From the IMG/VR virus record IMGVR_UViG_2937877337_000001, positions 9,026-73,025 of that record: DNA of 64,000 nucleotides. One strand, given 5' to 3'. This DNA is from a virus. This document shows, one piece after another, positions 1-64,000 of the stretch. Position numbers and translations under genes: made by a program. Each line of letters opens with the position of its first letter. Positions within the stretch are counted from its first letter, which is position 1. The notes under the pieces were generated by a model. The model made no database searches, was not told the DNA's origin, and saw nothing but the letters and a program-made list of their open reading frames with translations.

Positions 1-297
1 CAGGTCTTCAACCTCCCACCAGGGTACCCTGCCCTTGATGATGCGATCCGACGCCGCCTTCAATTTCTCGTTGGTCACGCTCTCGTCGAGCGAATACCAG
101 AGCATCGGCAAATCGTAGGAGAGGCTGTTGAAGCCGACCGTCGTGTTACGCAGGAGCACGCTGCGGACATAGGCCCGGTCATAGTTCGGCTGGCGCCGGC
201 TGAACTCGACGCCAACGCGCTTCCCGTCTTCCTCGCGCTTGAAGCCGATGTAGAAATAGTCGTGGAAGCACTCGATGTCGGTAAAGATTGTGCTCAA
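1..297 (-). CDS. Family A (T7-like) DNA polymerase, N-terminal 3'-5' exonuclease domain only; gene continues past the left window edge
   Basis: Minus-strand translation MSTIFTDIECFHDYFYIGF...GFNSLSYDLPML matches Exo I (D-x-E) and Exo II (N-x3-Y-D-x-P) motifs of T7-type DNAP. TTG start at 297, 9 nt after the upstream stop, with AGGG upstream. No compositional bias. Confidence 0.55.
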   Translation of the reverse strand, partial: MSTIFTDIECFHDYFYIGFKREEDGKRVGVEFSRRQPNYDRAYVRSVLLRNTTVGFNSLSYDLPMLWYSLDESVTNEKLKAASDRIIKGRVPWWEVEDL

Positions 298-306
298 GGC
301 GGACCC

Positions 307-639
307 TCAGAGCCCGTCGAACGAAAGTGTGCCCTTCGCGGGCATGGCTTCGCCGCGCTCGATCTTTTGGGCGACTTCCAGGTTTGCCCTGGCTATATCG
401 TGGGAGTTCGCGGCGTGCTGCATCTGCCGCTGTTTGCGGATGATGTAGGACATCAACGCAAGCTCCTTGGTAGGATATGCGTATCGCCTGCCCTCTGGAT
501 TTTTCAGGACGAACCGATCGACTCCATATTCGTCCAGAACGACGCATTTCGCGGTATGTCGAGCCACGGGCAGTTCCTGCAGAAATGGAACCTCGCCTGC
601 CGTCCACGGGTCCACATACCGATAGTAAATTTCAACCAT
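307..639 (-). CDS. hypothetical protein (110 aa)
   Basis: ORF 307..690 trimmed to the internal ATG at 639 (MVEIYYRYVDPW...). That ATG is directly preceded by the recurring TTCAC-type motif at 641-672. Normal amino-acid composition. Confidence 0.5.
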   Translation of the reverse strand: MVEIYYRYVDPWTAGEVPFLQELPVARHTAKCVVLDEYGVDRFVLKNPEGRRYAYPTKELALMSYIIRKQRQMQHAANSHDIARANLEVAQKIERGEAMPAKGTLSFDGL

Positions 640-640
640 T

Positions 641-672
641 TTGCGTGATTTTCCCGTAAAAAGTGAAAATGG
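641..672. promoter_or_regulatory. TTCAC/GTGAA dyad motif copy (tttcactttttacgggaaaatcacg on minus strand) immediately 5' of the start codon
   Basis: Same motif family as at about 20 other intergenic sites. AT-rich in a GC-rich genome. Confidence 0.5.
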
Positions 673-702
673 GTGCGGCCGAAACCGCACCCAATTGCCG
701 GA

Positions 703-1401
703 TCAGATATCCAGATCGAAATCGTCCGACTTCGGCTTGCTCGATGTGCCCGAGGTCGAAGGGCCTTCGTCGAAGCTGTCGTCGGCTTCCAGCGTGTCGA
801 AATCGTCGTCATCCACGTAGATGCCGCCGCCGCCGAGACGATCGCCGACCTGGCGCGAGCGAATTGCTTCGACCGAGCAGGTAATGCGCGGCGTGCCGCC
901 GTTCTCGGTGCCGTACCACGACACGATCACGTCGCCGTAGGTTCCATTGTAGACGACTTCGGGGATTTCGCTGACTTCGATGACGCGCTTGTTGCGATCG
1001 CGAATCTGCGGGCGCTTGAGGCCACCACTCGGCCCCTTCGCACTGACGACAATGTTGCCTTCGTAACCCTTGTAGATTTCGCCGGCATCCGTCTTGAACC
1101 GATCGCCCTTCTTGAAGGAAAGGTTATCGGGCTTGTCATCCCACAACTGCTTCCACCAGTCCTCTGGCTTCTTGAACTCGCGTCCCGCAGCCTTCATCGC
1201 GGAGATGCAGGCGGCCTTGTTGCTGTCGTAGTCCGGCGTGCCCTTTTCGAGAATGAAATTGGCGCCGTGCTTCGGCTTTGCATTCGGGTCCTTGTTCTTC
1301 TTCGGCAGCGACGCTGTATGCAGCGAGTCTGCGAAGGAGATGCGGACGTTCGTCAAGGTGACGGTTCGGCCGGTTTTGTCTTTCTCGTTTACTTTTCCCA
1401 T
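703..1401 (-). CDS. phage single-stranded DNA-binding protein, DUF2815 type, with acidic C-terminal tail (DDFDLDI)
   Basis: N-terminus MGKVNEKDKTGRTVTLTNVRISF is typical of DUF2815 phage SSBs. Gly-rich linker plus acidic C-terminal peptide. Sits in the replication module. Confidence 0.7.
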   Translation of the reverse strand: MGKVNEKDKTGRTVTLTNVRISFADSLHTASLPKKNKDPNAKPKHGANFILEKGTPDYDSNKAACISAMKAAGREFKKPEDWWKQLWDDKPDNLSFKKGDRFKTDAGEIYKGYEGNIVVSAKGPSGGLKRPQIRDRNKRVIEVSEIPEVVYNGTYGDVIVSWYGTENGGTPRITCSVEAIRSRQVGDRLGGGGIYVDDDDFDTLEADDSFDEGPSTSGTSSKPKSDDFDLDI

Positions 1402-1437
1402 GGTCTCAGTTCCTTGGTATCTCGGTTGCTAGGTTTC

Positions 1438-2667
1438 TCAGGTTTCGGCGGTATCGAGGTCGTCAAAATCATCGTCCCACTGCACAAGTGCAGGCTTCGG
1501 ATGATCTTCTGGCACCAGCTTTGGCTTTCCCGGTGGACGAACCAGAAGGGTTTGCAGGGCCTCCCACGTCTTGGGATGACCTGCCCTTTTTCTACCCGGC
1601 TTGACGAGCTTTTCGATCTCGCCGATGCCGATGAGTTCTCGGGGCTTGTATGCCTTGTCGCCGAGTGCGGCGGTCAGCAGTAACTCACCCTTTTTGACAT
1701 CCTTGATGCGACGATCGCCAAGGTCGCCGTCGACTGCCTTCGAGCCCGGATCGGGCTTTCCATCCAGCGCGGCGCGCAGCGACTCGTCATGCAATTCGGC
1801 CAGTCTGGCACGAATGTCGGGAGCGTGCTTGACCACCAGCCAGCGGCGCTCGCCGACCAGGTTCTGCCGCTCGTAGCCGGGAATGATGGTGTTGGGCAGT
1901 TCTGGATAGGCGTCCGCCGCCATCTCCATCAGCCAGCGGTCACGCGGTGGACAGCCGCCAGGTGCCTTGCGAACTTCGCACCACTTGCAAGCTTTCTCGC
2001 TCGGCTTGAACTCGACATCGCCGGATTCAATCTTCGCGTAGACGGCCTTCATTTCCTCGCCGAACGCGAGCAGTTCGTCGAGCGTGATTTCCCAATACTT
2101 CATGCCGCCCGCGCGCGGCTGATCGATGTTGATCACGATCTTCTCGACGTGCGGGCGACCGAGGAAGTGCCACATGCCGAGGGCGTAAAGGCGCAACTGC
2201 TTGTTGCCTTTCGCGTCAACAGGAACGCCGGCCCCAAACTTCAAATCGGAGATGTAGAGCACGACGCCGGAACTGAGCGCGGTGCTTGACAGCCAGCCCG
2301 TGTCGCAGGTACCGAACTGATCCGGCAGCCATGGCGACAGGTCCACCTGGATTTCGACATGCGGCGCGCCAGTGTGCTCGCGGACCCAATCAATGCCGGT
2401 CTGCAGATGATCGGCCATCGTATCATCGACGACGTAGGTGAAACCGTCTGCGCTGATCGTGGCGCCGACGAAGTGCCGCGCATCCAGCCCGAAGACCAGA
2501 CACATCTCGCGGACTTCGTGCGCAACGGTGCCCTCGGCAGACCAATCAGACGCGTCTCGATCGCCGATTGCGCCGTCAACATGCAGCTTGTCGAGCAGCC
2601 CCACGGATGCTGTGCATGTTGACCAGCGATCGCAGCCGGAAGGGGAGAGACGCGCGTGCGAACCCAT
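1438..2667 (-). CDS. DUF2800-family PD-(D/E)XK (Cas4/RecB-like) nuclease with C-terminal Cys cluster
   Basis: 409 aa. CDRW...C near the N-terminus and CKWCEV...GGC near the C-terminus are typical of DUF2800 phage exonucleases. Acidic C-terminus DDDFDDLDTAET. Adjacent to DUF2815 SSB and PolA, as in known phage modules. Confidence 0.65.
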   Translation of the reverse strand: MGSHARLSPSGCDRWSTCTASVGLLDKLHVDGAIGDRDASDWSAEGTVAHEVREMCLVFGLDARHFVGATISADGFTYVVDDTMADHLQTGIDWVREHTGAPHVEIQVDLSPWLPDQFGTCDTGWLSSTALSSGVVLYISDLKFGAGVPVDAKGNKQLRLYALGMWHFLGRPHVEKIVINIDQPRAGGMKYWEITLDELLAFGEEMKAVYAKIESGDVEFKPSEKACKWCEVRKAPGGCPPRDRWLMEMAADAYPELPNTIIPGYERQNLVGERRWLVVKHAPDIRARLAELHDESLRAALDGKPDPGSKAVDGDLGDRRIKDVKKGELLLTAALGDKAYKPRELIGIGEIEKLVKPGRKRAGHPKTWEALQTLLVRPPGKPKLVPEDHPKPALVQWDDDFDDLDTAET

Positions 2668-2945
2668 CAGAAAGGAATCTCGCCCATCGGTTCAGGGATT
2701 GAACGTGGCCGCGCCTCTACATCAACGATGTATATGGGTTCATGCCGAACACCCCGTTCGTCGATGATATGGAGACAGCCTTCCTCGCCCTCGTGGAGAA
2801 CACCTCGCCACGCGCCGTTGATGACATAGAAGGCATGTGCCGTTCCAAATTCGGCTTGGATGCGGCGGTCAGTCGGAGCGCCGCCGAGCCAAGCGATTGT
2901 TCCTGGCGTGAGTTCGTCGAAGGCGATGTGACGGGAGATTTCCAT
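2667..2945 (-). CDS. hypothetical protein (92 aa)
   Basis: ORF trimmed to MEISRH at 2945, which shares 1 nt with the upstream stop (TAATG coupling). Confidence 0.4.
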   Translation of the reverse strand: MEISRHIAFDELTPGTIAWLGGAPTDRRIQAEFGTAHAFYVINGAWRGVLHEGEEGCLHIIDERGVRHEPIYIVDVEARPRSIPEPMGEIPF

Positions 2946-3499
2946 TATGCGAACACGTCCCTCACAATGGCCCACAGGTCCGCGTCGCTCATCACGGCAT
3001 GACGCACGAAGCCGTTGTCGGGCTTCTTGCCGATCGGGCAGAAGACGCGAACGGGGATCGGCCGCACGTCGCCCTTGAGCATCAGCGTCGCGGTGGGCTG
3101 GTTGACGAAGGTCTCGTGGACCCTGCCGGCCGGCAGCCGGTAACTTTCCCCGGCCGGCACGACCTGCGCATGATAGGGCGTGAGCCTGACCGGATCGCCG
3201 AGCGGGACAAGAACAGTGTCCTCGCCCTCACGAACTTGCGGCGTGTAAACGTCATGCGTGACCGGCAAAGCTCGTGCAGGATAAGCCTGGTAGGTCGCGT
3301 TGACCATCACGCCGCGCAGCACGAAGCTGTAGAAATCGAACCGGTGGTCGTGCAGTTGCGTCGCCTGGCTCTGGCGCGGGATCGCATGGTGGCCCCACAC
3401 GTTGACCCGCTTGTTATCGGGCAGGTCGATCTGGATGAAGCCGTTGCCGTGGACGCGGATGCCGCTGCCCTGCTTCCTGATCTCGTCGAACGTGATCAT
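2945..3499 (-). CDS. hypothetical protein (184 aa), possibly cupin-like
   Basis: Start MITFDEIRK at 3499 overlaps the upstream stop (ATGA). His-rich motifs HGNGFIQID and HDHRFD. No family recognised. Confidence 0.5.
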   Translation of the reverse strand: MITFDEIRKQGSGIRVHGNGFIQIDLPDNKRVNVWGHHAIPRQSQATQLHDHRFDFYSFVLRGVMVNATYQAYPARALPVTHDVYTPQVREGEDTVLVPLGDPVRLTPYHAQVVPAGESYRLPAGRVHETFVNQPTATLMLKGDVRPIPVRVFCPIGKKPDNGFVRHAVMSDADLWAIVRDVFA

Positions 3500-3702
3500 G
3501 GCCTGTTCTCCATGTCGCCCTCGGCGGTGAACGGCCCCTCGAAGGAGACCGACCGATCGCCCCACTTGCGACGCGTTGACTTGTCGAAGGCCCCGACCGG
3601 GGTGCAGTAGACGAAGGGCGTTTCATCGACGATCCTCGCCGGGAAACGCTTCTCGCCGAGCACGACTAGGTGCCGGTATGCGGGGAAGATGTCGGGCGAC
3701 AT
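3496..3702 (-). CDS. hypothetical protein (68 aa)
   Basis: Internal ATG at 3702 overlaps the upstream stop (ATGA). Unbiased composition. Confidence 0.4.
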   Translation of the reverse strand: MSPDIFPAYRHLVVLGEKRFPARIVDETPFVYCTPVGAFDKSTRRKWGDRSVSFEGPFTAEGDMENRP

Positions 3703-4046
3703 CAGAGCGAGCCGAACTGATACTTCAACTGCTCGAAAGGAATGCCCGAGCGCTCGGCCATTTTGGCGCAAACACGCTTCTGACGGTCGGTCTCAGCAGC
3801 GGCGGAGGCGGCACGCACCATGCGCTTGCGCTGGCCGCGCGTCGTGCCGAGCGTGCGATGCACTTCCGGCTCTTTGGCAGGGGTGCGGAAGCCACGGCCG
3901 CCGCGCATGATCGCGAGTGCCGACTTTCGCGCCAAGAAAGCGCCGCTGCCTTCGCCGAGCGGGTTGCCGAGTGTCTGACCGATCTCGCGGTTCATGATCT
4001 TGGCGAAGACCGTCTGGCCGAATAGGGATTTGCCGAAAAAGTTCAC
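3702..4046 (-). CDS. hypothetical protein (114 aa)
   Basis: GTG start at 4046 with a perfect AGGAG 7 nt upstream. The 5' part of the annotated 212-aa ORF is Arg/Ser-rich junk and overlaps the neighbouring gene. Confidence 0.5.
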   Translation of the reverse strand: MNFFGKSLFGQTVFAKIMNREIGQTLGNPLGEGSGAFLARKSALAIMRGGRGFRTPAKEPEVHRTLGTTRGQRKRMVRAASAAAETDRQKRVCAKMAERSGIPFEQLKYQFGSL

Positions 4047-4203
4047 TGCTGTCTCCTTGTTTTCGAGGCGCTTGAGAAGCGAGCGGGAGGCCGCAGGGAA
4101 ACAGCCCGCATCCGAGAGCTTGGGAGGACAATTCTCGGAGCCCGCTCGCCACCGAAGCGCCTCCCGGCGTGCTGCCGGGAGGACTGCGACAGGCGAATTC
4201 GGA

Positions 4204-4719
4204 TCAGAGGTCGAGGTCGTCGTTGGACTTCTTCGGCGCCTCGGTGATGTCGCCCTTGGCGATGAGCTTCGCCACCTGGTCCTTGAACAGCGGGATCGCC
4301 GATTCCATGATGTGGTCGGCTGCCGATGCCTTCTCGACATCCGGCTTCTTGATCTTCTCGTGGTTCAGCAGGTTGCGCATCTTCTCCTTGCGCGCCTCGC
4401 GTTCCTCGGGGCGATCGGTGCCGGTGATGTAGCCGGCGATCAGGTCCTTGATGCCCTCATAGGGGTTGGTGCGGTTCTCGGGATCGGTCGAAATCTGACC
4501 CTTGCCGGCATCCTCGCCCTTCGTTTCGTCCTTCTTGCCGGCGTCGTCCTTCGCCTTGTCCTTGCCCTTGCCGGTGGCGGCGACTGCGGCTGTCACCTTC
4601 TCGACGGCATCGGTGCGCAGGGACAGCAAGTCCTTGGTGGCAGCGAGAAGAGCGTTGGTGGCGGCGGTGCTTTCTTTCAGTGCGGCCGTGTGTTCGGCGA
4701 TTACAGCTTCGAGGCTCAT
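4204..4719 (-). CDS. hypothetical phage protein (171 aa), Lys/Asp-rich, C-terminus NDDLDL
   Basis: First gene of the minus-strand replication operon, leaving the divergent control region. Acidic C-terminal peptide as in SSB. Confidence 0.55.
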   Translation of the reverse strand: MSLEAVIAEHTAALKESTAATNALLAATKDLLSLRTDAVEKVTAAVAATGKGKDKAKDDAGKKDETKGEDAGKGQISTDPENRTNPYEGIKDLIAGYITGTDRPEEREARKEKMRNLLNHEKIKKPDVEKASAADHIMESAIPLFKDQVAKLIAKGDITEAPKKSNDDLDL

Positions 4720-4739
4720 AGTGTCTCCTGGTGGATGGG

Positions 4740-4885
4740 TTGAAAATCACGATTAACGTGAATGCATGGTCGTTAAATCACGTTTAAAGTCACGTTTCAA
4801 GCCCCATGTGCAATAATTTCACGTTTAACTTGATTTTGCGGAACAGCGGCGTTAAGGTCGCCTCAAATCCAACCAAGGGGACGTG
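4740..4885. promoter_or_regulatory. divergent control region with at least 4 copies or half-sites of the TCACG(T/A)-TTAA-ACGTGA motif
   Basis: cacgattaacgtgaat / aatcacgtttaaagtcacgtttcaag / atttcacgtttaacttg lie between the minus-strand operon (start 4719) and the plus-strand operon (start 4883). Confidence 0.55.
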
Positions 4886-5227
4886 ATGGAACCGAATTCA
4901 CAGTCGGCGGAACCGAAGCCAGCCTATACCGGCCGCCCGCGCAAAGACGACAACTTCAAATTCTACGATGGCGCTTTGAACAAACTCCTGCTCGACAAGC
5001 TGCCATCGGCCTGCATCAAGTTTGGCCGCATCGACACGCTCGCGCTGGCCAAGGCCACGGGGAACGCCCGTTTCACCATCTACCGGTGGCTGAATGAGCA
5101 GAGACTTTCCAAGAATGCCATCCGGTCGCTGCTCAAGGTCTCTGCCGAGACCGAGGAACGCAAGAAAAAGGGCAAGTTGAAGAAGGACGATCTGATCCCC
5201 TTCTTCGATCTCGGCGACGACCTCTGA
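4883..5227 (+). CDS. small HTH DNA-binding protein (putative transcriptional regulator), C-terminus FFDLGDDL
   Basis: Helix-turn-helix-like segment IDTLALAKATGNARFTIYRWLNEQ. AAGGGGA ribosome-binding site. First gene after the operator-rich region. Confidence 0.55.
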   Translation: MMEPNSQSAEPKPAYTGRPRKDDNFKFYDGALNKLLLDKLPSACIKFGRIDTLALAKATGNARFTIYRWLNEQRLSKNAIRSLLKVSAETEERKKKGKLKKDDLIPFFDLGDDL

Positions 5228-5249
5228 TTCCCGCAGGGGAAGGCGTAAC

Positions 5250-7775
5250 ATGGCAAGTGCTCCCACGCTCGACAGCGTGCTTGATTCCGTCCGTCCGCTA
5301 ATCGAGGCCGGCGCGGCGCTGCATTGGTTGGTGCCGTTCGAAAAACGGCCAATCGCGAGAGATTGGTCAGCCGCAGCCGTGCAAACGGAGGCGTCGCTTC
5401 GCGCGAGCTACCGCGACAACGCCAACATCGGCATCCGGCTCGGTGAGCCGTCGAAGACCGAGGCTGGCTACCTTCATGTTTTCGATCTCGACATCCGAAA
5501 GCCCGAACTCGCCGCCGAGGCGTGGGCCGCAGTCGAGGCGCTTTGGCCCGGCGCGCGCACGCTGCCATCGGTCATCAGCGGTTCGGGCGGCGAGAGCCGC
5601 CACCTGTATTTTGTCGCCGAACAGCCATTGCGCAAGAAGACCCTGGCTCAGTCGAATGGCTTCGAGAAGCTGTGGGACGATCGGCAGCAGAAGTTCGTCG
5701 TCAAGCGCGACTGGATGATCGACCTGTTCGGCACGGGCGTCCAGGTCGTGCTGCCGCCCTCGATCCATCCCGACACCAAGCTTCCCTACCGATGGGAGCG
5801 CCCGCTCGATCTCGACATGATCGGCTTTGGCATCGGCCCAATCATTCCCGCCGAGGCGATCGAGAAATGGGGCGTGAAGACCTCCGTCGTCGAGGCCGGC
5901 GACGAGGAAGACGAACTTTTCGATCTCACCCGCTCCGAGCCAATGGACCTGGACGCGGCGCAGATCAGCGACATTCTCAAGCACATTCCCAACGACGGGG
6001 CCGGCGCCCACTATGACGACTATGTGCAGGTCGGCATGGCCTTGCATCACCAGTTCCGGGGCTCGAACGAGGGCTTCGAACGCTGGTGCGAATGGGCGAA
6101 GCAATCGGAGAAGTTTGACGCCAAGAACGCGGCTCTGCGCTGGCGTTCGTTCAGTCAGGATTCCAAGAACCCCGTCCGCATGGCGACGCTGATCCAGATC
6201 AGCCAGACCAACAAGCTCAAGGCCGAGTTCGATTTCGACGATGACGATGACGACGGCTTCGACAACCTGCCCGCTGTCATCGAGAAGAACGACCTCTCCG
6301 ATTTGCTCGGCGTGGCTGACGGCAACGATCTCTCCGATTTGCTCGGCGACGGTCCCACGTCCGCCGCGAAAGCGGACAAAAAGGACGCTGTTGATCCTGA
6401 CTGGCTGAGCAAGTTGCATCGCAACGAGGAAGGCGAGATCAAGAGCACCCTGCCCAACGTCGGCTTGATCGTCAATAATGACCAGCGGATGCGCCTGGTC
6501 GCCGCGTTCAATCAGTTCAGGCAAGAAATCGTGCTGATCGCAGAGCCGAAGCAGGCCCGAAAGAAGCGCGACTCAAGTCACGATCCGGTCAATCTGGAAG
6601 GCGAAATCTGGAAGCTCAAGGACCCGCTGAACGGCGACAACTGGACCGACAGCCACGACACAGCGATTCGCCACATCATTGAGTCCAAGACGCAGTTGAA
6701 GGGTTACGGGATCAAGGTCACTGACCGCGATCTGCGCGGTGCAATCGACATGAGCGCGCAGAAGCGCTCCTTCCACCCCGTCAAGAAGCTGCTCGCCTCC
6801 GAGACATGGGATGGCAAGCCCCGCGTTGAGAGCCTGTTCATTGATTACCTCGGCTGCGACGACAACGAGTACAACCGCCAGGCTTCGTTGATGACGTTCG
6901 TCGGCGCCGTGGCGCGCGTCATGCGGCCGGGCCACAAGTTCGACTTCGTGCCGATCCTTGAAGGCGCCCAGGGCAAGGGCAAATCCACGTTCATCGAAAT
7001 CCTCGGGTTGCAGTGGTATAACGAACTGACCGGCGACATCAGCGACCCGAAGCAGATGGTCGAAGTGATGCAGGGCTCGTGGATTTTGGAAATCGGCGAG
7101 CTTTCCTCCATGGCCCGCGCCGAAGTCAACGACCTGAAAGCCTTCGTCAGCCGCACACACGACAAGGTGCGTCTCGCCTGGGAGAAGCGAGCCAAGGAAT
7201 TCCCTCGGCAGTGCATCTTCATCGGCTCGACCAATGACCGCGAGTACCTGCGAGACCAGACCGGTGGCCGGCGCTTCTGGCCGATCGTCTGCAAGCTGGT
7301 GGGGCAGATCGACAATCCCCGGCTGCGCCGGGAAATTATGCAGGTATGGGCCGAGGCGCTGCACATCTTCCACGAGATGGAGAAGCAGTACAACGGCACC
7401 CTGCCGCTGTTCCTGACCGACCAGGCCGCCGAGCAGGCCCTCGTCATGCAGGAGAGCCGCCGCGTCGAGAGCAGTGAAGAGATGCTGGCGGGCAAGATCG
7501 AGGCGTGGCTTGACCAGCCTGTCGGCACCGACGAGGACTTCGACGATCTGGACCCGAATGCCCCGAAGACCTTCCGCAACGAGACCTCGGTTCAGCAGAT
7601 TTGGGAAGAGATGCTGCGCCGCGACGGCTCGGTCCCGCACACCGAAGCCATGAAGATCGGCAAGGCCATGCTGATCGTCGGGTGGCATCGCACCGAGGGT
7701 CCGGTTACAGCCCGAGAAATCAACAAAAAATACGGAAAGTGTCGCGTCTACGTGCGACCCGGAACTGAGATATAA
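5250..7775 (+). CDS. primase-polymerase (prim-pol N-domain) / PriCT-1 / VirE-D5-like P-loop NTPase replication initiator
   Basis: 841 aa. Prim-pol-like N-terminal region (LHWLVPFEKRPIARDW...HVFDLDI). PriCT-like HYDDYVQVGMALHHQF. Walker A GAQGKGKST and Walker B-like CIFIGSTND. Internal acidic linker with a duplicated NDLSDLLG. Confidence 0.75.
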   Translation: MASAPTLDSVLDSVRPLIEAGAALHWLVPFEKRPIARDWSAAAVQTEASLRASYRDNANIGIRLGEPSKTEAGYLHVFDLDIRKPELAAEAWAAVEALWPGARTLPSVISGSGGESRHLYFVAEQPLRKKTLAQSNGFEKLWDDRQQKFVVKRDWMIDLFGTGVQVVLPPSIHPDTKLPYRWERPLDLDMIGFGIGPIIPAEAIEKWGVKTSVVEAGDEEDELFDLTRSEPMDLDAAQISDILKHIPNDGAGAHYDDYVQVGMALHHQFRGSNEGFERWCEWAKQSEKFDAKNAALRWRSFSQDSKNPVRMATLIQISQTNKLKAEFDFDDDDDDGFDNLPAVIEKNDLSDLLGVADGNDLSDLLGDGPTSAAKADKKDAVDPDWLSKLHRNEEGEIKSTLPNVGLIVNNDQRMRLVAAFNQFRQEIVLIAEPKQARKKRDSSHDPVNLEGEIWKLKDPLNGDNWTDSHDTAIRHIIESKTQLKGYGIKVTDRDLRGAIDMSAQKRSFHPVKKLLASETWDGKPRVESLFIDYLGCDDNEYNRQASLMTFVGAVARVMRPGHKFDFVPILEGAQGKGKSTFIEILGLQWYNELTGDISDPKQMVEVMQGSWILEIGELSSMARAEVNDLKAFVSRTHDKVRLAWEKRAKEFPRQCIFIGSTNDREYLRDQTGGRRFWPIVCKLVGQIDNPRLRREIMQVWAEALHIFHEMEKQYNGTLPLFLTDQAAEQALVMQESRRVESSEEMLAGKIEAWLDQPVGTDEDFDDLDPNAPKTFRNETSVQQIWEEMLRRDGSVPHTEAMKIGKAMLIVGWHRTEGPVTAREINKKYGKCRVYVRPGTEI

Positions 7776-7796
7776 TCGATCATCGAATAGGATTGA

Positions 7797-7822
7797 ATTG
7801 ACCCGCTTCGGCGGGTTTTTTC
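7797..7822 (+). terminator. rho-independent terminator after the primase gene
   Basis: gacccgcttcggcgggtc stem followed by a T6 run. Confidence 0.6.
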
Positions 7823-7829
7823 ATGCCAA

Positions 7830-8320
7830 ATGCAATCTGTTGCATGATGGGTTCCATCGCATCTGCGCTTTTCCGCGAAATGGAATGTATTCCACTTTCT
7901 CCCCGCCATTCTCAGCCTCTCACGCTCTCAGGCGGATTCCCATATAGTTTGCAGCGGCACCTTACGACCAGTCGGCTAGGCGTATGCCTCTCCTTCAGAT
8001 CCTCCTTCTTATAAACTATATCTATTTTAGGGTGAGAAGGCTGAGAGAGTGAGACAGTACTGATTTAATTGAGCTTTTTCGCTCACCCTAGTCAAAATGA
8101 GACTGAGAATGACTGAGAAGCGGTTTTGCTGCGCCGAATTTAACCGAAATCACGTTAAGATTGAAATATTCCCATCTGCTACCCCGTTTTCGTGAGCATT
8201 CCTCATATTTCCGGGGGATTGTGAGTGATCCTCACGTTTGATCTCGTTTCTCTGCGCTGAATTTCACATTTCGCGTGAATCGCGCTCAGCGCCTCCCGCA
8301 GCCGATCGACCCACCCAGGA
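7830..8320. other. putative origin of replication: AT-rich non-coding region with iteron-like CTGAGA(A/G) repeats and an AGGGTGAG / CTCACCCT inverted repeat
   Basis: No credible ORF. tgagaaggctgagagagtgagac and aatgagactgagaatgactgagaag direct repeats. Inverted repeat about 50 bp apart at about 8028 and about 8088. Additional TTCAC motif copies at 8150-8280. Lies immediately downstream of the initiator/primase gene. Confidence 0.35.
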
Positions 8321-8625
8321 AGGACCCAAAGCCACCATGCTATTGATTTCATTGCGCTTTTCGTCGTCGATGAAGCGCGGACACAATCGATCATGCCGCC
8401 TATCGAATGTGCTAACCAATTGAATTCATTATGCAAATGTGTCCTATCCCCTGCCATGCATCATGCATCGGGCAGCGCTGCAGCATGTCAACGCGTTGAA
8501 TCCGTTGCACAAAAGGCGATTGATCCTATCGCATTTGGACCTGCCACCATGCCGGCGCGGCCGGCCTAGTTGCCACGGGGCAAAGGCTGCAGAAGCGATG
8601 CGGGATATCCCGTTTCGGGCAGCGC

Positions 8626-8710
8626 CTCGACCTGGCAGCATCGAGCACGGCAGCCTCGACCACGGCAGCGCCTCGACCACGGCAGCGCCTCGACCACGGC
8701 AGCGCCTGGC
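8626..8710. repeat. 17-bp tandem direct repeat (cgaccacggcagcgcct), 3 perfect and about 2 degenerate copies
   Basis: Read directly at 8641-8710. GC-rich. Sits in an otherwise non-coding stretch next to the AT-rich iteron region. Confidence 0.75.
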
Positions 8711-9010
8711 CGCTGGCAAGCCCGAGCACATGGCGCAATGCTACCAGGCAGCGCGGCAGCCGGCTCGGGCAGCCATGGAAGGAATCCCGCGCGCGGCCTG
8801 AGATCACATTCCCGCGCCTCGGCAGCGATAGCGCGGCACGGGCAAAAGCTGGACGCATGGCCAAGCGCAACAATGCGCCGGTAGACATTGCCCTAGCTGG
8901 CGCCGCGCCTTGGAATGAGCGCTATATCACCACGGCAAGCCCGAGCGACTTCCACGCTTCCGGCTATCGGTTCGAACGGTTGGAATAGACCGCTTGACTC
9001 GGCAGCTAGT

Positions 9011-9033
9011 TTCACGTTTAATGTGAAAGTCAC
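9011..9033 (+). promoter_or_regulatory. dyad motif tTCACGTttaatGTGAAagtcac, 16 nt upstream of the 9050 start
   Basis: Near-identical copy at 11444-11468. Confidence 0.55.
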
Positions 9034-9049
9034 TAAACGGAGTCACGCT

Positions 9050-9277
9050 ATGCAATTCGATCCTTCATACAAGCCGCGCCGCGACGGGCTGCCCGAAATG
9101 ATCGCGGCGAAGATGGACTCCATTTTCTACGCTCGCCGCGCCGCTGGCTTGAATGTCCAGTTTGTGCGCGAAAGCGACGGGCAGCTTGACGAATGGTCGC
9201 TTGCCGATACTGAGCGGCGCGACGCGTTTACAGCTTCACTGCAGCGGCAAGGCATTGCCTTTGCCATTTCCCACTAG
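9050..9277 (+). CDS. hypothetical protein (75 aa)
   Basis: ATG at 9050 preceded by GGAG and the dyad motif. The longer ORF from 8915 is Ser/Ala-rich and upstream of the motif. Confidence 0.5.
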   Translation: MQFDPSYKPRRDGLPEMIAAKMDSIFYARRAAGLNVQFVRESDGQLDEWSLADTERRDAFTASLQRQGIAFAISH

Positions 9278-9288
9278 GAGTCGAGATC

Positions 9289-9582
9289 ATGGCCACAATT
9301 CAGGAAAAGATTAAGCTTGCGCGCGCCTTCGGCAGCCTGATTCAAGGCGAACTATCCCCGCGCCAATTCCGCGCCATGTGCGACGCAAACAAGGCCGAAC
9401 CGGAAGACTCTGGCGTATGCCACTCGCACGACTACGTCGACGCGAATATGACCATGCTTGCCGCCTTTCAAGCGACGTTCAACCGCGATCCGGCATTCCT
9501 GAGCGACTCGGAAGAAACGGCAGATTTGCAGCTTTGGAATGACGCATGGGCGATTGCCAAAGCTGCCGATTTCTTCGCCTGA
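9289..9582 (+). CDS. hypothetical protein (97 aa)
   Basis: AGGAG ribosome-binding site. Clean composition. Confidence 0.55.
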   Translation: MATIQEKIKLARAFGSLIQGELSPRQFRAMCDANKAEPEDSGVCHSHDYVDANMTMLAAFQATFNRDPAFLSDSEETADLQLWNDAWAIAKAADFFA

Positions 9583-9589
9583 ATAGACT

Positions 9590-9613
9590 TTCACCTTTAA
9601 CGGGAGATTCACC
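9590..9613 (+). promoter_or_regulatory. motif variant TTCACcTTTAACGGGAGATTCACc ending 1 nt before the ATG (the GGGAGA doubles as the ribosome-binding site)
   Basis: Same 24-mer again at about 9856-9880, about 12782-12805 and about 28605-28628. Related copy at 26113-26136. Confidence 0.55.
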
Positions 9614-9614
9614 A

Positions 9615-9866
9615 ATGCTTGCCAAATTGCTTGCAACCGCTTGCGCCACGGGCATTAGCGCCTTTGCGCTTGTGTATCGCATTCCAGCCCTGCCCGAGAC
9701 GGCGCCACGGTTCGAAGTTCGAGTCGTCACCTATGACGGGCAGCTATTCATTGCCGGAAGCGGCGACGATTGCCGCGCGGCATGGCAAGGCGCCGAAGTG
9801 CCGAAGGGCTGGCAGTCAATCGAATGTGTCGACGCAAATGCGCCGCGCTTCGCCTTTCACTTTTAA
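9615..9866 (+). CDS. small exported protein (83 aa) with N-terminal signal or lipoprotein-like segment
   Basis: MLAKLLATACATGISAFALV signal-like N-terminus. Motif plus ribosome-binding site directly upstream. Confidence 0.5.
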   Translation: MLAKLLATACATGISAFALVYRIPALPETAPRFEVRVVTYDGQLFIAGSGDDCRAAWQGAEVPKGWQSIECVDANAPRFAFHF

Positions 9867-9882
9867 CGGGAGATTCACGACG

Positions 9883-10095
9883 ATGGATCACAAACACGCC
9901 ATTTCCCTTGTCACGCTGGCGCGCCACGCATGGCAGAACGGTTTCCCTATCACTGCCGACGTTTACATGCGGCAGGCGCTGGCTTGCCTCAATAGGACGC
10001 GCGACACGCGGCACAAGGCAGCGCTTTTCACCATTCGCAACAAAATGCGGCCGCGCGTCCAGGCTGCCCGCAATCCGTCGCCAATTGGAGCTTGA
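9883..10095 (+). CDS. hypothetical protein (70 aa)
   Basis: ATG at 9883 immediately after the motif copy at 9856-9880. Confidence 0.5.
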   Translation: MDHKHAISLVTLARHAWQNGFPITADVYMRQALACLNRTRDTRHKAALFTIRNKMRPRVQAARNPSPIGA

Positions 10096-10098
10096 ACC

Positions 10099-10422
10099 GT
10101 GTCCAAATATTTCCATGTCTCGCAAGGCTTGCGCGGTTGCTACATGCCCGACTCGGCCTATTGCATCAAAGTCGACACGCGGCGCGACCTGAAAAACGCG
10201 TTGGAATGGGAAGCGCGCGACATTCGCGACGCTGGATTCATTGGCTGCAGCAAAGCGGCCGTTGCAAGCCTTGCGGCTGCCGCATGGCGAGAAGCTCACA
10301 AGCGCAAGCCGTCGCTTTATCCGCACGTGGCGCCCTACGGCAGCCGCGACAATCGACATTCGGCGATTCATGTGTCGGTTGCGACGCGTGCCGAGTATCT
10401 GGAATCGCTTGACGACGAATAA
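10099..10422 (+). CDS. hypothetical protein (107 aa)
   Basis: GTG start with GGAG 8 nt upstream. Confidence 0.5.
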   Translation: MSKYFHVSQGLRGCYMPDSAYCIKVDTRRDLKNALEWEARDIRDAGFIGCSKAAVASLAAAAWREAHKRKPSLYPHVAPYGSRDNRHSAIHVSVATRAEYLESLDDE

Positions 10423-10465
10423 GCCGGCCGCGCTTTCCCCTTCACAATTTCAAGGAGTCAAGATC

Positions 10466-11431
10466 ATGAATGACCTGCTTTTGAACGCGTATCGCTTCCA
10501 CCGCTTTGAAGCTGTTGGAAACGTCTATCCTGCCCGCAAGGGATATCGCCGACACAATCCCGCGAATGAGGCGCTAAAGGCTGCCCGTCGCGACGTTGCG
10601 GCCTATGCCGAGGCGCTTGCAGCCGGCGACACGAAAACCGCAAGCCGGTTCCGGCGATATCCGCGCGACCATTACGCGGCCGTGACATGGCAGAAGCGCG
10701 ACACTGAGTCCCCTTCCTATGCCAAACGTGCCGAGTGCATTGCATTCGTCCAGGATTTCAGCGGCGCCGGCTTGCGCCATGTTGGCAACGTGGAAGCCGA
10801 TACACCGCGCGGCAAGATTTGGAGCAACCGCGACTCCTGCGGCTGGTATAGCGACTATGACCAATCGGAAACGATTTATGGAGTCGTCTATCAGCTACCA
10901 GGCCGCGACGGCAAAGCGCGGTTTGTGGCAGGCTATGCCAGCGCGGGAGATTGCGACGGGCTGCCGACTCTCGACTTCGGCGCAGTCTATTCCGAAGATA
11001 TGCGCGGCGATCGATACAATGAAAGCGCGCAAGATTTGGACGCTGCCCGCGACGCTGCCCGAGCGGCCGATTCCATGGCGCAAAGCGCGGCCGAAGATGA
11101 ACGGGCATATAAAGCCGCTTGGCAGGCTGGCAGTCAGTTTGCCGAGCGTGCCGAGACCATTGCAGCCAATCGCAAAGCCGCGCTTGAATTGCTTGCCGAG
11201 CGGCGCCGCGCTGCCACGGCAGGCAAAGGCGAGGCATTCCAGGCGATTTGCGGCGCGATCCGCGACAAGGTGGACTCGTTGCTTGCCGAGATCGCAGAAG
11301 CCCGAGCCGAGCGCAAAAAGCTAAAGGCCGGCGACTATATCAGCGAATGGCTGCCCGGCTTCTATAGCGGCGACAAGCGGTTAAAATCGGCTTTTAATGA
11401 AGGCGCCGGCAAAACCATTTTCCCCTGTTGA
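10466..11431 (+). CDS. hypothetical protein (321 aa)
   Basis: ATG at 10466 with AAGGAG ribosome-binding site. The longer ORF from 10241 overlaps the upstream gene. Confidence 0.6.
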   Translation: MNDLLLNAYRFHRFEAVGNVYPARKGYRRHNPANEALKAARRDVAAYAEALAAGDTKTASRFRRYPRDHYAAVTWQKRDTESPSYAKRAECIAFVQDFSGAGLRHVGNVEADTPRGKIWSNRDSCGWYSDYDQSETIYGVVYQLPGRDGKARFVAGYASAGDCDGLPTLDFGAVYSEDMRGDRYNESAQDLDAARDAARAADSMAQSAAEDERAYKAAWQAGSQFAERAETIAANRKAALELLAERRRAATAGKGEAFQAICGAIRDKVDSLLAEIAEARAERKKLKAGDYISEWLPGFYSGDKRLKSAFNEGAGKTIFPC

Positions 11432-11443
11432 CTCGCAACGTGA

Positions 11444-11468
11444 TTTCACGTTTAATGTGAAAGTCACG
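11444..11468 (+). promoter_or_regulatory. dyad motif tTTCACGTttaatGTGAAagtcacg
   Basis: Duplicate of the 9011 copy. Followed by GGAG and ATG at 11486. Confidence 0.55.
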
Positions 11469-11485
11469 AAACGGAGTTAGACCCA

Positions 11486-11623
11486 ATGGCACGCAAATCA
11501 AGCCTTCGCCGCAATCGCCAGCGTCGCGCCACAACCGCGCTAAACGTTGCAATCGCTTTCGCCTATGTCTCGGCAGCGATGGTTGTTGCGACGTGCTTGA
11601 TTGCCTTCGGTTCTACACTCTAA
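11486..11623 (+). CDS. small membrane protein (45 aa), not in the supplied ORF track
   Basis: MARKSSLRRNRQRRATTALNVAIAFAYVSAAMVVATCLIAFGSTL. Motif plus GGAG upstream. One predicted TM helix. Confidence 0.35.
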   Translation: MARKSSLRRNRQRRATTALNVAIAFAYVSAAMVVATCLIAFGSTL

Positions 11624-11624
11624 C

Positions 11625-11643
11625 TTTCACGATTAACGTGCAT
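11625..11643 (+). promoter_or_regulatory. motif copy TTCACGaTTAACGTGc
   Basis: Followed by AAAGGAG and ATG at 11665. Confidence 0.5.
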
Positions 11644-11664
11644 ATCAACAAAAGGAGTCATGCC

Positions 11665-11781
11665 ATGAAATATGAATCGCCCTATCGCCGCGACACTTTC
11701 GCAAATCGCACTGAAGGCCGAATCCGTCGCGACACGCGGCGCAACGCAATTGCCGCAAAGCGGCACTGGCTCGAGTCCTAG
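11665..11781 (+). CDS. small basic protein (38 aa)
   Basis: MKYESPYRRDTFANRTEGRIRRDTRRNAIAAKRHWLES. Strong ribosome-binding site plus motif upstream. Confidence 0.35.
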   Translation: MKYESPYRRDTFANRTEGRIRRDTRRNAIAAKRHWLES

Positions 11782-11832
11782 TCGGCCGCGCCTTCCATCC
11801 TTCCAAACCGTCAAACTCAGGGAATCCAAACC

Positions 11833-12756
11833 ATGTCGACCATTGTTAGAAACGAATTCGCCGGGCAGGTCTTTGGCGTTGACGGCCGCTTTCACAACGT
11901 CGTTTTGTGGGGCGATGCTGCCACGTTCGCTAATCAGCATTTCACCACGGAAGCGCGGCCGGTCTCGGGATATGGCAAAGGCGCGACCATCCGGGCAGAA
12001 TTGCGCTTCGATGATAACCCGCGCAACGGCCATAACACCTTTGCCATTACCGGCGAAGTGCGAGACCCTAGCGTTAGGCAGGATCGCGGAATCGTCGCTT
12101 GCGGTTGCTTGCACGACGAAATTGCAAAGGCTTTTCCTGAGCTTGCGCCGCTCATCCGCTGGCATTTGACGTCGACAGATGGTCCGATGCATTACGCGGC
12201 CAATGCCGTCTTTTTGGCAGGCAATCGCGACTATTGGGGAAAGCTTGCTGGCGAAGTCTCGGCGACGGAAACCGTTGTGCGCTTCGGCGATAATCCGATT
12301 TCCCATAGGCTGAAAAAGCCGTTTCTGGCCTTCCTGCAATCGGCGGCCGAAATCAATGGTCAAGGCCGGTTCGACTTCGAAGTTATCGCGGTTGCGCACG
12401 AAACCAGGCGCGGCGAGTCCTACAATTTCAAGCCGAAATACACCTTCGGAGGCTATGGCGTTGACTGGTATGGCTGCCCGTTCGACTCGGAGCGTGAGGC
12501 GCTGGAATTCCTAGGCGCTTTGCAGCGCTGCAATCCCCATTTTGACACGGTTGCGACTGCATGGGGCGAAGGCAAGGCGCGCGACCTGGACGCGGCGCGG
12601 CGTGCCGCCATTTGGCCGGAAGCAAGCGACGCGGAATTGAGCGTTGAACCGGAAGCACTGAAGGCAGCGCTTGCCGCTCGGCTGCCTGCTTTGATTGCCG
12701 AGTTTCGCCGCGACATGGAAACGGCCGGTTTCCTATGGCAGGCGCCAAACGCTTAA
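11833..12756 (+). CDS. hypothetical protein (307 aa)
   Basis: Long unbiased ORF. No family recognised. Confidence 0.6.
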   Translation: MSTIVRNEFAGQVFGVDGRFHNVVLWGDAATFANQHFTTEARPVSGYGKGATIRAELRFDDNPRNGHNTFAITGEVRDPSVRQDRGIVACGCLHDEIAKAFPELAPLIRWHLTSTDGPMHYAANAVFLAGNRDYWGKLAGEVSATETVVRFGDNPISHRLKKPFLAFLQSAAEINGQGRFDFEVIAVAHETRRGESYNFKPKYTFGGYGVDWYGCPFDSEREALEFLGALQRCNPHFDTVATAWGEGKARDLDAARRAAIWPEASDAELSVEPEALKAALAARLPALIAEFRRDMETAGFLWQAPNA

Positions 12757-12804
12757 CCGTTTTTCGGTTAATCCACCTTTCACCTTTAACGGGAGATTCA
12801 CGCT

Positions 12805-13407
12805 ATGCCCGAATTCATTTTGGACTCATCCGGCCGCGTTGACATGCCGCCACCTGCCGCGCCGCTCAGCTTTTCGGACCTGGACGCTTTCACGCAAGGC
12901 TATATCGAAGCGATTTTCTTTACCAATGAATGCCCGCAAGTCGACACGGAAGAATTCAACACGGCCGAGCATCAAGCCGCCATGGTGGAAGGCGCGGCCG
13001 ATGGAGTCTTGCCGTGCGATGTCGGTTTCGCCGATTTGGCGCCCGAGACCTTGCAAGCGATCATTGCCGATTGCAGCGCCTGGCAGGTCGCAAACGCGGA
13101 ATTGCTGGCGGCAGCCTATGCCCGCAACTATGAACCCGAGCAAGCCGGCCGCGACTATTGGTACACGCGAAACGGCCATGGAGTCGGCTTTTGGGATAGG
13201 TCCGAATTGGAACCGGACTCGGCCGAATATGAAGCGCTTACGGCCGAGATGGTCGAAAACCGCGATATCGCGGCAGCATGGCAAGCTGCCTATGACAAGC
13301 GCTCAGTTTTGAATGAGGAGTCGCTAGGCGAAAAGCTCAGCAAAGCCTGCCGCTATCGCACGGTTGACGTGTATTTCGGCGACGATGGAAAGGTGCATTT
13401 GTCATGA
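12805..13407 (+). CDS. highly acidic hypothetical protein (200 aa), DNA-mimic / anti-restriction candidate
   Basis: Very D/E-rich with aromatic patches. Motif copy directly upstream. Confidence 0.55.
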   Translation: MPEFILDSSGRVDMPPPAAPLSFSDLDAFTQGYIEAIFFTNECPQVDTEEFNTAEHQAAMVEGAADGVLPCDVGFADLAPETLQAIIADCSAWQVANAELLAAAYARNYEPEQAGRDYWYTRNGHGVGFWDRSELEPDSAEYEALTAEMVENRDIAAAWQAAYDKRSVLNEESLGEKLSKACRYRTVDVYFGDDGKVHLS

Positions 13408-13952
13408 CCTGGCACACATTCAACCGCGCGGACCTGGAGGCGTTCAAAGCGACCTGGCCTTGCCACGGGCTGCCCGACTCGCTCAATTCGCTTTCGTTCG
13501 AATTCGGCAGCAATGGCGATTTGGTCGACATCGAAGCCAAAGCCCGCAACGGGCGCCCGCTCGACTCGGCAGCCTTTGACGGACCTGCCATAGTCGCGCT
13601 TGCCGACGACGCCAAAAAGCTGGCAGCCGAGCCCGTGACTCCCGTGCTCTTTCGCGTTCATCGTGCGCCTAAGACCCATGGCGACGACGTGACGGCCGTT
13701 TTCCCTGCCGAGCCACACGACGCGGCCGGCCGCTATATGACCTGCTTTGACGGCAGCCACGGCGCTTGCGGCTGGGATTGGTACCGCCGCACGCGGCCGG
13801 CGACTCCCGCCGAATATGCCAGCTTGAAAGCTGAACTTGAAGCCGAGCCATATAACTATCGGCTGCAGGTTTTCCAGCGGATTCAGCCCGCGCACCGCGA
13901 CACACTCCGCGCGGAAGTTCAGCGGCTGAATTCCAGGGAGTCCGTGTCATGA
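13404..13952 (+). CDS. hypothetical protein (182 aa)
   Basis: ATGA-coupled to the upstream gene. Confidence 0.55.
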   Translation: MTWHTFNRADLEAFKATWPCHGLPDSLNSLSFEFGSNGDLVDIEAKARNGRPLDSAAFDGPAIVALADDAKKLAAEPVTPVLFRVHRAPKTHGDDVTAVFPAEPHDAAGRYMTCFDGSHGACGWDWYRRTRPATPAEYASLKAELEAEPYNYRLQVFQRIQPAHRDTLRAEVQRLNSRESVS

Positions 13953-14182
13953 CGGCGCTGCCATGGGATGACTTGAAAGTTTGTTTTGCGTGCGGCGACA
14001 ATACAGAACGCCTTTGGAACGCGATGGATAGCGGGCGATTGACGCTGCCAACGGGCTGGCAATTGAACGAAACCAGTATTTCTGGAGCATCTGGCTATGT
14101 CGCAATTTTCCGCGTCGACGTGCTGCCAGTTCCGGCCGATGCTTACAGGGTCAAAGCCGAATTGAGGCGCTGGACAAGATGA
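13949..14182 (+). CDS. hypothetical protein (77 aa)
   Basis: ATGA-coupled on both sides. Confidence 0.45.
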   Translation: MTALPWDDLKVCFACGDNTERLWNAMDSGRLTLPTGWQLNETSISGASGYVAIFRVDVLPVPADAYRVKAELRRWTR

Positions 14183-15333
14183 CGGCGCTGCAAATCGGCC
14201 ATGGCGTCGCTATCCCCTGGCGCTACCTGTCACGGCATATCGGCATTTTTGGCGCTACAGGAACGGGCAAGTCGACGACGCTAGGCGCCATTGCCGAGCG
14301 TTCGCCTTGCCCGGTTTTGGTTCTGGACGCGAAAGGCGATTTGGCGTCGCTCGGGCAGCATCTCTTGCGGCCGGCAATGCGCGTCGACGCCATGGGCGCC
14401 GATTTGATCGCACGCGCGCTAGACCTGAGTGAAGCGCAAGCCGGCGCCCTTCAAATCGCGCTTGCATGGGCGGAAGATTCCGGCCGCGCCGTTGCCACAC
14501 TGGCAGACTTGCGCGACCTGTTGAATGACGCCACGCGGCACGATTTAAGCCGCGACTATGGGCTGTTATCTCCCGTTTCCGTGGCTGCCGTCCAACGTGC
14601 TCTATTGCGCTTGGAACGCGGCGCCGCATGGGTCTTTCAAGACTCGCGCCATGATCCGCGCGACACGCAAGGAATCACGGTTTACGCGGCAGCCGAGTTG
14701 ACGGCGCTACCAGGTCTTTATGGCGCCTTTGTCGCTCATACGCTGGAACGGCTTTATTCCGGTCTCGGCGAAGTCGGCGACACGGCAGCGCCTGGACTCA
14801 TGGTCCTAATCGATGAGGCGCATTTGATCTTTGACGGCGCCACGGCTGCAATCGTGCGACGGATCGAACAAATCACGCGACTCATTCGATCGAAGGGAGT
14901 CGGGCTTATCTATGTCACGCAATCCCCTTCTGACTTGCCGCACATTGTCGCCGGGCAGCTTGCCACGCGGATTCAGCACGCGTTGCGCGCTTCCACGCCG
15001 CAGCATCACAAGGCGCTAAAGGCGGCTGCCGAGACCATGCCGGGCAGTATCAACGCGGCAAGCATTCTCGGGCTTGCTACCGGGCAGGCAATGGTTAGCA
15101 CGCCAGACAAGGCCGGCAAGCCGCTACCAGGTCGAGTCGTCGCAATCCAGCGCGGCCGGCTGCCATTGCACGCGGTTGATTTGCCGCCTGCCAGCGTGCC
15201 ACGGCAGCGCCTGAGACCTGGCGAGCCGAGCCGAGCGGCGCCGGCCGCGACACGTCCTAAACCGTGGTGGCATTGGCCGCTAATCCTGGCGGCCGTCCTA
15301 TGGGGACTCGTGGCGCTAGGTCTTGTGAAGTGA
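14179..15333 (+). CDS. HerA/FtsK-like (DUF87-type) P-loop ATPase with C-terminal transmembrane helix
   Basis: Walker A GIFGATGTGKSTTL. Walker B MVLIDEAHLIF. C-terminal WWHWPLILAAVLWGLVALGLVK. Confidence 0.6.
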   Translation: MTALQIGHGVAIPWRYLSRHIGIFGATGTGKSTTLGAIAERSPCPVLVLDAKGDLASLGQHLLRPAMRVDAMGADLIARALDLSEAQAGALQIALAWAEDSGRAVATLADLRDLLNDATRHDLSRDYGLLSPVSVAAVQRALLRLERGAAWVFQDSRHDPRDTQGITVYAAAELTALPGLYGAFVAHTLERLYSGLGEVGDTAAPGLMVLIDEAHLIFDGATAAIVRRIEQITRLIRSKGVGLIYVTQSPSDLPHIVAGQLATRIQHALRASTPQHHKALKAAAETMPGSINAASILGLATGQAMVSTPDKAGKPLPGRVVAIQRGRLPLHAVDLPPASVPRQRLRPGEPSRAAPAATRPKPWWHWPLILAAVLWGLVALGLVK

Positions 15334-15337
15334 ATTG

Positions 15338-15367
15338 AAGCCCGGTTGCAAGCCGGGCTTTTTCTTT
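15338..15367. terminator. bidirectional rho-independent terminator
   Basis: aagcccggttgcaagccgggcttttt hairpin between the convergent genes 14179..15333 (+) and 15377..15697 (-). Confidence 0.55.
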
Positions 15368-15376
15368 TGGCCGCGC

Positions 15377-15697
15377 CTAGCCTCTAATGCATTCGTGTTT
15401 GATGGAGTCCGCGAAATTGCGGGCTGCCAGCGCCTTTGCGTCGCCGCTTGCCGCTATCGGCTCGGCATAGGCGCGGGATACGATTTCCAGCCCGTCGCCG
15501 CTTGCCTGGCGCATGGCGGCCGACTCTTCGGTTCCTATCTGCCGTAGCGCCATTGCAGCGCCTGCCGCTTCGGCAAGCCGGTTGCACCTGGCAAAGTCGA
15601 TTTGCGCCACGGGCGCCGGCCGTTCTGGAATCTTGACCATGGCATTGGCAGCCGCGACGGCCGCGCCTATCGCCACGAGTCCCCATAGCTTGCGCAT
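15377..15697 (-). CDS. small secreted protein (106 aa), antisense moron
   Basis: Trimmed to MRKLWGLVAIGAAVAAANA (signal peptide). Opposite strand to the surrounding operon. Confidence 0.5.
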   Translation of the reverse strand: MRKLWGLVAIGAAVAAANAMVKIPERPAPVAQIDFARCNRLAEAAGAAMALRQIGTEESAAMRQASGDGLEIVSRAYAEPIAASGDAKALAARNFADSIKHECIRG

Positions 15698-15879
15698 TGC
15701 GATTTCCTCCCCTGCCCGGTCTCGATCCCGCTTCAGTATCACGGCTGCCCGGCGCCCGTCGATAGCGTAATATTATAACATATCAGAGGCGCTGCCGGCG
15801 ACCTGGCGCGCGCTCGACCTGCGAGATTGAACGGCGCTCGATGCCGCCTTGGCGGCGGGGACCAGGTGGCAGGGTCGGC

Positions 15880-15960
15880 GGCCCCGGAGAAATAGACCCC
15901 GGAGAAATAGACCCAGGTCGCCCCGGAGAAAATCACACGGCGACCCCTCAGAGAAAATCA
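15880..15960. repeat. direct repeats CCCCGGAGAAATAGAC x2 plus 2 degenerate copies; related copies again at 16262-16320
   Basis: Read directly. They flank the antisense gene 15958..16206. Confidence 0.6.
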
Positions 15961-16206
15961 TTTCGACCGCGCCAGGATCGGAACCGTTTTGGACTCCAAA
16001 TCGTAGCTGCCGGTCTTTGCCGACTCGACGCGTCGAGCCCCTTCACGCAGAAGCACATTGGAATTGGTGCGTTGCGTCAGCGCGGCCTCGAACGCTGCTT
16101 TGGCCACGGCGAAATTGTTCATCTCGCCAATGCGCTCGACGGTTGCCCCCTCCCCGTCGACACATTCGATCTGATAGCTGTAATCGTAGACACGTCGTGG
16201 TCCCAT
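15958..16206 (-). CDS. hypothetical protein (82 aa), antisense moron flanked by GGAGAAATAG repeats
   Basis: Clean composition, opposite strand. Confidence 0.45.
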   Translation of the reverse strand: MGPRRVYDYSYQIECVDGEGATVERIGEMNNFAVAKAAFEAALTQRTNSNVLLREGARRVESAKTGSYDLESKTVPILARSK

Positions 16207-16320
16207 GGCGATGCTCCTTTAGGGTATCGCCGCAACGAGTTCGAGCAAAGCATGTTCCACTTTCGTTCTCAAGATGGCGTCGGAGAAATAGGGGCTCCGA
16301 GGAAAATCAGACGGGTGTCA

Positions 16321-16365
16321 TTTTTCACTTGACGGGTTAGAGATATTCACGTTAAAAGTGAAATT
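16321..16365 (+). promoter_or_regulatory. motif pair ttttCACTTgacggg... aTTCACGTtaaaaGTGAAat
   Basis: Followed by GGGAGA and GTG at 16384. Confidence 0.5.
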
Positions 16366-16383
16366 AGCACAGGGAGACAGATC

Positions 16384-16563
16384 GTGACCTACAGCCCAAC
16401 CGCCGAGAAACTGATGCTCGCCAAGCGCCTCCTGATGGATGCGTACAAGATTGGCTATGCCGAAGGTTTGCCTGAGACGATGCTGCGCCAGATCGACGCC
16501 CTCGCAGGCAAGGCCGAGGGTCTTCAAAACCGTATCGAGCAGAGGGGGCCTACGCGGAAATGA
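16384..16563 (+). CDS. hypothetical protein (59 aa), not in ORF track
   Basis: GTG start after GGGAGACAGATC. Ends with ATGA overlap into 16560. Confidence 0.4.
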   Translation: MTYSPTAEKLMLAKRLLMDAYKIGYAEGLPETMLRQIDALAGKAEGLQNRIEQRGPTRK

Positions 16564-16988
16564 GCGCCGAAGAACGCATCCGGCAGCAGATTGCCGCGCA
16601 GGTCGAGACGGACATGTATAGAGCCATTTATGGCGTCGCGACGACATCGACGGTGACAGCAGAGGAAAAGCCGTTTCAGGTCGGCAAGATGCTAGCCTTG
16701 TGGGAAAACATCATCCGCGAGACGCGGCGAACTCAGGTGACATTTCGCGTCGATCTGGCTCACCCAGGTTCGATGTTGAAGTACGAGACGACCGACGAAG
16801 GCACCGTGATCGAGATGTCGTTCGTGCAGGCGCAGCAGCTTCATCAGAAATGGCCAATGCGGCTGCACAAGATACTGGACACGAACAGCGCTGAGTTCAC
16901 GCCGGTAACGCCGTTCGACGTTTTCGTGCCGACAATCCTGCCGATGCCTCCATTTGTCATGCAGCAAGAGACGGAGACCGAGTCATGA
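16560..16988 (+). CDS. hypothetical protein (142 aa)
   Basis: Translationally coupled. Confidence 0.55.
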   Translation: MSAEERIRQQIAAQVETDMYRAIYGVATTSTVTAEEKPFQVGKMLALWENIIRETRRTQVTFRVDLAHPGSMLKYETTDEGTVIEMSFVQAQQLHQKWPMRLHKILDTNSAEFTPVTPFDVFVPTILPMPPFVMQQETETES

Positions 16989-17443
16989 GCGATAACGCCC
17001 TACCCGATTGGGTGAAGCCCGGCGCCGTCTACAGGGTCGGCGACCGCAAATATCATGTGCGCGGAATCGTCGATGGCATGGCCGTCGTCCGTTACTGGCG
17101 GCGTGCCAAGCAGCGGTGGGAATACAGCGTGGAAGACGACACTTATTTCGCGGTCTATGGCGACCGCGTGGTTGTCGAGAAGGCTGTCGATGTCGTCCTC
17201 GATCCGGCGCCGGGCACAGTCATGCACACGCCCTTCGCCACTGCTGAGCGACTGAAGGTCGGCGACCAGGTGAGCCTTAACGCCGATGGCAAGTTGCAGA
17301 AGGCGGTGCCCGGTCAGCATCATCTCGGCGTCCTGCCGCCCGGCACGATCTTCGGCGAAGGATTCGTCCAGGTGCCGGAAGATTGGTTCAGGTTAAACGC
17401 GAGCACGGAAGTGCTGCACAACATCAAGGTCGCGATCCTATGA
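16985..17443 (+). CDS. hypothetical protein (152 aa)
   Basis: ATGA-coupled. Confidence 0.55.
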   Translation: MSDNALPDWVKPGAVYRVGDRKYHVRGIVDGMAVVRYWRRAKQRWEYSVEDDTYFAVYGDRVVVEKAVDVVLDPAPGTVMHTPFATAERLKVGDQVSLNADGKLQKAVPGQHHLGVLPPGTIFGEGFVQVPEDWFRLNASTEVLHNIKVAIL

Positions 17444-17670
17444 GCCCGCAAGCCGTAAAACACATCGCCGCTCACTATCTCGACTACACGAGGCAGCGCG
17501 CGGCCGAAATAACCAGGGCTCGCGATCCTTATGAACAGGCGGTCGCCGCCATGGATCGTGCCTTCGGCCTCGGCGCGGAAGAAGCTCACGCCATCCTGCG
17601 CACCGATGCGGAGGCAAAGCGCATCTACGATTGTGCGCTGCAGGCGTTGATGGAGCAGCAACAGTCATGA
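17439..17670 (+). CDS. hypothetical protein (76 aa)
   Basis: Start MSPQAVKH at 17439 overlaps the upstream stop. The longer ORF from 17383 would overlap by 60 nt. Confidence 0.45.
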
Positions 17671-17761
17671 GCCAGTGGGCCAAGTCATTCGTCTGCGAGG
17701 GCGTCACGGTATCCTGCCACGGCGAGACCTGGCGCGTGTCGAGCAAGAAGGGGAAGTTGCA

Positions 17762-18118
17762 ATGAACAATCGTGAACTTCCCGGCAGCTTCGACGACGTG
17801 ATCCGACTCGTCATGATCGAGATCAATAAAGCGGTCGCCGAAGGCACGTCGATTGAATCTGCTGTGCGGACGGCACTCTTTCCGGTGCTAGTGGGGCCGG
17901 TTCCCGAAAAGAAATCCACGCCGCATTTGACCGACGAACAGATTGAAGCGGTTCGCAACAGGGTGCGAAAATCGGATGACCGCCGGCCAATTGCCGACCG
18001 TCGATTTTTCCCGAAGACTGCCACTGAACGCGCTGTTTTGGAGGGTGACGGCTGGAGCACTCGCGAAGACGGCAGCATGTTCGAGCCGCAGACGGCAGGA
18101 AGGAAGCTGAAACGATGA
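17762..18118 (+). CDS. hypothetical protein (118 aa); alternative start at 17675
   Basis: MNNRELPG start has AAGGGGAA ribosome-binding site. A possible 32-aa micro-ORF at 17667..17765 fills the gap. Confidence 0.45.
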   Translation: MNNRELPGSFDDVIRLVMIEINKAVAEGTSIESAVRTALFPVLVGPVPEKKSTPHLTDEQIEAVRNRVRKSDDRRPIADRRFFPKTATERAVLEGDGWSTREDGSMFEPQTAGRKLKR

Positions 18119-18630
18119 CCGCAAACGCTGAGAAGAAAGCCACCATAAGCGGCGCCGAGAAGAAGCGCGGCCCATGTCAGTATGCGGAAATCCAGCCAAA
18201 TCGGGCAGGCAAGATCGTGATGCGCGCAGACGCAGTTTGGCCGTGCTCCGCGCCGCTGCCAGACCTTCCAGCGCTGCCGGTTTCGATCACGAAAAGCTAT
18301 GGCTACAACTGGCCGCCGCGCCGCACCTATGTCGATCGAGATGACTGCGCGGACTGCCCGTGCTGGACTCCCCGCGAGGTATTGCCGCCTGTCGATCACG
18401 TTGCGGCTGCCGTCGCTGATGGATGGATTCGCCATGACGGTGGCGAGCGCCCTGTCGGCCCGAAGGATCGCGTTCACTTCCGCACTCTGCAAGAACTTGC
18501 GGACACGCGACCAAACATCTCAGAAAATGCTGATGGGCGAGCCGCCGACACGTTGCGATGGGAATGGAAGACGTTCGCTGACAGCGATCCGCACAACGAC
18601 AACATCGCCGTCTACAAGGTAGTCGGCTGA
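18115..18630 (+). CDS. hypothetical protein (171 aa), Cys-containing (CADCPCW)
   Basis: ATGA-coupled. Confidence 0.55.
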   Translation: MTANAEKKATISGAEKKRGPCQYAEIQPNRAGKIVMRADAVWPCSAPLPDLPALPVSITKSYGYNWPPRRTYVDRDDCADCPCWTPREVLPPVDHVAAAVADGWIRHDGGERPVGPKDRVHFRTLQELADTRPNISENADGRAADTLRWEWKTFADSDPHNDNIAVYKVVG

Positions 18631-19166
18631 TGGCTGAGATCGAGACCACCTATCGCGGCCACCTGATCCGCTACGGCGAGAATTCCGACACCTGGTACGC
18701 GCATGACTTGGGCTTCGAGGCAAGCAACCAGTCGCTGGCCAAGCTCAAGACGCAGATCGACAAGATGTACCTCGATCTGCGGAAGAAGGCTGCGGTGAAG
18801 GCGTTCGAGATCAGACCCGGCTATATGGGCCAGCTACCAACGTGCGCCGAAGCGACCGTGACCGAGTACCTGAAATCGTTCTCCGAGAAGGACTACCGAA
18901 CTGGCGGGCAAACTTTGACCCGCCATAAGGTTGCAGTCGTCGCGTTGCGCAGGGACAACGACCGCGCGAGCCGGGCAGAGAAGGAACTTTCGGACCTAAT
19001 GCCCAACACGCCGGAAGCACAAGCCGCCTATGACGAGGCGCTGCGGCTCTACGAAGTCACAAAAGCCGCGCAGAAGGCCGCCGACGAGGCGTTCAAGGCT
19101 ATCCCTCGCCTGTCGATCGACGACATCCGCGAGCTTGTCAGGATCAAGGAGAGCGAAGCAGCATGA
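18630..19166 (+). CDS. hypothetical protein (178 aa)
   Basis: Coupled (TGATG). Confidence 0.55.
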   Translation: MAEIETTYRGHLIRYGENSDTWYAHDLGFEASNQSLAKLKTQIDKMYLDLRKKAAVKAFEIRPGYMGQLPTCAEATVTEYLKSFSEKDYRTGGQTLTRHKVAVVALRRDNDRASRAEKELSDLMPNTPEAQAAYDEALRLYEVTKAAQKAADEAFKAIPRLSIDDIRELVRIKESEAA

Positions 19167-19591
19167 GACACCAACGTCCAACCGCCAAGATGCTGCGCAC
19201 CAGCGATGTGCAGACCACGTGGATGATCGATTGGCCGCTCGGCCCGCAGAAGTCCTACTATGCGACGACCTACCCGAACAGCGAACTCATTTCCCTCGAA
19301 ACTTCCGCCACGCGACGGCCGGTATCGGGCCTGGTCGGCCGCAAGATCATGCCGCAAGTCCGCGACGCGATCGAGCGTGCCGGCTGGAAGTTCGCGGCGC
19401 CTGTCAAAGCGGCCAGAGAAACCGCCTACATGATCGTGCGCCATCTCCAAGTCGGCGACGAGGTTGTCATTGGCCTGTATCACCAGCAGGCGAATGCCGA
19501 CGCCAGAGCCACCAGAGAAAACGACGCTGACGGGCCAAACTCCAAGAACGTGGAAGTCGTTCCTATCGAATTCGAGGATGAGCGAGCATGA
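19163..19591 (+). CDS. hypothetical protein (142 aa)
   Basis: ATGA-coupled. Confidence 0.55.
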   Translation: MRHQRPTAKMLRTSDVQTTWMIDWPLGPQKSYYATTYPNSELISLETSATRRPVSGLVGRKIMPQVRDAIERAGWKFAAPVKAARETAYMIVRHLQVGDEVVIGLYHQQANADARATRENDADGPNSKNVEVVPIEFEDERA

Positions 19592-19896
19592 TCGCCTACA
19601 CACTGCAGCAGCGCGACGGCGAGAGGATCGTGAAGCACGGCCGCTTCCGGGTTAAGACGACCACGCTGAAAAGCTATGACGTGATCGGCGCTGAAGGCCA
19701 AATCCTAGGCCAGGTTATGCACGAGATGGCGACCTTCGAACGCACGACGCGCGGACGAATGTACGTCAATTCGCGCTGGCAGTCGCCGCGCTGGTTTTAT
19801 CGGCCTGCTGGCGAGTGGAGGCGCAGCATCGAATATACGTCGCGCAAGCAGGCGATCGAGGCCCTGTTGTTCGATGTCGCCTCGAAGCAGCCCTGA
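19588..19896 (+). CDS. hypothetical protein (102 aa)
   Basis: ATGA-coupled. Confidence 0.5.
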   Translation: MIAYTLQQRDGERIVKHGRFRVKTTTLKSYDVIGAEGQILGQVMHEMATFERTTRGRMYVNSRWQSPRWFYRPAGEWRRSIEYTSRKQAIEALLFDVASKQP

Positions 19897-19912
19897 TTTT
19901 TCCTCTCGTAAC

Positions 19913-19960
19913 TTTCACTTTTAAATTGACATTCACCATTATTCGTGTGAATTGAACCAT
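19913..19960 (+). promoter_or_regulatory. motif pair cTTTCACTTttaaaTTGACAttcacc...gtGTGAAttg
   Basis: Followed by a possible 34-aa TM micro-ORF at 19977..20081 and the gene at 20071. Confidence 0.45.
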
Positions 19961-20070
19961 CGAAAGAGAGGCGAAGTGATACCTGTCGAAGTAGCAGCCG
20001 TCGCCATCATCCTCGGCGTCATTGTGCTCAATATCCTACTGCCTCTGGCTGTCACCAAGATCATGGAGAA

Positions 20071-20349
20071 ATGGCTGTGAGCGTTCATTATCTGGTCGCC
20101 GGAAGCATGCGCCACGCGGAAACGACGGCCATCTGTGACTGGGGTTGGCGCCCTGATCACCTGCTTGGGCACAGGGGCTTCCGCAGACCGGATGGTGATT
20201 TCGTCATTCCGATAAGCGACCTTCAATATCTGCGAGGCGTCAGGGCGCCCTCCGAAATCTACCTCGGCTATGCCGCGCACTCGCTCCGATATCTTTCCGA
20301 AGCGCTGCACAGACTTCGGCTCGCCGGCTGCAAGGTGCATGACCAATGA
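20071..20349 (+). CDS. hypothetical protein (92 aa)
   Basis: ORF in track. Coupled to the upstream micro-ORF. Confidence 0.45.
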   Translation: MAVSVHYLVAGSMRHAETTAICDWGWRPDHLLGHRGFRRPDGDFVIPISDLQYLRGVRAPSEIYLGYAAHSLRYLSEALHRLRLAGCKVHDQ

Positions 20350-20380
20350 ACAGCAACCGTGAGACTAGGGGACTGCTCGC

Positions 20381-21040
20381 ATGACAATGCTTCTGAAATT
20401 GGTGCTTATATTGGCGGTGCTCGCCGCCAGCGCCTTTGGATTTGCTCATTTCACTTTGTTTGCCGTTGCCGGCCGTCGCAAATCCCTTTGGTGGGCACTT
20501 GTTTTAATTCTCTCAGCCTGTCTGCTTTCCTCTTTGGCAACGAAGCCGGCCAAAGCACAAGACACCGCGTTTCTGATCGACGGTGACATGGGCGGCGCGG
20601 TGCTGCGCTATCATGCGAAGGCCAAGATCATCGGCCGCTCCAAGGTGATCGTCGATGGCGTTTGCCTGTCAGCCTGCGCGCTGTATCTGCGCAAAGATTG
20701 GAACCTCGACATTTGCTACACGCAGGCCGCGACATTCGGCTTTCACAAGCCGTACCAGGTGCTCGACAACGGCGCCATTCTGACCGGAATTTCGGCCATT
20801 ACAACGGCTGACGCCGATTGGCGCCGCGAGTTCTATGATCAAATGCCTGCCGGCATCAGGGCCATGCTCATCGGCAAGCAGATTCCCGAGCCCGCCGCTG
20901 GCGATCCGCCCGACCGCTTCGTCTACATCAAGGCCCGCGACTTGGCCGGCGTGCTCAAGGCGTGCCCGAAGAATTGGGCGGCGAAGTACAAGACGCTCGT
21001 CGATGTTCACACCATGACCATCGGCACGGGAGCGCAGTGA
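20381..21040 (+). CDS. exported/membrane-anchored protein (219 aa), possible ClpP/crotonase-fold
   Basis: Two N-terminal hydrophobic segments. IDGDMG...GVCLSACALYL reminiscent of ClpP-class folds. Weak call. Confidence 0.5.
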   Translation: MTMLLKLVLILAVLAASAFGFAHFTLFAVAGRRKSLWWALVLILSACLLSSLATKPAKAQDTAFLIDGDMGGAVLRYHAKAKIIGRSKVIVDGVCLSACALYLRKDWNLDICYTQAATFGFHKPYQVLDNGAILTGISAITTADADWRREFYDQMPAGIRAMLIGKQIPEPAAGDPPDRFVYIKARDLAGVLKACPKNWAAKYKTLVDVHTMTIGTGAQ

Positions 21041-21216
21041 TGTTCAGGCTCAAAATCACACCACCAGACGTTCTGAATTTGGCGTCCGCCGTCATGGCCG
21101 AATGCCAGCAGCCGAGACCGAGCTATCACCAGGCAAACGGATGGGCCTGCAAGCTTTGGTTCGACGAGAGCAACGCTCTCGCTGATCGCATCATGTTCGA
21201 GAGCGGAAACCGATGA
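21040..21216 (+). CDS. hypothetical protein (58 aa)
   Basis: TGATG overlap with the upstream gene. Within the frame of ORF 20962..21216. Confidence 0.4.
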   Translation: MFRLKITPPDVLNLASAVMAECQQPRPSYHQANGWACKLWFDESNALADRIMFESGNR

Positions 21217-21725
21217 CCTGCATCGTCGCAATCGTCCATCAGGGCGCCGTCTATGTCGGCGGCGACAGCGCGGCCAGCACCGATGTCGCAGTGGAGACCC
21301 GTCGCAACGCCAAGGTCTTCAACAACGGCGACTATCTGTTCGGCTACACCGGTTCCATCCGCGTCGGCCAGCAACTGGAATACTCGGAGGCGGTGCAGCC
21401 CCTGCCGGAGGGCACCGATCTCGTGCGCCATTTGGTCGTTCACCTGGTGCCGCTGCTGCAGAAGCTCGCAGGCAAGGAAGGCATCGACGAACTGATCGTC
21501 GCTCACGGCGATCGGCTCTGCAAGATCGCGGCAGACTACTCGGTCGCCGACTATCCCGAGCACGCGGCGGCCGGTAGCGGCGAACAATATGCCATTGGAA
21601 ACCTGTTCGGCAGCCACGATGCGCCCGTGGTGCGGATACGCCGCGCTTTGGCCGCAGCCGAAGCCAACTGCCCCGGCGTCCGTGCGCCGTTCGTTATCAA
21701 ATCAACGCAAAGGAGACAGTCATGA
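21213..21725 (+). CDS. HslV / proteasome-beta-like Ntn-hydrolase (170 aa)
   Basis: MTCIVAIVHQGAVYVGGDSAAS aligns with HslV [21 protein letters not shown] (Thr2 nucleophile). K in AKVF aligns with Lys33. GSGEQYA aligns with GSGGPYA. Confidence 0.5.
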   Translation: MTCIVAIVHQGAVYVGGDSAASTDVAVETRRNAKVFNNGDYLFGYTGSIRVGQQLEYSEAVQPLPEGTDLVRHLVVHLVPLLQKLAGKEGIDELIVAHGDRLCKIAADYSVADYPEHAAAGSGEQYAIGNLFGSHDAPVVRIRRALAAAEANCPGVRAPFVIKSTQRRQS

Positions 21726-21850
21726 AAGAGCTTTTGGAATTCTACGTCTCGGGCTTCGGCACCTGGGCCGGCCTGACCATCGGTCTCGCCATCGTGTGCG
21801 GCGGCGTCCGAAACTCGTTCTGCTTTCTGCTGAATGTGTGGCGCTCATGA
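21722..21850 (+). CDS. small membrane protein (42 aa), not in ORF track
   Basis: AAAGGAGA ribosome-binding site. MKELLEFYVSGFGTWAGLTIGLAIVCGG TM helix. ATGA-coupled both sides. Confidence 0.35.
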   Translation: MKELLEFYVSGFGTWAGLTIGLAIVCGGVRNSFCFLLNVWRS

Positions 21851-22497
21851 GCGAAGCATTGCTCCTACACCCGTCGCGCCATCCGACAATTCCAATCTTC
21901 AACTTCGAACGGGAGCCCCGTAACATGCATTTCATTCTCGATTGCGACGGCGTGCTGCTCGACTGGACGCGCGGCTTCCGGCATTGGGTCTTTGCCAACC
22001 ACGGAATCAAGCCGAGCGCCACCGGCCCACGTTCCTGGTCGCTGTTCAAATGGCTGGGCCAGCCCGAGGCGCGCTGTTTCGAACTGATCCAGGAATTCAA
22101 CGCGTCGCAGGCATTCGGCGAACTTTATCCGCTGGACGGTGCCAAGGATGCTGTCGCCAAGCTCAAGGCGGCCGGCCACAAGCTGACCGTGCTGACAAGC
22201 TGCTCGGACGATCCTTTTGCGATCAAGCGCCGCAAGCAGAACCTCGATCGCGAGTTCGACGGCGCCCTCGATCGCGTCATCTGCCTCGCCCTTCGCGAGA
22301 GCAAGTCCGCCTGGCTCGAAGTGCTGCGCGGCGGCATCTGGATCGAGGACAACTACAAGAACGCCATGATGGGCGTAGAGGCCGGCCACAAGACGATCAT
22401 GTTGCGGCAGTCGCACAATCGCGACGACGAACGCAGCACCGATCCCCGCATCCACTGGGTCGATGATTGGCGTCCGGTGATTTCACTTTTTAGTTGA
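21847..22497 (+). CDS. 5'(3')-deoxyribonucleotidase-like HAD-superfamily hydrolase (NT5C-like)
   Basis: MHFILDCDGVLLDW gives the HAD DxDG(V/T) motif I in the NT5C configuration. Start at 21847 (ATGA-coupled) or 21925. Confidence 0.5.
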   Translation: MSEALLLHPSRHPTIPIFNFEREPRNMHFILDCDGVLLDWTRGFRHWVFANHGIKPSATGPRSWSLFKWLGQPEARCFELIQEFNASQAFGELYPLDGAKDAVAKLKAAGHKLTVLTSCSDDPFAIKRRKQNLDREFDGALDRVICLALRESKSAWLEVLRGGIWIEDNYKNAMMGVEAGHKTIMLRQSHNRDDERSTDPRIHWVDDWRPVISLFS

Positions 22498-22522
22498 TTT
22501 TCACTCAGTAACGTGAAAGTCT
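22478..22522 (+). promoter_or_regulatory. motif pair gaTTTCACTTtttagttgaTTTTCACtcagtaACGTGAAagtc
   Basis: Followed by AGGAGA and ATG at 22542. Confidence 0.5.
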
Positions 22523-22541
22523 GAGAACAACAGGAGACACC

Positions 22542-23111
22542 ATGCCAAACACCGATATCACCTTCTTCCACCCCGGCCTGAGCGAACTCGAACTGGCCGC
22601 ATTCGACGGACTGCGCGCCGCGCAGAAGCTCGCTCACGAGACGGCCACCAACGCCGGCTGGTACGTCGATCGCGAGACCGGCAAGCCGATCGAGCGCAAC
22701 TTCGGCGAAGTGATCGCGCTCATGCACTCGGAACTGTCCGAAGCGCTTGAGGCCGATCGCAAGGGCAAGCGTCGGGACGACAAACTGCCCCATCGCGGAG
22801 CGGTGGAGGTCGAGTTCAGCGACGGCATCATTCGCATTCTGGACACCGCTGCCGCGAACCGCATCGACGTGGCGTCGGCGATGATCCACTGCATTCGGCA
22901 TCTGGCGCTCTACGGCGATCTGCCGAAGCGGTTGCCGGGCGTGGATCAGTGCGCGGTCAACTTCGCCAATGCCATCGTTCGCATTCTCGAAGTGTCGCAG
23001 GCAAACGGCTACGACCAGGCCGGCTCCGTGCTCGACAAAAATGCCTACAACCGCACCCGTGCGGATCACCAGCTTGCCAACCGGCAGGCCGAGGGCGGGA
23101 AGCGTTACTGA
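22542..23111 (+). CDS. MazG-like nucleoside triphosphate pyrophosphohydrolase
   Basis: EVIALMHSELSEALEADRKG all-alpha NTP-PPase signature (E-x2-E ... E-x2-E/D). Confidence 0.55.
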   Translation: MPNTDITFFHPGLSELELAAFDGLRAAQKLAHETATNAGWYVDRETGKPIERNFGEVIALMHSELSEALEADRKGKRRDDKLPHRGAVEVEFSDGIIRILDTAAANRIDVASAMIHCIRHLALYGDLPKRLPGVDQCAVNFANAIVRILEVSQANGYDQAGSVLDKNAYNRTRADHQLANRQAEGGKRY

Positions 23112-23339
23112 ATGCGCCGCCACCTAGCCACCATCAAGCACCTGTGGCGCGGCCGGCGCGAGTTCCTTTTCGCCATGCGTCCCGTGCTCGTGGCCTACGC
23201 CTGGCACGCCGCCTTCGTGACCGTGCTGACCTTCGTCGTCGGTGACTTCACCACTGCGGCGCTCGGCTGGCTCGTCTTCTGCAACGCCGGCCGCGACGCG
23301 GCGCTCGGCTACGGCTTCATCAACCAGCGCCAGTTCTGA
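23112..23339 (+). CDS. small membrane protein (75 aa)
   Basis: Two hydrophobic helices. TGATG coupling. Confidence 0.45.
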   Translation: MRRHLATIKHLWRGRREFLFAMRPVLVAYAWHAAFVTVLTFVVGDFTTAALGWLVFCNAGRDAALGYGFINQRQF

Positions 23340-23366
23340 GCGCTCCAATCGAAGGAGACACGAGAA

Positions 23367-23528
23367 ATGAGTATCAAGCATCTTTGGATCATCGGCGCCA
23401 TGTTGCTCGCGGCCGGCTGCACCAGCACCGGTACCCATGGCAACCGCGACTATGCGCGCAATTGCGGCAACGCCATGGACGAACTGCTGCTCTGCAACGG
23501 CAGCTATGTGTCGCCGCACGAGTTCTGA
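23367..23528 (+). CDS. small lipoprotein (53 aa), not in ORF track
   Basis: AAGGAGA ribosome-binding site. MSIKHLWIIGAMLLAAGC signal peptide with LAAGC lipobox. Confidence 0.45.
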   Translation: MSIKHLWIIGAMLLAAGCTSTGTHGNRDYARNCGNAMDELLLCNGSYVSPHEF

Positions 23529-23531
23529 GCC

Positions 23532-24416
23532 ATGGAAAACGTGCCTGTCAAAGTGAAGCCGCTCGATCTGTCCACGGTGCTGCGCGACGCGTTTCTAGCC
23601 GGCCGTGGGCTCACGACTGGCGACAAGCTCAGCGAAGCCGATCAAGCCGCCTGGACGGAATATGATCCGACCAGGATGAACGCCTTCAACCGGATCACCG
23701 GGGCGCTGGAGGCATCCGAAAAACCTCTCGCCAACGCCGTCGCCCTCGTCGACAAGCACATCAACGCGGCCGTGCGGTGCAAGGACGAACCGATCTACAA
23801 GAACGGCGTGCCGATCGGCATAGTGATCCAGGACTACCGGGAACTGCGCGAGAGCATCGCAGCGCTCGCCGACCACCCGGCGCCGATCGCCTTTGTGAAA
23901 GCATTGGAATGGGACGCCAACAATCGCGCCGATGTCTACGCAGTCAGCGACTCCTACGGACAAGGCCCTAAGCCCTACTTTCTTTCCCGAGGCAGTCGCA
24001 TAATCGGATGGTTCGAAACCGCCGAAGCCGCGAAAGTCTTTGCCCAAATCGATTTCGAGACGCGGACCCGTGCGGCTCTTGTCGATGCGGAGCGTCAGCC
24101 GGGACAACCGTTGCAGGTTGAAGTCGTAAGCGGTCGTCTGGTGATTTCGATCGGGGTTGCGGCGCTCGCGTTCGCAGTTCAGCACGCCGACAACCAGTGG
24201 CCCGAAGACATCTACATCACGGACCCCTACGACTTCGCAAAGGATGTCGCGCGGCAACTGAAAGCCGAAGCTGAAGACGGCACGACGCCTGTTTACGTCA
24301 TGCTCGATCAAGCGGCTGTAAAGGCGAGCGAGCAAGGCTCTGACGGCGCTGACTATGGGCCTGTAACCGAAGGGATCGAGCTTGCTCGTATCCTCATGGA
24401 AAAGGGGCGGCGCTGA
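23532..24416 (+). CDS. hypothetical protein (294 aa)
   Basis: Unbiased ORF. Confidence 0.55.
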   Translation: MENVPVKVKPLDLSTVLRDAFLAGRGLTTGDKLSEADQAAWTEYDPTRMNAFNRITGALEASEKPLANAVALVDKHINAAVRCKDEPIYKNGVPIGIVIQDYRELRESIAALADHPAPIAFVKALEWDANNRADVYAVSDSYGQGPKPYFLSRGSRIIGWFETAEAAKVFAQIDFETRTRAALVDAERQPGQPLQVEVVSGRLVISIGVAALAFAVQHADNQWPEDIYITDPYDFAKDVARQLKAEAEDGTTPVYVMLDQAAVKASEQGSDGADYGPVTEGIELARILMEKGRR

Positions 24417-24634
24417 TGCACACCGCCGTACAGATTGGTCTCGGATACGACCAGTGGGGCAATGCTCCTGAACTGCTCACCGAGGCCGACAAGCGCAACA
24501 TCGATCGAGGGCGTTACTTGCGAGTTGGCGGTGACGCGCCTTGCCCCGGTTGCCGGGAAGCCTATCGCCTTCATCCGCAGGTCCAGGGCGCACTTTGGCT
24601 CAGGCGCGGCTGCCACCAACTGGTGAAGCTCTGA
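24416..24634 (+). CDS. hypothetical protein (72 aa), CxxC
   Basis: Coupled. Confidence 0.45.
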   Translation: MHTAVQIGLGYDQWGNAPELLTEADKRNIDRGRYLRVGGDAPCPGCREAYRLHPQVQGALWLRRGCHQLVKL

Positions 24635-24825
24635 TGAAACGCGTCCGCATCACGCTGCTTGTCACGGTCAGCGATGATCACGACGACGCGATGCCAACCA
24701 TCGCTGAAGTCGGCGCCCATGTCTGCCGCGAAGTGAATGCGGCCAAGGGGCAATACCCGCTCGAAAGCTGGCAGCACGAAGTCGCGGCGACCGTCGAGCG
24801 GGTCAACCTGGTGAGGGATACATGA
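24634..24825 (+). CDS. hypothetical protein (63 aa)
   Basis: TGATG overlap with the upstream gene. Sits inside ORF 24541..24825. Confidence 0.4.
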   Translation: MKRVRITLLVTVSDDHDDAMPTIAEVGAHVCREVNAAKGQYPLESWQHEVAATVERVNLVRDT

Positions 24826-24881
24826 GTCTCACTGTTACCATGCCTATACGGTTTTCACCCACCAACACTAGGAGTTGAGAA

Positions 24882-25262
24882 ATGTTTGACATCGTAGAGC
24901 CTCATGATGGCCCGGTAGTCGTCGGCCTTGAAAAGTTCGAAACGGTCTATGCCAAAGACCAACCTCAATATCGTCCCTTACGCACTCTACCGGGTCGGCG
25001 AGGGGATAGCGCTATCGCTCGTTTCCACTTCACCGATGAGCAGCGAAGAGCCATCGCGGAAGGGGCGGACATCTACCTTGAATTGCTGCATTTCCGGGGG
25101 CCGCTCGCGCCGAGTTTGATCATGGTCATGAGTGAGCCGGCCGATACGCACAATTTTCGCTCATGGTGGAAGGCTCAGACCAGCGCCCCATACCAATTGG
25201 ATGCCGCGCCGGCCCCCACCGATCCTGGCCGCCCCGTCCCTGAACATGGATCGGGGCCATGA
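24882..25262 (+). CDS. hypothetical protein (126 aa)
   Basis: AGGAG ribosome-binding site. Confidence 0.5.
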   Translation: MFDIVEPHDGPVVVGLEKFETVYAKDQPQYRPLRTLPGRRGDSAIARFHFTDEQRRAIAEGADIYLELLHFRGPLAPSLIMVMSEPADTHNFRSWWKAQTSAPYQLDAAPAPTDPGRPVPEHGSGP

Positions 25263-25346
25263 GCACAGGATGCAGGACCATAGGAATGGTCGCCGGAAAT
25301 GCGCGACGTTTTAGGACCTGAAACTGAACAATTAGGAGAGCCAACA

Positions 25347-25589
25347 GTGCCACCGGAGATCAGCAATAAAGAAGCCATCCAGATGATGAGCCGCTGCAAG
25401 GATGAGATTTTGTCCCTACGAGCGCGCATCGATCATCTCCAGCCGAAGGCCGATGCCTACGACAACCTCGTTACGGTGTTGGGGCTACTGCCTAAGAAGA
25501 GCATCGGCATGGGCGAAGACTTGGTGTGGATATTGAACAGGCGCATCGGCGAGTTGGAGCCGAAACCAGAAGCGACGCAACAGACATGA
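25347..25589 (+). CDS. hypothetical coiled-coil protein (80 aa)
   Basis: GTG with AGGAG 7 nt upstream. The ORF from 25299 lacks a ribosome-binding site. Confidence 0.45.
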   Translation: MPPEISNKEAIQMMSRCKDEILSLRARIDHLQPKADAYDNLVTVLGLLPKKSIGMGEDLVWILNRRIGELEPKPEATQQT

Positions 25590-25825
25590 CCACAACATCT
25601 AGGGGTGTGGGTAGCAACCGGATAGGCATGACTGTTACCATCTCGTGGTGGGTTCTTCCGCTCACCACAACCATCGTCGCCTTCGCTTGGGCTTTGTGGA
25701 ATGGCGACTACCGGCCGGCCACCGGCTACGGCTCAATTGGCAAGGGAATGGCAAACGCATTCCTGCTTGCCGTGGCGCTGATTGCGTCGCTGATCGCATG
25801 GCTGATTTGGGCCTTGCTGGCGTGA
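25586..25825 (+). CDS. small 2-TM membrane protein (79 aa)
   Basis: ATGA-coupled. Two hydrophobic helices. Not the lysis holin; the lysis cassette is elsewhere. Confidence 0.45.
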   Translation: MTTTSRGVGSNRIGMTVTISWWVLPLTTTIVAFAWALWNGDYRPATGYGSIGKGMANAFLLAVALIASLIAWLIWALLA

Positions 25826-25827
25826 CC

Positions 25828-26064
25828 CTACTCAGCCCGCCAAACCTTGGCCTCTTTCGCGGCAGCTTCAAACGCCAGGCGCGCCTCATCTACTGTGTGT
25901 TTGCCCTCCATCACGCCGTAGCAGATCGGATAGGCTGCCTTCAGCTTCGGGCCGACCTTCGGCCACGTCCGCATCTGCTCGATCGCCGTCTCGACCGACT
26001 TCACACCAAGCGCATGGCCGGTGGCGGTGTCCTTCACGTAAACGGGCGGCCAGAACCAAAGCAT
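25828..26064 (-). CDS. DUF982-like small protein (78 aa), antisense moron
   Basis: MLWFWPPVYVKDTATGHALGVKSVETAIEQMRTWPKVGPKLKAAYPICYG resembles the Rhizobiales DUF982 family. Opposite strand. Confidence 0.45.
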   Translation of the reverse strand: MLWFWPPVYVKDTATGHALGVKSVETAIEQMRTWPKVGPKLKAAYPICYGVMEGKHTVDEARLAFEAAAKEAKVWRAE

Positions 26065-26112
26065 CCCTAATATTTGTGCCGGCCACGTCGGTTGGCAAGA
26101 ACATGAGCAATA

Positions 26113-26136
26113 TTCACGTTTAACGGGAAAGACACG
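26113..26136 (+). promoter_or_regulatory. motif variant TTCACGTTTAACGGGAAAGACACG ending 3 nt before the ATG
   Basis: Same family as 9590. Confidence 0.5.
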
Positions 26137-26139
26137 AAA

Positions 26140-26952
26140 ATGAACACGGTAATTGTTTACGGACCACAGGGCTGCGGCAAGACGACAAACGCGCAGGCGC
26201 TGCTGAAGCACTTCGGATGCGACAAGCTGCGTGACGATTGGACTTTATCCCGGCACCTGACCGAAGGCGCATTGCATCTTACGTCTGACGAAATGTCGGC
26301 AGAGGCAACGACGTTTCGTCAACTTTTCAGCAACGTTCGCGCGAAGCTGGTTTCATTCGATGAGGCCGTGGCCGAGATCAACGCTATGCTTGCGAAACCG
26401 ACTGATGGCTCTAAAGCCAGCAACCCAAAGGATTCTGTCGGAGCCCGCAAGTGGCGCCAGTACGCCACAGTGCCAGCCACGGTCATCGCCGAACTCGGCG
26501 TCGCGATGCTCGAAGGCGCGGCAAAATACGGGCGTCACAACTACCGCGTAGCCGGCGTCCGCGCCTCGGTGTACGTCGATGCCGCGAAGGGTCATATCGA
26601 CCAGTGGTGGGAGGGCGAGGACTATGACCCCGACGTTCCCGGCCAACGCCTGTCCCACATCACAAAGGCGATCGCCAGCCTGGTCGTCCTGCGCGATGCG
26701 ATGATCCAGGATATGCTGAATGACGATCGGCCGCCGAAGGCGAAACTCGACAAGGTGCGGGCTGACATGCAGGTCACGGTCGAAGCGATTCTGGACAAGT
26801 ACCCCGAGCCAAAGGCGCCCTTCACCGAGATCGGCGTGAAGAACGGCCAGGGTGTAACCGAGGTCAGGGTCGACGCCAACATCCATCTGACCGATATGAA
26901 CTTCAATAAGGTGATAAGCGGCATCCTCGTACCAGGCAAGGGGATGGCGTGA
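26140..26952 (+). CDS. P-loop NTPase fused to a phage nucleotide-pyrophosphohydrolase-like domain (KYGRHNYR motif)
   Basis: N-terminal VIVYGPQGCGKTT Walker A. C-terminal GARKWRQYATVPATVIAELG...GAAKYGRHNYR resembles phage dATP/dGTP-pyrophosphohydrolase-type domains. Weak. Confidence 0.5.
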   Translation: MNTVIVYGPQGCGKTTNAQALLKHFGCDKLRDDWTLSRHLTEGALHLTSDEMSAEATTFRQLFSNVRAKLVSFDEAVAEINAMLAKPTDGSKASNPKDSVGARKWRQYATVPATVIAELGVAMLEGAAKYGRHNYRVAGVRASVYVDAAKGHIDQWWEGEDYDPDVPGQRLSHITKAIASLVVLRDAMIQDMLNDDRPPKAKLDKVRADMQVTVEAILDKYPEPKAPFTEIGVKNGQGVTEVRVDANIHLTDMNFNKVISGILVPGKGMA

Positions 26953-27200
26953 TGAGCCGCCGTCCTTTCAGAGCCGCAGCGCTCCACTTCCTGGTGCGGC
27001 GCTTTGTCAAGTCGGTCGACGGCAACTGCACCTATCGCGAGATCGAGGAAGGCACGGGAATCAACCGCGAGACGGCGCGTCGCATCTGCCATCGCTACGG
27101 CTATCCGATCGAGCACGATCGCGCAGCCCTGCCGCCTCCGGTCATGGCCGTTGACAGATTTATGGCTACCGGACGCACTTTCTCCCGCAATTCGTATTGA
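26949..27200 (+). CDS. small HTH-like DNA-binding protein (83 aa)
   Basis: CTYREIEEGTGINRETARRICHRYG. ATGA-coupled. Confidence 0.45.
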   Translation: MMSRRPFRAAALHFLVRRFVKSVDGNCTYREIEEGTGINRETARRICHRYGYPIEHDRAALPPPVMAVDRFMATGRTFSRNSY

Positions 27201-27209
27201 CGGGCTCAA

Positions 27210-27234
27210 TTTCACGTTTATAGTGATTTTCACC
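27210..27234 (+). promoter_or_regulatory. motif copy TTCACGTTTAtaGTGAttTTCACc
   Basis: Followed by GGAGA and ATG at 27251. Confidence 0.5.
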
Positions 27235-27250
27235 AAATCGGAGACATGGA

Positions 27251-27532
27251 ATGCCATATCCCAAGAACAGCGACGACGACGATATCACCGAGACCAGCCA
27301 GACAGTCGCGGCCGGTCAGCTTCGCGCTCTCATCGAGCGCATCGAGCGGCTTGAGGAAGAAAAGAAGACCATCGCCGACGACATCAAGGAAATCTACGCG
27401 GAGGCAAAGGGGACCGGTTTCGACACGGCTGCGATCCGCGTGCTCGTCAGATTGCGCAAGAAGGATCAGGCTGAGCGCCAGGAGGCCGAGGCGATCCTTG
27501 ATCTCTACAAGGCCGCGCTCGGCATGGTCTGA
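27251..27532 (+). CDS. DUF2312/GapR-like nucleoid-associated DNA-binding protein
   Basis: [37 protein letters not shown]...[12 protein letters not shown]...EAILDLY matches the conserved DUF2312 (UPF0335, Caulobacter GapR) core. Confidence 0.65.
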
Positions 27533-27573
27533 CCGCCACCCTTTCACCAACTCAACATCTCGGAGACACCATC

Positions 27574-27963
27574 ATGAAGCTCGGCGAACTGCGCGCGGCG
27601 ATCCGCAAGACGAAGGAAACCCCGTTCGTCAACATCTACCCCTTCCCCGGCACCGACAAGGGCTTCCGCTTCGCCTTGCAGAAGACGCCACTGCTCGCCG
27701 AACTCGAAGTCGTCTATCCGGGCGGCAAGGCCGTGGAAACCCACCTGGAATTCGACGTGGCGACGGGCAAGCTTTTCTGTCCTACCTACGAGTCGTACAT
27801 GGGCACCACGAAGGAGGAAACGGCCGCCGCCTTCGAAAATTCGACCGTGCAGCCCGGTTCCGACTCGAGCGACGACGATCTCGACCTCGACCTCGGCGAT
27901 GTGCCGGTACGCGGCGTGAGCCCCGTCGAACGCAGCAACGATCTCGACGACCTGTTGGTGTGA
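27574..27963 (+). CDS. hypothetical protein (129 aa), C-terminus SNDLDDLLV
   Basis: AGGAG-like ribosome-binding site. Acidic motif. Confidence 0.5.
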   Translation: MKLGELRAAIRKTKETPFVNIYPFPGTDKGFRFALQKTPLLAELEVVYPGGKAVETHLEFDVATGKLFCPTYESYMGTTKEETAAAFENSTVQPGSDSSDDDLDLDLGDVPVRGVSPVERSNDLDDLLV

Positions 27964-27966
27964 TCC

Positions 27967-28362
27967 ATGACCGACGCTGAACTCGGTCTCAAGCTCGTCA
28001 CGGCGCTGCGCTCGATCTCGGACTCGCGGGATGCTCGCGGCGCCCCGGTGAGAGGCAAGCTCACCAGCCTCGCCTTGAACATCGGGCCGGAAGGCTGGCA
28101 GGCCATTTCCCAGTTCTGGTTGACCAACGACTGGAACGTTTGCGTTGGCAAAGACCCGGCCGCTTGCCTGCTCGACGTGCTGACCAAGCAGCCCGATCTG
28201 TCGGAGCCCTACGATCCGAAGAAGCGGCTCATCGCTGCGGCGAAGCCGGTGCTTCCGGCGAAGGAGATCATGGTCGCCGGCAAGGCTGCGATGAGCGAGG
28301 CGGCAGCGGTGTTCCCGCCACCTGCGTCAAGCGCCAACGACCTGGACGATTTGCTTGTCTGA
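27967..28362 (+). CDS. hypothetical protein (131 aa), C-terminus ANDLDDLLV
   Basis: Same C-terminal heptapeptide as the upstream gene. Confidence 0.5.
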   Translation: MTDAELGLKLVTALRSISDSRDARGAPVRGKLTSLALNIGPEGWQAISQFWLTNDWNVCVGKDPAACLLDVLTKQPDLSEPYDPKKRLIAAAKPVLPAKEIMVAGKAAMSEAAAVFPPPASSANDLDDLLV

Positions 28363-28601
28363 TGCGGCGCTTTTCCTACGAGTGGATCGAGGAAGAAACG
28401 GAGCCGCATTGGACCGAAAACCTCTATGCGATATTTGACTCCGTACACGGACACAGCGAACAATGCGCCGTGGCCTATACAATAACGCGGGACGACGCAG
28501 AACGTATCGTTGACGCGCTGAACTTGGCTTACGACAATACGGCCACCACCAAATCCAAGCCGAAGACCAATATATACGATCTTAGCGATCTTCTTAACTA
28601 A
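28362..28601 (+). CDS. hypothetical protein (79 aa), C-terminus YDLSDLLN
   Basis: TGATG-coupled. Sits in ORF 28140..28601. Confidence 0.45.
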   Translation: MRRFSYEWIEEETEPHWTENLYAIFDSVHGHSEQCAVAYTITRDDAERIVDALNLAYDNTATTKSKPKTNIYDLSDLLN

Positions 28602-28630
28602 GAGTTCACTTTTAACGGGACATTCACGAG

Positions 28631-30034
28631 ATGGGCGGCAGGGTAACACTACATGCGGGCGACAACCGTGTCAGCTTGCGCCGCCTTATCGATCAGGGCG
28701 TCCGCGTCCATTCGGTTGTGTGTGATCCGCCCTACGCCTTGACCAGCATCACCAAGCGCTTCGGCAAGAAGGGCTCGGCCTGCGCGCGCACCGAAGGCAA
28801 CGACGGCAGTTTCGCGCGGCTGTCGGGTGGCTTCATGGGAAAAATTTGGGATGCCACCGGCATCGAGCGCGATCCTGAATTCTGGAAGCTTGTCTACGAA
28901 ATCCTGCTGCCGGGTGGCTACGTGTTCGCCTTCTCTGGTGCCCGCACTGGCCACTGGCAGGCTTGCGCCATGGAAATAGCCGGCTTCATCATGCACCCGA
29001 TGCACGGATGGGTGTACGGCCAAGGCTGGCCAAAGCCGACCTACATAAAGGGCGTTCCTGAATGGGAAGGATGGGGCTACGGCACGCAATCGCAAAAGCC
29101 GGCGCTTGAGCCGATCTACCTCGGCCAGCGCCCCTTCAGCACCAAGACTGCCATGCCGAGCATCCTCAAGCACGGTGTCGGCGCCTTCAACATAAAGGGC
29201 TGCACCGTTGGCGATGGCAGCGAAAGCATCTCGCGCGATGGCGAAGCCGCCATGGATCGTCGCTACAACGAGAGCGGTGCAACGGACTTCGCGGCGCTGC
29301 CTGGTGCTGCCCGTGGCGGCTCACCGGAAGGGCGCGGGCCGGCCAACCTGATCCTGGACGGCTCGCCGTCCGTCGTAGACCTGTTCCCTGTCACGCGCAG
29401 CGGCAAGCCTGGTGTGATGCGCAAGGGCCGCAACGACGGAGCCACATACGGCGCCGAGAGCCGCGCGCCAGGCACAGCGATGACCGGCTACGGCGACGAA
29501 GGCTCGAACGCCAGGTTCTTCCACCAGTTCGCGCCGACCGAGGAAGACTACCAGTGGGCGATCGATGCCGGCCGGATCTCCGACGACCGTGGCGACGCCA
29601 TCATTTACAACGCAAAGGCGAACAAGGCTGACCGCGCGGCATCCAAGCATCCGACCGTCAAGCCGATCGCCCTGCTGCAATACCTCATTCGCCACATCAC
29701 CCCGGCCGGTGGCGTCGTGCTCGATATGTTTGCCGGGTCAGGCACGACCGCCGAGGCCGCGAAGCGCGAGGGGTTCGACTGCATCCTCATGGAAGCGGAA
29801 CCAGAATACCTTGAATTTTTACACACCCGCTTTCATTTTGCGAGTGATACTGATATAGGAATAAATGCCTTGGCGCAGAAAGGAGCAACTGATGAAAATT
29901 TCATCAATGCCGATTTATGTCTGATTGACATTCTTGGTGAAAACGTGTTGTCGACGCGAGACGGCTTTGAGCCTGTCGCGCAGCCCGGATCGTTAGATTT
30001 CGCAGGCCACGATCTGACAGCCTTGTTGTATTAA
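28631..30034 (+). CDS. beta-class DNA methyltransferase (DPPY motif; N6-adenine likely), with low-GC C-terminal extension
   Basis: Motif IV VVCDPPY precedes motif I LDMFAGSGTT; HPTVKPIALLQ. Motif copy at 28605-28628 directly upstream. Confidence 0.75.
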   Translation: MGGRVTLHAGDNRVSLRRLIDQGVRVHSVVCDPPYALTSITKRFGKKGSACARTEGNDGSFARLSGGFMGKIWDATGIERDPEFWKLVYEILLPGGYVFAFSGARTGHWQACAMEIAGFIMHPMHGWVYGQGWPKPTYIKGVPEWEGWGYGTQSQKPALEPIYLGQRPFSTKTAMPSILKHGVGAFNIKGCTVGDGSESISRDGEAAMDRRYNESGATDFAALPGAARGGSPEGRGPANLILDGSPSVVDLFPVTRSGKPGVMRKGRNDGATYGAESRAPGTAMTGYGDEGSNARFFHQFAPTEEDYQWAIDAGRISDDRGDAIIYNAKANKADRAASKHPTVKPIALLQYLIRHITPAGGVVLDMFAGSGTTAEAAKREGFDCILMEAEPEYLEFLHTRFHFASDTDIGINALAQKGATDENFINADLCLIDILGENVLSTRDGFEPVAQPGSLDFAGHDLTALLY

Positions 30035-30058
30035 GCCTGCTTTTCAGGGATCAAAGGC

Positions 30059-30328
30059 ATGAAATTCGAAGAACTCACATTCGTGGGGATTGATAGCAGC
30101 GGGGAATTTCCGAAACCGTTACCGTGGAACCCGAAACGCACTGGAAACTATTCTGAAGACTGCGCCACCGGACGCGAATGCTTCCGTGAGTTGCATGAGT
30201 TTATGCTAATGTGCGACAACCCCTCTTTCCTGGTGCGCGTTTTGAGCGCTCAGGTGCAGGGCGGAACCTGGGAGGGTGTCGAGATCGGCTTTAGCCAGGC
30301 CATGAGCGAGAAGCTTTTCCTCGCCTGA
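30059..30328 (+). CDS. hypothetical protein (89 aa), low-GC moron
   Basis: GC visibly lower than surroundings. Last plus-strand gene before the convergent terminator. Confidence 0.45.
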   Translation: MKFEELTFVGIDSSGEFPKPLPWNPKRTGNYSEDCATGRECFRELHEFMLMCDNPSFLVRVLSAQVQGGTWEGVEIGFSQAMSEKLFLA

Positions 30329-30350
30329 ACTGGGCTTCCCACCTTAGACG

Positions 30351-30407
30351 ACCTGTCGATGTCTCACCGGGAACCGAGGGCTTGCGCCCCGGTGGACATC
30401 GACAGAT
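30351..30407. terminator. long nested inverted repeat between convergent operons
   Basis: cctgtcgatgtc...gacatcgacag (11-bp arms) enclosing caccggg...cccggtg. Confidence 0.6.
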
Positions 30408-31667
30408 TCAGAACCACTCGGTGAACCGCGCCCTCTGGCCTATCGTCGGGTGATAGACGAAGCACTCCACACCTTGGCGATTGACGTACGCATTGCGATC
30501 GTGCCAGCCGTCCGGTGCCGAGGGCGAGCGAACATACTCGATATTCAGATGATGGCCTTCACCCATCGGCGTTCCGCTGATGTGCGCGGTCATGCCGTTG
30601 TGGTCCTTCTCGCGCAGGAACTCGATCTCGCCCCTGGTCTTCCTGATCTTGTGGTGGACGTGATGCAAGAGCCAGTAGAGGTTCAGGCAATCCGAGATGT
30701 GCTCCCGAGCTTCCTTCACCATCACGCCGTAGAGCTTTTCTTCCTTCGCGCCATCACCATGGGTGAGGCCGAACAGGTTGCGCTCGAACCTGTAATATTT
30801 GCGATGCGCTTCCGACAGATTGTAGTCCGTGGCACGCACACGCGGATTGCCACGGAGCCGGCCGGCGACTGCCTGACTGAGAGCCCATCCCATCAGCCAA
30901 TCGTGGTTCGACATGCAGTGGATGAGATCAACGTCAGCGAGGCCCGACGCCTCGTTGATGGCGACTTCGAGCGCCGCGCCGGCATCCTTGAAGCCTTGGA
31001 AGATCGTGCCGTCCGAGTCCTGATATGTGCCGCTCGTCGTGGATGTGCGGGGACCGTCGACATGGAGGATATCGTTGCCCATGACGAACAGGATGCGGCC
31101 GATGCCCCATGGCTTTGCCATGCGGAGCAGGGATTTGGTGCCTTCGATCACGCGGTGTCGAGCCACTTCGCGATTGTAGACGTGGCCGGTCTCTGATTGG
31201 ACGCAGAGCTTCAGGAAGTGAACGTCGGCCAGGTCGATGACCAAAAGGTGGTCGCCAGCGGGCTCGATCAGACGTGGCGGTAGATGACTCAACTGCGTAG
31301 GCGTTTCCAGAATGGTTTCCCGCACCAGGTCTTCGATACGGGTATCCCGGCCGGTGCGCGGATTCTTCACGAACAGCGAATAACCACTGCCCGTGTCATC
31401 CTTCACGATCTTCCAGAAGTGCGATAGGTTGCGCGGGTCCTCGATCCCACCCGCCTCGGCAGCTTCGAGGATTGCCGCATCGTCAACGACTTGTTCGCGG
31501 GCAGCCTCGGCGCCCAACATGCCGCGCTCTCGGGCACGCGTCAGGCGGTTCTTGAAGGTCTTCAGATTGAGCCCGAGGGCGTTAGCCGCGTCTACGGCGC
31601 TGCCATGTGTGATCATGGCATCGGCCGCAGCCCTGGCTAGGTCGTCTGGCAATCGTGGTGTTGGCAA
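30408..31667 (-). CDS. N-terminal HTH fused to calcineurin-like metallophosphoesterase
   Basis: HTH-like SAVDAANALGLNLKTFKNRLTRARERGML. Phosphoesterase motifs LVIDLADVHF (D-x-H), FVMGNDILHVDG (GD...D), MSNHDW (GNHD), LTHGDG. TTG start with GGAG. Confidence 0.55.
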   Translation of the reverse strand: MPTPRLPDDLARAAADAMITHGSAVDAANALGLNLKTFKNRLTRARERGMLGAEAAREQVVDDAAILEAAEAGGIEDPRNLSHFWKIVKDDTGSGYSLFVKNPRTGRDTRIEDLVRETILETPTQLSHLPPRLIEPAGDHLLVIDLADVHFLKLCVQSETGHVYNREVARHRVIEGTKSLLRMAKPWGIGRILFVMGNDILHVDGPRTSTTSGTYQDSDGTIFQGFKDAGAALEVAINEASGLADVDLIHCMSNHDWLMGWALSQAVAGRLRGNPRVRATDYNLSEAHRKYYRFERNLFGLTHGDGAKEEKLYGVMVKEAREHISDCLNLYWLLHHVHHKIRKTRGEIEFLREKDHNGMTAHISGTPMGEGHHLNIEYVRSPSAPDGWHDRNAYVNRQGVECFVYHPTIGQRARFTEWF

Positions 31668-31698
31668 AATTATGCTCCAACTCGTTTGCGCCTGTCGC

Positions 31699-31995
31699 TC
31701 ATGGCGACGGAGTGCCTTTGATGGCGAGCCAGATCAGCCCGAGGATGCCTGCGGTGACGACGGCGGCGGCCGTAAGCATGGTTTGGCGCTTCACGGTGCC
31801 CGTGGACTCGCGCCAATTCCGCAGGAACTGCATGTCCGCCTGCGCTTCGAGCGGCTTGTCAGGGTCGAGCCCGAGCGTGATGAAGGTTTCCTTCACAGCT
31901 TCGCGCGCCGCCTGCCGGGCGATCTCGTGAATTTGAGCCTCGGTCACGGCTTCGGCTCCCGAGCCTTGAAATTTTTGTCGTACCAGGCGGCGCAT
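31699..31995 (-). CDS. hypothetical tail-anchored membrane protein (98 aa)
   Basis: C-terminal TM LTAAAVVTAGILGLIWLAI. Overlaps the o-spanin 3' end by 52 nt. Confidence 0.4.
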   Translation of the reverse strand: MRRLVRQKFQGSGAEAVTEAQIHEIARQAAREAVKETFITLGLDPDKPLEAQADMQFLRNWRESTGTVKRQTMLTAAAVVTAGILGLIWLAIKGTPSP

Positions 31996-32303
31996 TCGTC
32001 GGTCTGCTTGTTCGCATCGCCGAGCGCGTTGTCGGCCTTCTGGTTCGCGACATCGAGACGATCGTGCAGGGTCACGCCGCTGTGGTGGTGTCTGCGGCAG
32101 TCGGTCGGATAGACCGGCATCCGCCGAGCCTCCAGCACGCGCTTCTCGGCCTCGGCGAGCGCCACGCGAACGGACTCGGCCTTGGCCTTGTCGCTGTACG
32201 CCTGATTGAGCCGAAACCTATCGGTTCCGCAGCCGCTCAAGCAGACGCTGGTCAACGCGGCAGTCAGCAGCAACCGGCTGCGCTTCGATCTGTGCCAGTT
32301 CAT
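31944..32303 (-). CDS. o-spanin (outer-membrane lipoprotein, Rz1-like), overlapped architecture
   Basis: Signal peptide plus lipobox LSGC. Periplasmic Cys residues. Start embedded in the 3' end of the i-spanin gene. Confidence 0.65.
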   Translation of the reverse strand: MNWHRSKRSRLLLTAALTSVCLSGCGTDRFRLNQAYSDKAKAESVRVALAEAEKRVLEARRMPVYPTDCRRHHHSGVTLHDRLDVANQKADNALGDANKQTDECAAWYDKNFKAREPKP

Positions 32304-32649
32304 CGGCCTGGTTCTTTCTGTCGATTTCGGAAATGGTGAGTTTCGCTTCGAGATCGAAGCGCGAGCGACGTTCGGTCTCGGCGATCTGGCTGGCTTGGGC
32401 GGCGGCGCTGTCGCTCCACTCGCGGATGCGACGCTCCGAGTCGAGCTTGGCGTTCAGCGCCTCGATCTCGGCGCCCGCAACGAGTTTGGTGACGGCCCTG
32501 TCAACCGCCGTGCGGACGGCCGACGACTTGTCGAAATAGAGCCATGCGCCCGCGACCAGGAAGACCCACACGGGCAACGTGATGCCGAAGGTGAGGACGG
32601 GCAGCACCCACTTGCGCAGGAAGGCGACGACTGCGAGCCAGGTCATCAC
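32218..32649 (-). CDS. i-spanin (Rz-like)
   Basis: N-terminal TM, then coiled-coil periplasmic domain. Directly downstream of the endolysin. Confidence 0.65.
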   Translation of the reverse strand: MMTWLAVVAFLRKWVLPVLTFGITLPVWVFLVAGAWLYFDKSSAVRTAVDRAVTKLVAGAEIEALNAKLDSERRIREWSDSAAAQASQIAETERRSRFDLEAKLTISEIDRKNQADELAQIEAQPVAADCRVDQRLLERLRNR

Positions 32650-33275
32650 TGACCCCTTTTGGGGAGGCTGCTCATGCAGACCTCGCCTTCGCCAATGCGC
32701 GCTTCGTCACCCATACCCCGACGCCTGTTAAGGCCCTCGATCTCTTCGCCCCCGGCCTTGTTGAAACGAAGCTGAGCAGCGCAGCCCTTCGCGTATTCGC
32801 CGGCCATGTGGAACCGGGTCGCCGATGAGCCGGCCATACCCTTCCTCGACTTGATCGAGCCAACGCCGAAGTTGTAGGCACCGGAAAGCATCGCTGCTTG
32901 GACACCGACCGGGAAGTTGAGGAAACCGGGGACCTCGCGAACCAGCGGGAGCCAGTAGTCATGGTAGATTTGCTCGCGGGTCATTTGCTCACACTGCGGG
33001 CGCGTGAATGACATATTCGGGCCGACCGGCTTGCCGTTGATGCGGGTGATGCCGGCGCAGATGTCGTAAATCTTGGCGAACCGGTCCCAATGCGACTTCA
33101 GCACCATGCCTTCCCAGGGAAGGATCAGATAGTCCGTGGCAAGGATGACGGCCGGTGGGAGCACCTTCGGCGTGGTGTCACGCTGCGACTGCCAGCCGCC
33201 GAGGGCAGCGGCAACGATAGCAGCCGCGATTGCACCCTTGCCACGCTTCGTGGCAACGATCTTATTTATCGGCAT
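32646..33275 (-). CDS. SAR endolysin, GH24 (T4/lambda-R-type lysozyme)
   Basis: N-terminal Gly/Ala-rich signal-anchor AIAAAIVAAALGGW, then LPWEGMVLKSHWD...ITRINGKP lysozyme catalytic region. GGGAG ribosome-binding site. Confidence 0.7.
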   Translation of the reverse strand: MPINKIVATKRGKGAIAAAIVAAALGGWQSQRDTTPKVLPPAVILATDYLILPWEGMVLKSHWDRFAKIYDICAGITRINGKPVGPNMSFTRPQCEQMTREQIYHDYWLPLVREVPGFLNFPVGVQAAMLSGAYNFGVGSIKSRKGMAGSSATRFHMAGEYAKGCAAQLRFNKAGGEEIEGLNRRRGMGDEARIGEGEVCMSSLPKRGQ

Positions 33276-33504
33276 CGGGGGCTCCCGAGAGTTGCTTTTG
33301 AACGATGACGCGCGCCGGGATTGCCAGGGCGGCAAACAGACCGGCAAGTAGGGCGAATGGGACAGGCGAGATCGGCACGTAGCCGCCAAGCAGCGGCCAG
33401 GCATATTCTGCGCCACAGAGCACCCAGCAAACGAAGCCGAAGGCGTTCAGGTGCAGGCTGTGGGAATGCCGCACTACCTTGCCGGTGTTAGGAAGGAGCT
33501 TCAT
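33262..33504 (-). CDS. class II holin (pinholin candidate), 80 aa, 2 TM
   Basis: Trimmed to MKLLPNTG. Two TM helices. Immediately upstream of the SAR endolysin. Confidence 0.55.
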   Translation of the reverse strand: MKLLPNTGKVVRHSHSLHLNAFGFVCWVLCGAEYAWPLLGGYVPISPVPFALLAGLFAALAIPARVIVQKQLSGAPDADK

Positions 33505-33725
33505 CCTTGGAACTCGCCGCTCAGACAGGCGGCCTCGATCGGCTCCTGAATGTGTCGCCACTTGGCCAGTTGCAGCGCGCAGTGGTTGGGCTCGATCAGC
33601 CGCGACAGGATGCGGCAGAACAGACATTGGGCGCCGTACCGCTCGGCGATCCTGGCGCACAGCGTCTGGTCTCCGCGTCCGCCGCAGAGCCGATTCAAGA
33701 GTCCTGAGAGCCGATAAAAGTTCAT
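33501..33725 (-). CDS. Cys-rich small protein (74 aa), first gene of lysis operon
   Basis: Six Cys (CGGRG...C...C..C......HC). ATGA-coupled to the holin. Confidence 0.45.
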   Translation of the reverse strand: MNFYRLSGLLNRLCGGRGDQTLCARIAERYGAQCLFCRILSRLIEPNHCALQLAKWRHIQEPIEAACLSGEFQG

Positions 33726-33760
33726 GGGTTGCCCGCCACGCGGTCAGGTGGAAGGCCCAC

Positions 33761-33810
33761 TTATCGCACGTTCAAACGTGATTATCAAGTTAAACGTGAT
33801 TTTATGCCAC
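33761..33810. promoter_or_regulatory. motif copies aACGTGAttatcaagttaaACGTGAtttt in the divergent lysis / acyltransferase intergenic region
   Basis: AT-rich. Lies between minus-strand 33725 and plus-strand 33861. Confidence 0.5.
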
Positions 33811-33860
33811 GGAAGGCTTCAACGCTTGAATAGTGCTGCAATTTAGGCAATGAGAATTCA

Positions 33861-34991
33861 ATGCACACGGCCTACAGCAATCCAGACCCCGCGAAGACAG
33901 ATCAGCTTGATGGCTTGCGTTTTTTCGCTTTTGCCGCAGTGTTCTTCTTCCATTTCCAACCTTCGCCTGAATATTCGTCCGTGCTTATGTTTCAAAAGCA
34001 GGGCTGGGTCGGCGTCGAAGTGTTTTTCGCTTTGTCGGCATTCCTGCTTTTCCGATTGTTCGAGCAGGAACAGCGACGCAACGGCAGGATCAGTTTCTCG
34101 CGATTCTATGCGAGACGCCTGCTGCGCATTTATCCATTGATGATCCTTTTCCCGATCGCCATGCTCCTGGCCTACGGAGCACAAGGCGCGGAGGCATACG
34201 GGTGGCTGCTCAGCCTCGCCTCGTTCGTCAGCAACTATCTCTACTGGTTTCCAGAAAAGGCTCGCTCCATAACCAACACCGGCCACTTGTGGACGCTCTC
34301 CTACGAGTTCCAAATCTACCTGGTTCTCCCGATGCTGTTCCTCACCTATCGAGCCATCGGCACAAGGGCATTCATGCTTGCCCTATTGTGCGTCTTGCCG
34401 GTGTGCTTTCTCGGCCGTGCTTCGTTTGCACTCAGTGGGATGTCCGTCCAGTGGGTCTATGTGACGCCCATGCTCAGGCCAGAATCAACGGTGGCAGGTC
34501 TTCTGGTCGCTCTTGGGCTGGGGCGCAATCTACCAATTCCCGTTGTAAGCATTGCCTTCCTGGCAAGCTGCGCCGGTCTCGTTCTGCTCCCCGATATGCA
34601 CACCCAACTCGGCTCGGTTTTCGTCTATCTCACCGCCGCGATCTTCACAGGATCGCTGTTGCACCTGGCACTCTATGCCAAAGCCTTTGCGCAACTCCTA
34701 CGCTGGCGCCCCCTCGCGTACCTTGGAAGAATCTCGTTCGGCCTATACGTCTTTCATCTATGGGCCTTTGTTGAAGGAATGAGCCTGCTTCGCATGACGC
34801 CCATTCCAGAGAATTACGCTACTCGATGCCTGGCGGGCATGTCGCTCTGCATCGTGGCCGCGACGGTCAGTTATTACCTACTCGAACGCCCAATTCTGCG
34901 TTTGAAGCCTCGCGCTCAGTCGGCGAAGATCACGGTCGGATCGCCGCCGATCAGCGCAAGCATTGCCAGGGCTGTCGGATCGGTTGAGTAG
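33861..34991 (+). CDS. acyltransferase family 3 (OafA/Oac-like O-antigen O-acetyltransferase) integral membrane protein
   Basis: LDGLRFFAFAAVFFFH and about 10 TM helices typical of Acyl_transf_3. Confidence 0.75.
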   Translation: MHTAYSNPDPAKTDQLDGLRFFAFAAVFFFHFQPSPEYSSVLMFQKQGWVGVEVFFALSAFLLFRLFEQEQRRNGRISFSRFYARRLLRIYPLMILFPIAMLLAYGAQGAEAYGWLLSLASFVSNYLYWFPEKARSITNTGHLWTLSYEFQIYLVLPMLFLTYRAIGTRAFMLALLCVLPVCFLGRASFALSGMSVQWVYVTPMLRPESTVAGLLVALGLGRNLPIPVVSIAFLASCAGLVLLPDMHTQLGSVFVYLTAAIFTGSLLHLALYAKAFAQLLRWRPLAYLGRISFGLYVFHLWAFVEGMSLLRMTPIPENYATRCLAGMSLCIVAATVSYYLLERPILRLKPRAQSAKITVGSPPISASIARAVGSVE

Positions 34992-35356
34992 ATATCAGTG
35001 CGGGCGTTCCAGCGTTCCTGCGTATAGAGATCGGCAGCTTCGAGTACCGTTTTGGCTGCGGTGAGTAGTCCCGCTGTGTGTAGCCTGTCGATGATTAAGC
35101 GTTTTGGCACGAGCCGTGGCGGTTTCTGGTCTGCCGGCAAGCCTTCGGGGAAGCGTGTACGCAAGACCTCCCAAAGCTCACTTTCGCTGGCGATCCGGGT
35201 AGGTACGACATCGACCAAATCGCTCGAAAGACAGCCGGCGTTTAACGCGTCATCGACCGTGAGAAACATATCTGCCGGCAAAACGACGTAGGCCGCAGCC
35301 TCGCTCGACCATACGCGGCTCTCGTCCGCGCCGACGATCCAAAATTGACGCATCAT
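34916..35356 (-). CDS. hypothetical protein (146 aa), possible tail-fibre assembly/chaperone
   Basis: Trimmed to the MM at 35356. Immediately 3' of the tail fibre gene. 3' end overlaps the convergent acyltransferase by 75 nt. Confidence 0.45.
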   Translation of the reverse strand: MMRQFWIVGADESRVWSSEAAAYVVLPADMFLTVDDALNAGCLSSDLVDVVPTRIASESELWEVLRTRFPEGLPADQKPPRLVPKRLIIDRLHTAGLLTAAKTVLEAADLYTQERWNARTDIYSTDPTALAMLALIGGDPTVIFAD

Positions 35357-35363
35357 GACCCCT

Positions 35364-36776
35364 CTAATTGTAAAGGCCGAACGGCGTAACGCTCGGATTT
35401 GTGCCCGTGCCAGCAGCATTCCCAGGTAGATAGGAAGTGCCGGCGTTGTTGGTGTTGATGACGCCGTTCAAAGCTGCATTATATCGCGATCCTGTCGCGC
35501 TGCCCACAAACGTATTCACTGGAACGTTGATGTATCCGCCGAAGGCGTTGGCAAATTGGGTGCCGAAAGCCGGTGTCCCAGTGATGGTGATGGTCTTGCC
35601 AACACAGGCGACGAGGCCGTATGCTTCTGCCCACCAGTGCTTTGATGCCGCCCCGGTAATGTTGTAATTGGCATTTACGGTGATCGCTGCGTCATTGTCG
35701 GCCAGCATGTGACCGCCAGCGCAGGCGCCAAAGTCCATCTTGCCATCAATAGTAATCTGACTTTTGTTAGTCGCCCAAATACATTGACCGGACGTTGCTG
35801 TCTGGAGCTTGACACCACTAATCGAAAGTCGGACACCAACGCCACTAGTTGAAAAACATGTGTTGCCAGTTGTCGACACTATGACGTTCGAGGGCGTTGT
35901 CGGATCGCCGACGACGTAAACCAACCCGCCCACGAACGGACTTATAACGTTAACAGCCCCGGTATACGTTCCCGCACCGACCTGAATGTTGACGTTGAAA
36001 CCCGCCAAGTCTAGCGTGAGTGCAACATTGATCGCCTTTTGTATTGTCAGGAAGGCGCCGCCGCTACTGTCCACAAGGCCGGTATTGGCATCGTTGCCGT
36101 CTGTTCGGACATAGTAGGTCCGGTTTGCAGTCAGAACCTCGCGGCGTGCCCAACCGAGGATGGTGGCGACACTTGTTGAAAGATCACTGATCTGTTTCTG
36201 CAACTTCCCGACTGCCGACAGAACCGTGTCAGTCGCCGCAATGACACCGCCTGTCGCGACGGAAAGTCCCGTCAGAACGGCAGCCCTGACTCGCGCATCG
36301 GTATAATACTTGTTGGTTGCACCCTCGGGCACCGCGTCAGTCGAACCCGGCGAAGCGACGAGTTGGATATAGACCGAACCGCTCCAACGGTATTCGGCGT
36401 TGGTGTCGAGCGTGATGTAAATCTTGCCAGTCTCGCCGGTTCCAGGAAGCGCGGCAAAGTTAGCGAACTCCAGCACATCGTCCACGTAGGACGGCAGAAC
36501 GGCCGCCGCAATCTTGCCACTGCCGTCGAGCACCGGAACGTTGCCGGCCGACGTACCTGCGCTGAGTGCTGCGGCTGAGCCAAGCGTCGGCTTGCCGGCC
36601 AGGTCGGCATAGGCGCCCGTGGTGGCCACGGCGGCTAGTTCTGCCGAGAAGGCTGCACTGTCGGCCAGGTCCTTGATGCGGCCACGCAGATCGGCGGGAG
36701 AGATTTCCGCCGACGTGTTGTCGGGCAGAAGCGTGTCGGCGTCGCTGTTGATCTGTGCGCGAGTTCTAACGGTCAT
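35364..36776 (-). CDS. tail fibre protein (N-terminal phage-fibre motif, C-terminal Gly/Thr/Asn-rich beta-helix-like)
   Basis: N-terminus DADTLLPDNTSAEISPADLRGRIKDLADS is typical of alpha-proteobacterial phage tail fibres. Confidence 0.65.
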   Translation of the reverse strand: MTVRTRAQINSDADTLLPDNTSAEISPADLRGRIKDLADSAAFSAELAAVATTGAYADLAGKPTLGSAAALSAGTSAGNVPVLDGSGKIAAAVLPSYVDDVLEFANFAALPGTGETGKIYITLDTNAEYRWSGSVYIQLVASPGSTDAVPEGATNKYYTDARVRAAVLTGLSVATGGVIAATDTVLSAVGKLQKQISDLSTSVATILGWARREVLTANRTYYVRTDGNDANTGLVDSSGGAFLTIQKAINVALTLDLAGFNVNIQVGAGTYTGAVNVISPFVGGLVYVVGDPTTPSNVIVSTTGNTCFSTSGVGVRLSISGVKLQTATSGQCIWATNKSQITIDGKMDFGACAGGHMLADNDAAITVNANYNITGAASKHWWAEAYGLVACVGKTITITGTPAFGTQFANAFGGYINVPVNTFVGSATGSRYNAALNGVINTNNAGTSYLPGNAAGTGTNPSVTPFGLYN

Positions 36777-36788
36777 ATGCTGAATCCT

Positions 36789-39107
36789 TTAACCAAAGCC
36801 GGTGTTGAAACCAGGCGAGAAACTTGATCCGACCTGCATGGTGCGTTTCATGCCCTGCAGCGATTGCTTGCCGTCGCGCTCGGCCGTCACTGTGATGGCC
36901 AGTTGTTTGCGGCCATTCAGGTCGGCGAGCGGGATCACCTTCGACGTGCCCGTGAGCCCCGAGTAAGAGACGATCGGATTGCCGGCGAAGTCAGTGACGG
37001 TGATCTTCGTCGTCTGGCCCGCCTCGCCTGCCACGTCCGCGTCCGTCCACTTCATGGCCTGAGTGGACTCGAGAATGCGGTTGCGGTTCGACCAGGTGAC
37101 GGTGATGTCGGAGATTCCGACGCCACTGATCGCGCCGAAGGCAACGCCGTTGACCTTCACGTTCGCCGGTCGGTTGGGTTGGTACGGCCGCTCGCTCAGC
37201 GTGACGTTCACTTGCGGGGCGTCCGCAAGTGCGAGCAAGCCATTGGTCGTCCGCGTCAAAATCCAGTAGGACGCATCTTCGAAAGCCGAGCGGACGGTCG
37301 GATCGGCAACCGTGTCGCTGGCCGGAATGACGAACGCTTGCGTGCCGGCCGTCCATGCCCGTGGAATGGTGTCGAGCATCCCCCGGTTGATGTGCACACC
37401 ATCCACGTCGATCGATTGCACCGTGGCGATCTCGGTGAATTCGTCGGCTCCCGTGCCGATCATCATAAAGTCGCCTGCGGACGGAGAATATCCGCGCAGC
37501 CCGCCGAAAGTGGCGATCGTGCTCGTCGCTTCCGCCGCAAGATCAGCATCCAGTGCCCATGCGCCACGATAGGGCCGCGTGCCGAGGCTTGCCTGCGATG
37601 GCGTGCCGTTGACATCGGTGACGTTCGACACCAGGTCGAAGTTCACGTCGTCGTCGCTGTCGGGGCCGACGCTGACGGCGCTGAGCACTTCCGGGTACAC
37701 GAGTTCCGAAGGATCACTAAGGTTCAGCGCTGCTGCCGTCATGAAGGCCGGCGCGGTGCCGATTTGATAAACCGTGGCTGGCGACGGCGGAACGGAGGGA
37801 TTCACCCATCCCGTGTCGCCTGGCGTCAGGTAGCTTGCCGAGTCGAGGCCGAAGATGTCTTCGTAGAGCGACAGTTCGACGGTGTTCTCGCCCTTGCTGA
37901 CTTCGGAGACGCGGAACACGATCTGGTCGATGTTGCGTTCCGGCCAAGACAACTTCACCACGTCGCTGCTGACGGTCTTGAAGAACTCGCGCGAGACGGT
38001 CGCGGTGCACGTGGCAATCGGGTTGACCATGGTCGCGAGATCGCGATCGGCAACCTTGATGGCCAGCGCCTGGTGAGGAACGCCGTAATAGTTCTGGCCG
38101 CTGGAAACGACACCACCCTCGGCCGCGATGCCGGCCAGGTCTTGGCTCGTCACAGAGGCATCCTTGCCGGTCTCGGCATTGGTGTAGGTGACGACGACTT
38201 CGTTGGAGATGTCACCCCAAGTCTTGCGCTTGAAAGTCGACAGTTTCGCGTTGCTCGGATCGATGACGGGCAGCGTGTCAACGTCATAGTCGCCGCGCAG
38301 CAGTTTGAGCGTGTGCTTGCCGGTCGACGGATCGACGAACGCCGCGCCGCGAATATGGGTTAGAATCTCGCCGACGAACTTCCCGACTTCGCTCTGTCGG
38401 GTCCAGATCATGTTGAGGCACATGCCCTCGTCGTAGAGGGTCTGAGCGGCAGTCTCGAAGGCCGCTTTGTTGATCGCGGACGGAAGCTCGCCCATGCCCC
38501 AATCGGTATTGGTGAGGCATTCGTAGATCATGTGGCCGGGGTTCGAGGCGTATTGCTGGTTGCCGTTCGAATCGTCAGGAATGCGGATGAGCGCGATGGC
38601 CGGATTGAGGCCGATCGACGGGCGCCGTACCCGCGCTGCCAGCGCGCGCAGGTAGGGATTGTTGGCCCCGAAATAGAAGCCCGCCTTGTTGTTGGCGGGG
38701 TTGCCCATGAGGCCCATGAGAATGCCGATCGACCACCATGGCGGGTTGCTCGGCTCGGCGGCGCCCCTGATGCCCGTGAGAAAAAAGCTGGCCAGCCCTC
38801 GAAAGCCGGGGCAGGTCGCGCTGGTGAGCCCTAGCTTCTTGGCTAGTGTTTCCGGCAGCACCTGATCGGATTTGCCGGGCAGCCACCACAGCAGGCCCTT
38901 GACGCCGCCTTCTTTCTTGACGCCGCCGAACAGGTCGCCTCTGTTAATCGGGAATAGACCTTGGTCGGCGGCTGCGCCGCGCCAGAACTCCTTGTCGCCG
39001 TATTTCAAGGCGACCAGGTTCAAGCCGTCGCCGGCAGCACAGATGCCCACATGCTGGGACATCGTGTATTCGTGGATTTCGATCTTGTTATCGGATTTAC
39101 CGCCCAT
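36789..39107 (-). CDS. tail host-specificity (J-like / GTA gp15-like) protein
   Basis: 772 aa. Region LYDEGMCLNMIWTRQSEVGKFVGEILTH resembles the phage-tail_3 domain. Confidence 0.6.
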   Translation of the reverse strand: MGGKSDNKIEIHEYTMSQHVGICAAGDGLNLVALKYGDKEFWRGAAADQGLFPINRGDLFGGVKKEGGVKGLLWWLPGKSDQVLPETLAKKLGLTSATCPGFRGLASFFLTGIRGAAEPSNPPWWSIGILMGLMGNPANNKAGFYFGANNPYLRALAARVRRPSIGLNPAIALIRIPDDSNGNQQYASNPGHMIYECLTNTDWGMGELPSAINKAAFETAAQTLYDEGMCLNMIWTRQSEVGKFVGEILTHIRGAAFVDPSTGKHTLKLLRGDYDVDTLPVIDPSNAKLSTFKRKTWGDISNEVVVTYTNAETGKDASVTSQDLAGIAAEGGVVSSGQNYYGVPHQALAIKVADRDLATMVNPIATCTATVSREFFKTVSSDVVKLSWPERNIDQIVFRVSEVSKGENTVELSLYEDIFGLDSASYLTPGDTGWVNPSVPPSPATVYQIGTAPAFMTAAALNLSDPSELVYPEVLSAVSVGPDSDDDVNFDLVSNVTDVNGTPSQASLGTRPYRGAWALDADLAAEATSTIATFGGLRGYSPSAGDFMMIGTGADEFTEIATVQSIDVDGVHINRGMLDTIPRAWTAGTQAFVIPASDTVADPTVRSAFEDASYWILTRTTNGLLALADAPQVNVTLSERPYQPNRPANVKVNGVAFGAISGVGISDITVTWSNRNRILESTQAMKWTDADVAGEAGQTTKITVTDFAGNPIVSYSGLTGTSKVIPLADLNGRKQLAITVTAERDGKQSLQGMKRTMQVGSSFSPGFNTGFG

Positions 39108-39309
39108 CGCCAGTGTCCCTGGCTTGGATCATTTCCACCGCGCGATCGATCTGCGCGTCAAAGCCGTGGCCCATCAATTCGGAGGCCGACGCCCCTTCCC
39201 TGATGAACCTGGCGAAATCCACCCCGGCCGCGTCGAGATGCTTCTTGATGCCCTTGACGCAGTAGAGGACGCGAAGGTCCGCGATCGTGATGTGCGGATC
39301 ATTCGTCAT
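39097..39309 (-). CDS. hypothetical tail-module protein (70 aa)
   Basis: Trimmed to MTNDPHITIADL. ATGA-coupled. Confidence 0.4.
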   Translation of the reverse strand: MTNDPHITIADLRVLYCVKGIKKHLDAAGVDFARFIREGASASELMGHGFDAQIDRAVEMIQARDTGDGR

Positions 39310-39548
39310 GCATCGACCTGCCTGGTGGTGGTCGCCTTGTCGCCGAACCAGATGATGTTGACGCCCGTCACCCACATTTCGCCGAACACGACCGGAATGG
39401 GGCGACCACCCTCTGCCGTTGGGTTATCCATGTCGGTCACTTCCTGGGTCTTGTCGCTCTTGGGCTTCGGCATCAGCAGATAGCCGAGCACTTGCAACCC
39501 GACGCCGATGAGAAGGTTGATCAGCAATGGCAGGAGGAAGAACGGCAT
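39306..39548 (-). CDS. small N-terminally hydrophobic tail-module protein (80 aa)
   Basis: MPFFLLPLLINLLIGVGLQVLGYLL. Confidence 0.45.
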   Translation of the reverse strand: MPFFLLPLLINLLIGVGLQVLGYLLMPKPKSDKTQEVTDMDNPTAEGGRPIPVVFGEMWVTGVNIIWFGDKATTTRQVDA

Positions 39549-39571
39549 GGCACTCTCATCGCACTTTTTTG

Positions 39572-39597
39572 CGTGATTGTCACGTAAAACGTGATTT
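39572..39597. promoter_or_regulatory. motif GtCACGTaaaACGTGAtttt inside the late operon
   Basis: Perfect TCACGT-N3-ACGTGA dyad. Confidence 0.5.
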
Positions 39598-40505
39598 TAG
39601 TAGAACTGGTTCTTTTGCGAAAGAGGATTTTCCAAGGGGATGAAGGGCTGGCCGCCGTAGTTGTGAATGTTGTTGGCGACGCCCGTCACGCTGTTGGTGT
39701 GCTGGCTGCAGCCGGTCATCTGGCGGTTGCAGCCTCGGATCACCGACAGCGGCGTGCCGGGAGCCAGGCCCCGCGCTATGCCACGGATCGTGACTTCCGT
39801 GCCATCCGGGCGCACCGACGAGATCGTGCGAAGTTCCTTGCGCCCGTTGTCGGAGTTCGCCCATTCGAGCAGCCCGCCGACATAGCGATCCGCGTTCGCG
39901 ACCGCCGTATCAAGCGTGATCTTGTTTCGGGTGACGGATGCCACGGCCTTGGTAACGGTCGCCGCCGTCTTGCTGGCGCGGCACTGCGGCCCGAACAGCA
40001 CATGCGGGCACCCGACCTGGTAGTTGCGCCGCAGCCCCGGCTGCTTGATCTTGGTCGAGATCGGGAGACAGCTTAGAAGCTGCTCGTTGGTGTCGTTGTA
40101 GGCGCCTGAAACGATGCGGCCCATCCACGTCGCCGGGAAGTTTTCCTCGGTCACGGCATCGCCGATATGGCCCTCAAAGATCGTCAGGTTGACCACTTGT
40201 GACGGCGGATAGGCGAGGAACAGCGTGTCCATCTCTGGATGGCCGAATGACATGGTCACGGTGATGTCGGACTTGTCGAGCGTGCCGTCATGCGAGATGT
40301 CGCTGTTCTTGATCGGCCATGGGTCGAAGACGACGTTGACGGGATCGCCATTGTCGTCGAGCACCGGCCGCGTGATCGGCGCCTCGCCATTGTTGAAGGC
40401 GAACGGCCCGAGCGGCACGTCGTCGCTAAGGTTGGCGCCCTGGATGAGGTACAGCTTGACCGGCTGCCCGGTGTAGCGGCTTGATTCGCGCGTATCGACG
40501 GTCAT
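39597..40505 (-). CDS. DUF2163 / phage BR0599-type distal tail protein (GTA gp13-like)
   Basis: C-terminus ...NIHNYGGQPFIPLENPL matches the conserved BR0599 C-terminal signature. Trimmed to MTVDTRESS. Confidence 0.55.
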   Translation of the reverse strand: MTVDTRESSRYTGQPVKLYLIQGANLSDDVPLGPFAFNNGEAPITRPVLDDNGDPVNVVFDPWPIKNSDISHDGTLDKSDITVTMSFGHPEMDTLFLAYPPSQVVNLTIFEGHIGDAVTEENFPATWMGRIVSGAYNDTNEQLLSCLPISTKIKQPGLRRNYQVGCPHVLFGPQCRASKTAATVTKAVASVTRNKITLDTAVANADRYVGGLLEWANSDNGRKELRTISSVRPDGTEVTIRGIARGLAPGTPLSVIRGCNRQMTGCSQHTNSVTGVANNIHNYGGQPFIPLENPLSQKNQFY

Positions 40506-40516
40506 TGTAGCCCTAC

Positions 40517-42145
40517 TTAGAGATTTTGAGGCATGGCGAAGACGTAATAGCGGAGACCGAGCGGCGGCGTTGCTGGGAAGCTGCTGCCCCCGGCCCAACG
40601 CTGTGCATAGCTGACATCGTAGCTCGATCCGTTCCACTGAATGGCCACCGGATTATCACCCGACATATAGAAGTCGACGGCATCCTCGGTCGCGTGAATG
40701 TTCGCCCAACAACTGTCACAACTGGCCCGCCCTATCCACGCACCCGCGTCTGTGAACACGCGATGAAGGCCAGCCATGAGCCCGTTAGGCGAGGTTGGAG
40801 ATGGGAAGACAACAATCGTCTTGCAGAATAACTTGAATTTAGGCGACGGATTGGCGATGGACACGGTGGCCATCCGCTCTCCCTTATAGCGTTCGCTACC
40901 AGTGATGACTGTCGGGAAGTCGGTCGACCAGTTCAAGAAGCCCTCGGCCACAATCGACAGGTACGCCAGGCGACTGTCGGCGATGATGTCGTTCAGGTTC
41001 GGAGCGAGATCGGATGAACCCGGCCGCTTGATCTGCACAAAATCCTGCGTGCCGTCGTTGTCATTATAGAACACTTTCTTGCCACCAGTGGTGTAGGCGT
41101 CCTCGCTGTCGGCGAAGATAATGTAGCGAACGGTGATTGCCGTGCTGGTCCCGTTGGTAATCGTGATCTTCTGGTTCGCCACGTCGACAAAGTAAGAGAA
41201 GCCATAGTTACCGGCCGACGAGATGCCATTGTAGAAGGGCGGGTGCCAGAACTCCGCGTCCGTTTGCTTTTTGACGTGAAAGTCCATGTAGGTGAACTGC
41301 GTAATCGGCAGCGCGCAGTGGATGTCGACCGTGCCGCTGCCGGCAACATTGATGTCGCCAGCGGCCATTATTTTGGCGGGTATCTTGTTCTCGTGGAAGA
41401 CGAAGTGCTCAGGATTTGCGTCGGACACGTCGCGACCGGCCAAGGCGAGTCGGGCCGTATTTTGGTCGATGCGCATCTGTTCCTGACCTGATGCAGGCGT
41501 CGCAGAGTAATCCGGCAAAGCATCATTCCGGGCTGGCAATTGCAGAACGGATAGCTGCCACGTAAATCGCGAAATGCTCGCGTTGGTACTACTTTGCAGT
41601 GGCAGGTTATATGCCTCGCGTTGCGCTGGCGTTGCACCCGTCGAAATCATTGTCGTCTGACACGTGTATGCAACAGTGCTCAACACGTAGCCAACCAAGC
41701 CACTGTTGGTGAAATAGCTCACCGAAGGACCAGCGAATACACCGGCCGCTGCTCCGGTGCGATCTCGATACTCTACGATCGGCAAGTAGCCCCACGGCCA
41801 CCAGTCAGGGAACATAAAGAGGGTCTGCCTGCCTTGCGCGTTGTTGCTCCATTGGATCGTTGCGGCAGACGTGCCGAACGCGCTCTGGCTCGTGCTGACC
41901 ACCGTGTCGAGATCGCCATTGGCGAACGAATAGTACCGAGTAGTCCCGCCGTTGTTGTAGCGACTGTCGTAGCCCTGTTGATAGATATCGTAGACATAAC
42001 TGAGCTTTGTGCCCGCCGCCGTGTCGAGCTTAAACTTGCCGATATTGGCAGCACTCTCGTATACAAGATCGGTCGCGTAGTCATAAGCGCTCCGAAGGCA
42101 TGGAACGCCTGCGGAGTTGACTCCATATCCGAAGTTTATCGTCAT
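40517..42145 (-). CDS. tail protein (542 aa), unknown family
   Basis: Unbiased ORF in tail module. Confidence 0.55.
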   Translation of the reverse strand: MTINFGYGVNSAGVPCLRSAYDYATDLVYESAANIGKFKLDTAAGTKLSYVYDIYQQGYDSRYNNGGTTRYYSFANGDLDTVVSTSQSAFGTSAATIQWSNNAQGRQTLFMFPDWWPWGYLPIVEYRDRTGAAAGVFAGPSVSYFTNSGLVGYVLSTVAYTCQTTMISTGATPAQREAYNLPLQSSTNASISRFTWQLSVLQLPARNDALPDYSATPASGQEQMRIDQNTARLALAGRDVSDANPEHFVFHENKIPAKIMAAGDINVAGSGTVDIHCALPITQFTYMDFHVKKQTDAEFWHPPFYNGISSAGNYGFSYFVDVANQKITITNGTSTAITVRYIIFADSEDAYTTGGKKVFYNDNDGTQDFVQIKRPGSSDLAPNLNDIIADSRLAYLSIVAEGFLNWSTDFPTVITGSERYKGERMATVSIANPSPKFKLFCKTIVVFPSPTSPNGLMAGLHRVFTDAGAWIGRASCDSCWANIHATEDAVDFYMSGDNPVAIQWNGSSYDVSYAQRWAGGSSFPATPPLGLRYYVFAMPQNL

Positions 42146-44061
42146 GGGCGTTTGACCGAAATGAAGCCAACGTCGAGATCGATAGTCATCGTTCCTGTCG
42201 CACTTTGCAGTTTGCCGGTGGTCAGGACGCCCACATTGGCGGTGATGGCTGACAAGCTGGTCACGTTGAGCATTGCGGCAGTGATTGAACCGGCGACCAG
42301 GATGTTGGTGCGGAACGACGCGATATCGGCCTGCGTTGCAGTGATCGAGCCCGTCTTTATCTGTGATCCGTCGATGATCGTGCGGCCGTAGTCAGCCACC
42401 AGGTCTAGCGCACCCTTGTAGGCGGCCAGCACCACGCGATCCGACTGGAATGCCGTCGCCACGGTCGAGGTCGCGGCAAGGACCGTGGTGCCCTTCACGA
42501 AATAGACGTAGAGCGTCCCGGTGGACCAGGTGGCGTTGCCGGCCGTGATGTTGAAGGTCGCAATGTTGCCGTCGTCGCCGATGTACTTGATCGTGCCAGC
42601 GGACCAGGAAACCTTGTTGGTGGTCGGGCTGTTCGCCTGAAATTCAATCCCCTCGATCGTGAGACCGCGCTGCCCGAACACCGCCTTATCAGCGGAGATG
42701 CTGCCGGCGCTGATCATTGCGCCGTCCATGTAGGTGCCGCCGCCAGCGATCCAGTTCGACAGGGACGTGCCGCTGGAGATGTAGATTTGACCGGGCAGCA
42801 CCTTCGTCGTGCCACCGTTGACGAGCGCGCCGCCGTCGTCCAGCCGGTATGCGCCGTTGACCAGCAGCGAGCCGGTCAGGGTCGTGCCGGCCTGCAACTT
42901 TGCCGCATCCAGGTCGATGATCTTGGCGCTGCTGATAATGCCGTTCGCGATCTGCACGGTGCCGGTAATAACCGCCGAGTTGGCAACCAGTTGATTGGCG
43001 CCAATCGTCTGCGCCAGGATCAGCCCGCCGTCCTGGTATGCCTTGCCGAGTACAAGCTGGAAGTCGTTGCCGCCCTTGTAGACGCCGAGCACGATGGCGT
43101 CATTGGCGTAGAGCAGCGTCAGCGAAGTGGTCGTGGTGATTGCCGCATCGCCAGGCACGTAGCAGACGTAGGTCGTGCCCGCGATCCAATCGACTTGACC
43201 GCTCGGCAGCGCCTGCTCGGTAGGCACGTCGCCGGCCACACCATAGCTGATGCTACCAGAACTCCAAACCAGGCGATTGCCGCTCACATACTGGCCGGGC
43301 AGGAACGTGACCCCGCTCAGCGCGACCTTGATCTCGCCTCGGATTTTCCCGGTCTCGTCATTGACCGGCGCCGACCACGGCGAGGCGTTGCCGGAAGTGT
43401 CGACCGCGCGAACCCAAAAATACAGATTGGTTTCCATTGCGAGGCCGGCGCGCACGAAACTGTTCGCCAGGGTTGCGTGCGAAGGCGTGGCGCTGTCGAG
43501 CGGAGTCGTGCTGCTGGCGCTCTCGTAAATCTCGTAGCGTGCCAGATCGGCTTCCGTGTTCGCCACCCAGGTCAGCCAGATTGAATCGAGACCGGCGTTG
43601 CTGTGGAAGCCGATCGGCATGGCAGGCGGGATCGTGTCGCGAGCCGTCGTGTGGGTGACGACAGCGCAATAGATCGAGGCATTGCCGCTCTTGTCCACGG
43701 CGCGGATTTTGGCGCTGTAAGTGACGTTGGGCTTGACCGCGAGCGTGTAGGTCTCGGCGGACGTTTGAATGCCGACCCATTCGCCACTGCCTTCCTTGAT
43801 CTGCAAATCGTAATAGAGGAAGTCCGTCTCGCTGTTGAAGTCCCATGCGATGGTCAGCACCGTCGCGCCGTCCGCGACAGCCGAATCCATCACCAGGCCA
43901 GATGGCACGGCTGGTGGATCGTGGTCGAACATGGAAGCGAGTTCTTCCGGGCTCACCGAACCGAGGGAGCCGGCCGCCGCGCCAGCGATCAGCAGATTGA
44001 TCTTTTCCCTGACGCTCAGGCCGGGTTCGCCGTTCTCGATCGGTGCAATGGAAACCGGCAT
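42142..44061 (-). CDS. tail protein with two fibronectin type III-like domains (639 aa)
   Basis: YDLQIKEGSGEWVGIQTS...YSAKIRAVDKSGNAS and YEIYES...LYFWVRAVDTSGNASPWS FN3-like repeats. Confidence 0.55.
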   Translation of the reverse strand: MPVSIAPIENGEPGLSVREKINLLIAGAAAGSLGSVSPEELASMFDHDPPAVPSGLVMDSAVADGATVLTIAWDFNSETDFLYYDLQIKEGSGEWVGIQTSAETYTLAVKPNVTYSAKIRAVDKSGNASIYCAVVTHTTARDTIPPAMPIGFHSNAGLDSIWLTWVANTEADLARYEIYESASSTTPLDSATPSHATLANSFVRAGLAMETNLYFWVRAVDTSGNASPWSAPVNDETGKIRGEIKVALSGVTFLPGQYVSGNRLVWSSGSISYGVAGDVPTEQALPSGQVDWIAGTTYVCYVPGDAAITTTTSLTLLYANDAIVLGVYKGGNDFQLVLGKAYQDGGLILAQTIGANQLVANSAVITGTVQIANGIISSAKIIDLDAAKLQAGTTLTGSLLVNGAYRLDDGGALVNGGTTKVLPGQIYISSGTSLSNWIAGGGTYMDGAMISAGSISADKAVFGQRGLTIEGIEFQANSPTTNKVSWSAGTIKYIGDDGNIATFNITAGNATWSTGTLYVYFVKGTTVLAATSTVATAFQSDRVVLAAYKGALDLVADYGRTIIDGSQIKTGSITATQADIASFRTNILVAGSITAAMLNVTSLSAITANVGVLTTGKLQSATGTMTIDLDVGFISVKRP

Positions 44062-44064
44062 CGC

Positions 44065-45366
44065 CTAGTCCTCCCACACCGAGCCGTCCTGCCACTGGCC
44101 GGTATCGCGCCAGTGGCCGGTGGCCAGAATCCAGTTGTTTCCGAAGCTTTCCTCGGCAGCCAGGTTGGCCAGCGTCACGAACGACAAGGCGATGTTGGCG
44201 ACGCCGTTCGTGACCCACTGGATGGTCAGCGAGTCCGTGGCGAAGCGGGACACGAACATCCACGAAATGAGTTCGATCTGCGCTGCCGTCGCGCCGATCG
44301 GCGTCTCGGTGGCGATCAGCGTGTCGCCGCTGTCGATCTGCCAGTTGCTGATCTCGTGCGGGATCAGGCTGCCGTCCGTGGTTCGGATCAGGATCGCCTG
44401 GTGCGCCGGATCGGCATGATAGGCGTCATAGAAATCGGTGCCGGCGAAACGGATGTTCGATCCTGACATGCCCTTGATTGGCGGGAAATCCTGCGCCCAT
44501 GTCGGCACGTAGATTTCCGCAGCCCTGCCACGGGCGCGGACAAACACGTCAAGCATGGTCATCACATCGGCGTGCGAAACGCCCATGTAGGTCGCGGTGA
44601 GCGTGCGAGAGATCAGTGGAACCGGCGTATAGGTCTTGGTAATGCCTCGGCCATAGTCCACGGTCTCGAAGGCGATGTTGAAGGCCATCTGCGGCTGCTG
44701 CACGTAGTTCGGCTTCCGCAGCAGCACATAGCGGCCGTAGAAAAGCGCGGCTGGACCGAAGACTTGAGTCGTCTCGCCCTGCGGGCCGCCGTCGAAAGGC
44801 AATGCATCGGCGACGCGCACGACGGTGCCCGGCTCAACGTCGAGCTTGATGGCGGACGTGGCAATCGCCGTGGTGTAGATCGAAAGCGTATTGGTGTTTT
44901 GGAGCGACGCCGGCACCAGTGGCAGAAGCGTTGCGCCCTGCCCCACGGCACCGACCACGCCGGCAGTCAGAACGACTTGGTTGCCGGATACGAAATCCAC
45001 GGTGATCTTGCGAGCCTTGCGTCCGGTCAACAGCGCGCAATCCATGCTGCCGTGCAACCAGGTTGGCACGCGATCGAGCTTCAGCACCGTTGCGCCGTCC
45101 GATACGGTCTCCACGAGCGTAGCGCTGTCGGCCGAGAAGTCGCTGACCAGAACCTTGCCATCGCGGGCCAGATGCAGAGCATCGGCGAAGGTGCGAAGGC
45201 GGTCGCCGTCGAGCAGAATGGCGGCTTCTATCGTGCGGCGCGGCTGGACGCGTTCAGACCGACGCTGTTCACTGCCATCGCGGCTGGTGAAAACGTCGGT
45301 CTTGAATTCGTAGGTGTCCCGCACACCGTTTTGCCAGTTGGGGACGATTGGGAGAAAAACGGCCAT
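44065..45366 (-). CDS. distal tail protein, DUF2460-like N-terminus (GTA gp12-like) with long C-terminal extension
   Basis: N-terminal pattern F-L-P...W-Q-N-G...F-x-T-D-V...S-x-D-G-S-E-Q-R...P-R-R resembles the TIGR02217 family. Immediately after the tape measure. Confidence 0.45.
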   Translation of the reverse strand: MAVFLPIVPNWQNGVRDTYEFKTDVFTSRDGSEQRRSERVQPRRTIEAAILLDGDRLRTFADALHLARDGKVLVSDFSADSATLVETVSDGATVLKLDRVPTWLHGSMDCALLTGRKARKITVDFVSGNQVVLTAGVVGAVGQGATLLPLVPASLQNTNTLSIYTTAIATSAIKLDVEPGTVVRVADALPFDGGPQGETTQVFGPAALFYGRYVLLRKPNYVQQPQMAFNIAFETVDYGRGITKTYTPVPLISRTLTATYMGVSHADVMTMLDVFVRARGRAAEIYVPTWAQDFPPIKGMSGSNIRFAGTDFYDAYHADPAHQAILIRTTDGSLIPHEISNWQIDSGDTLIATETPIGATAAQIELISWMFVSRFATDSLTIQWVTNGVANIALSFVTLANLAAEESFGNNWILATGHWRDTGQWQDGSVWED

Positions 45367-45372
45367 GCCATG

Positions 45373-45413
45373 CTTTCACGTCTGAAAAGTGAAAATACCG
45401 TCTAACGTGAAAA
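45373..45413. promoter_or_regulatory. motif pair TTTCACGTctgaaaaGTGAAaataccgtctaACGTGAAaa between tape measure and distal tail genes
   Basis: Inside the late operon. Confidence 0.5.
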
Positions 45414-45423
45414 TTTGCAATGG

Positions 45424-48400
45424 CTACCCGCCTTGAAGTGCCGCAGAAATCTTGCGCGCGTTCCGCGTCATGTGGTTGAGGATGACACGTTCGCCGGCCA
45501 CGGTAGCCAACGCCTGCTCAAGCACGTCGGCCGGGTCGAACAGGTTGACGTTCTTCACGTTGAGCGCTTGACCGCGACCGCCGCCGCCGTTGTTGACGTG
45601 ACGCGGATCATCCTGTGTCAGGACTTCCTCGCCCTTGAGTCCAATGATCGGAACTTCGTTCGACTTGAGACCCATGACGCCGCCCGTGTGATGGCGAGCC
45701 GCGTTGGCGAAGATTGCCGGGTTGACCATCTTCGTGCCAGAACCTTCGCCGCCGATGACGCCACCCTCGTGGAACAGCGACGTGATCCAGCCGGCGATGC
45801 CGCCACCGAGGCCACCGCTGCCGCCGCCGCCTGCGCCGCCCGAGATCGCGTTGAACAGCGCCTGCTTGACGATCGCCTTGCCGATCTCGATCAGGAAGTC
45901 GGCGATGCCCTGCAACAGCGCATCGAAGAAGGCGTGTGCTGCGTTCTCCCCGTTGGCGAGCGCCTGTGCGAACGCACTGAATGCATTGCCACCGATGTCG
46001 GCCAACTGCTCGTTGATCTGCTGCGCCTGCGGGAGGAACTGCTTGTCGATCTTTTGCAGCGTCTGGCCAATGCCCTCCTGGATCGCCTGCAACTTGGCGA
46101 TCTCCTGATCGGCACCGGAACCGCCGATCGCCTGCCAGAACGCGATGGCTGCCGGGATGGCCTCTTTCAGCTTGTCCTCAACCTGACCGATCTGGTCGAT
46201 AGTGCTGGCAACCTTGCCCTGGTCGCCGGCCGCCTGCGCGATCTGCAAGCTTTGGAACAGGGCCGTGCGCTGCGCGACAAGTTGGTTCACCTGATCATTG
46301 GCATGGGCGCGGTCAAACTCGGCGCCGGCCTGCTGTTTCACCAGGTCGAGTTGCTGTTGCGTCAGTTCGACGCCGGCCTTCTGCGCCTTGTTGGTTTCCT
46401 CGACGACGGCCTTGTTGATCGCGGCCTGGCGCGTTTCCTTGGTCTTGTATTCGAGCGTCGCGGCTGCCGCGTCGGTGCGCGCCTTGAAGTCCTTCTCGTA
46501 GTCGGCCGTGAGCTTGGCCTGCTCCGAGATGCCCTTGTAGGCAGCAAGAAGACCTTCGGCGTTCGCTGCATGGTCGCCCATCTGACCGGACACTTTGTCG
46601 AGCACAGTGCCGGGCGCGCCGCCGTTCTTCTCGTCGGAGGCGTAGATGTTTTTGGCGTTGCCAGCGTTGATGGCGGCATAGATTTGCAGCAGACCGTCGC
46701 CGGCCTTCACGCCAGCGTCGGTGAGGTACTTGGCAACAGCCTGCATCTGGCTTTCGATGCTTGAATCCTTGCCCACGCCATACCGGGCGCGAGCAGCGGG
46801 ACCGAACTGTATCAGTCCTTCATAATTGTTCCCGGCACCGCCCACGATCGAGGGATTGAACGTGCCTTTCGTCTCATAGGAGATAGCGGTCAGAACGTCC
46901 TTCACGTCGATCTTCAACTGATCGGCAATGATCGTGGCGAACTTGACGATATCGCCCATCTGCTGTGCGGACGCCGAGCCGGAATTGCGCTGCGCGACGT
47001 AATCGGCCTCGTAGTTCTTGTGCGTCGAATCGAAGGCCATGCCCGCCTGAGCGCGAATCTGCTTCGTCTGCTCGGCGGTCAGCCCGAGAATATCCTGATT
47101 GAGCCTCTTGGCTTCTTCCAGCGCCGCGTTCTTCGCCTTCAGCAGTTCGCCTTCGATATAGCGCTCACGGTTCGTCAGATTGGCCTGACGCGTTTCGTCG
47201 CTCAGCGCCTTGCCCTGCTTGTCGATGATCGCCTGAATGTCGAGGCGGGCCTTCTTGTCGGCTTCCGTGAGATCGGCAGCATTCCGCTGCTCTGCCGAGC
47301 CGTCTTTGATGGCCTGCAACTCATCCTGGCGCTTCTGCACGATGTCGGCCAGTGCCACGCGCTGCGCTTCGAGGGCGCCCATGTCGGCATAGACGGTCTG
47401 GCCGGCCTCCAGTAGCGCCTTCTGCTCGGCAAGCTGGCCGTTGATTTCTTGGAGCTTCGCGCGAACGGCTTCCAAGTCCGTCGTATCGACGTTGCCCATG
47501 AGAAAATTGGCAGCGCTTTTGAGTTGCTTGGCGTTGCGCAACGCATCGTTGGCCGCGTTGTTCAGATCGTCGCCGAACTTGTCGAGTTCCTTGCTGACGC
47601 GAGTGAGCAAGCCCGACTGCTCGATGATGGTGAGCAGCGCGTCCCACGCCTTGCCGGCAGCCTTCGCGGCTTCCGACCAGGAATTGGTCTTTTCGGCAGT
47701 GAGCGCCAGCTTTCCGGCAAGGATATCCTGCGCGAGCGTCATGGCACCGGTCGTGTTGCCGGCCTTGGCCATCGCCTCTATCTGCGCGTATTGCGTCTCG
47801 GTCAGGAAGTTGAGTTCCTTGTCGAGATCGCGAACACTTTCAACCGAGCCGGTGAAGGCAGCCGACAGCTTCTTTCCAACTTCGGTAACGTCGTCACCGG
47901 AAATGGCGCTTAGCCGCTCGGCCATCTGCGCAAGCGGGGCAAAGTCCTGCTGCTGGACTCCGTCCTTGATGAACTGTTTGACCAGGCCACGGGCCTTGTC
48001 GGTCGCAACGCCGAACTCGCCCATCTTGTCGGTGATCTTGACCAGTTCTTCGGCGCTGTAACGGCTACCGTCCGCCGAAAGTGCCAGTTCCTTGTTGAAG
48101 ATCGCGAACGAGTCGGCGGCTGTCTTGAGACGCAGGGCCTCGGCGATAAACGGCGCCAGCACAGCCGTGGTCGCGGCAATGACCGGGATCGATCGGGCAA
48201 GCACGCCCATGACATTCGGCCAGACTTGGATGATCTGGCCGGCCTGCTGGGCAAAAATCTGCATCGGCCGCTGGCCGGAAGCCAGCCCCGAGATCACGTC
48301 GTTGACCTGGTAGCCGAGGTTGGTCAACTGATAGGGCCGCAGCCCGAACGCCGTGATGTTCTGTGCCTCGCCCTTGGCATTGGTTGGGCTCAGCGACGTG

Positions 48401-49221
48401 CTGCTGCGAAGCGCATCGTTCTTCCGCTTGAGAACGTCCTGCGCCTTTGACGCGGTATTGGAGGCGGCAGAGAGCTTGTTCAGTTGCGCAACGACATTCG
48501 CCGTCGCCGCAGCCTCCCGGTTGCTCGCGTCGATTCGCCGAATCCAGTCGCCGTAGCCCGACTCGCTCGTGGCGTTCAACCTGGCCTGAATTTGAGCCTT
48601 CAGGGTCGCTACCGCGTTGGCCTTTTCGTCGGCGGCGCGGTTGCGGTTCACGGCGTCGATGTAGCGCAGCCAGTTGCCGTAACCGGACTGGACGCTGTTG
48701 TTCAGACGCTCCTGGATTTCCGTTTTTCTGGCCGCAACAGCAGCGGCCTTTTCCTCGGCGGCCGAGGCTGCGATGGCAGCCGACGCCGCAGCCTGCGACG
48801 CAGCCGCCTCCCGCTCCATCGACGTGGCGAGGCGATTGAACGCGGCAAAGCCGGTCGCTGCGGTGCTGGTGATCTGATTGAGGGCCGCGCGCTTCTGATT
48901 GAGCGTATCGACGGCTTCACGGGATCGGTCGCGGACTAGCTTGATGGTCTCGGCAAGCTCGCGCATCTCCGCTTCGTTGAGACTGCCTGACTTGCGCCCG
49001 CTGTCGAGCGCCGCCTGGTAGCGCGTGACATCTGCCGTGAGTTGCTTGTAGCCGGCAACGGCTGAGTCGATCTCGGACTGAGCGACGCCGAGGACATCGC
49101 GACGGCTGGACGTTTTGGCAGCAGCAGAGAGTTTTCCCTGCTGCTGCTCGATGTCTTTGAGAACCTTCGAATACTGGTCGCGAGCCTTAACGGTAAACTC
49201 GACAACTCTCTCGTTAGCCAT
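45424..49221 (-). CDS. tail tape measure protein with internal SLT-like lytic transglycosylase motif
   Basis: 1265 aa, coiled-coil rich. Around aa 770-860: NNYEGLIQFGP...LQIYAAINAGN (GLxQ plus AYNAG-like SLT motifs). Confidence 0.8.
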   Translation of the reverse strand: MANERVVEFTVKARDQYSKVLKDIEQQQGKLSAAAKTSSRRDVLGVAQSEIDSAVAGYKQLTADVTRYQAALDSGRKSGSLNEAEMRELAETIKLVRDRSREAVDTLNQKRAALNQITSTAATGFAAFNRLATSMEREAAASQAAASAAIAASAAEEKAAAVAARKTEIQERLNNSVQSGYGNWLRYIDAVNRNRAADEKANAVATLKAQIQARLNATSESGYGDWIRRIDASNREAAATANVVAQLNKLSAASNTASKAQDVLKRKNDALRSSTSLSPTNAKGEAQNITAFGLRPYQLTNLGYQVNDVISGLASGQRPMQIFAQQAGQIIQVWPNVMGVLARSIPVIAATTAVLAPFIAEALRLKTAADSFAIFNKELALSADGSRYSAEELVKITDKMGEFGVATDKARGLVKQFIKDGVQQQDFAPLAQMAERLSAISGDDVTEVGKKLSAAFTGSVESVRDLDKELNFLTETQYAQIEAMAKAGNTTGAMTLAQDILAGKLALTAEKTNSWSEAAKAAGKAWDALLTIIEQSGLLTRVSKELDKFGDDLNNAANDALRNAKQLKSAANFLMGNVDTTDLEAVRAKLQEINGQLAEQKALLEAGQTVYADMGALEAQRVALADIVQKRQDELQAIKDGSAEQRNAADLTEADKKARLDIQAIIDKQGKALSDETRQANLTNRERYIEGELLKAKNAALEEAKRLNQDILGLTAEQTKQIRAQAGMAFDSTHKNYEADYVAQRNSGSASAQQMGDIVKFATIIADQLKIDVKDVLTAISYETKGTFNPSIVGGAGNNYEGLIQFGPAARARYGVGKDSSIESQMQAVAKYLTDAGVKAGDGLLQIYAAINAGNAKNIYASDEKNGGAPGTVLDKVSGQMGDHAANAEGLLAAYKGISEQAKLTADYEKDFKARTDAAAATLEYKTKETRQAAINKAVVEETNKAQKAGVELTQQQLDLVKQQAGAEFDRAHANDQVNQLVAQRTALFQSLQIAQAAGDQGKVASTIDQIGQVEDKLKEAIPAAIAFWQAIGGSGADQEIAKLQAIQEGIGQTLQKIDKQFLPQAQQINEQLADIGGNAFSAFAQALANGENAAHAFFDALLQGIADFLIEIGKAIVKQALFNAISGGAGGGGSGGLGGGIAGWITSLFHEGGVIGGEGSGTKMVNPAIFANAARHHTGGVMGLKSNEVPIIGLKGEEVLTQDDPRHVNNGGGGRGQALNVKNVNLFDPADVLEQALATVAGERVILNHMTRNARKISAALQGG

Positions 49222-49435
49222 CCGTCAGTTCCTTCAACTGCTTCGCCAACTCGCTGGCCATTCGTTCGGTGCCGTGGCCTGCTACGCTCTGGTTCGGGAT
49301 GCTGGAGAGCGCCATCTGAAAGAGGGAGATTTCGGCGGCCAAGTGAGCGTTGATGCGCTTGACCACGAAACCCGCCTCTACAAAAACCTTCGAGACTGGA
49401 TAGCTGAATGCGTTTGGGTGTCCGTGATCGAGCAA
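49214..49435 (-). CDS. tail assembly chaperone T-like segment, probably expressed as G-T fusion via -1 frameshift
   Basis: -1 frame relative to the G-like gene and open through the last about 25 codons of G. Position equivalent to lambda G/GT. Confidence 0.45.
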   Translation of the reverse strand: MLDHGHPNAFSYPVSKVFVEAGFVVKRINAHLAAEISLFQMALSSIPNQSVAGHGTERMASELAKQLKELTDG

Positions 49436-49461
49436 GAGGCTGATCTGGCGATGGACACCCT

Positions 49462-49896
49462 CTATCCAGTGATCGATGGTTTCAGGGATTGCAGCTTCGT
49501 CGTTGCTGCAGTTACCCTGGTGACGATCTCCATCAGTTTTCCCGGCCCACCTTCGGCTGCCAGTGTCAGGCGGATGATTTTGTCCAGCGCGTCGATCTGA
49601 ACGGCGGTCGGCAACCCGATCTCGCTCAGCCGCTTCGCGTTTTCCGGCTCGCCGAGGCCACAGGCAATGACCAGCGACACCAGCGGCGCGAAGTCGTCCA
49701 TCAGCGCCACCGCGATTTCCTCGGCGCTGCCAGTGAGGTTCCCCGCGATGGCCTGCGCGTACAGGTTGGCAACAACGTCCCTATGATGCCGCACGATGAA
49801 GGTGATGTGGGGAAGGCTGAGTCCGTAGACCTTCAGCGCGTTGGCGCCGAAGGTCACGGTCTCGAACGGAATGGTCAGTGTCTCCAACTGGCTCAT
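49462..49896 (-). CDS. tail assembly chaperone (gpG-like)
   Basis: 144 aa between major tail and tape measure. Confidence 0.5.
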   Translation of the reverse strand: MSQLETLTIPFETVTFGANALKVYGLSLPHITFIVRHHRDVVANLYAQAIAGNLTGSAEEIAVALMDDFAPLVSLVIACGLGEPENAKRLSEIGLPTAVQIDALDKIIRLTLAAEGGPGKLMEIVTRVTAATTKLQSLKPSITG

Positions 49897-49905
49897 TGTC
49901 GTTCC

Positions 49906-50688
49906 TTACGCGGCCGGGCGGCCGTCGCGGTAGGCCAGCGCCAGGTTGCCCTTCTTGAGCGCCGTCACCGTGAGGCCCATCGTCTGCCAGGCCGGCGACT
50001 CCGGGTCGTTGACCAGTGCCAGATCGCCGTTCGGGGCGATGCTGACACGCGGGAGCGTGATGTCGGCCTGCTCGCCAGCGGCGTTGAAGGAGATGAACTT
50101 CAACTCGCCTTCGACGAGGCTGACCGTGGAGGCGATCTGCTGACGGGTCGAAACCAGGGTGTCGAAGCCCACGACCCATTTCGCCGCGTCGACCAGTGCG
50201 GTGACGAGACCGAGTTCTGCGTCGAGTTCGTAGTCCGTCCCGAGCACGAGCGGTGTCGGCGTGACAGGGGCGCCATCGGTGACTTCGACGTTGGTCAACT
50301 TGCGGGCACCAGTCGGATTGCTGTCGGTGCGGCCAAGCTGAAACGTGTCGCCGGCCTTGACCAGAAGATAGGTTTCGCTCTGATCCGTCAGCGCCGTGGC
50401 CGTTACCGTGCCGACTGCGCCCATGAACCAGTAGGACACATTCTCGGGACGCATGTCGTTGGTGCGGATGGCGCCGTTCAGGGCGGTGGTGATCGGAATC
50501 TCCGCATCGAGAACCTGAAGGCCGGCCTGCGATCCGTAGTTTTTCAGGGTGGTGCTGGCGGCCGTCAGGGTCAGTTCCGGGCAGTTGCCGAGTTCGCGCA
50601 GCGGGCCGGGCGTCTGCGTTCCGGCCAGGTAGCGGGCAAAGAACGCCTTGCCGCGCGGAACGACGAGATTGCGAGATTGGGTATCCAT
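49906..50688 (-). CDS. major tail (tube) protein, gpV-like
   Basis: 260 aa. Position and Thr/Val/Gly-rich composition. Confidence 0.6.
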   Translation of the reverse strand: MDTQSRNLVVPRGKAFFARYLAGTQTPGPLRELGNCPELTLTAASTTLKNYGSQAGLQVLDAEIPITTALNGAIRTNDMRPENVSYWFMGAVGTVTATALTDQSETYLLVKAGDTFQLGRTDSNPTGARKLTNVEVTDGAPVTPTPLVLGTDYELDAELGLVTALVDAAKWVVGFDTLVSTRQQIASTVSLVEGELKFISFNAAGEQADITLPRVSIAPNGDLALVNDPESPAWQTMGLTVTALKKGNLALAYRDGRPAA

Positions 50689-50705
50689 GTGGCAGTCACT
50701 CCTTT

Positions 50706-50735
50706 TTCGTGATTATCACGTATAACGTGATTTTC
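50706..50735. promoter_or_regulatory. motif TCGTGAttaTCACGTataACGTGAtttt upstream of major tail gene
   Basis: Perfect dyad TCACGT-ata-ACGTGA. Confidence 0.5.
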
Positions 50736-50737
50736 GG

Positions 50738-51277
50738 TTAAGCGAAAGGTGTCTCAAGATTTTCTGCCAAGATGAGCGTCACCGGGACCAGAAAATATGC
50801 GACGGCGGAAACTTCATCGTCGGGCGGCCGATGAACAGGCTCTCCGATCTGCACGGCGATGACGCAAGGCGCTACCGAACCGAGACCGAGAATGTTGTAG
50901 TCCTTGGCGACCCTGGTCTTGACGAGCGCGGCAATCACATCGGCTGACGCACGGTAGGCCGGGTCAAGCGGATGATCCTTGTCGTCTTCGACAAAGCCTT
51001 GCACCAAGAGCCGAAACTGGTTGGTGGAGAGGCCAGACGCCATTGCGCCGTCAACCGGCTCACGCGAGCGCGGGTCTTCCAGCAGCGACAGCATGGGCAG
51101 CGGATCGCTATCCCCATAGATCGTGCGACCCCGAAACACACGTTCCGCAGGGCGACCGGCCGCGTCCACGAAGTCCGAGAAGTCGTGACGATAGCCGTTT
51201 GTCGGCGTGATTGTCTTGAGGGCTTCGCCGAGCGCCATGACCGCGCGCAGGCGGAACGGATCAGGATAGTCGGCCAT
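50738..51277 (-). CDS. tail terminator (gpU-position) protein
   Basis: 179 aa. By position only. Confidence 0.4.
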   Translation of the reverse strand: MADYPDPFRLRAVMALGEALKTITPTNGYRHDFSDFVDAAGRPAERVFRGRTIYGDSDPLPMLSLLEDPRSREPVDGAMASGLSTNQFRLLVQGFVEDDKDHPLDPAYRASADVIAALVKTRVAKDYNILGLGSVAPCVIAVQIGEPVHRPPDDEVSAVAYFLVPVTLILAENLETPFA

Positions 51278-51868
51278 TCTTCATCAACTCCATTTGGCGG
51301 GTGAACTCGGCTTCGAGATCGTCCAGCGTTTCGGGCGTCATTTCTTGAAAGATACCGCCCTCGTTCGATGCGGCTGCCAACGCCTGGTCGACTGACGGGC
51401 CGTAGAGCAGCCACAGATTCTTGCCGATCGACTTTGGCTTGTAGGCGCCGGCCGGGGCTCCACCGCTCGTGCGGACGGCAAGCCCGAGATTGTTGTTCTT
51501 GAGCCGAATGATGAAGGCGCGGGAAATCGATTTCGTTTGACCGGGCTTCACGGTGACGTTGATCTTGCCACCGACGTGGCGCGAACCGCCTGAAAGGACG
51601 CCCTGCCGGCTGAAGCGTGCAAGCGAGGTTGCCTGGCCACGGCCCTCGATCGTAGCGATGAGCGCGCCGCGTCTGGCGCGAGTCTTGACCCACAGGCGCT
51701 TGCTCGACGGTGAGACATAGGACGCTGGAAAGGCGACCTGTTCCCGCGCGGCGCGCGCGGCCCGAGTGCGGCTTCGATCTGCGGTGCGGTTGATAGCGCG
51801 CACCAATGCAGTTTCCACGTCGGCCGTCACTTCGCCGATGGATGGCAGTTGAGCAAATTCGACGACAA
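51261..51868 (-). CDS. tail completion (gpZ-position) protein
   Basis: About 200 aa. GTG/TTG start overlapping the upstream stop. By position. Confidence 0.4.
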
Positions 51869-51880
51869 CCACTGCTGCGC

Positions 51881-52288
51881 TCAAGTGATGATGCCTTCCC
51901 AAACGGTGCCCGTCGTGTCGAGGCCGGCAAGAAGTGCGTCCAGGTCAGCTTGAGAAACCTCGCTTACTTCCGCTGCGACATAACCCTCCCGCTCCGGGCG
52001 GCTGGTCGACGTGCGATAGGCTTCGGAGTTTCCAAAGATGACATATGCCTTGCCGAGTGGCTTCACGCCTTGGGCAAGCTGGAAGACAATGCGATTGGTG
52101 AGATCGAGCAGCGTGGGGCCGTTTCTGAAATCCTCGGCCTGGTTCTGCGATGCCACCTGCGCCTTATGCAAACGGACGGTGACGCGAACAGGCGTCCCTG
52201 CGGCGTGTGTGATGTACACCGCAGGAATCTCGAAGGTCTCGTGGATGTCCGCGAGAGCCGTCCGTTTCTGTTCGCGCCAACCGGCCAT
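51881..52288 (-). CDS. head-tail connector (gpFII-position) protein
   Basis: 135 aa. By position. Confidence 0.4.
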   Translation of the reverse strand: MAGWREQKRTALADIHETFEIPAVYITHAAGTPVRVTVRLHKAQVASQNQAEDFRNGPTLLDLTNRIVFQLAQGVKPLGKAYVIFGNSEAYRTSTSRPEREGYVAAEVSEVSQADLDALLAGLDTTGTVWEGIIT

Positions 52289-52291
52289 GGC

Positions 52292-52783
52292 CTAGATGTC
52301 CAGGTCGTCGCTGTCGGCGGCCTTCTTGCCACCCTTCTTCTTGGCAGCAGCTTCCGCCGCTTCCTTCGCGGCCTGCTCCTTGGCAGCAGCTTCCGCCGCG
52401 TCCTTCTCGGCCTGCTCCTTGGCGGCAGCTTCCGCCGCGTCCTTCTCGGCCTGCTCCTTGGCGGCAGCTTCCGCCGCGTCCTTCTCGGCCTGCTCCTTGG
52501 CAGCAGCTTCCGCCGCGTCCTTCTCGGCCTGCTCCTTGGCGGCAGCTTCCGCCGCGTCCTTCTCGGCCTGCTCCTTGGCAGCACGCTCATCTTCTTCCTC
52601 GGCCGAGGAAATGATGCCGGCCTTCACGAGGTCCGCTTCGGTTGGAATGACCGCCGCGCGAACGTCTGGACGTAGAACGTAGTCCAGTTCCGCGCCTTCC
52701 AGTTCGACGATCTGGCCGGGCAGCACGACCGGAGGATTCGCTTTCGGATCGCGCTGAATGGTGTGAATTGCCTTGATGTACAT
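52292..52783 (-). CDS. FI-position protein with 5-6 tandem 13-aa repeats (AKEQAEKDAAEAA) and C-terminus DSDDLDI
   Basis: 163 aa. N-terminal globular part, then Ala/Glu/Lys repeats encoded by 39-bp DNA repeats. Confidence 0.55.
   Translation of the reverse strand: MYIKAIHTIQRDPKANPPVVLPGQIVELEGAELDYVLRPDVRAAVIPTEADLVKAGIISSAEEEDERAAKEQAEKDAAEAAAKEQAEKDAAEAAAKEQAEKDAAEAAAKEQAEKDAAEAAAKEQAEKDAAEAAAKEQAAKEAAEAAAKKKGGKKAADSDDLDI
52340..52590. repeat. 39-bp tandem repeat, about 6 copies, within CDS
   Basis: cttggcagcagcttccgccgcgtccttctcggcctgctc. Read directly. Confidence 0.8.
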
Positions 52784-52856
52784 TTGAGATGTCTCCGTTG
52801 GGAAAAACGGCCCGGCAGTGGTTAGCCGGGCCGTGGGGGATCACATCGCTGCCGGC

Positions 52857-53951
52857 TTACGCCAGCACGCGACCCTTGAAGGTGCGGTTCGGATACAGCG
52901 GCACCGGCAGCGGCGAAGCCTGGTGCATCAGGAAGTCTTCGCCCGGATCGTCGGTCTTGAACTGCTTGCCGAACACGCGCGCGTTCGCCAGGCCGCTCTT
53001 GATCGCCTCGTTGTCGAAAATCGCGCCGTAGCACTTGACGCCGGTCGCACCCGGAGCAACGAGCAGGATATCCTTTTCGTTGAACAGGTCGATCCGGGTT
53101 GCGCCACCAGCGCCATCCGGCACGTCGACCGTATCCTTGTAGGCCCAAACCGTCAGACCATCGGCAAGCTGGCCGATGTAGGTGAGCGGCTGTTCCTGGC
53201 GCAGGATGCCGAGCGAGATGTTCACGGTATCGTTGCCGCGATAGCGCGTGTCGAGCGCGTCCTTGATGCCGTTGTTCTTGCGGAACACCGGGGCAACCTG
53301 AGCACCCACGATCAACTGCGCGGCAGAGCCGCCGCCGTTGGCCAGGTACATCGTGTTCATCCAGCTTTGGAGATCGCCGAGGATGTCGGTGGTCGGGTCG
53401 CTCCAGTAGTTGCTCGACTTGGTGACGGTGTGACCGGCCGCGCGACCGAAGTCCAACAGGACAGACGGGTTCTTGGCGCCCTGCTCGCGGTCGTAGTCGA
53501 TCTGCACTTTGCCGTCGATGAAGGCGCGAGCCGCCATCCAGGCTTCCCGCACGTCGATCGCGCGGTTGTGCATTTCGGTGATCTCGGCGATACGCATATC
53601 GTACTTCTCGGCGAGCGTCGGAGCGCGGCCGGCGTTGATGAAGATTTCCGACGGACGGATGTTCTTCAACTCGGTCGGGCGCACCGCGTTCTTGAGCTTG
53701 ATGTACGGCGCCGTGATTTCGGAGATCGTCTCGGCCTTGGCATTCTGCATCGGCCGCCCCTGTTCATAGGGCAGCGTGAAGGGTGCCAGGAAGCGGGTCG
53801 ATGCCGGCAGGTCCGCAAAGCGGATCGCACCGTCTTCCGAGAAGTGAGTCTGCGTGAAGAAGGTGTCCAGCCAGTAGGACGGAATCGACTTGTAACGGTC
53901 GTCCTGCCGCAGGGTGTAGAGGTCTTTCGGAGTCCAGAGTTCGATACCCAT
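52857..53951 (-). CDS. major capsid protein, lambda gpE-like
   Basis: 364 aa. Resembles Phage_cap_E family proteins. Follows the decoration protein. Confidence 0.75.
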   Translation of the reverse strand: MGIELWTPKDLYTLRQDDRYKSIPSYWLDTFFTQTHFSEDGAIRFADLPASTRFLAPFTLPYEQGRPMQNAKAETISEITAPYIKLKNAVRPTELKNIRPSEIFINAGRAPTLAEKYDMRIAEITEMHNRAIDVREAWMAARAFIDGKVQIDYDREQGAKNPSVLLDFGRAAGHTVTKSSNYWSDPTTDILGDLQSWMNTMYLANGGGSAAQLIVGAQVAPVFRKNNGIKDALDTRYRGNDTVNISLGILRQEQPLTYIGQLADGLTVWAYKDTVDVPDGAGGATRIDLFNEKDILLVAPGATGVKCYGAIFDNEAIKSGLANARVFGKQFKTDDPGEDFLMHQASPLPVPLYPNRTFKGRVLA

Positions 53952-53995
53952 GGGATAACTTTCCTTCGAGTTCGAGGCTTACAGGGCCTGCGGGG

Positions 53996-54448
53996 TTACG
54001 GGGCCGCCACGGTCGAGCCGAAAAGAACTTCGCGCACGACGATGGAGGACGGGGTGGGAGCGCCAGCGAACGCGTTGAACTTCTTCGCGTCGGTGTCGAA
54101 GCTGACCGGCCAGTTCAGCATATGCTTGGCCAGGCAGCCGCTGCGCAGGACCGGGATGCCGGGGTTCTGACCGTTCGGAATCACGATCTTGAAAAGCGTG
54201 ATGCCGATGGCCTTGATGCTGTTGGCCGGCGTGACGGTATCCAGCAGCGCCGGGACCAGGTTGCCTGAACCGTCGAGGCCGACAGGGGTGAAGGCTTCCA
54301 GGGTCTGGTTGGCTGCGGCCTGCAAGTCCTGAACGACCACGGCCGGCGTCTCGCCGACGATGAGTCCTTCCAGGACGGGGTTGATGCTGTCGGTCCACTG
54401 CGACGGGAAACCAGCGGTGGGACCGAGCCTCGGAAGATTGACAGTCAT
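53996..54448 (-). CDS. head decoration protein, gpD-like
   Basis: 150 aa. Between protease/scaffold and capsid genes. Confidence 0.65.
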   Translation of the reverse strand: MTVNLPRLGPTAGFPSQWTDSINPVLEGLIVGETPAVVVQDLQAAANQTLEAFTPVGLDGSGNLVPALLDTVTPANSIKAIGITLFKIVIPNGQNPGIPVLRSGCLAKHMLNWPVSFDTDAKKFNAFAGAPTPSSIVVREVLFGSTVAAP

Positions 54449-54487
54449 TTCGACTTCTCCTTGCGTCTACGGTTGAGCCTTGGGCCG

Positions 54488-55731
54488 TTAGCCCTTGACC
54501 ATTGCGAGCGTCTTTGCGGCGCGGCTCATTTCCGTTTTGTCGGTTTCGGCGTTGGCGTCGGACTCGATGCCGGCGCCTTGGCCGCGCATGGCGTCACGCA
54601 GCATTCCTTCCGGTGCGCCTGCCGTGGGCTTGGACTCTTCGCCCAAGGTGGCGAGGAACGCGCCCGCTTCGTCAGCGGACATGCTGGTCTTGAGGGCGGC
54701 GTTGAGCGCGGCGGTCGGCCGAGTTTTGCCGGCGTCGGAGCCGAGGATCGCGCTGATGCGAGCCATTGCTTCAGCCGCGCCCTGCTTGATGCCTTCCGCG
54801 AGACCTTCGGCCTTACCGGCTGCCTTGGAATTGTCGAGGTCGACCTGGGTGAGTTCGGCCATTTGTTCATCTCCTTCTGAGAGTGTGGCCCCAAAGGCCG
54901 TGATAGCGTCGTCAAGGGCTCCGATTTCATCTGCCAAGCCGTTGTCGATCGCCTGTTGAGCCATGAAGGTGCGCGCGCCGGTCGCGTTGACCGCCTCGAC
55001 ACTCATGTCCCGGTTTCTCGCCACCGAAGCGGCGAATTGCTCGTGGAATGCATCCACGCGCTCCTGAATCCGCTCGCGCGCCCCCTCGGACAGTTTCTCG
55101 TAGGGGTTGCCCTCCATCTTGTCGGGCTGCGAGCGGATGATGTTGACCGTGATGCCCGCTTCTTCGAGCATCTTGGAATATTCGACGGCGACCACGACGA
55201 CGCCGATGGAGCCGACGCCACCAGTGCGGGCGACCGTGATATGATCACTCGCGGAAATGATGTTGTAGGCGGCCGAGTAGGCGTGTTCTGCGGCGAAGCC
55301 ACGGATCGGCTTCTTGCCTCGGAACGCGTAAATCTTGTCCACCAGGTCGAAGTTGCCCGAGACCATGCCGCCGCCAGAGTTCACGACCAGGGCGATGCCC
55401 TTGACGTTGGTGTCCTCGACGCCGCGCTTGATGGCCTGGTAGATATACTCGTAACCGGTCGCCCACGCCCCGTATGCGTAGGGGAAGTCGTTCAGCAGAA
55501 GGCCCTTCACCGGCACGTGGAGGATGCCGTTCTTCACGACGTAAGGGCGAAGGTATGAGCGCCAGTCGTCGCTCGCATACCAGAAGTTGTCATCTGCCTT
55601 TTCAGCACCGGCCTTCTCGATGACGCCCATGCGCTCGCCGAAAGCGCTCAACAGCGTCTGCAGCCAAGCGCCCTGCCCCTCGTCGATGAGTGCGGGCTGA
55701 TCCTGGAATTGTGCGATGATAGGGTTCACTG
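54488..55731 (-). CDS. S49-family (ClpP-like) prohead protease fused to scaffold region (lambda gpC/Nu3-like)
   Basis: GTG at 55731 with GGAGG ribosome-binding site, overlapping the portal stop (GTGA). ALVVNSGGGMVSG...HAYSAAYNIISA serine-protease core. Ala/Glu-rich C-terminus. Confidence 0.75.
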
Positions 55732-57405
55732 CTTGCCTCCATCGCTTGGCGTGGCCGTAAGCGCGTTCTGCATGTCTTTGCTGTTCTGGTCGTAGATCGA
55801 CGGATTGCCGTAGGACTCGTCGAGCTTGCGCTCGCGGGCGATCTGGCGAGCGGTCTTGCGCCAGTCGCCGCCTGACATTTTGGCGATCTCGATTTCCTTG
55901 GTGGAAAGGCCGTTCACGATCTTGAGGACCGCAGCCTGCGTTTCCTTCAACGGATCGATCTGACCTTGGCCGGCGCCGATCCACTCGCACGCGCTGAACG
56001 CCTCGGCGTTGAGTCCGTCATAGAAACGCGGCACGTCGCGGCGCTTGAAGCACTCAAGTTCGTTGTAGTTGATCGCTTCCTCAAGCCAGAGGCGATAGAC
56101 GAAGTTCGCCACCTTGTCGGCGACGGCTCGCTTGATCGCCATCATGGTCTTCAAGGTCTCGCCGAGCGATGCTCGGGCCGACGAATAGTTTGTCTGCGTG
56201 TAGTCGCGCGACAACTGCTCGTAGGAAACGCCAAGCGCAGCCGCGATGTAGCGCAGCAAGCTCTGCTCGAACTTGTCGCCGGCCGGGCTGTTCGCACCGG
56301 GGTTCTGGATTTTGAGTTTGGTGCCAGGTGCAAAGATCGGAATCTTCGCGCCATCCATGTGCAGGTTCTTGGCGCCGCTGGCGTACTCGGAAATCGTATT
56401 TAGGTACGCGTTCATCCAGGTCGTCGTTGCGTTGCCGTCCCCGGCACCAGCGCCGAGGGCTGCCGACACGTCCTGCGGAATCTCTGACTCGATCGACGCG
56501 GCATAGGTCGCTGCAACGACGGCTCGTTCCAGTTCCGTCTTGCGGAAGTGCTTGGTCATCCGCATTTCGCTGAGCGCGGACACCATTGCCGCCACGCCGC
56601 GCGTCTGATCGGGACGCAGTTCCTCGAAGACGTGGTTGATGATCATCCGGCCCCACGACTTGCGGGCAGGAATGCGCTTCCATGTCGGCGTCACGATCAA
56701 ATTCGAGCGATAGTCGCTCGGATGCGCGTTGCGAATGTAATAGGCGATCGGTGCGCCGAAGGTATCGGACTCGACACCCTTGCGGAGTCGGCTGCCCTTG
56801 TACGGCGTAAAAATGCGGTCGCGCGGGTCGGACAGCCGAGCCGGATCGATCATCTGCACGGCGCTTGCGAACGGTCGGCCATCGTCGAACCATTCGGCCG
56901 ACTGCAACACTTCGCCGCTCATCAGATGCACACCAACCGCGAGACGAACGATATCGGTCAGGGTCTTGGTGCGCCTGGCATCGGGCCAGCACTGATCGCT
57001 CTCAGCCCACAGCGTGAACTTGGTCTCGATTTCTTCCTGCGCCTCGGCTTCCCACTTCTCGTCATCCTTGCCGAACAGGACTTTGGTTTCCGGCTTGGCG
57101 TTCAGAAGAAAACGGGTGCCGACGATCGAGTCCTTGCGGATTGTCGCGCCGCCAGACACGTAGGCGTCGTTGCGCACCGTATCGAGCGCACGGGCATCCA
57201 GGTCGTCCTTGAGCGGGAGCAGATCGGCATCAGCCGAACGCAGCGCGGGCTGCCAGCCTGCGAGCCGGTTCAGCTTGTCGGCGCCGTCATAGGCGACACC
57301 GCCCGCTGCCACCGCCGAGGCAACGGGCGGCTGCACTACCTGGATCGCCGGGGAGACACCGGCATCCGATCCAAGCAGGTCCGAGAGATCGAGGTTGCCG
57401 CTCAT
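55726..57405 (-). CDS. portal protein, lambda gpB-like; N-terminus MSGNLDLSDLLGSD
   Basis: About 560 aa. Trimmed to the Met immediately after the gpW stop. Confidence 0.75.
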   Translation of the reverse strand: MSGNLDLSDLLGSDAGVSPAIQVVQPPVASAVAAGGVAYDGADKLNRLAGWQPALRSADADLLPLKDDLDARALDTVRNDAYVSGGATIRKDSIVGTRFLLNAKPETKVLFGKDDEKWEAEAQEEIETKFTLWAESDQCWPDARRTKTLTDIVRLAVGVHLMSGEVLQSAEWFDDGRPFASAVQMIDPARLSDPRDRIFTPYKGSRLRKGVESDTFGAPIAYYIRNAHPSDYRSNLIVTPTWKRIPARKSWGRMIINHVFEELRPDQTRGVAAMVSALSEMRMTKHFRKTELERAVVAATYAASIESEIPQDVSAALGAGAGDGNATTTWMNAYLNTISEYASGAKNLHMDGAKIPIFAPGTKLKIQNPGANSPAGDKFEQSLLRYIAAALGVSYEQLSRDYTQTNYSSARASLGETLKTMMAIKRAVADKVANFVYRLWLEEAINYNELECFKRRDVPRFYDGLNAEAFSACEWIGAGQGQIDPLKETQAAVLKIVNGLSTKEIEIAKMSGGDWRKTARQIARERKLDESYGNPSIYDQNSKDMQNALTATPSDGGKQ

Positions 57406-57617
57406 CCCCACACCGGCCTCAACGGACGCGTCGGGCCGGTGCAGCCTGCGACTTCCTGTTCGAGTTCGCGGATATAGGCTTTCAAACGGCTGGCGTTGGC
57501 TGGCGTGTAGCGAACCGATTCGCCATTGGCGTCGCGCACTTCCACCGCCGACGTGCCGGTTTGCAGTCGGTGGTAGGCGGTCTTGGCTTCGGCAAGAAGG
57601 TCGGCGGTGGTCGCCAT
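57402..57617 (-). CDS. head-tail joining protein, gpW-like
   Basis: 71 aa between TerL and portal. Confidence 0.55.
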   Translation of the reverse strand: MATTADLLAEAKTAYHRLQTGTSAVEVRDANGESVRYTPANASRLKAYIRELEQEVAGCTGPTRPLRPVWG

Positions 57618-57629
57618 CGGTCATCCAGC

Positions 57630-57666
57630 GTGAATTTCACGTATAGATACCGTAAACGTGAAACTA
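57630..57666. promoter_or_regulatory. motif TTTCACGTatagataccgtaaACGTGAAa between TerL and gpW genes
   Basis: Inside the late operon. Confidence 0.5.
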
Positions 57667-57705
57667 AAGCAATATAGAATTGATTTTCAATAATATAGTG
57701 AAATT

Positions 57706-59889
57706 CTAGGCGAGCTTGGCCGCGAGGTCTGCGAATGTCATTTCACCCTTCTTTGCCGTGGTTGGCTGAGCCACTGCCTCGCCGCCGAACACGAGATCGT
57801 TCTCATCCCACGGCGCAGCCCATCCGGGCGGCTCGTCGTAGTTCAGCCGATCGATGTTGAAGGTGACATAAGGCACCGTATTTTCCAGCGGCCGGATCGC
57901 CAGGCCGAGCGCATAGTACGCCAAGTCGAACGCTTCGTTGCGGCGCTTGCGCGGGTTTTCCCAGCCCTTCTCAGTCCGTATTTCCGTGGTCATCTGGTTG
58001 TAGAACCATTCGGGCATCCAGTCGGGGAATCGCAACATGCCGCCAACGGTGTCATCAGCGCCGGTATCCTCGACGCGGCGCGCCAGCATGACCGAGAGGC
58101 GATCCTTCATCAGGTTCGAATTGAGCAGGATCACCGGCACGTCGCCCTTGGCGATGGCGAGTTTTCCCTTCTGGCTGGAATCCGGCCAGGTGGTGCTCGC
58201 GTGCGGCTTGGTCTTCGACGGTTCACCCTTGATCAAACAGAACCGACGATGCAACCCGTCTCCCTGCTGCCGCAGCCGGCGCCAGAAATTATAGGCGTGA
58301 CCCGTGACACCCTCGGCGCCGCCCGAGTCACTTCCGGTCGCCCGGATACGCATTCGCCGGCCGCTGCCGTCCGCCAATGGGTAGGTTTTCAGGATGACCT
58401 GTTCTTTCAGTACATCCCAATCCTCGGCGAACGCGGCCGGGTCAATTGGCAGTTTCTCGCCAGCGCCGTTGAGACGATCCGACAGACGCACCTTGAAGCC
58501 GTCGATCACCACCATGTCGCCGGTCGCAGTGAAGCCGTGCACCTGGACGACAAACGCGGACTTCTGCACGTCAACCGTGGCAATCGCAAAACGAACGCCG
58601 TGCGGCACCGATGGTTCGTCCTCGGTCGATCCCCAGTCCTCGGCATTGGTCTTCAGGTCTTCCGGCGACCGCTCGGACAGGCGCGACGCGGGAATGTAAT
58701 AGGAGCCCTGGTCAGTCGTGACCGTTTTGCGCAGCGGCGCGTCGTCGCCAGTGTCGGCCAGCGCCTTGATCGCCCGCAGATGCTTTTCGACCAGTTGGCC
58801 CCAATCCTGATAGGCCGCAGCCGGCCCCTTCATCCAGAATGACGCGATGCTCGACCGCGCTGCCTTCATGCCGTTGCGCTCGACGATCTTCTGCTCGGCA
58901 GGCAGCCAGATCAGGCCGTCCTTCACCCAGCGTCCACCCTCGTTGAGTTCGTCCTTCATCTGAGGCTCAAGCACGCCGCCGCACTGGTACGTCGGACAGA
59001 GCATGTATGTCTGCTCGCGCGCCTCCATGATGTCCTCGCTATCGGGATAGCGAAGCAGCTTGAAGTCGGGTTCGAACGCCTCATTGCAATGCGGGCACGA
59101 CCAATACCAGCGGCGCCGGTCGCCACGGTTGTACAGTTCGAAAATGCCTCGGATCGGCGGCGCCTCGTGCGGGGTGCTTGGCGACCACTTTGGATCAGTG
59201 ATCTCCTTGTTCGGGTTTGGCGATGCCTCCGCGAAGGTCATGCCGAATCGCTTGAACGTCGTCGTTCGCATCTGCGCCAAGTCAAAGGGGTTGCCTTCGC
59301 CGTCTACGTTGTCGTCCATGCGCTCGTAGTCGATCAAGCCGACGCGCGGCATGGTGATGCCGGACAGGTTGCTGGCCGTTGGATAGGTCAACAGCAAGCG
59401 CATCCCCGAATCGAATTCCTTGTCGAAGGTGTTGTCGTCCTTGCGGTGTTTAAGCTGGTGCTCGCGGACAGATGTCGATGCCTGCAAATAGCGCTCAAGA
59501 TCGCCCTTCGACCACTTGCGCGCGTTCTCGCGATCCATGTGCACGAGCATCATGTCGGCCGGATCGGTCATGACAGTGTGCGATGTCCAATTCAGATGGA
59601 TCATCGTCTTGCCCGTTCGAGCGGGACCGATGAAAACGCAGCCCTGAAAGTCGAGGCTGGTCAGTTCGTCCTGCGGCTCTTGAATGTAGGGCGTGCGCTT
59701 GCGAGACCACTTGACGCTGTGACCGCCGCCGCTTCCGATGCGGGTGTATTCCTCCGCAGCCTCGGTGACGCTCATGCGCTTTTGCGGCTGCAAGGTCTCG
59801 AAGCCGCGAGCAACGATGCTCTCTATGGTCTGATGCTTCGCTTCAGCTATCAGTTCCGCCACTGATGGCGGTCGCATTCTCGCGGTCAT
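57706..59889 (-). CDS. terminase large subunit, GpA family
   Basis: 727 aa. Walker A FIGPARTGKT. Cys cluster CPHCNEAF. Lambda-like arrangement, so cos-type packaging is likely. Confidence 0.8.
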   Translation of the reverse strand: MTARMRPPSVAELIAEAKHQTIESIVARGFETLQPQKRMSVTEAAEEYTRIGSGGGHSVKWSRKRTPYIQEPQDELTSLDFQGCVFIGPARTGKTMIHLNWTSHTVMTDPADMMLVHMDRENARKWSKGDLERYLQASTSVREHQLKHRKDDNTFDKEFDSGMRLLLTYPTASNLSGITMPRVGLIDYERMDDNVDGEGNPFDLAQMRTTTFKRFGMTFAEASPNPNKEITDPKWSPSTPHEAPPIRGIFELYNRGDRRRWYWSCPHCNEAFEPDFKLLRYPDSEDIMEAREQTYMLCPTYQCGGVLEPQMKDELNEGGRWVKDGLIWLPAEQKIVERNGMKAARSSIASFWMKGPAAAYQDWGQLVEKHLRAIKALADTGDDAPLRKTVTTDQGSYYIPASRLSERSPEDLKTNAEDWGSTEDEPSVPHGVRFAIATVDVQKSAFVVQVHGFTATGDMVVIDGFKVRLSDRLNGAGEKLPIDPAAFAEDWDVLKEQVILKTYPLADGSGRRMRIRATGSDSGGAEGVTGHAYNFWRRLRQQGDGLHRRFCLIKGEPSKTKPHASTTWPDSSQKGKLAIAKGDVPVILLNSNLMKDRLSVMLARRVEDTGADDTVGGMLRFPDWMPEWFYNQMTTEIRTEKGWENPRKRRNEAFDLAYYALGLAIRPLENTVPYVTFNIDRLNYDEPPGWAAPWDENDLVFGGEAVAQPTTAKKGEMTFADLAAKLA

Positions 59890-60608
59890 TCGTCACCAGG
59901 GATCATCGTGGGCCGCGTGTCGGTGTCGGCCAGTTCCTTCTCGATCTCGCGAGAATGCGCGTTGGTCTGAAATTCGCGCGGGAAGTCTTCGAGCTTCGTC
60001 TTGATCTGCGCGTTCATGTCGGCCACGCGATCGACGAGGAAGTTGTACTGCTCGTCGCTCAGCTTCTCACGGCCGGGCATATCCTCGATCCACATCTTGC
60101 TCTCGTGCCGGATCAGCATCGAGACGCGGGCGAAGGTCATCAGCACATCTTCATCGTGCCAAAGCTGGCCGGCCGCCGTGAGCGCCCGGATGCGGGCGTT
60201 GGTCATCTCCCAATATGCCTTGGAAACGATTGGCGGAAGCGACGCCTGGTTCTGCTGCGCCAGCCAGTCTTCGATGCTGCCCTGTGGCGCGATCAGATAC
60301 GACATTGCCGTGAGGAAATCGTACATCGGCTGCTGCTTGCCGCCGTGAGTTGTCCAGTCTTCGACGGGACAGCGTTCGAGCCGCTTCTGAATTTGCTTGG
60401 GATAGGCGCCGAGAATGTTGGCGAAGAAGGTCACACCCTGCGGGCGACGGAATTCCGTGTAGTGAGGCAGCTTCTTCGCAGCCTGCTCCTGCAGCCGGCG
60501 CGCTGCTTCTTCCTTGGTCGGTCGGCCGCGCCTGGGGCGACCCGCATCAGGATTGTATGCCGGCTCGTCGTCGCCGAGCAGGTCGGAGAAGTCGTTGTCT
60601 TCGATCAT
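59886..60608 (-). CDS. terminase small subunit (putative); N-terminus MIEDNDFSDLLGDDE
   Basis: Trimmed to the ATG at 60608. Immediately upstream of TerL (ATGA-coupled). Basic DNA-binding-like N-terminal region. Confidence 0.5.
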   Translation of the reverse strand: MIEDNDFSDLLGDDEPAYNPDAGRPRRGRPTKEEAARRLQEQAAKKLPHYTEFRRPQGVTFFANILGAYPKQIQKRLERCPVEDWTTHGGKQQPMYDFLTAMSYLIAPQGSIEDWLAQQNQASLPPIVSKAYWEMTNARIRALTAAGQLWHDEDVLMTFARVSMLIRHESKMWIEDMPGREKLSDEQYNFLVDRVADMNAQIKTKLEDFPREFQTNAHSREIEKELADTDTRPTMIPGDE

Positions 60609-60764
60609 CCGTCGTCCCTGTCCAACTCGTCGAGGAACGGGCTCCGCTCCACCGCGCCGCCGCTGCCGCAAAGATCAGGGTGCCAGCGGCGCCCGTATGG
60701 CCCTTTCTCAGGAAGCCATTTCTTCCGTTGCGGCTGTTCCCGCTTGGGCTGCGGTTCGGATTTG

Positions 60765-60947
60765 TCAGCCACCGAAGACCGCCTTCTGATAAGCAATGAC
60801 TTCGCTGGCCCGCCACACCGAAACCTTGTGCGATCTCCGCGTCTGCCTCGGGAATTTGCCGGCCTTGATCTGGCGATAGATTTCGCTTCGAGAGAGCCCG
60901 GTGATCGCGATGACCTGCGGGAGTCGAAAGCTTTGGTCGATGTCCAT
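60765..60947 (-). CDS. AlpA-family HTH regulator/excisionase-like protein (60 aa)
   Basis: LPQVIAITGLSRSEIYRQIKAGKFPRQTRRSHKVSVWRASEV matches the AlpA/Phage_AlpA fold. Confidence 0.55.
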   Translation of the reverse strand: MDIDQSFRLPQVIAITGLSRSEIYRQIKAGKFPRQTRRSHKVSVWRASEVIAYQKAVFGG

Positions 60948-61027
60948 TTCACGTCTCCAAGTGCTGCTATCTTGATAGTCACTTTTAACGTGACAATCAA
61001 GCAGAAACACGATAAACGTGAAACATC
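60947..61027. promoter_or_regulatory. cluster of at least 3 motif copies (TTTCACGTct..., gTCACTTttaACGTGAca, aCACGAtaaACGTGAAa) upstream of the AlpA-like gene
   Basis: Read directly. Confidence 0.5.
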
Positions 61028-61268
61028 AGGTCGGACGCTGAACCCGAAACGATGGAGAGTTCGTACCGCCAGGGGCGGGGTGAGCGTCAGTCCCGCATTG
61101 CGATTGTTAAGGAGGCGACCATGACTTAGGCGGCTAAAACCGCCCTCAACCTGAATTTTTCGATTGTGAAAAGGTCGTCCGAGTCAGAACCGGGCGGCCT
61201 TTTTGCTATGTGTCGGTCTCAAGCCTATATACGTGGAGTCTTTCCACGGTCGAGCAGGCACAGGCAGT

Positions 61269-61655
61269 ATGGCAATTATCTACGAGCGCGGCACACGGGC
61301 CAATTTCACACCGACGAATATGGACAACGTGGACGGAACCAGGGCATTCCTGTCGCACTATAACAATTACCTGTTTTTGAAATTCGTAGCCAACAACCCG
61401 GAATCGACCCTGAGCGAAAAACTCGACGCCGAGGGCGAACTGCTGATTTGCGAGAAGAAGCTGGAATTTTGGGAGAAGCACCCCAAGTTCGTCCTGTCCG
61501 CCGCGCTGAACCAGATCAAGACCTTGAAGTCCCACTACCGCATGGATTTCGGCGATCTGAAATACCCTACCTTGGCCCCCCGTGGCGTTGAGAAGGGCAA
61601 GACGCCGTTCGTGGAATTCCGCTCTGGCGAAAGCCGGCGTGCTCGTAAGAGGTAG
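61269..61655 (+). CDS. hypothetical protein (128 aa), low-GC moron
   Basis: Trimmed to MAIIYERG. GC clearly below the genome average. Confidence 0.45.
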   Translation: MAIIYERGTRANFTPTNMDNVDGTRAFLSHYNNYLFLKFVANNPESTLSEKLDAEGELLICEKKLEFWEKHPKFVLSAALNQIKTLKSHYRMDFGDLKYPTLAPRGVEKGKTPFVEFRSGESRRARKR

Positions 61656-61954
61656 CGGAAATCGAACCTATTGCATTTGCTTTGTGGACTCATTTTTTCA
61701 AAAATGCGGACTGCTTCCTTATAACCTATTGATTTTATTGACGATGTAAGTCCCTCTCCCGCTACCACTTCAAACCCACTATCGCACGCAATGTTTGTAT
61801 TGCGGCGGCCGATTGATGCGGCCCTCTTTTCGGCATGCGGGGTCGCTGGGTGGAGAGCCACGGTCGAGGGCGGCCCAAGATCGCAGGCGCCGCCCACATC
61901 CCGGCATGTTTTCGGCAGAGCGCAAAATGGCCGGTACAACCGGCCCATCCTCGA

Positions 61955-64000
61955 TCAATCCTCCTCAACGGGTGCCGGGACCTCATCCGGTAGGATTTGC
62001 GGTCCAACCCGGTCGGCAACGAGCATCGAAAGCATCATCTCGACAAGGCCGTTGGCGGCCCCCTTCTCGCCACCGGTAGCGCCGATCTGGATCTGCGGCA
62101 CGAGCGGTAGCCTGCCATTTTCGATCGCCTCGGCGAAGCGCATGAGAACCTGCGAGTTGAGCTGATAGTCCGGGCCGCCGAAGGCCGCGACCTTCTTCTC
62201 GGTGGCTTCGGCCTCCGCCAGACCGATGGCACGAACCCTCTCGGCATCCGCAAAACCGGTCGCCTTGATGCGTTCGGCATCGGCAAGCGCGATAGCCTTG
62301 ATCATGTCGGCCTCGCCCTGGCCGCCGAGGCGCACCTTCTCGGCCTCTGCCTTGGCCGTGACCTGAATGGTTTCCGCCTGCTGGCGGGTGCGGGCGAGTT
62401 GCGCCTTGCCCTCGTTCTCGCTGATCTCGATGGTAAGCGCCGAAGTCGTGATCTTGGCTTGCTGTTCGGCGAGCGCCTCCTTCTCACGCAACGTGCGTTC
62501 CTGGATGGCCGCCTTCTCCTGCAATTTATAAGTCTCGACCTTTTCGACCGCAATCTGGCGCTCGCGTAGCTGGATAAGGATCTGCTCTATGCTGTTCTGG
62601 CCATTGCCGGCACGTGGCGTACCAATCAACACTTCCTGCAGCTCGAGGCTGTAGGAATTGAATTTCTCGCGCATCTCCTCGCCCGATTTACGCTGGATAT
62701 CGCTACGCTCCTGCAAAAGCTGGATCAGCGTCTTGGTCTGGGCGATATTCTTGAAATAAGCAGAAACCATCGGATCGAGCGTTTGTTCGACAAGCCGCTT
62801 GATGTCGCCGAAACGCTGCACCACGAGTGGCGCCTTCATATAGTCGATGTGCACGACGACGGACAGCGGCAGCACAGGCTCGAACGCATCCTTGGTGATC
62901 AACGACACTTCAGACAGGTTCTCGTCCAGCCTGTGTTCGCCAAACTGCTCCTTCGTCCATTTGAGCACGAAGTTGGTGGTCGGCACGGTGATGATATTGC
63001 CGGCATAGGTATTGAACGCATACTTGCCTGGCAGCAGCGGCGTCGACCAGACACCGCGTGCGCCGATTTCGACCAGCTCGCCGTGACGGTATGCCTGCCC
63101 GGAAATATCCGTGCCGTGGCGGCCGTTATAGGAGACGACGACACCCACCGTGCCGACGTCAATGATCGTCTTCTCGACCAGTTCGACAGTCGCGAAAATG
63201 CGATTGAGGAAGTAGCTGCCGTCGGCCAGCACCTGCAACTGGCGGCCACGGTAACCACCGGCATCGAGAAACTTCTCCGGGTCCTGGAAATTGTTGTGGA
63301 AGTTCGGGTCGTTCGGATCGTTGGCGACGGTCGGTGCGATGATCTCGCCGTCCGGCAAGGCCGGACCGTCATGGATGGTGACGATACCGATCATGTCCTC
63401 GGCATTGTGGATGACGACTGGCTCAAAGCCGCCCCGCTCCGAGATCATGCTGGACATATTGGTAAAAAGGTTTTGTTCCGACGAGCTCAGATTAACGGAA
63501 TGGATTGACTGGGCGGTGAGCACGATGAACTGTGCGAGATTGATGGCATAGGTGCCTTCACGCAAGATCTTGCGTTGGGGTCCCTTCTGTCCACCTTTTT
63601 CGAGAAAGCCGCGCACATCCTGGAAATCATCGGCATCGGTGTTGGAAGCAAGTGTCTGCGTCGGAGGCAGCGGCTTGCCATCACGGGCAAAGACATAGCC
63701 GATCTGACCCTGCGGGATGGTGACAAGATTGGCGCGATGCATCGAATATTGGAACGGCATGAAGAAATGCAGGCCGCCGCGCACGACTTCCGGCTGATAG
63801 CCTGCCTCACGGTTGAGCGCGATGAAGCCATTGCTGACCGAGCCGCGAAAACTCCATAGTTTTTCCAAGATGCCGAGCCTGTCGTTCGGGATGTAGCGGA
63901 CCACGCCGCTCCACCAGAACAGGATCGCCAGCACGATGACGAGCACGGCCACCTCGATAGCCACCCATTCCATCGGGCCGAGATATTGTAGGGCTTCCAT
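61955..64000 (-). CDS. flotillin / SPFH (band-7) family membrane protein (YqiK/FloT-like)
   Basis: 681 aa. N-terminal TM. SPFH-like domain, then long Glu/Ala/Lys coiled-coil. Start ATG is the last three bases of the window. Confidence 0.7.
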   Translation of the reverse strand: MEALQYLGPMEWVAIEVAVLVIVLAILFWWSGVVRYIPNDRLGILEKLWSFRGSVSNGFIALNREAGYQPEVVRGGLHFFMPFQYSMHRANLVTIPQGQIGYVFARDGKPLPPTQTLASNTDADDFQDVRGFLEKGGQKGPQRKILREGTYAINLAQFIVLTAQSIHSVNLSSSEQNLFTNMSSMISERGGFEPVVIHNAEDMIGIVTIHDGPALPDGEIIAPTVANDPNDPNFHNNFQDPEKFLDAGGYRGRQLQVLADGSYFLNRIFATVELVEKTIIDVGTVGVVVSYNGRHGTDISGQAYRHGELVEIGARGVWSTPLLPGKYAFNTYAGNIITVPTTNFVLKWTKEQFGEHRLDENLSEVSLITKDAFEPVLPLSVVVHIDYMKAPLVVQRFGDIKRLVEQTLDPMVSAYFKNIAQTKTLIQLLQERSDIQRKSGEEMREKFNSYSLELQEVLIGTPRAGNGQNSIEQILIQLRERQIAVEKVETYKLQEKAAIQERTLREKEALAEQQAKITTSALTIEISENEGKAQLARTRQQAETIQVTAKAEAEKVRLGGQGEADMIKAIALADAERIKATGFADAERVRAIGLAEAEATEKKVAAFGGPDYQLNSQVLMRFAEAIENGRLPLVPQIQIGATGGEKGAANGLVEMMLSMLVADRVGPQILPDEVPAPVEED

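Follow-up and report, generated by a model that had tools for sequence, protein, structure and literature searches.

Oriented dyad modules, candidate promoter/operator elements, upstream of gene starts in a temperate Chi-like prophage of Mesorhizobium

The window analyzed here, 64,000 nucleotides of a virus record, contains a family of strand-oriented DNA control modules of about 23 nt, with approximately 26 copies lying upstream of about 20 gene starts. The module has the consensus tTCAC(G)-TTWAA-(C)G(T/G)GA-nnn-TCAC(g), an inverted repeat followed by a third TCAC half site that lies 18 nt after the first TCAC. We would explain these elements as promoter/operator modules under a putative phage-encoded dimeric regulator, a reading to which we give roughly an even chance of being correct. 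The window corresponds to a temperate Chi-like (Casjensviridae-type) prophage of Mesorhizobium, in agreement with the Rhizobiales phage guessed at in a preliminary description of the sequence. The phage was judged temperate because the related prophage L009 is located in a complete chromosome and the window itself sits within a 760-kb Mesorhizobium contig.

Twenty-five matches to TCACGT-N3-ACGTGA with two or fewer mismatches were found in the window, against 2.56 ± 1.44 expected from 100 shuffles, none of which reached 25. The exact palindrome TCACGTNNNACGTGA occurs twice, at 39580 and 50716 (expected 0), the bare dyad TCAC-N7-GTGA nine times (0.94 expected), and an oriented 25-nt weight matrix detects 24 loci in the window compared with 0.1 in shuffles. 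An unbiased ranking of 8-mers over the full window put pieces of TTTCACGTTTAACGTGAA at the top. The preliminary description had claimed a pervasive dyad and proposed a motif search against shuffled controls, and both the enrichment and the motif itself were recovered in this manner; 20 of the 25 matches are intergenic, with only 10.8% of the window being non-coding (binomial P=1.5e-15). Further copies were added to those it had listed (8150, 8278(-), 19915, 22483, 57701(-) and 61021(-)), and three more are located immediately left of the window. Its simple 15-bp palindrome has to be replaced by the oriented unit of about 23 nt with a third TCAC. Of its two perfect palindromes, both exist and the one at 39580 was placed correctly, while the second is at 50716 and not 50713. 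A class of copies fused to the ribosome-binding site, in which the right half site is altered to GGGAG 8 nt from the ATG, had been described as identical over 24 nt at four sites; the 24-mer TTCACYTTTAACGGGAGATTCACS is exact at 9590, 9856 and 12779 and carries one mismatch (GGGACA) at 28605.

The module is always oriented toward the downstream gene, and in all 12 informative cases the direction given by the third half site fits the single gene start nearby (P=2.4e-4). From the end of the dyad to the start codon there are 9–12 nt in the RBS-fused class or 22–31 nt, two tight distance classes that hold even with long non-coding DNA upstream. The motif had earlier been said to end 1–20 nt before the ATG, yet only the third half site gets within 2–5 nt of it. 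Copies were confirmed upstream of all the genes named at that time (639(-), 9050, 9615, 9883, 11486, 11665, 12805, 16384, about 19977, 22542, 26140, 27251, 28631 and the AlpA-like gene), at the divergent junctions 4740-4885 and 33761-33810, and in the late operon at 39580, 45396, 50716 and 57637-57701. A symmetric operator needs no direction, yet here the orientation is strict and the position linked to start codons, which speaks against an operator and is also compatible with a translation-linked role.

If the module worked as an mRNA element close to the ribosome-binding site, whether by enhancing translation, by offering a standby site or by being recognised by an RNA-binding regulator, its strict sense orientation, its tight distance to the start codon and the GGGAG within it would be accounted for. 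The same is true of TCAC recurring between the Shine-Dalgarno (SD) sequence and the ATG, here and in Ruegeria phage V16 (GGATTCACCCAATG), and of each lineage having its own start-associated repeat (L006, L055 and V16). However, the transcript predicted by the -35/-10 geometry of complete promoters begins after the dyad, and some copies have no gene start near them (8150, 8278), while another lies on a -35 box, at -40. RNA folds are weak (z from -0.8 to +0.7 for the early copies), paired cells account for 71.4% against 70.5% in shuffles, and no compensatory covariation was found between the half sites. Because of the weak folds and the lack of covariation, the palindrome is taken as two conserved half sites and not as base pairing; the absent covariation argues against RNA pairing, without proving protein binding. 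We regard a translation-level element as unlikely.

Seventeen copies from five phages carry a TTGAC box 16–18 nt upstream of the AT-rich dyad centre. When 84 sites from 10 genome sets were compared, the interval between the first base of TTGAC and the dyad centre showed a peak at 25 nt (n=13), with 24 nt in three copies and 26 nt in one, whereas the control word GTCAA gave no distance peak in these sites. This spacing points to the dyad centre as being, most likely, a sigma-70 -10 hexamer. In the relative L017, with 48% terminase identity, the sequence reads TATCAC-TATAAT-AGTGATA, a consensus -10 within the same dyad.

Four predicted promoters on the plus strand of the window are complete. At 8994..9034, TTGACT (8994-8999) is followed by N17 and TTTAAT inside TCACGTTTAATGTGAaagTCAC, with the ATG of gene 9050 lying 23 nt after the dyad; at 11428..11468, before ATG 11486, TTGACT, N17 and TTTAAT form a cassette nearly identical to the one at 9012 over about 45 nt. 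The promoter at 16329..16369 (TTGACG, N17, TTAAAA; GTG 16384) has orthologues at L004 22109 and L009 20305, and that at 27197..27234 (TTGACG, N16, TATAGT inside TCACGTTTATAGTGA) precedes ATG 27251 of a GapR-like gene and has an orthologous copy before RcCWillis gp62 (54217-). Two of them, at 9012 and 16347, lie downstream of hairpins of the intrinsic-terminator type (7800-7817 and 15337-15361), each followed by a gap of about 1 kb (1.2 kb for the first).

A long core promoter, comprising the -10, its flanks and the start region, could have spread as a portable cassette and be read by host RNA polymerase without a dedicated phage factor, its symmetry being incidental. The TTGAC spacing in 17 copies, the TATAAT centre of L017 and the near-identical cassettes at 9012 and 11446 would all be consistent with this, as would the short leaders of about 20 nt, ending in SD and ATG, that the geometry yields. 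The hexamer is immediately followed by G(G/T)GA, resembling the GGGA discriminator element known for sigma-A/sigma-70. However, arms of 5–7 bp are mirrored around the -10, up to the perfect palindromes at 39580 and 50716, and the predicted start in RBS-fused copies would come after the conserved GGGAG. The dyad is also found over a -35 box and inside a spacer, and these three different registers with respect to the -35/-10 hexamers are typical of an operator and not of a fixed promoter part. The majority of copies have weak hexamers and no -35 box; the canonical A-11 and T-7 are missing from many of the centres (TTTAAC), and copies without a -35 box would therefore be weak promoters by themselves, a point that also counts against the promoter/operator reading. 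A pure promoter family is accordingly possible but doubtful.

The other registers are seen at two control regions. Between the divergent operons, a copy at 4739..4761 (-) lies 27 nt upstream of 4204-4719, the gene that opens the leftward replication operon, and forms a conserved block in the alignment of the window with L003, L004 and L009. Tandem half sites, TCACGTTTAAAG-TCACGTTTCAAG, follow at 4778..4801 (+), and a copy at 4819..4841 (+) overlaps the -35 of the putative HTH/primase operon promoter (TTGATT 4830-4835, N17, TAAGGT 4853-4858), placing the dyad centre at about -40. In the same four sequences the 4819..4841 block is invariant while its flanks vary, and in L006 the frame is kept with a variant centre. 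At the head of the late operon, two copies at 60971..61021 (-) lie upstream of the AlpA-like gene (counterpart at L016 4199), and the proximal dyad occupies the spacer between TTGATT (60995-61000) and TATCAA (60972-60977), N17.

The RBS-fused copies are located at 644..666 (-; TCACTTTTTACGGGAaaaTCACG), where the dyad is followed after 12 nt by the ATG of gene 307-639, and on the plus strand at 9591..9613 (TCACCTTTAACGGGAgatTCACC; ATG 9615), 9857..9879 (ATG 9883; orthologous copy at L004 14456), 12780..12802 (ATG 12805), 26114..26136 (TCACGTTTAACGGGAaagACACG; ATG 26140, a dGTP_diPhyd_N protein) and 28606..28628 (ATG 28631, a DNA methylase). The first is preceded by a terminator-like hairpin (670-693) and has orthologous counterparts in L003, L004 and L052; the copy at L004 18530 precedes the orthologue of the 12805 gene though the upstream gene differs. 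Also on the plus strand are a copy at 11627..11649 with a separate SD and no -35 box (ATG 11665), TCACTTTTAAATTGAcatTCACC at 19915..19937, followed after 46 nt by a possible GTG (19976), and two overlapping dyads, TCACTTTTTAGTTGA and TCACTCAGTAACGTGA, at 22483..22516, which overlap the end of the upstream gene 44 nt before ATG 22542. Two orphan copies lie in the non-coding, origin-like region, one at 8150..8172 (+) downstream of the primase gene and one, TCACGCGAAATGTGA, at 8256..8278 (-), which is conserved beside the iterons of unrelated PrimPol elements (L007, L010).

The copies that follow are on the minus strand. AAAATCACGTTTAACTTGAtaaTCACG at 33777..33799 heads the lysis genes and is followed by a second palindrome, CACGTTTGAACGTG; in RcCWillis a copy likewise precedes the holin gene gp50. 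The perfect palindrome TCACGTTTTACGTGAcaaTCACG at 39572..39594 lies 31 nt before ATG 39548 and has orthologous copies before RcCWillis gp46 and RcMcDreamy gene 41. A copy at 45388..45410, whose left arm also matches a distal ACGTGAAA, lies beyond the tape-measure gene and precedes ATG 45366 by 29 nt. The other perfect palindrome, TCACGTTATACGTGAtaaTCACG at 50708..50730, lies 27 nt before the tail-tube gene (49906-50688), which is preceded by a TCAC-N7-GTGA dyad or near variant in L015, L017, RcCWillis and Ruegeria phage V16 as well; centres in these relatives are of the TATAA type, with the variants TCAAG...AGTGA (L015) and TCACG...AAGTGC (RcCWillis). Two copies at 57625..57701, between the large terminase and the gpW-like/portal genes, have a counterpart at L016 7471, and the arms of one are separated by a 10-nt insert, TTTCACGTTTAC-GGTATCTATA-CGTGAAAttCACG.

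The comparison with relatives that had been proposed places the module at orthologous sites in related prophages (L003, L004, L009, L052, L015 and L016) and in the isolated Rhodobacter phage RcCWillis, among them those before the GapR-like gene, the tail-tube gene, the gp46 orthologue and the lysis genes. Lineage-specific variants were found in L006, L054 and L055, and L055 and the RBS-fused copies show just TCAC-N7-GGGAG, the right arm being missing, which counts against the promoter/operator reading. In Salmonella phage Chi and about 30 distant prophages the motif occurs only at chance level. Sites of a host regulator such as CtrA, exploited by the phage, would fit a TCAC-N7-GTGA core common to Mesorhizobium and Rhodobacter phages, and CtrA regulons occur in alphaproteobacterial phages (PMC9437464). 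However, the CtrA-type TTAA-N7-TTAA matches just once in the window, where the half sites at 4778..4801 overlap it, there are lineage-specific centres, and about 77 kb of other Mesorhizobium/Pseudaminobacter DNA, with only the PrimPol gene, gives 6 weak matches against the window's 24. A host regulator is therefore extremely improbable.

Stoperators are marked by many intergenic copies in one orientation relative to transcription, some over early promoters (PMC9283540, PMC6550527). The present modules share these features: early and late operons alike have them in their short intergenic gaps, at a density of about 26 per 64 kb. In a temperate phage with lineage-specific variants they could bind a prophage immunity repressor, so that early promoters are repressed and elongating polymerase is blocked at intra-operon copies. 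Yet Pfam/PHROG annotation of the window's proteins revealed no repressor gene, the sites of mycobacteriophage L5 are asymmetric 13-mers read by a monomer whereas the present modules are dyads, and the module adheres to start codons even where space is plentiful. Unlike immunity specificities, the TCAC half site stays the same in phages whose hosts belong to different genera. In RcCWillis the -35 of the early promoters is covered by a different palindrome, TAGTCAAC-N-GTTGACTA, and this phage has a separately annotated immunity repressor, for which reasons its TCAC dyad is probably not the immunity operator; this weighs against the promoter/operator reading as well. Stoperator-type silencing thus seems improbable.

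The dyad symmetry suggests a dimeric protein binder; the search for it identified no protein. The best candidate, unproven, is the 113-aa product of 4886..5227 (+), the gene that opens the primase operon. A helix-turn-helix is predicted in it (TGNARFT(I/V)YRWLNEQ), and the control region of its gene contains three to four copies of the motif. This HTH protein had been proposed earlier, and it is indeed conserved beside the primase in every motif-bearing relative examined in that region, with homologues in L003 (tblastn only), L004, L006, L009, L052 and RcCWillis (gp7). It obtained no Pfam or PHROG match, its structure model (pLDDT 67) gave no significant PDB fold match, and a large protein database held only 11 homologues, all Mesorhizobium-type. 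The second candidate is the 60-aa AlpA/HTH_17 protein at 60765..60947 (-), whose AlpA-like identity stands (Pfam Phage_AlpA 2.2e-11). It is more likely the excisionase, with the PHROG label 'excisionase and transcriptional regulator' and an RcMcDreamy orthologue annotated 'excise' that adjoins the integrase. GapR-type proteins are not known to bind dyads sequence-specifically.

The proximal dyad at the late-operon head resembles in its spacer position the GafZ palindrome of the Caulobacter GTA promoter (PMC11150451) and the P. aeruginosa AlpA element (PMC9371919). The modules might load a processive antiterminator resembling Q, AlpA or GafZ, in the form of a small HTH protein that binds the dyad beside a -10-like pause element and travels with polymerase through long operons. 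Centres within operons could cause sigma-dependent pauses, and hairpin/T-run signals are present internally at two places, 670-693 and 52784-52856, the second of them after the capsid gene. However, known systems have one loading site and not about 26, and Pfam/PHROG annotation of the window's proteins revealed none that was GafZ-like or Q-like. In P. aeruginosa AlpA the element-reading residues have numbers as high as H142, and a further ring at the N-terminus enters the RNA exit channel (PMC9371919), whereas the window's protein has only 60 aa and an orthologue annotated as excisionase. We find antitermination very unlikely.

Under the promoter/operator reading, the AT-rich centre of the inverted repeat would serve as the -10 hexamer for host sigma-70 RNA polymerase, and operon-opening copies with a TTGAC -35 box 16–18 nt upstream would be early promoters. 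The TCAC...GTGA arms flanking and overlapping the -10 would be the operator of one phage-encoded dimeric regulator governing access to it; the same dyad would act from about -40 at the HTH/primase promoter and from within the spacer at the AlpA promoter. Copies without a -35 box, inside operons, may be internal or late promoters that depend on the regulator, or else sites where that protein acts as a roadblock, and in RBS-fused copies the right arm, turned GGGAG, would also serve as the SD sequence. The phage-wide operator or promoter code first suggested, partly SD-fused, agrees with an element that is DNA-level, intergenic, oriented and orthologously conserved, and whose centre behaves like a -10; protein binding, the binder's identity and the sign of regulation are what we infer. 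The closest analogues are the stoperators of mycobacteriophage L5 and, in cluster K mycobacteriophages, the SAS/ESAS repeats, which are themselves unexplained and of which the SAS repeats have been proposed to act at the level of translation. The repeat family is previously undescribed and is common to related Rhodobacter phages.

The palindrome TCACGT-N3-ACGTGA is exact at positions 39580 and 50716 of the window, and with up to two mismatches it gives 25 matches against 2.56 expected from dinucleotide shuffles, none of which attained 25. The bare dyad TCAC-N7-GTGA occurs 9 times in the window (0.94 expected), and the top-ranked words in a blind 8-mer scan were CACGTTTA, TCACGTTT, TTCACGTT and TTTCACGT. 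With a coding/non-coding split taken from a crude codon-usage gene map that was checked with Pfam, 20 of the 25 dyad matches are intergenic, non-coding sequence making up 10.8% of the window (P=1.5e-15), and the five coding matches are near the chance number. The recurrence put forward in the preliminary description is thus real. The 24-mer fused to a ribosome-binding site, reported there as identical at four places, is exact at 9590, 9856 and 12779 and carries one mismatch at 28605. Curation gave about 26 loci in the window and three more just to the left of it in the source contig. The repeat family is genuine, statistically solid and evolutionarily conserved.

Alignment of the copies in the orientation of the downstream gene yields a module with the consensus tTCAC(G)-TTWAA-(C)G(T/G)GA-nnn-TCAC(g), in which the left arm is well conserved, the centre is AT-rich and the right arm is degenerate (CGTGA, TGTGA, AGTGA, CTTGA or CGGGA). 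A third TCAC stands 18 nt downstream of the first; in each of the 12 informative cases this half site points the same way as the sole gene start found within 100 nt. Two classes can be told apart by the spacing between dyad end and start codon. At 9–12 nt are the copies at 666 (minus strand), 9591, 9857, 12780, 26114 and 28606, where the right arm CGGGAG(A) is the sole Shine-Dalgarno candidate; these are referred to as RBS-fused. At 22–31 nt are the plus-strand copies 9012, 11446, 11627, 16347 and 27212 and the minus-strand copies 4761, 39594, 45410, 50730, 57661 and 60993, all with a separate GGAG. The module adjoins the start codon at 9012, 16347 and 26114 despite hundreds of non-coding bases upstream. 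Single TTTCAC words are also found upstream of several other ribosome-binding sites (10447, 24859, 27548).

A total of 84 matches to an oriented weight matrix of the module were pooled from ten genome sets, and the distance was measured from the start of an upstream TTGAC to the dyad centre. A sharp peak was found at 25 nt (13 cases), with three cases at 24 nt and one at 26 nt, corresponding to a spacer of 16–18 nt between the TTGAC box and the centre hexamer in 17 copies from five genomes; the control word GTCAA, counted in the same manner, gave no peak. Because the -35 box stands at a fixed spacing, the dyad centre is most likely a -10 box. Within the window, four copies have a -35 at sigma-70-type spacing: 9012, 11446 and 16347 (each N17) and 27212 (TTGACG-N16-TATAGT). 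A strict consensus promoter scan passes over such copies because it demands A at position 2 of the -10. Two of the -35-bearing copies come after terminator-like hairpins (7800-7817 and 15337-15361) and kilobase gaps. In promoter-bearing copies a T replaces the palindromic C at position 11, giving TTTAAT or TTAGAT, a better -10, and a related genome (L017) has a perfect TATAAT at the equivalent position of the dyad. The remaining copies, about 20, have no TTGAC at the proper spacing, and their centres (TTTAAC or the like) are missing A-11, T-7 or both. The scan for hairpins followed by T-runs gave four clear cases and was noisy beyond those. A strong hairpin (about -22 kcal/mol) with a T-run is located at 52784-52856 on the minus strand, directly 3' of the major capsid gene and within the late operon.

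The dyad is found in three registers with respect to promoters. It is centred on the -10 in the first; upstream of the AlpA-like gene it fills the spacer of TTGATT-N17-TATCAA; and at the HTH/primase operon its centre is near -40, over the -35 of a promoter, TTGATT-N17-TAAGGT, that is itself conserved. Such shifts of register are expected of a regulator site but not of a fixed promoter component, and for this reason the arms most likely behave like an operator. At the early promoters a regulator on the dyad should repress, since the arms flank the -10, and one bound at -40 may activate. For the copies that lack a -35 box, two roles are conceivable: regulator-dependent promoters, suggested by the GATAAT or GACAAT at motif positions 14–19 of the late copies, or, by analogy, stoperator-like roadblocks.

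An RNA hairpin, riboregulator or other structured RNA was considered as the source of the inverted repeat and rejected. Predicted folds of 17 copies are weak: z-scores lie between -0.8 and +0.7 in early copies and between -1.7 and -2.7 in late ones, and the RBS-fused copies have predicted energies no stronger than -2 to -3.4 kcal/mol. In an alignment of 60 copies drawn from five genomes, 71.4% of cells can pair, against 70.5% with shuffled partners; double changes are not in excess, and there is no covariation beyond column composition. Neither an Rfam match nor a tRNA was found. The two half sites of the palindrome are therefore conserved independently of each other, a signature of protein recognition or promoter function and not of base pairing. 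Taken from sequence, the best reading, to which we give about an even chance of being right, is that these are -10-centred promoter/operator modules under a phage-encoded dimeric regulator, RBS-fused in places. The general interpretation offered in the preliminary description, a phage-wide operator or promoter code possibly combined with translational control, was reasonable and is refined accordingly to a -10-centred module with an RBS-fused variant.

The best candidate for the binding protein is a 113-aa protein encoded at 4886-5227, favoured because its gene is the first of the primase operon, its own control region holds three to four copies, and homologues are present in relatives. These homologues are found in L003 (by tblastn only), L004, L006, L009, L052 and the Rhodobacter phage RcCWillis; none was detected in L005, L053, L054, L055 or Salmonella phage Chi. 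The predicted recognition helix NARFT(I/V)YRWLNEQ is conserved. The protein has only 11 database relatives and no Pfam or PHROG family, and a Foldseek search of the PDB with its AlphaFold model (pLDDT 67) gave no match at E<1. This HTH protein had been among the binders proposed earlier; of the others, the AlpA-like protein is probably an excisionase, and for the 83-aa product of 26949-27200 the HTH matches were all sub-threshold. AlpA as a Q-like antiterminator was rejected, the protein being only 60 aa long and its orthologue in phage RcMcDreamy being annotated as an excisionase. Pfam and PHROGs searches of all early proteins found no binder, and nothing in the window was recognised as a phage RNA polymerase, a sigma factor or a CI/Cro-type repressor.

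T7-like promoters were considered as well, since the RBS-fused copies, especially those of L055 (cgacTCACTAAAAAGGGGAG), resemble T7/T3 cores, and were rejected as no single-subunit polymerase gene was found. The RNA_pol family had no match among the early proteins of the window, six-frame scans of the window, RcCWillis and L055 (the latter covering 22 kb) gave no motif B/C signature of such a polymerase, and the annotations of RcCWillis and RcMcDreamy list none. In L055 (IMGVR_UViG_3300037418_002260), seven gene starts between 8897 and 20301 are preceded by (c)gacTCACTAAA(A/T)A(A/G)GGGAG, a repeat resembling the T7/T3 promoter core GACTCACTA(T/A)AGGGAGA. Sites of the CtrA regulon (TTAA-N7-TTAA) were likewise rejected, with just one match in 64 kb; this match, at 4773-4787, lies in the divergent early control region, overlaps a motif copy and is not conserved in L003, L004 or L009.

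The window is a prophage inside a 759,813-bp contig of Mesorhizobium sp. (GCA_004792105.1), and its gene content and order match those of RcCWillis, a member of the Casjensviridae. Common to both are a DNA polymerase, an Enc34-type SSB, a DUF2800/Cas4 nuclease, an HTH protein plus PrimPol/VapE, a HerA-like ATPase, a GapR-like protein, a methylase, a metallophosphoesterase and the lysis genes, together with tail genes, a capsid gene, portal and terminase. As had been suggested at the outset, related phages were compared, and the module is kept at orthologous sites in Mesorhizobium and Rhodobacter relatives. Orthologous positions carry it in the prophages and viral contigs L003/L016, L004, L009, L015 and L052, which have 55–75% PrimPol identity or 75–80% terminase identity to the window; L009 is located in the chromosome of Mesorhizobium sp. 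AR07. Both the -35-bearing and the RBS-fused classes are represented in this set. RcCWillis contains 17 matrix matches and 15 strict dyads in 68.8 kb, at early promoters and preceding the GapR-like gene, the tail-tube gene, gp46 and the holin gene, and RcMcDreamy contains 6 strict dyads. The dyad upstream of the tail-tube gene, with a TATAA-type centre, is found as an exact copy or near variant in L015, L017, RcCWillis and Ruegeria phage V16. Some lineages have their own dialects: TCAC-ACATTGA-(T/G)(T/A)GA in L006, TTTCAAC in L054 and gacTCAC-TAAAAAG-GGGAG in L055. The exact early-promoter core was found in only three IMG/VR contigs, and the motif is at chance level both in Salmonella phage Chi and in about 30 less closely related prophages. 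When the divergent control regions of the window, L003, L004 and L009 are aligned, the modules form invariant blocks between variable flanks. The copies at 12780 and at L004 18530 mark mosaic junctions, with the same gene downstream and a different gene upstream. In the literature searched, the papers on the related Rhodobacter phages contain no account of this motif and say nothing about promoters or motifs.

Several other repeats came to light in the relatives. Early promoters at 59.0–65.3 kb of RcCWillis have, besides the TCAC dyad over the -10, another palindrome (TAGTCAAC-N-GTTGACTA) that covers the -35, an arrangement that suggests two different regulators at each. Ruegeria phage vB_RpoS-V16 has five near-identical start-associated repeats, GTCAACCGAAAGAGAAGGA(T/G/A)TCACC(CA)ATG, at 4088-6837 and 12784, besides two partial copies, with small early genes downstream; the ending SD-TCACC-ATG is shared with the RBS-fused class of the window. 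In Salmonella phage Chi the E. coli Chi recombination hotspot, GCTGGTGG, is the most over-represented 8-mer, with 28 occurrences versus 4.6 expected.

In design, the module is closest to the stoperators of mycobacteriophage L5. In both, one short site recurs tens of times in the early as well as the late operons, within short intergenic gaps and with a single orientation relative to transcription; one class lies over a core promoter element of an early lytic promoter, and related phages have variant consensus sequences. However, a monomer reads the asymmetric 13-mers of L5, which lie over the -35, whereas the sites of the window are dyads that have a third half site and are centred on the -10, are coupled much more tightly to the start codon and Shine-Dalgarno sequence, and belong to a Chi-like phage of alphaproteobacterial hosts. 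Neither Pfam nor PHROGs found a gp71-family or repressor-like protein in the window, beyond which the prophage extends.

Also close in design are the SAS/ESAS repeats of cluster K mycobacteriophages (PMC3203893), the function of which was still unverified in 2025 (PMC12699233). There too, an asymmetric repeat contains the Shine-Dalgarno sequence a few nucleotides 5' of the ATG, an imperfect inverted repeat with a left arm better conserved than the right lies just upstream, departures from symmetry give no support for RNA pairing, and each subcluster has its own consensus. Unlike the window module, which is also present in the late operon and in which a -35 box at fixed spacing marks the dyad centre as a -10, SAS are found only at non-structural genes. 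The SAS consensus GGGATAGGAGCCC, placed 3–7 nt before start codons in cluster K, was rejected as a match to the module: with 2 mismatches it has 3 matches in the window versus 1.17 expected, and all three, by their coordinates, fall within called genes. As an analogy, the likeness to SAS/ESAS is one of design and not of sequence or lineage. The module is a member of neither group, because sequences, site symmetry, and host and phage lineage differ.

Further systems bear partial resemblance. The lambda PR/PL operators have a half site, (TA)TCAC...GTGA(TA), inverted over the -10 and spacer of early promoters, and GTGATAAT, present at 50708-50730 and 33777-33799, also occurs in lambda PR. Yet the lambda operators have N5 spacing and form two triplets, while the window has N7 and about 26 dispersed sites, and no CI/Cro (HTH_3) protein was detected in it. 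Like the portable early-promoter cassettes (PeSL) of T4-type phages and phage-specific promoter families, the module is a repeated promoter-containing cassette before many small early genes, with some copies at mosaic junctions (12780, L004 18530), but most copies are without a stem-loop terminator and without a -35, and the module extends into the late operon. The GafZ element at the Caulobacter GTA promoter is similarly a palindrome between -35 and -10 heading a phage-derived late cluster in an alphaproteobacterium; unlike the module, though, it occurs once and is GC-rich, and nothing in the window was recognised as a GafZ homologue.

Examination of the window revealed other features. The acidic peptide D-[LF]-x-[DA]-L-L occurs in 13 copies in 10 of 85 proteins versus 0.14 expected from residue shuffles, mostly at the extreme C- or N-terminus (for example NDLDDLLV, YDLSDLLN, DDFDLDI and MSGNLDLSDLLG), and looks like a common docking motif. 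Its carriers, encoded at 5250-7775, 27574-27963, 27967-28362, 28362-28601 and 28631-30034 on the plus strand and at 703-1401, 1438-2604, 51881-52288, 55726-57405 and 59886-60608 on the minus strand, include an SSB-like protein, a nuclease, primase, methylase, portal and small terminase. A 1.27-kb non-coding stretch 3' of the PrimPol gene contains, at 7900-8120 and 8618-8712, inverted TCTCA(G/C)(C/G) iteron-like clusters around an AT-rich core and four to five tandem 17-bp repeats (GGCAGCGCCTCGACCAC), and is probably a replication origin. Six unrelated elements that have only the PrimPol gene in common with the window (L005, L007, L008, L010, L011 and L012) carry different iterons in the equivalent place; their over-represented words were rejected as versions of the module, being clustered origin-type iterons 3' of PrimPol and a separate feature. 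The protein at 26140-26952 has a MazZ-like dATP/dGTP diphosphohydrolase N-terminal domain (PF18909, 5e-18), and no PurZ-type gene was found among the window proteins scanned. An acyltransferase_3 gene (33861-34991, plus strand, 6e-24), on the opposite strand within the late/lysis region, is likely a lysogenic-conversion moron.

A bolder and improbable extension is that the module packs three functions, a -10, a factor-binding dyad and a Shine-Dalgarno sequence, into about 23 nt, with a dedicated small phage protein reprogramming the host polymerase at every copy. The polymerase would then start, or resist termination, at each copy without needing a -35 box, in a manner functionally comparable to T4 MotA/AsiA or to Q/GafZ loading. 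Such a code would be common to the whole clade of alphaproteobacterial Chi-like phages in lineage dialects (TCAC-GTTTAAC-GTGA, TCAC-ACATTGA-TTGA, gacTCAC-TAAAAAG-GGGAG) and, if true, would give the first mechanistic handle on SAS/ESAS-like repeats.

If the promoter/operator reading is true, one short module would organise transcription, and in places also translation starts, across a clade of temperate Rhizobiales/Rhodobacterales phages. It would supply ready-made promoter/operator annotations for genomes whose early genes are mostly unannotated, and would point to a new regulator, a question within experimental reach, as RcCWillis and the RcD phages have been isolated and can be grown on Rhodobacter capsulatus. 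As a Gram-negative counterpart of the SAS/ESAS repeats and stoperators, the module would make directly testable why certain phages label many of their gene starts with a common sequence.

Follow-up and report, generated by a model that had tools for sequence, protein, structure and literature searches.

The stretch of DNA that we analyzed (64,000 nt, referred to throughout as the window) belongs to a ~71-kb integrated Casjensviridae-like prophage of Mesorhizobium, which has an integrase and a tRNA gene at its left end and host genes beyond both ends. A 166-bp intergenic region (positions 4720 to 4885) separates two divergent operons. The leftward replication operon starts with a gene for a 171-aa protein (4204 to 4719, minus strand), a homologue of RcD gp8 (43% identity with gp8 of RcCWillis) that had no match in Pfam or PHROG scans, and continues with a DUF2800/PD-(D/E)XK exonuclease, an Enc34-type SSB, and a PolB-like polymerase. 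The first gene on the other side encodes a small HTH protein of 113 aa (4886 to 5227, plus strand; 114 aa if the GTG at 4883 is the start), which corresponds by synteny to the Cro-like protein of the family. This gene is cotranscribed with one for a primase-polymerase/PriCT/VapE-type helicase (5250 to 7775, plus strand; Prim-Pol, 3e-19; PriCT_2, 2e-17; VapE-like, 6e-74). This gene order agrees with the earlier note on this region, which had placed a minus-strand SSB/nuclease/polymerase operon on one side and a plus-strand HTH gene followed by a primase on the other. A terminator-like hairpin is located after the primase gene, at 7800 to 7817.

The 113-aa HTH protein matched an Xre/Cro-type fold at weak significance only. 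Its recognition helix was invariant among the Mesorhizobium homologues, and the homologues recovered by tblastn were confined to RcD phages, which share the TCAC motif described below. Its C terminus, DDLIPFFDLGDDL, is an acidic-aromatic tail that we take to resemble SSB C-terminal tips, and the phage SSB and other replication-module proteins end similarly. Apart from it, the scans pointed to three possible DNA-binding proteins in the window: an AlpA-family protein (60765 to 60947), a GapR homologue (27251 to 27532), and a weak HTH match (26952 to 27200). Scans of ~45 window proteins against Pfam and PHROG left the early region nearly all without annotation and revealed no RNA polymerase or sigma factor gene.

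Four elements, two palindromes and two half-sites, lie between 4747 and 4833. The palindrome O-left (4747 to 4761, TCACGATTAACGTGA) is perfect; the ATG that opens the leftward operon (4719) lies 42 nt downstream of its minus-strand T1. Its arms, TCACG and CGTGA, were invariant in an alignment of six Mesorhizobium prophage loci while three of the five central bases varied, and the arms were kept in the Rhodobacter phage RcCWillis as well. The near-perfect palindrome O-right (4819 to 4833, TCACGTTTAACTTGA; one mismatch in the right arm) lies 67 nt upstream of the start codon of the HTH gene, and AATTTCACGTTTAACTTGATTTT within it was near-invariant in the six Mesorhizobium loci (one substitution, in L005). 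Between the palindromes, the half-site TCACGTTT occurs twice on the plus strand as direct repeats 12 bp apart, at 4778 to 4785 and at 4790 to 4797, the second running into a conserved block, CACGTTTCAAGCCC. The first is not a conserved palindrome, because its left arm was kept in the alignment and its would-be right arm was not.

The earlier note had counted at least four operator copies here; there are indeed four elements, but only two of them are full sites. The three motif strings that it quoted are present where it placed them (cacgattaacgtgaat at 4748 to 4763, aatcacgtttaaagtcacgtttc at 4776 to 4798, and tttcacgtttaacttg at 4817 to 4832), and the repeat that it recognized is real, although its unit is not a 10-mer but a palindrome in which 7 bases separate TCAC from GTGA. 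The region does have the highest local density of the motif, with six TCACG/CGTGA pentamers in the 150 bp from 4747 (four in the next best intervals of that length), although one of the six, at 4882, overlaps the start codon and so counts as incidental.

Next, we looked at how the motif is distributed over the prophage. The operator consensus is a palindrome of 15 to 19 bp, tTTCACg-N5-cGTGAAa (6-N5-6 geometry), whose information content in a position weight matrix was symmetric. The window contains 13 copies of the half-site TCACGTTT, where 1.6 were expected and 100 shuffles gave no more than 5; TCACGTTTAA with at most one mismatch occurred 26 times against 1.6 expected, and TCAC-N7-GTGA occurred 9 times against 0.8 expected, whereas the other spacings from N2 to N10 gave 0 to 3 matches. 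The window holds 25 palindromes, 23 of them intergenic in a sequence that is 12.9% noncoding (binomial P value = 8e-19), and they lie 17 to 67 nt upstream of a start codon, usually 17 to 40 nt. Three further sites just left of the window bring the prophage total to ~28, and the palindrome was absent from the ~9 kb of flanking host DNA examined. The sites are also oriented: a third TCAC, 3 nt after GTGA, points toward the gene at 14 of 22 sites and away from it at none, and the central base on the gene strand is T at 16 of 22 sites. A simple symmetric dimer does not explain this oriented third half-site. The motif is thus a prophage-wide palindromic repressor-type site that is densest in the region from 4720 to 4885 and extends beyond the replication module. 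The proposal that the region is a switch for the replication module is not borne out, given that the sites also stand in the head, tail, and lysis operons.

In the left part of the window, a palindrome at 652 to 666 (minus-strand reading, TCACTTTTTACGGGA-aaa-TCAC) lies 27 nt before the ATG of the gene at 307 to 639 and is preceded by a terminator hairpin at 670 to 693. Two weaker palindromes, at 8150 to 8164 (TCACGTTAAGATTGA) and 8264 to 8278 (TCACATTTCGCGTGA, conserved in L004 to L007), lie inside the 1.27-kb noncoding stretch that follows the primase gene. In the sites that we call class A, the AT-rich center of the palindrome occupies the place expected for a -10 hexamer, 17 nt after a TTGAC(T/G) box; these include 9012 to 9026 (TTGACT-N12-TCACGTTTAATGTGA-aag-TCAC, 38 nt before the ATG at 9050) and 11446 to 11460 (TTGACT 12 nt upstream). 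In class B, the site stands directly before a start codon within an operon, and its right arm also serves as the ribosome-binding site. To this class belong 9591 to 9605 (TCACCTTTAACGGGAGATTCAC, 24 nt before the ATG, the right arm also being the Shine-Dalgarno sequence), 9857 to 9871 (TCACTTTTAACGGGAGATTCAC), 12780 to 12794 (25 nt before the ATG at 12805), 26114 to 26128 (26 nt before the ATG at 26140), and 28606 to 28620 (ahead of a DNA methylase gene).

Additional palindromes are found at 11627 to 11641 (TCACGATTAACGTGC); at 16347 to 16361, with TTGACG 12 nt upstream, in a second divergent region (minus-strand gene at 15958 to 16206, plus-strand gene at 16384 to 16563); at 19915 to 19929 (TCACTTTTAAATTGA-cat-TCAC); at 22483 to 22497, over the 3' end of the gene at 21925 to 22497 and 59 nt before the next ATG; and at 27212 to 27226 (TCACGTTTATAGTGA, TTGACG upstream), ahead of the gene for the GapR homologue. 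A pair on the minus strand, 18 bp apart from start to start, occupies 33767 to 33799 (TCACGTTTAACTTGA-taa-TCACGTTTGAACGTG). In the structural part of the prophage, palindromes precede the RcD gp46 homologue of the tail region (39580 to 39594; orthologous RcCWillis site, 43761) and the tail-tube gene (50716 to 50730; orthologous RcCWillis site, 34762), one separates the tape-measure gene from the minor tail gene that follows it (45396 to 45410), and two stand between the genes for the terminase large subunit and a gpW-like protein (57647 to 57701; orthologous RcCWillis sites, 27616 and 27655). Two more (60979 to 61021) precede the first gene of the late (terminase) operon, which is AlpA-like, and diverge from the gene at 61269 to 61655.

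The fixed position of the box suggests that class A sites coincide with promoters. TTGAC(T/G) stands 12 nt before TCAC at 9012, 11446, and 16347, which places the box 17 nt before the center of the palindrome, and at 27212 a TTGAC box lies 16 nt before TATAGT. The early-region sites of RcCWillis at 59017, 61751, and 65281 have the same arrangement, and the box is 11 nt before TCAC at 59619 and 62465. About 18 of the window sites have no -35 box. Since the central hexamers TTTAAT and TTTAAC are missing the canonical A at -11 (position 2) and no motif site scored as a promoter in a strict scan for sigma-70 promoters and terminators, we only infer the promoter overlap; on this reading, the operators in 4720 to 4885 would overlap two divergent promoters. 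Class B sites are unable to be the promoters of the genes that they precede, so for them a second mode, roadblock or translational, is assumed.

We then examined the motif in relatives. Searches of related viral contigs yielded three relatives, and further lineages came from a scan of genome contigs with alignment of the CI-like protein introduced below. Four related 20-kb loci (L004 to L007) carry 10 to 11 sites each, and RcCWillis has 15 exact copies of the palindrome against 0.8 expected. Some of these copies occupy orthologous positions, both between the divergent genes gp7 and gp8 and ahead of the genes for the tail tube, gp46, gpW, and gp26. In Ruegeria phage V18, searches with 4-mer and 5-mer arms and an intergenic k-mer enrichment analysis found no palindrome network; its TGAT-N7-ATCA matches fall mostly in coding sequence. 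The published descriptions of RcD (PMC8601537), AchV4 (PMC7996906), and AH2 (PMC3483164) do not mention the motif; for RcD, a hypervariable early region was described in which repeats correlate with gene diversity (PMC8601537).

These results raise the question of which protein reads the palindrome. The prophage encodes a candidate CI-like repressor of 222 aa (L014:14439-15107), whose gene lies toward the far end of the same leftward operon, 3.8 to 4.5 kb to the left of position 1 of the window and 8.7 kb from the small HTH gene. The lysogen is GCA_004792105.1, and on contig SRTD01000002.1 the gene for this protein occupies about 182073 to 182741. The half-site followed the recognition helix of this distal protein in nine of the ten lineages compared, which, since repressor, operators, and genome are co-inherited and the lineages are not independent, represents perhaps two to four independent changes; the 6-N5-6 geometry was constant. 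The helix ETVRKW goes with TTCACG (Mesorhizobium prophages, RcD, Celeribacter, Asticcacaulis, and Amylibacter), EAVRKW with TTCAAC (Achromobacter phage AchV4, Rhizobium phage RHph_X2_30, and a Stutzerimonas prophage), and QEGVRKW with AACAAC (Burkholderia phage AH2, with eight copies, all intergenic, and a Phycisphaeraceae metagenome-assembled genome). TTCAAC palindromes numbered 11 in AchV4 against 0.24 expected and 15 in RHph_X2_30 against 0.56 expected. The tenth lineage, L023, has an ETV helix yet only a degenerate site. The CI-like homologue of V18 has the helix NAMSKW.

Profile searches of the CI-like protein against the PDB returned weak N-terminal HTH matches (best, 3bs3, E = 0.0024; N-terminal domain of TP901-1 CI, E about 0.1) and no C-terminal match. 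Pfam detected no S24 peptidase domain in it and gave no match for the orthologues of L008 and RcD, and V18 gp65 had a weak HTH_3 match. In relatives, HHpred had assigned the 222-aa type to CI of phage 186 and the small protein to Cro or cI (PMC3483164, PMC7996906). At the corresponding helix position, the residue in the adjacent HTH protein is T, A, A, S, or Y and does not follow the motif consistently. The palindrome binder is therefore most likely the candidate 222-aa CI-like protein, and the adjacent HTH protein, which the earlier note had named as the prime candidate regulator, is left as a possible second (Cro-like) binder. Most likely, the latter is a predicted Cro-like early regulator, and its targets in this region may be identical to or overlap those of the CI-like protein and may include, for instance, the two extra TCACGTTT half-sites.

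The opposite assignment, in which the 113-aa protein recognizes the palindromes as an autoregulator and global phage regulator and the CI-like protein binds something else, is unlikely in our judgment. Its gene adjoins the densest cluster of sites, it has the weakly significant Xre/Cro-type fold, its helix does not vary among the Mesorhizobium homologues, just as the arms of the sites do not, and its tblastn homologues are restricted to the RcD phages, which share the TCAC motif. In four lineages the helix position even follows the half-site, with T accompanying TCAC (Mesorhizobium and RcD) and A accompanying TCAA (AchV4 and X2_30), but this rule fails in the added lineages (A with a TCAC-type site in Asticcacaulis, S with TCAC in Amylibacter, and Y with TCAA in Stutzerimonas). 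Furthermore, AchV4 and X2_30 share an identical operator although their small-HTH helices differ (SPWAIYRW and SHEAIYKM), while their CI-like helices are nearly identical, and a 113-aa early protein is unlikely to keep ~28 sites silent in a lysogen. The two assignments are also compatible, as both proteins could bind the same sites in the way that lambda CI and Cro do.

We consider it improbable that the motif is instead a phage-specific promoter, either a core element used by the host RNA polymerase with or without a phage activator or sigma-like factor or a mobile promoter cassette. Such an element would fit the location of the sites before genes (that at 652 following a terminator), their strong orientation in the third TCAC and central T, the TTGAC box at a fixed distance in three to four window sites and five in RcCWillis, and the concentration of sites in the hypervariable early region. 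However, RNA polymerase needs no two-fold symmetry, yet conservation is strongest in the symmetric arms; the half-site covaries with the helix of an HTH repressor across hosts whose sigma-70 is conserved; and the scanned window proteins include no RNA polymerase or sigma factor. At class B sites, where the right arm is the Shine-Dalgarno sequence, a transcript begun past the center of the palindrome would lack it. At class A sites, a promoter and an operator on top of it are compatible.

The position of the region between two replication operons, the two extra half-sites arranged as direct repeats 12 bp apart, and the acidic-aromatic tail of the HTH protein, with its likeness to SSB tips, would suit a replication origin at which the small HTH protein binds TCACG repeats and recruits the replisome. 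We regard this as very improbable, since the TCACG motif is palindromic and dispersed over the genome, structural operons included, and forms no local iteron array. A better origin candidate lies 3 kb away in the 1.27-kb noncoding stretch, which has an AT-rich tract and, at 8618 to 8712, an array of tandem 17-bp iterons (GGCAGCGCCTCGACCAC) unrelated to the TCACG motif.

We give the least credence to a host global regulator (CtrA, which binds TTAA-N7-TTAA, or a CRP/FNR-type dimer) coupling phage expression to host physiology. CtrA control of alphaproteobacterial phages has been proposed (PMC9437464), one TTAA-N7-TTAA match lies at 4771 to 4787, and the center of the motif is rich in TTTAA, but in four of the five related loci the second TTAA of that match is TTTG, the center of the RcD sites (GTTAGAT) contains no TTAA, and the conserved TCAC/GTGA arms fall outside the CtrA box. 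A host factor is an unlikely binder because the phages of two Rhizobiales hosts differ (TCAC in one, TCAA in the other) and because TCAA is common to phages of alpha-, beta-, and gammaproteobacterial hosts; moreover, the ~9 kb of flanking host DNA examined contains no site.

Two further candidates were rejected. An RNA hairpin or translational operator as the main reading would have class A transcripts starting inside or after the right arm and class B arms that pair poorly (TCAC with GGGA), and conserved arms around a variable center fit protein-DNA recognition; a search of positions 1 to 12000 against Rfam gave no match, so no known RNA element explains the region. N4-like hairpin or T7-like promoters, suggested by TTTAACGGGAGA, were dismissed for a Casjensviridae-type siphovirus with no phage RNA polymerase gene among the proteins scanned.

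Our preferred reading, which we hold to be probable, is that 4720 to 4885 is the divergent early promoter/operator region of a genome-wide network, with the candidate 222-aa CI-like protein as its likely binder. In the lysogen, a dimeric repressor of the Xre/CI type would occupy all of the sites and keep transcription from starting at the early promoters, among them the two of this region; read-through at the sites within operons might be blocked too, leaving the whole prophage silent. The comparison with a CI/Cro-type control region therefore holds in part: there is a conserved divergent region with palindromic sites of the operator type, but there is no adjacent CI/Cro pair of the lambda type.

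This network shares features with several known systems. As in lambda, 434, and P22, the operators are palindromes (14 to 18 bp in those phages, read by Xre-type HTH dimers), several of them lie in a divergent region, and both a long CI-like and a short Cro-like protein are encoded. The half-site TCAC resembles the lambda TATCAC, which may be a coincidence. Unlike in the lambda switch, the CI-like and Cro-like genes are 8.7 kb apart and neither adjacent nor divergent, the gene divergent from the Cro-like one encodes the 171-aa protein without a Pfam or PHROG match, the operators extend beyond one or two control regions, and no S24 peptidase domain was detected by Pfam in the CI-like protein. 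A further comparison is with CI of phage 186, which AH2 gp70, an orthologue of the CI-like protein, matched with an HHpred probability of 99.87% (PMC3483164). The likeness would consist of a similar size, an N-terminal HTH, and a C-terminal domain of the oligomerization type, although our PDB profile search gave weak N-terminal matches only. The operators of 186 are arranged quite differently, around pR and pL with flanking sites, and 186 is not known to have a genome-wide operator network, unlike this prophage.

The principle of many dispersed operators for one phage repressor is itself already known from phages L5 and phiC31. The repressor of phiC31 (c gene) acts at 17-bp conserved inverted repeats (CIRs) in more than 15 intergenic positions, mostly beside similar early promoters, so that one repressor controls many transcription units. 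A palindromic repressor-type site repeated at many intergenic positions is common to both phages, while the repressor family and the host differ; the CIRs are concentrated in the early region, whereas here the sites also precede head, tail, and lysis genes. We know of no phiC31 counterpart to the Shine-Dalgarno overlap or the third half-site. In the cluster A mycobacteriophage L5, the repressor gp71 has more than 20 sites genome-wide, at promoters and in short intergenic spaces within operons; the orientation of these stoperators correlates with the direction of transcription, and they have been proposed to silence initiation and elongation in the lysogen (PMC9283540). The present ~28 dispersed sites, with 23 of the 25 in the window intergenic and an orientation that follows transcription (14 of 22 against 0 of 22), are similar. 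Unlike here, the L5 site is an asymmetric 13-mer bound by a monomer with two DNA-binding domains; our 15- to 19-bp core is symmetric, which implies a dimer, and its asymmetry is limited to the added third half-site. The candidate repressor is also of the Xre/186-CI-like type, its hosts are Gram negative, and it has no known relationship with gp71.

On this basis, we tentatively suggest, as a rather doubtful extension of the preferred reading, that temperate Casjensviridae-like phages of Proteobacteria may follow a stoperator-like strategy, in which one 186-CI-like repressor and ~30 oriented operators of three half-sites would silence both initiation and elongation, with immunity evolving by joint change of helix and operator. 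Initiation would be silenced at the early promoters and elongation blocked at the intra-operon sites of the early, replication, structural, and lysis genes, and translation would perhaps be blocked where the right arm is the Shine-Dalgarno sequence. Immunity specificity would shift by one or two helix residues (T, A, or G in E-x-VRKW) together with all of the operators. If so, these Gram-negative phages would have independently reinvented the mycobacteriophage L5 system in a dimer-based form.

If confirmed, the network would provide the first regulatory map for the Casjensviridae-like siphophages and prophages, which are widespread but poorly studied and whose hosts include Rhizobiales, Rhodobacterales, Burkholderiales, and Pseudomonadales. 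It would name the operator and the likely repressor, and the code of ETV to TCAC, EAV to TCAA, and QEGV to AACAAC would predict immunity groups. Possible uses include orthogonal repressor/operator pairs for alphaproteobacterial genetics, the placing of transcription-unit boundaries in genomes whose early genes are nearly all unannotated, and the prediction of superinfection immunity among rhizobial and Rhodobacter phages.

The intergenic stretch at 4720-4885 has on its left a minus-strand gene (4204-4719, with its ATG at 4719) and on its right the plus-strand gene of a small helix-turn-helix (HTH) protein of 113 aa (4886-5227; an alternative start is possible at a GTG at 4883). The earlier note had described it as a divergent control region with at least four operator copies; the three strings quoted there were all found where it placed them, and the local density of the motif is indeed the highest here, with six TCACG/CGTGA pentamers in the 150-bp stretch from 4747 and at most four elsewhere in the window. 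Two palindromes and two half-sites make up the cluster. The left palindrome, TCACGATTAACGTGA (4747-4761), is perfect and stands 42 nt upstream of the ATG that opens the leftward operon; the half-sites, both TCACGTTT, are direct repeats at 4778-4785 and 4790-4797; and the right palindrome, TCACGTTTAACTTGA (4819-4833), has one right-arm mismatch and is found 67 nt upstream of the HTH start. Directly 5' of this right palindrome is a possible extended -10 (TGcAATAAT, 4809-4817), read by eye.

Across the window, TCACGTTT was present 13 times (1.6 expected) and TCACGTTTAA, allowing at most one mismatch, 26 times (1.6 expected). Viewing all matches with their flanks revealed that the 10-mer of the earlier note was the left two-thirds of a palindrome, and an iterated weight matrix reached the consensus aaTTTCACgTTtAAaCGTGAAAtt, whose symmetric information content is high across the TCAC/GTGA arms and drops in the AT-rich center. 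The matrix yielded 52 strand matches, equivalent to 25 palindromes in the window, compared to 0 to 3 in shuffled sequence. TCAC-N7-GTGA occurred 9 times versus 0.8 expected, and the other spacings (N2-N6 and N8-N10) 0 to 3 times. By a simple codon-usage gene call, which is heuristic, 23 of the 25 palindromes were intergenic in a window that is 12.9% noncoding (binomial P = 8e-19); the remaining two overlap the last codons of a gene. At 14 of 22 sites, a third TCAC follows three bases past the GTGA (TCAC-N7-GTGA-N3-TCAC), read toward the downstream gene, and four further sites have TCAA in this place; a third half-site in the opposite reading direction was found at none of the 22. Palindromes are present on both sides of the genome's strand switch and precede early, replication, methylase, lysis, tail, head, and terminase genes. 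Because the sites stand before genes of so many modules, the motif is not a property of the replication module, to which it had been tied.

Gene order and protein similarity (36 proteins, 30 to 74% identity) fit the Rhodobacter capsulatus RcD-cluster phages, an example of which is RcCWillis (68.8 kb, Casjensviridae). Unclassified Mesorhizobium strains encode a protein with 100% identity to the 113-aa HTH protein, on a 760-kb contig (SRTD01000002.1, GCA_004792105.1; contig position = 186540 + window position p). Past window base 1, the leftward operon continues with a PolB-like polymerase, an SNF2 helicase, a CI-like gene, and a DNA methylase, beyond which lie a tyrosine integrase adjoining a tRNA gene and then host genes; on the right, host genes begin just past the window end, beyond the Band_7 gene. 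This arrangement of integrase, tRNA, and host genes at the left and host genes at the right indicates that the element is an integrated prophage of about 71 kb, all of which except about 8 kb is included in the window. The prophage part outside the window holds three more palindromes, and the flanking host DNA (about 9 kb scanned) holds none. The site is thus present in about 28 copies, nearly all between genes, and it is 2-fold symmetric, with conserved arms and a free center. The tRNA gene beside the integrase at the left prophage end (L014:18440-18520, L014 being the flank left of the window) is the probable attachment site. At the right end, the SPFH/Band_7 protein (681 aa, 61955-64000, minus strand) and a 128-aa protein (61269-61655, plus strand), which separate the late operon from the host Nramp gene, have no RcD counterpart and may be lysogenic-conversion or defense cargo.

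We aligned the divergent region across six related Mesorhizobium prophage loci. The arms TCACG/CGTGA of the 4747-4761 site were invariant and three of its five center bases variable (ATTAA, CAAAA, TCAAA, and CTAAA); 4819-4833 and its flanks were invariant, save one upstream substitution in locus L005; and at 4778-4797 both left half-sites were conserved and the would-be right arms were not. The Mesorhizobium loci L004 to L007 (20 kb each) carry 10 to 11 sites per locus, of both classes (A and B) defined below. RcCWillis (~67% DNA identity) has 15 exact TCAC-N7-GTGA sites (0.8 expected) with a different center (GTTAGAT), and 26 of its 78 sites with at most one mismatch fall in annotated intergenic DNA, which is 7.6% of the genome. 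Its sites are orthologous in position before the tail-tube gene, gp46, the gpW-like gene, and gp26 and in the gp7/gp8 divergent region, and at five early promoters a TTGACT box is followed 11 to 12 nt on by the palindrome. The -35 box at RcCWillis early promoters also lies within a second palindrome, TAGTCAACnGTTGACTA (L002/L003, 59000-65300, 181-225, and 66568-66613).

The palindrome is therefore kept at orthologous positions across large distances, and it also covaries with a repressor-type HTH. Of the two candidate binders, the 113-aa protein, named the prime candidate regulator in the earlier note, has an evident HTH segment (LAKATGNARFTIYRWLNEQ); Pfam and PHROG scans gave no match, AlphaFold modeled it with moderate confidence (pLDDT 67), and Foldseek against the PDB returned no significant match. 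The CI-like protein (222 aa, L014:14439-15107, 3.8 to 4.5 kb left of window base 1) has an Xre-type HTH at its N terminus (GRLGWFVDRLEQHKVQVAKETVRKWFAGETRPR) and, at its C terminus, a domain of about 130 residues. CI-like homologues were found in 50 phage records across the Casjensviridae, and small-HTH homologues, by tblastn, only in the 23 RcD phages. In AchV4, RHph_X2_30, and V18, a small protein alignable to the 113-aa HTH lies upstream of the primase, divergent from the replication operon; in AH2, that position is held by an unrelated small HTH, gp77.

We searched the relatives' whole genomes for overrepresented inverted repeats. TCAA-N7-TTGA (aTTCAAC-N5-GTTGAAt) was recovered from Achromobacter phage AchV4 (11 copies versus 0.24 expected, 8/11 intergenic) and Rhizobium phage RHph_X2_30 (15 versus 0.56, 12/15 intergenic), and AACAAC-N5-GTTGTT from Burkholderia phage AH2 (8 versus 0.28, 8/8 intergenic), all with the window's geometry of 6-bp arms and a 5-bp center. 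In a comparison whose lineages are not phylogenetically independent, the CI-like recognition helix was (K/A)ETVRKW in the Mesorhizobium and RcD phages (TCAC), (H/P)EAVRKW in AchV4 and RHph_X2_30 (TCAA), and QEGVRKW in AH2 (AACAAC). Scanning the CI-like alignment against 185,579 species genomes added six prophages: Celeribacter, Asticcacaulis, and Amylibacter have the ETV helix and a TCAC-N7-GTGA directly 5' of the CI-like gene; L023, a fourth ETV locus, has only a degenerate site; Stutzerimonas has the EAV helix and four TCAAC-N5-GTTGA sites, flanking the small-HTH gene on both sides and 5' of the CI-like gene; and a Phycisphaeraceae MAG has the QEGV helix and an AACAAC-N5-GTTGT site. In Ruegeria phage V18, the CI-like protein is present (helix NAMSKW) and the palindrome network was not detected. 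AH2 has a second overrepresented palindrome in its early region, GACAC-N9-GTGTC (6 copies versus 0.07 expected; L020 and L021, 5954, 6647, 8416, 10994, 12976, and 57620), which may be the site of a second regulator.

The corresponding helix position of the small HTH is T in Mesorhizobium and RcD (TCAC) and A in AchV4 and RHph_X2_30 (TCAA) but also A in Asticcacaulis (TCAC), S in Amylibacter (TCAC), and Y in Stutzerimonas (TCAA). AchV4 and RHph_X2_30 have identical operators and nearly identical CI-like helices, whereas their small-HTH helices differ (SPWAIYRW versus SHEAIYKM). Binding of the palindrome by the small HTH would be compatible with the CI-like protein as repressor, but this covariation speaks against it and the proposal is disfavored. 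Since the half-site follows the CI-like helix and not the small-HTH helix, the CI-like protein is the better candidate for the factor defining the palindrome, and the small HTH, which heads the primase operon, is best viewed as a Cro-like early regulator, whose target may be the palindromes, the two additional half-sites, or another sequence. The CI-like gene is itself preceded by a site (L014:14351-14365), which lies about 3.7 kb to the left of window base 1 and adjoins a TTGACT box (TTGACTtTCACTTATAATGTGC); RcCWillis, Celeribacter, and Asticcacaulis have this TTGACT-n-TCAC arrangement as well. In 4/4 Mesorhizobium loci, the distal arm of this site is imperfect (GTGC), and its extension is directed away from the gene; we speculate that it is a weakened autoregulatory site.

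The palindrome overlaps promoter-like elements with -35/-10 spacing at some sites and ribosome-binding sites at others. Class A sites (9012, 11446, and 16347, and 27212 with a shorter gap) have TTGAC(T/G) 12 nt 5' of the first TCAC, a central hexamer (TTTAAT and similar) 17 nt past this -35-like box, and a start codon 30 to 33 nt past the palindrome center, after a GGAG ribosome-binding site. Class B sites (652 on the minus strand, 9591, 9857, 12780, 26114, and 28606) follow the pattern TCACnTTTAACGGGAGAtTCACnn(n)ATG, in which the right arm reads CGGGA(G) in place of CGTGA, lies 8 to 11 nt before the ATG, and doubles as the Shine-Dalgarno sequence. The intraoperon sites comprise class B and those within structural operons, which have no -35. 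A motif that was simply a promoter element would account for the orientation bias and the TTGAC boxes, and for class A sites the terms "promoter" and "operator" both apply to one place, but the symmetry, the covariation with the HTH helix, and the class B sites would be left unexplained. Because a transcript using a class B ribosome-binding site must start upstream, these sites cannot serve as promoters for the genes that follow them, at least with the palindrome center taken as the -10. The class A site at 16347-16361 is the one palindrome of a second small divergent region (15377-16563) inside the rightward early genes, where minus-strand genes (106 and 82 aa) face a plus-strand 59-aa gene; none of the three proteins has a Pfam match, and a bidirectional-looking terminator lies at 15337-15361.

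That the copies are origin iterons is unlikely, given that the motif is dispersed and that 7776-9050, with an AT-rich tract and unrelated 17-bp tandem repeats, is a much better origin candidate. This 1.27-kb stretch without a called gene, directly 3' of the primase-helicase gene, looks like a replication origin with iterons: it holds a terminator-like hairpin (7800-7817), the AT-rich tract, which has CTGAGA-type repeats (about 7990-8125), and four to five copies of the 17-bp unit GGCAGCGCCTCGACCAC in tandem (8618-8712), with more GGCAGC-rich copies to about 8950. Comparable gaps 3' of the primase gene occur in L005 and RcCWillis. Binding by CtrA or another host regulator is not supported. A host factor is unlikely because motif type tracks the phage rather than its host: phages infecting alpha-, beta-, and gammaproteobacteria share the TCAA type, and two Rhizobiales phages differ in motif type.

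Three further features concern other proteins of the prophage. A homologue of GapR, a Caulobacter nucleoid protein that binds AT-rich/overtwisted DNA, is encoded at 27251-27532 on the plus strand (PF10073, E = 2.8e-33), just downstream of the palindrome at 27212; its RcD orthologue is annotated "DsbA-like." A 60-aa AlpA-family HTH (60765-60947, minus strand; PF05930, E = 3e-13), preceded by two palindromes, is encoded at the head of the terminase/late operon and may be a late regulator or an excisionase; V18, AH2, and RHph_X2_30 have a small "transcriptional regulator/excisionase" at this position. Similar acidic-hydrophobic tails are found at the C termini of many proteins, most of them from the replication module: DDFDLDI (703-1401, minus), DDDFDDLD (1438-2667, minus), NDDLDL (4204-4719, minus), DDLIPFFDLGDDL (4886-5227, plus), NDLDDLLV (27574-27963 and 27967-28362, both plus), YDLSDLLN (28362-28601, plus), and SDDLDI (52292-52783, minus). 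These resemble SSB C-terminal tips and so may be a common docking peptide for one partner protein.

The kind of system described here is already known. The closest in function are the L5 repressor system and the phiC31 repressor, which has conserved inverted repeats. For the L5 repressor, more than 20 operator/stoperator sites are described, oriented in line with transcription (PMC9283540); because the prophage sites are symmetric, the present system is not a strict L5-family member. Nor is the switch of the lambda type, as 8.7 kb separates the CI-like gene from the Cro-like gene and the operators are spread over the whole genome. Neither the operator network nor the helix/half-site relation appears to have been described for this phage family: HHpred had assigned the long protein of AH2 as 186-CI-like and the short one as Cro-like (PMC3483164) and both proteins of AchV4 as cI related (PMC7996906), with no operator proposed, and the palindrome is absent from the papers on AH2 (PMC3483164), AchV4 (PMC7996906), and RcD (PMC8601537). 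From the sequence, we infer that in the lysogen a CI-like dimer would sit on the sites. In the divergent region and at class A sites, the dimer would cover the promoters at their -10 or start; at intraoperon sites, it would serve as a roadblock or, on the DNA, hide the ribosome-binding region, in a manner comparable to the L5 stoperators (PMC9283540). With one palindrome before the leftward operon and another before the HTH start, a single repressor could shut both early replication operons.
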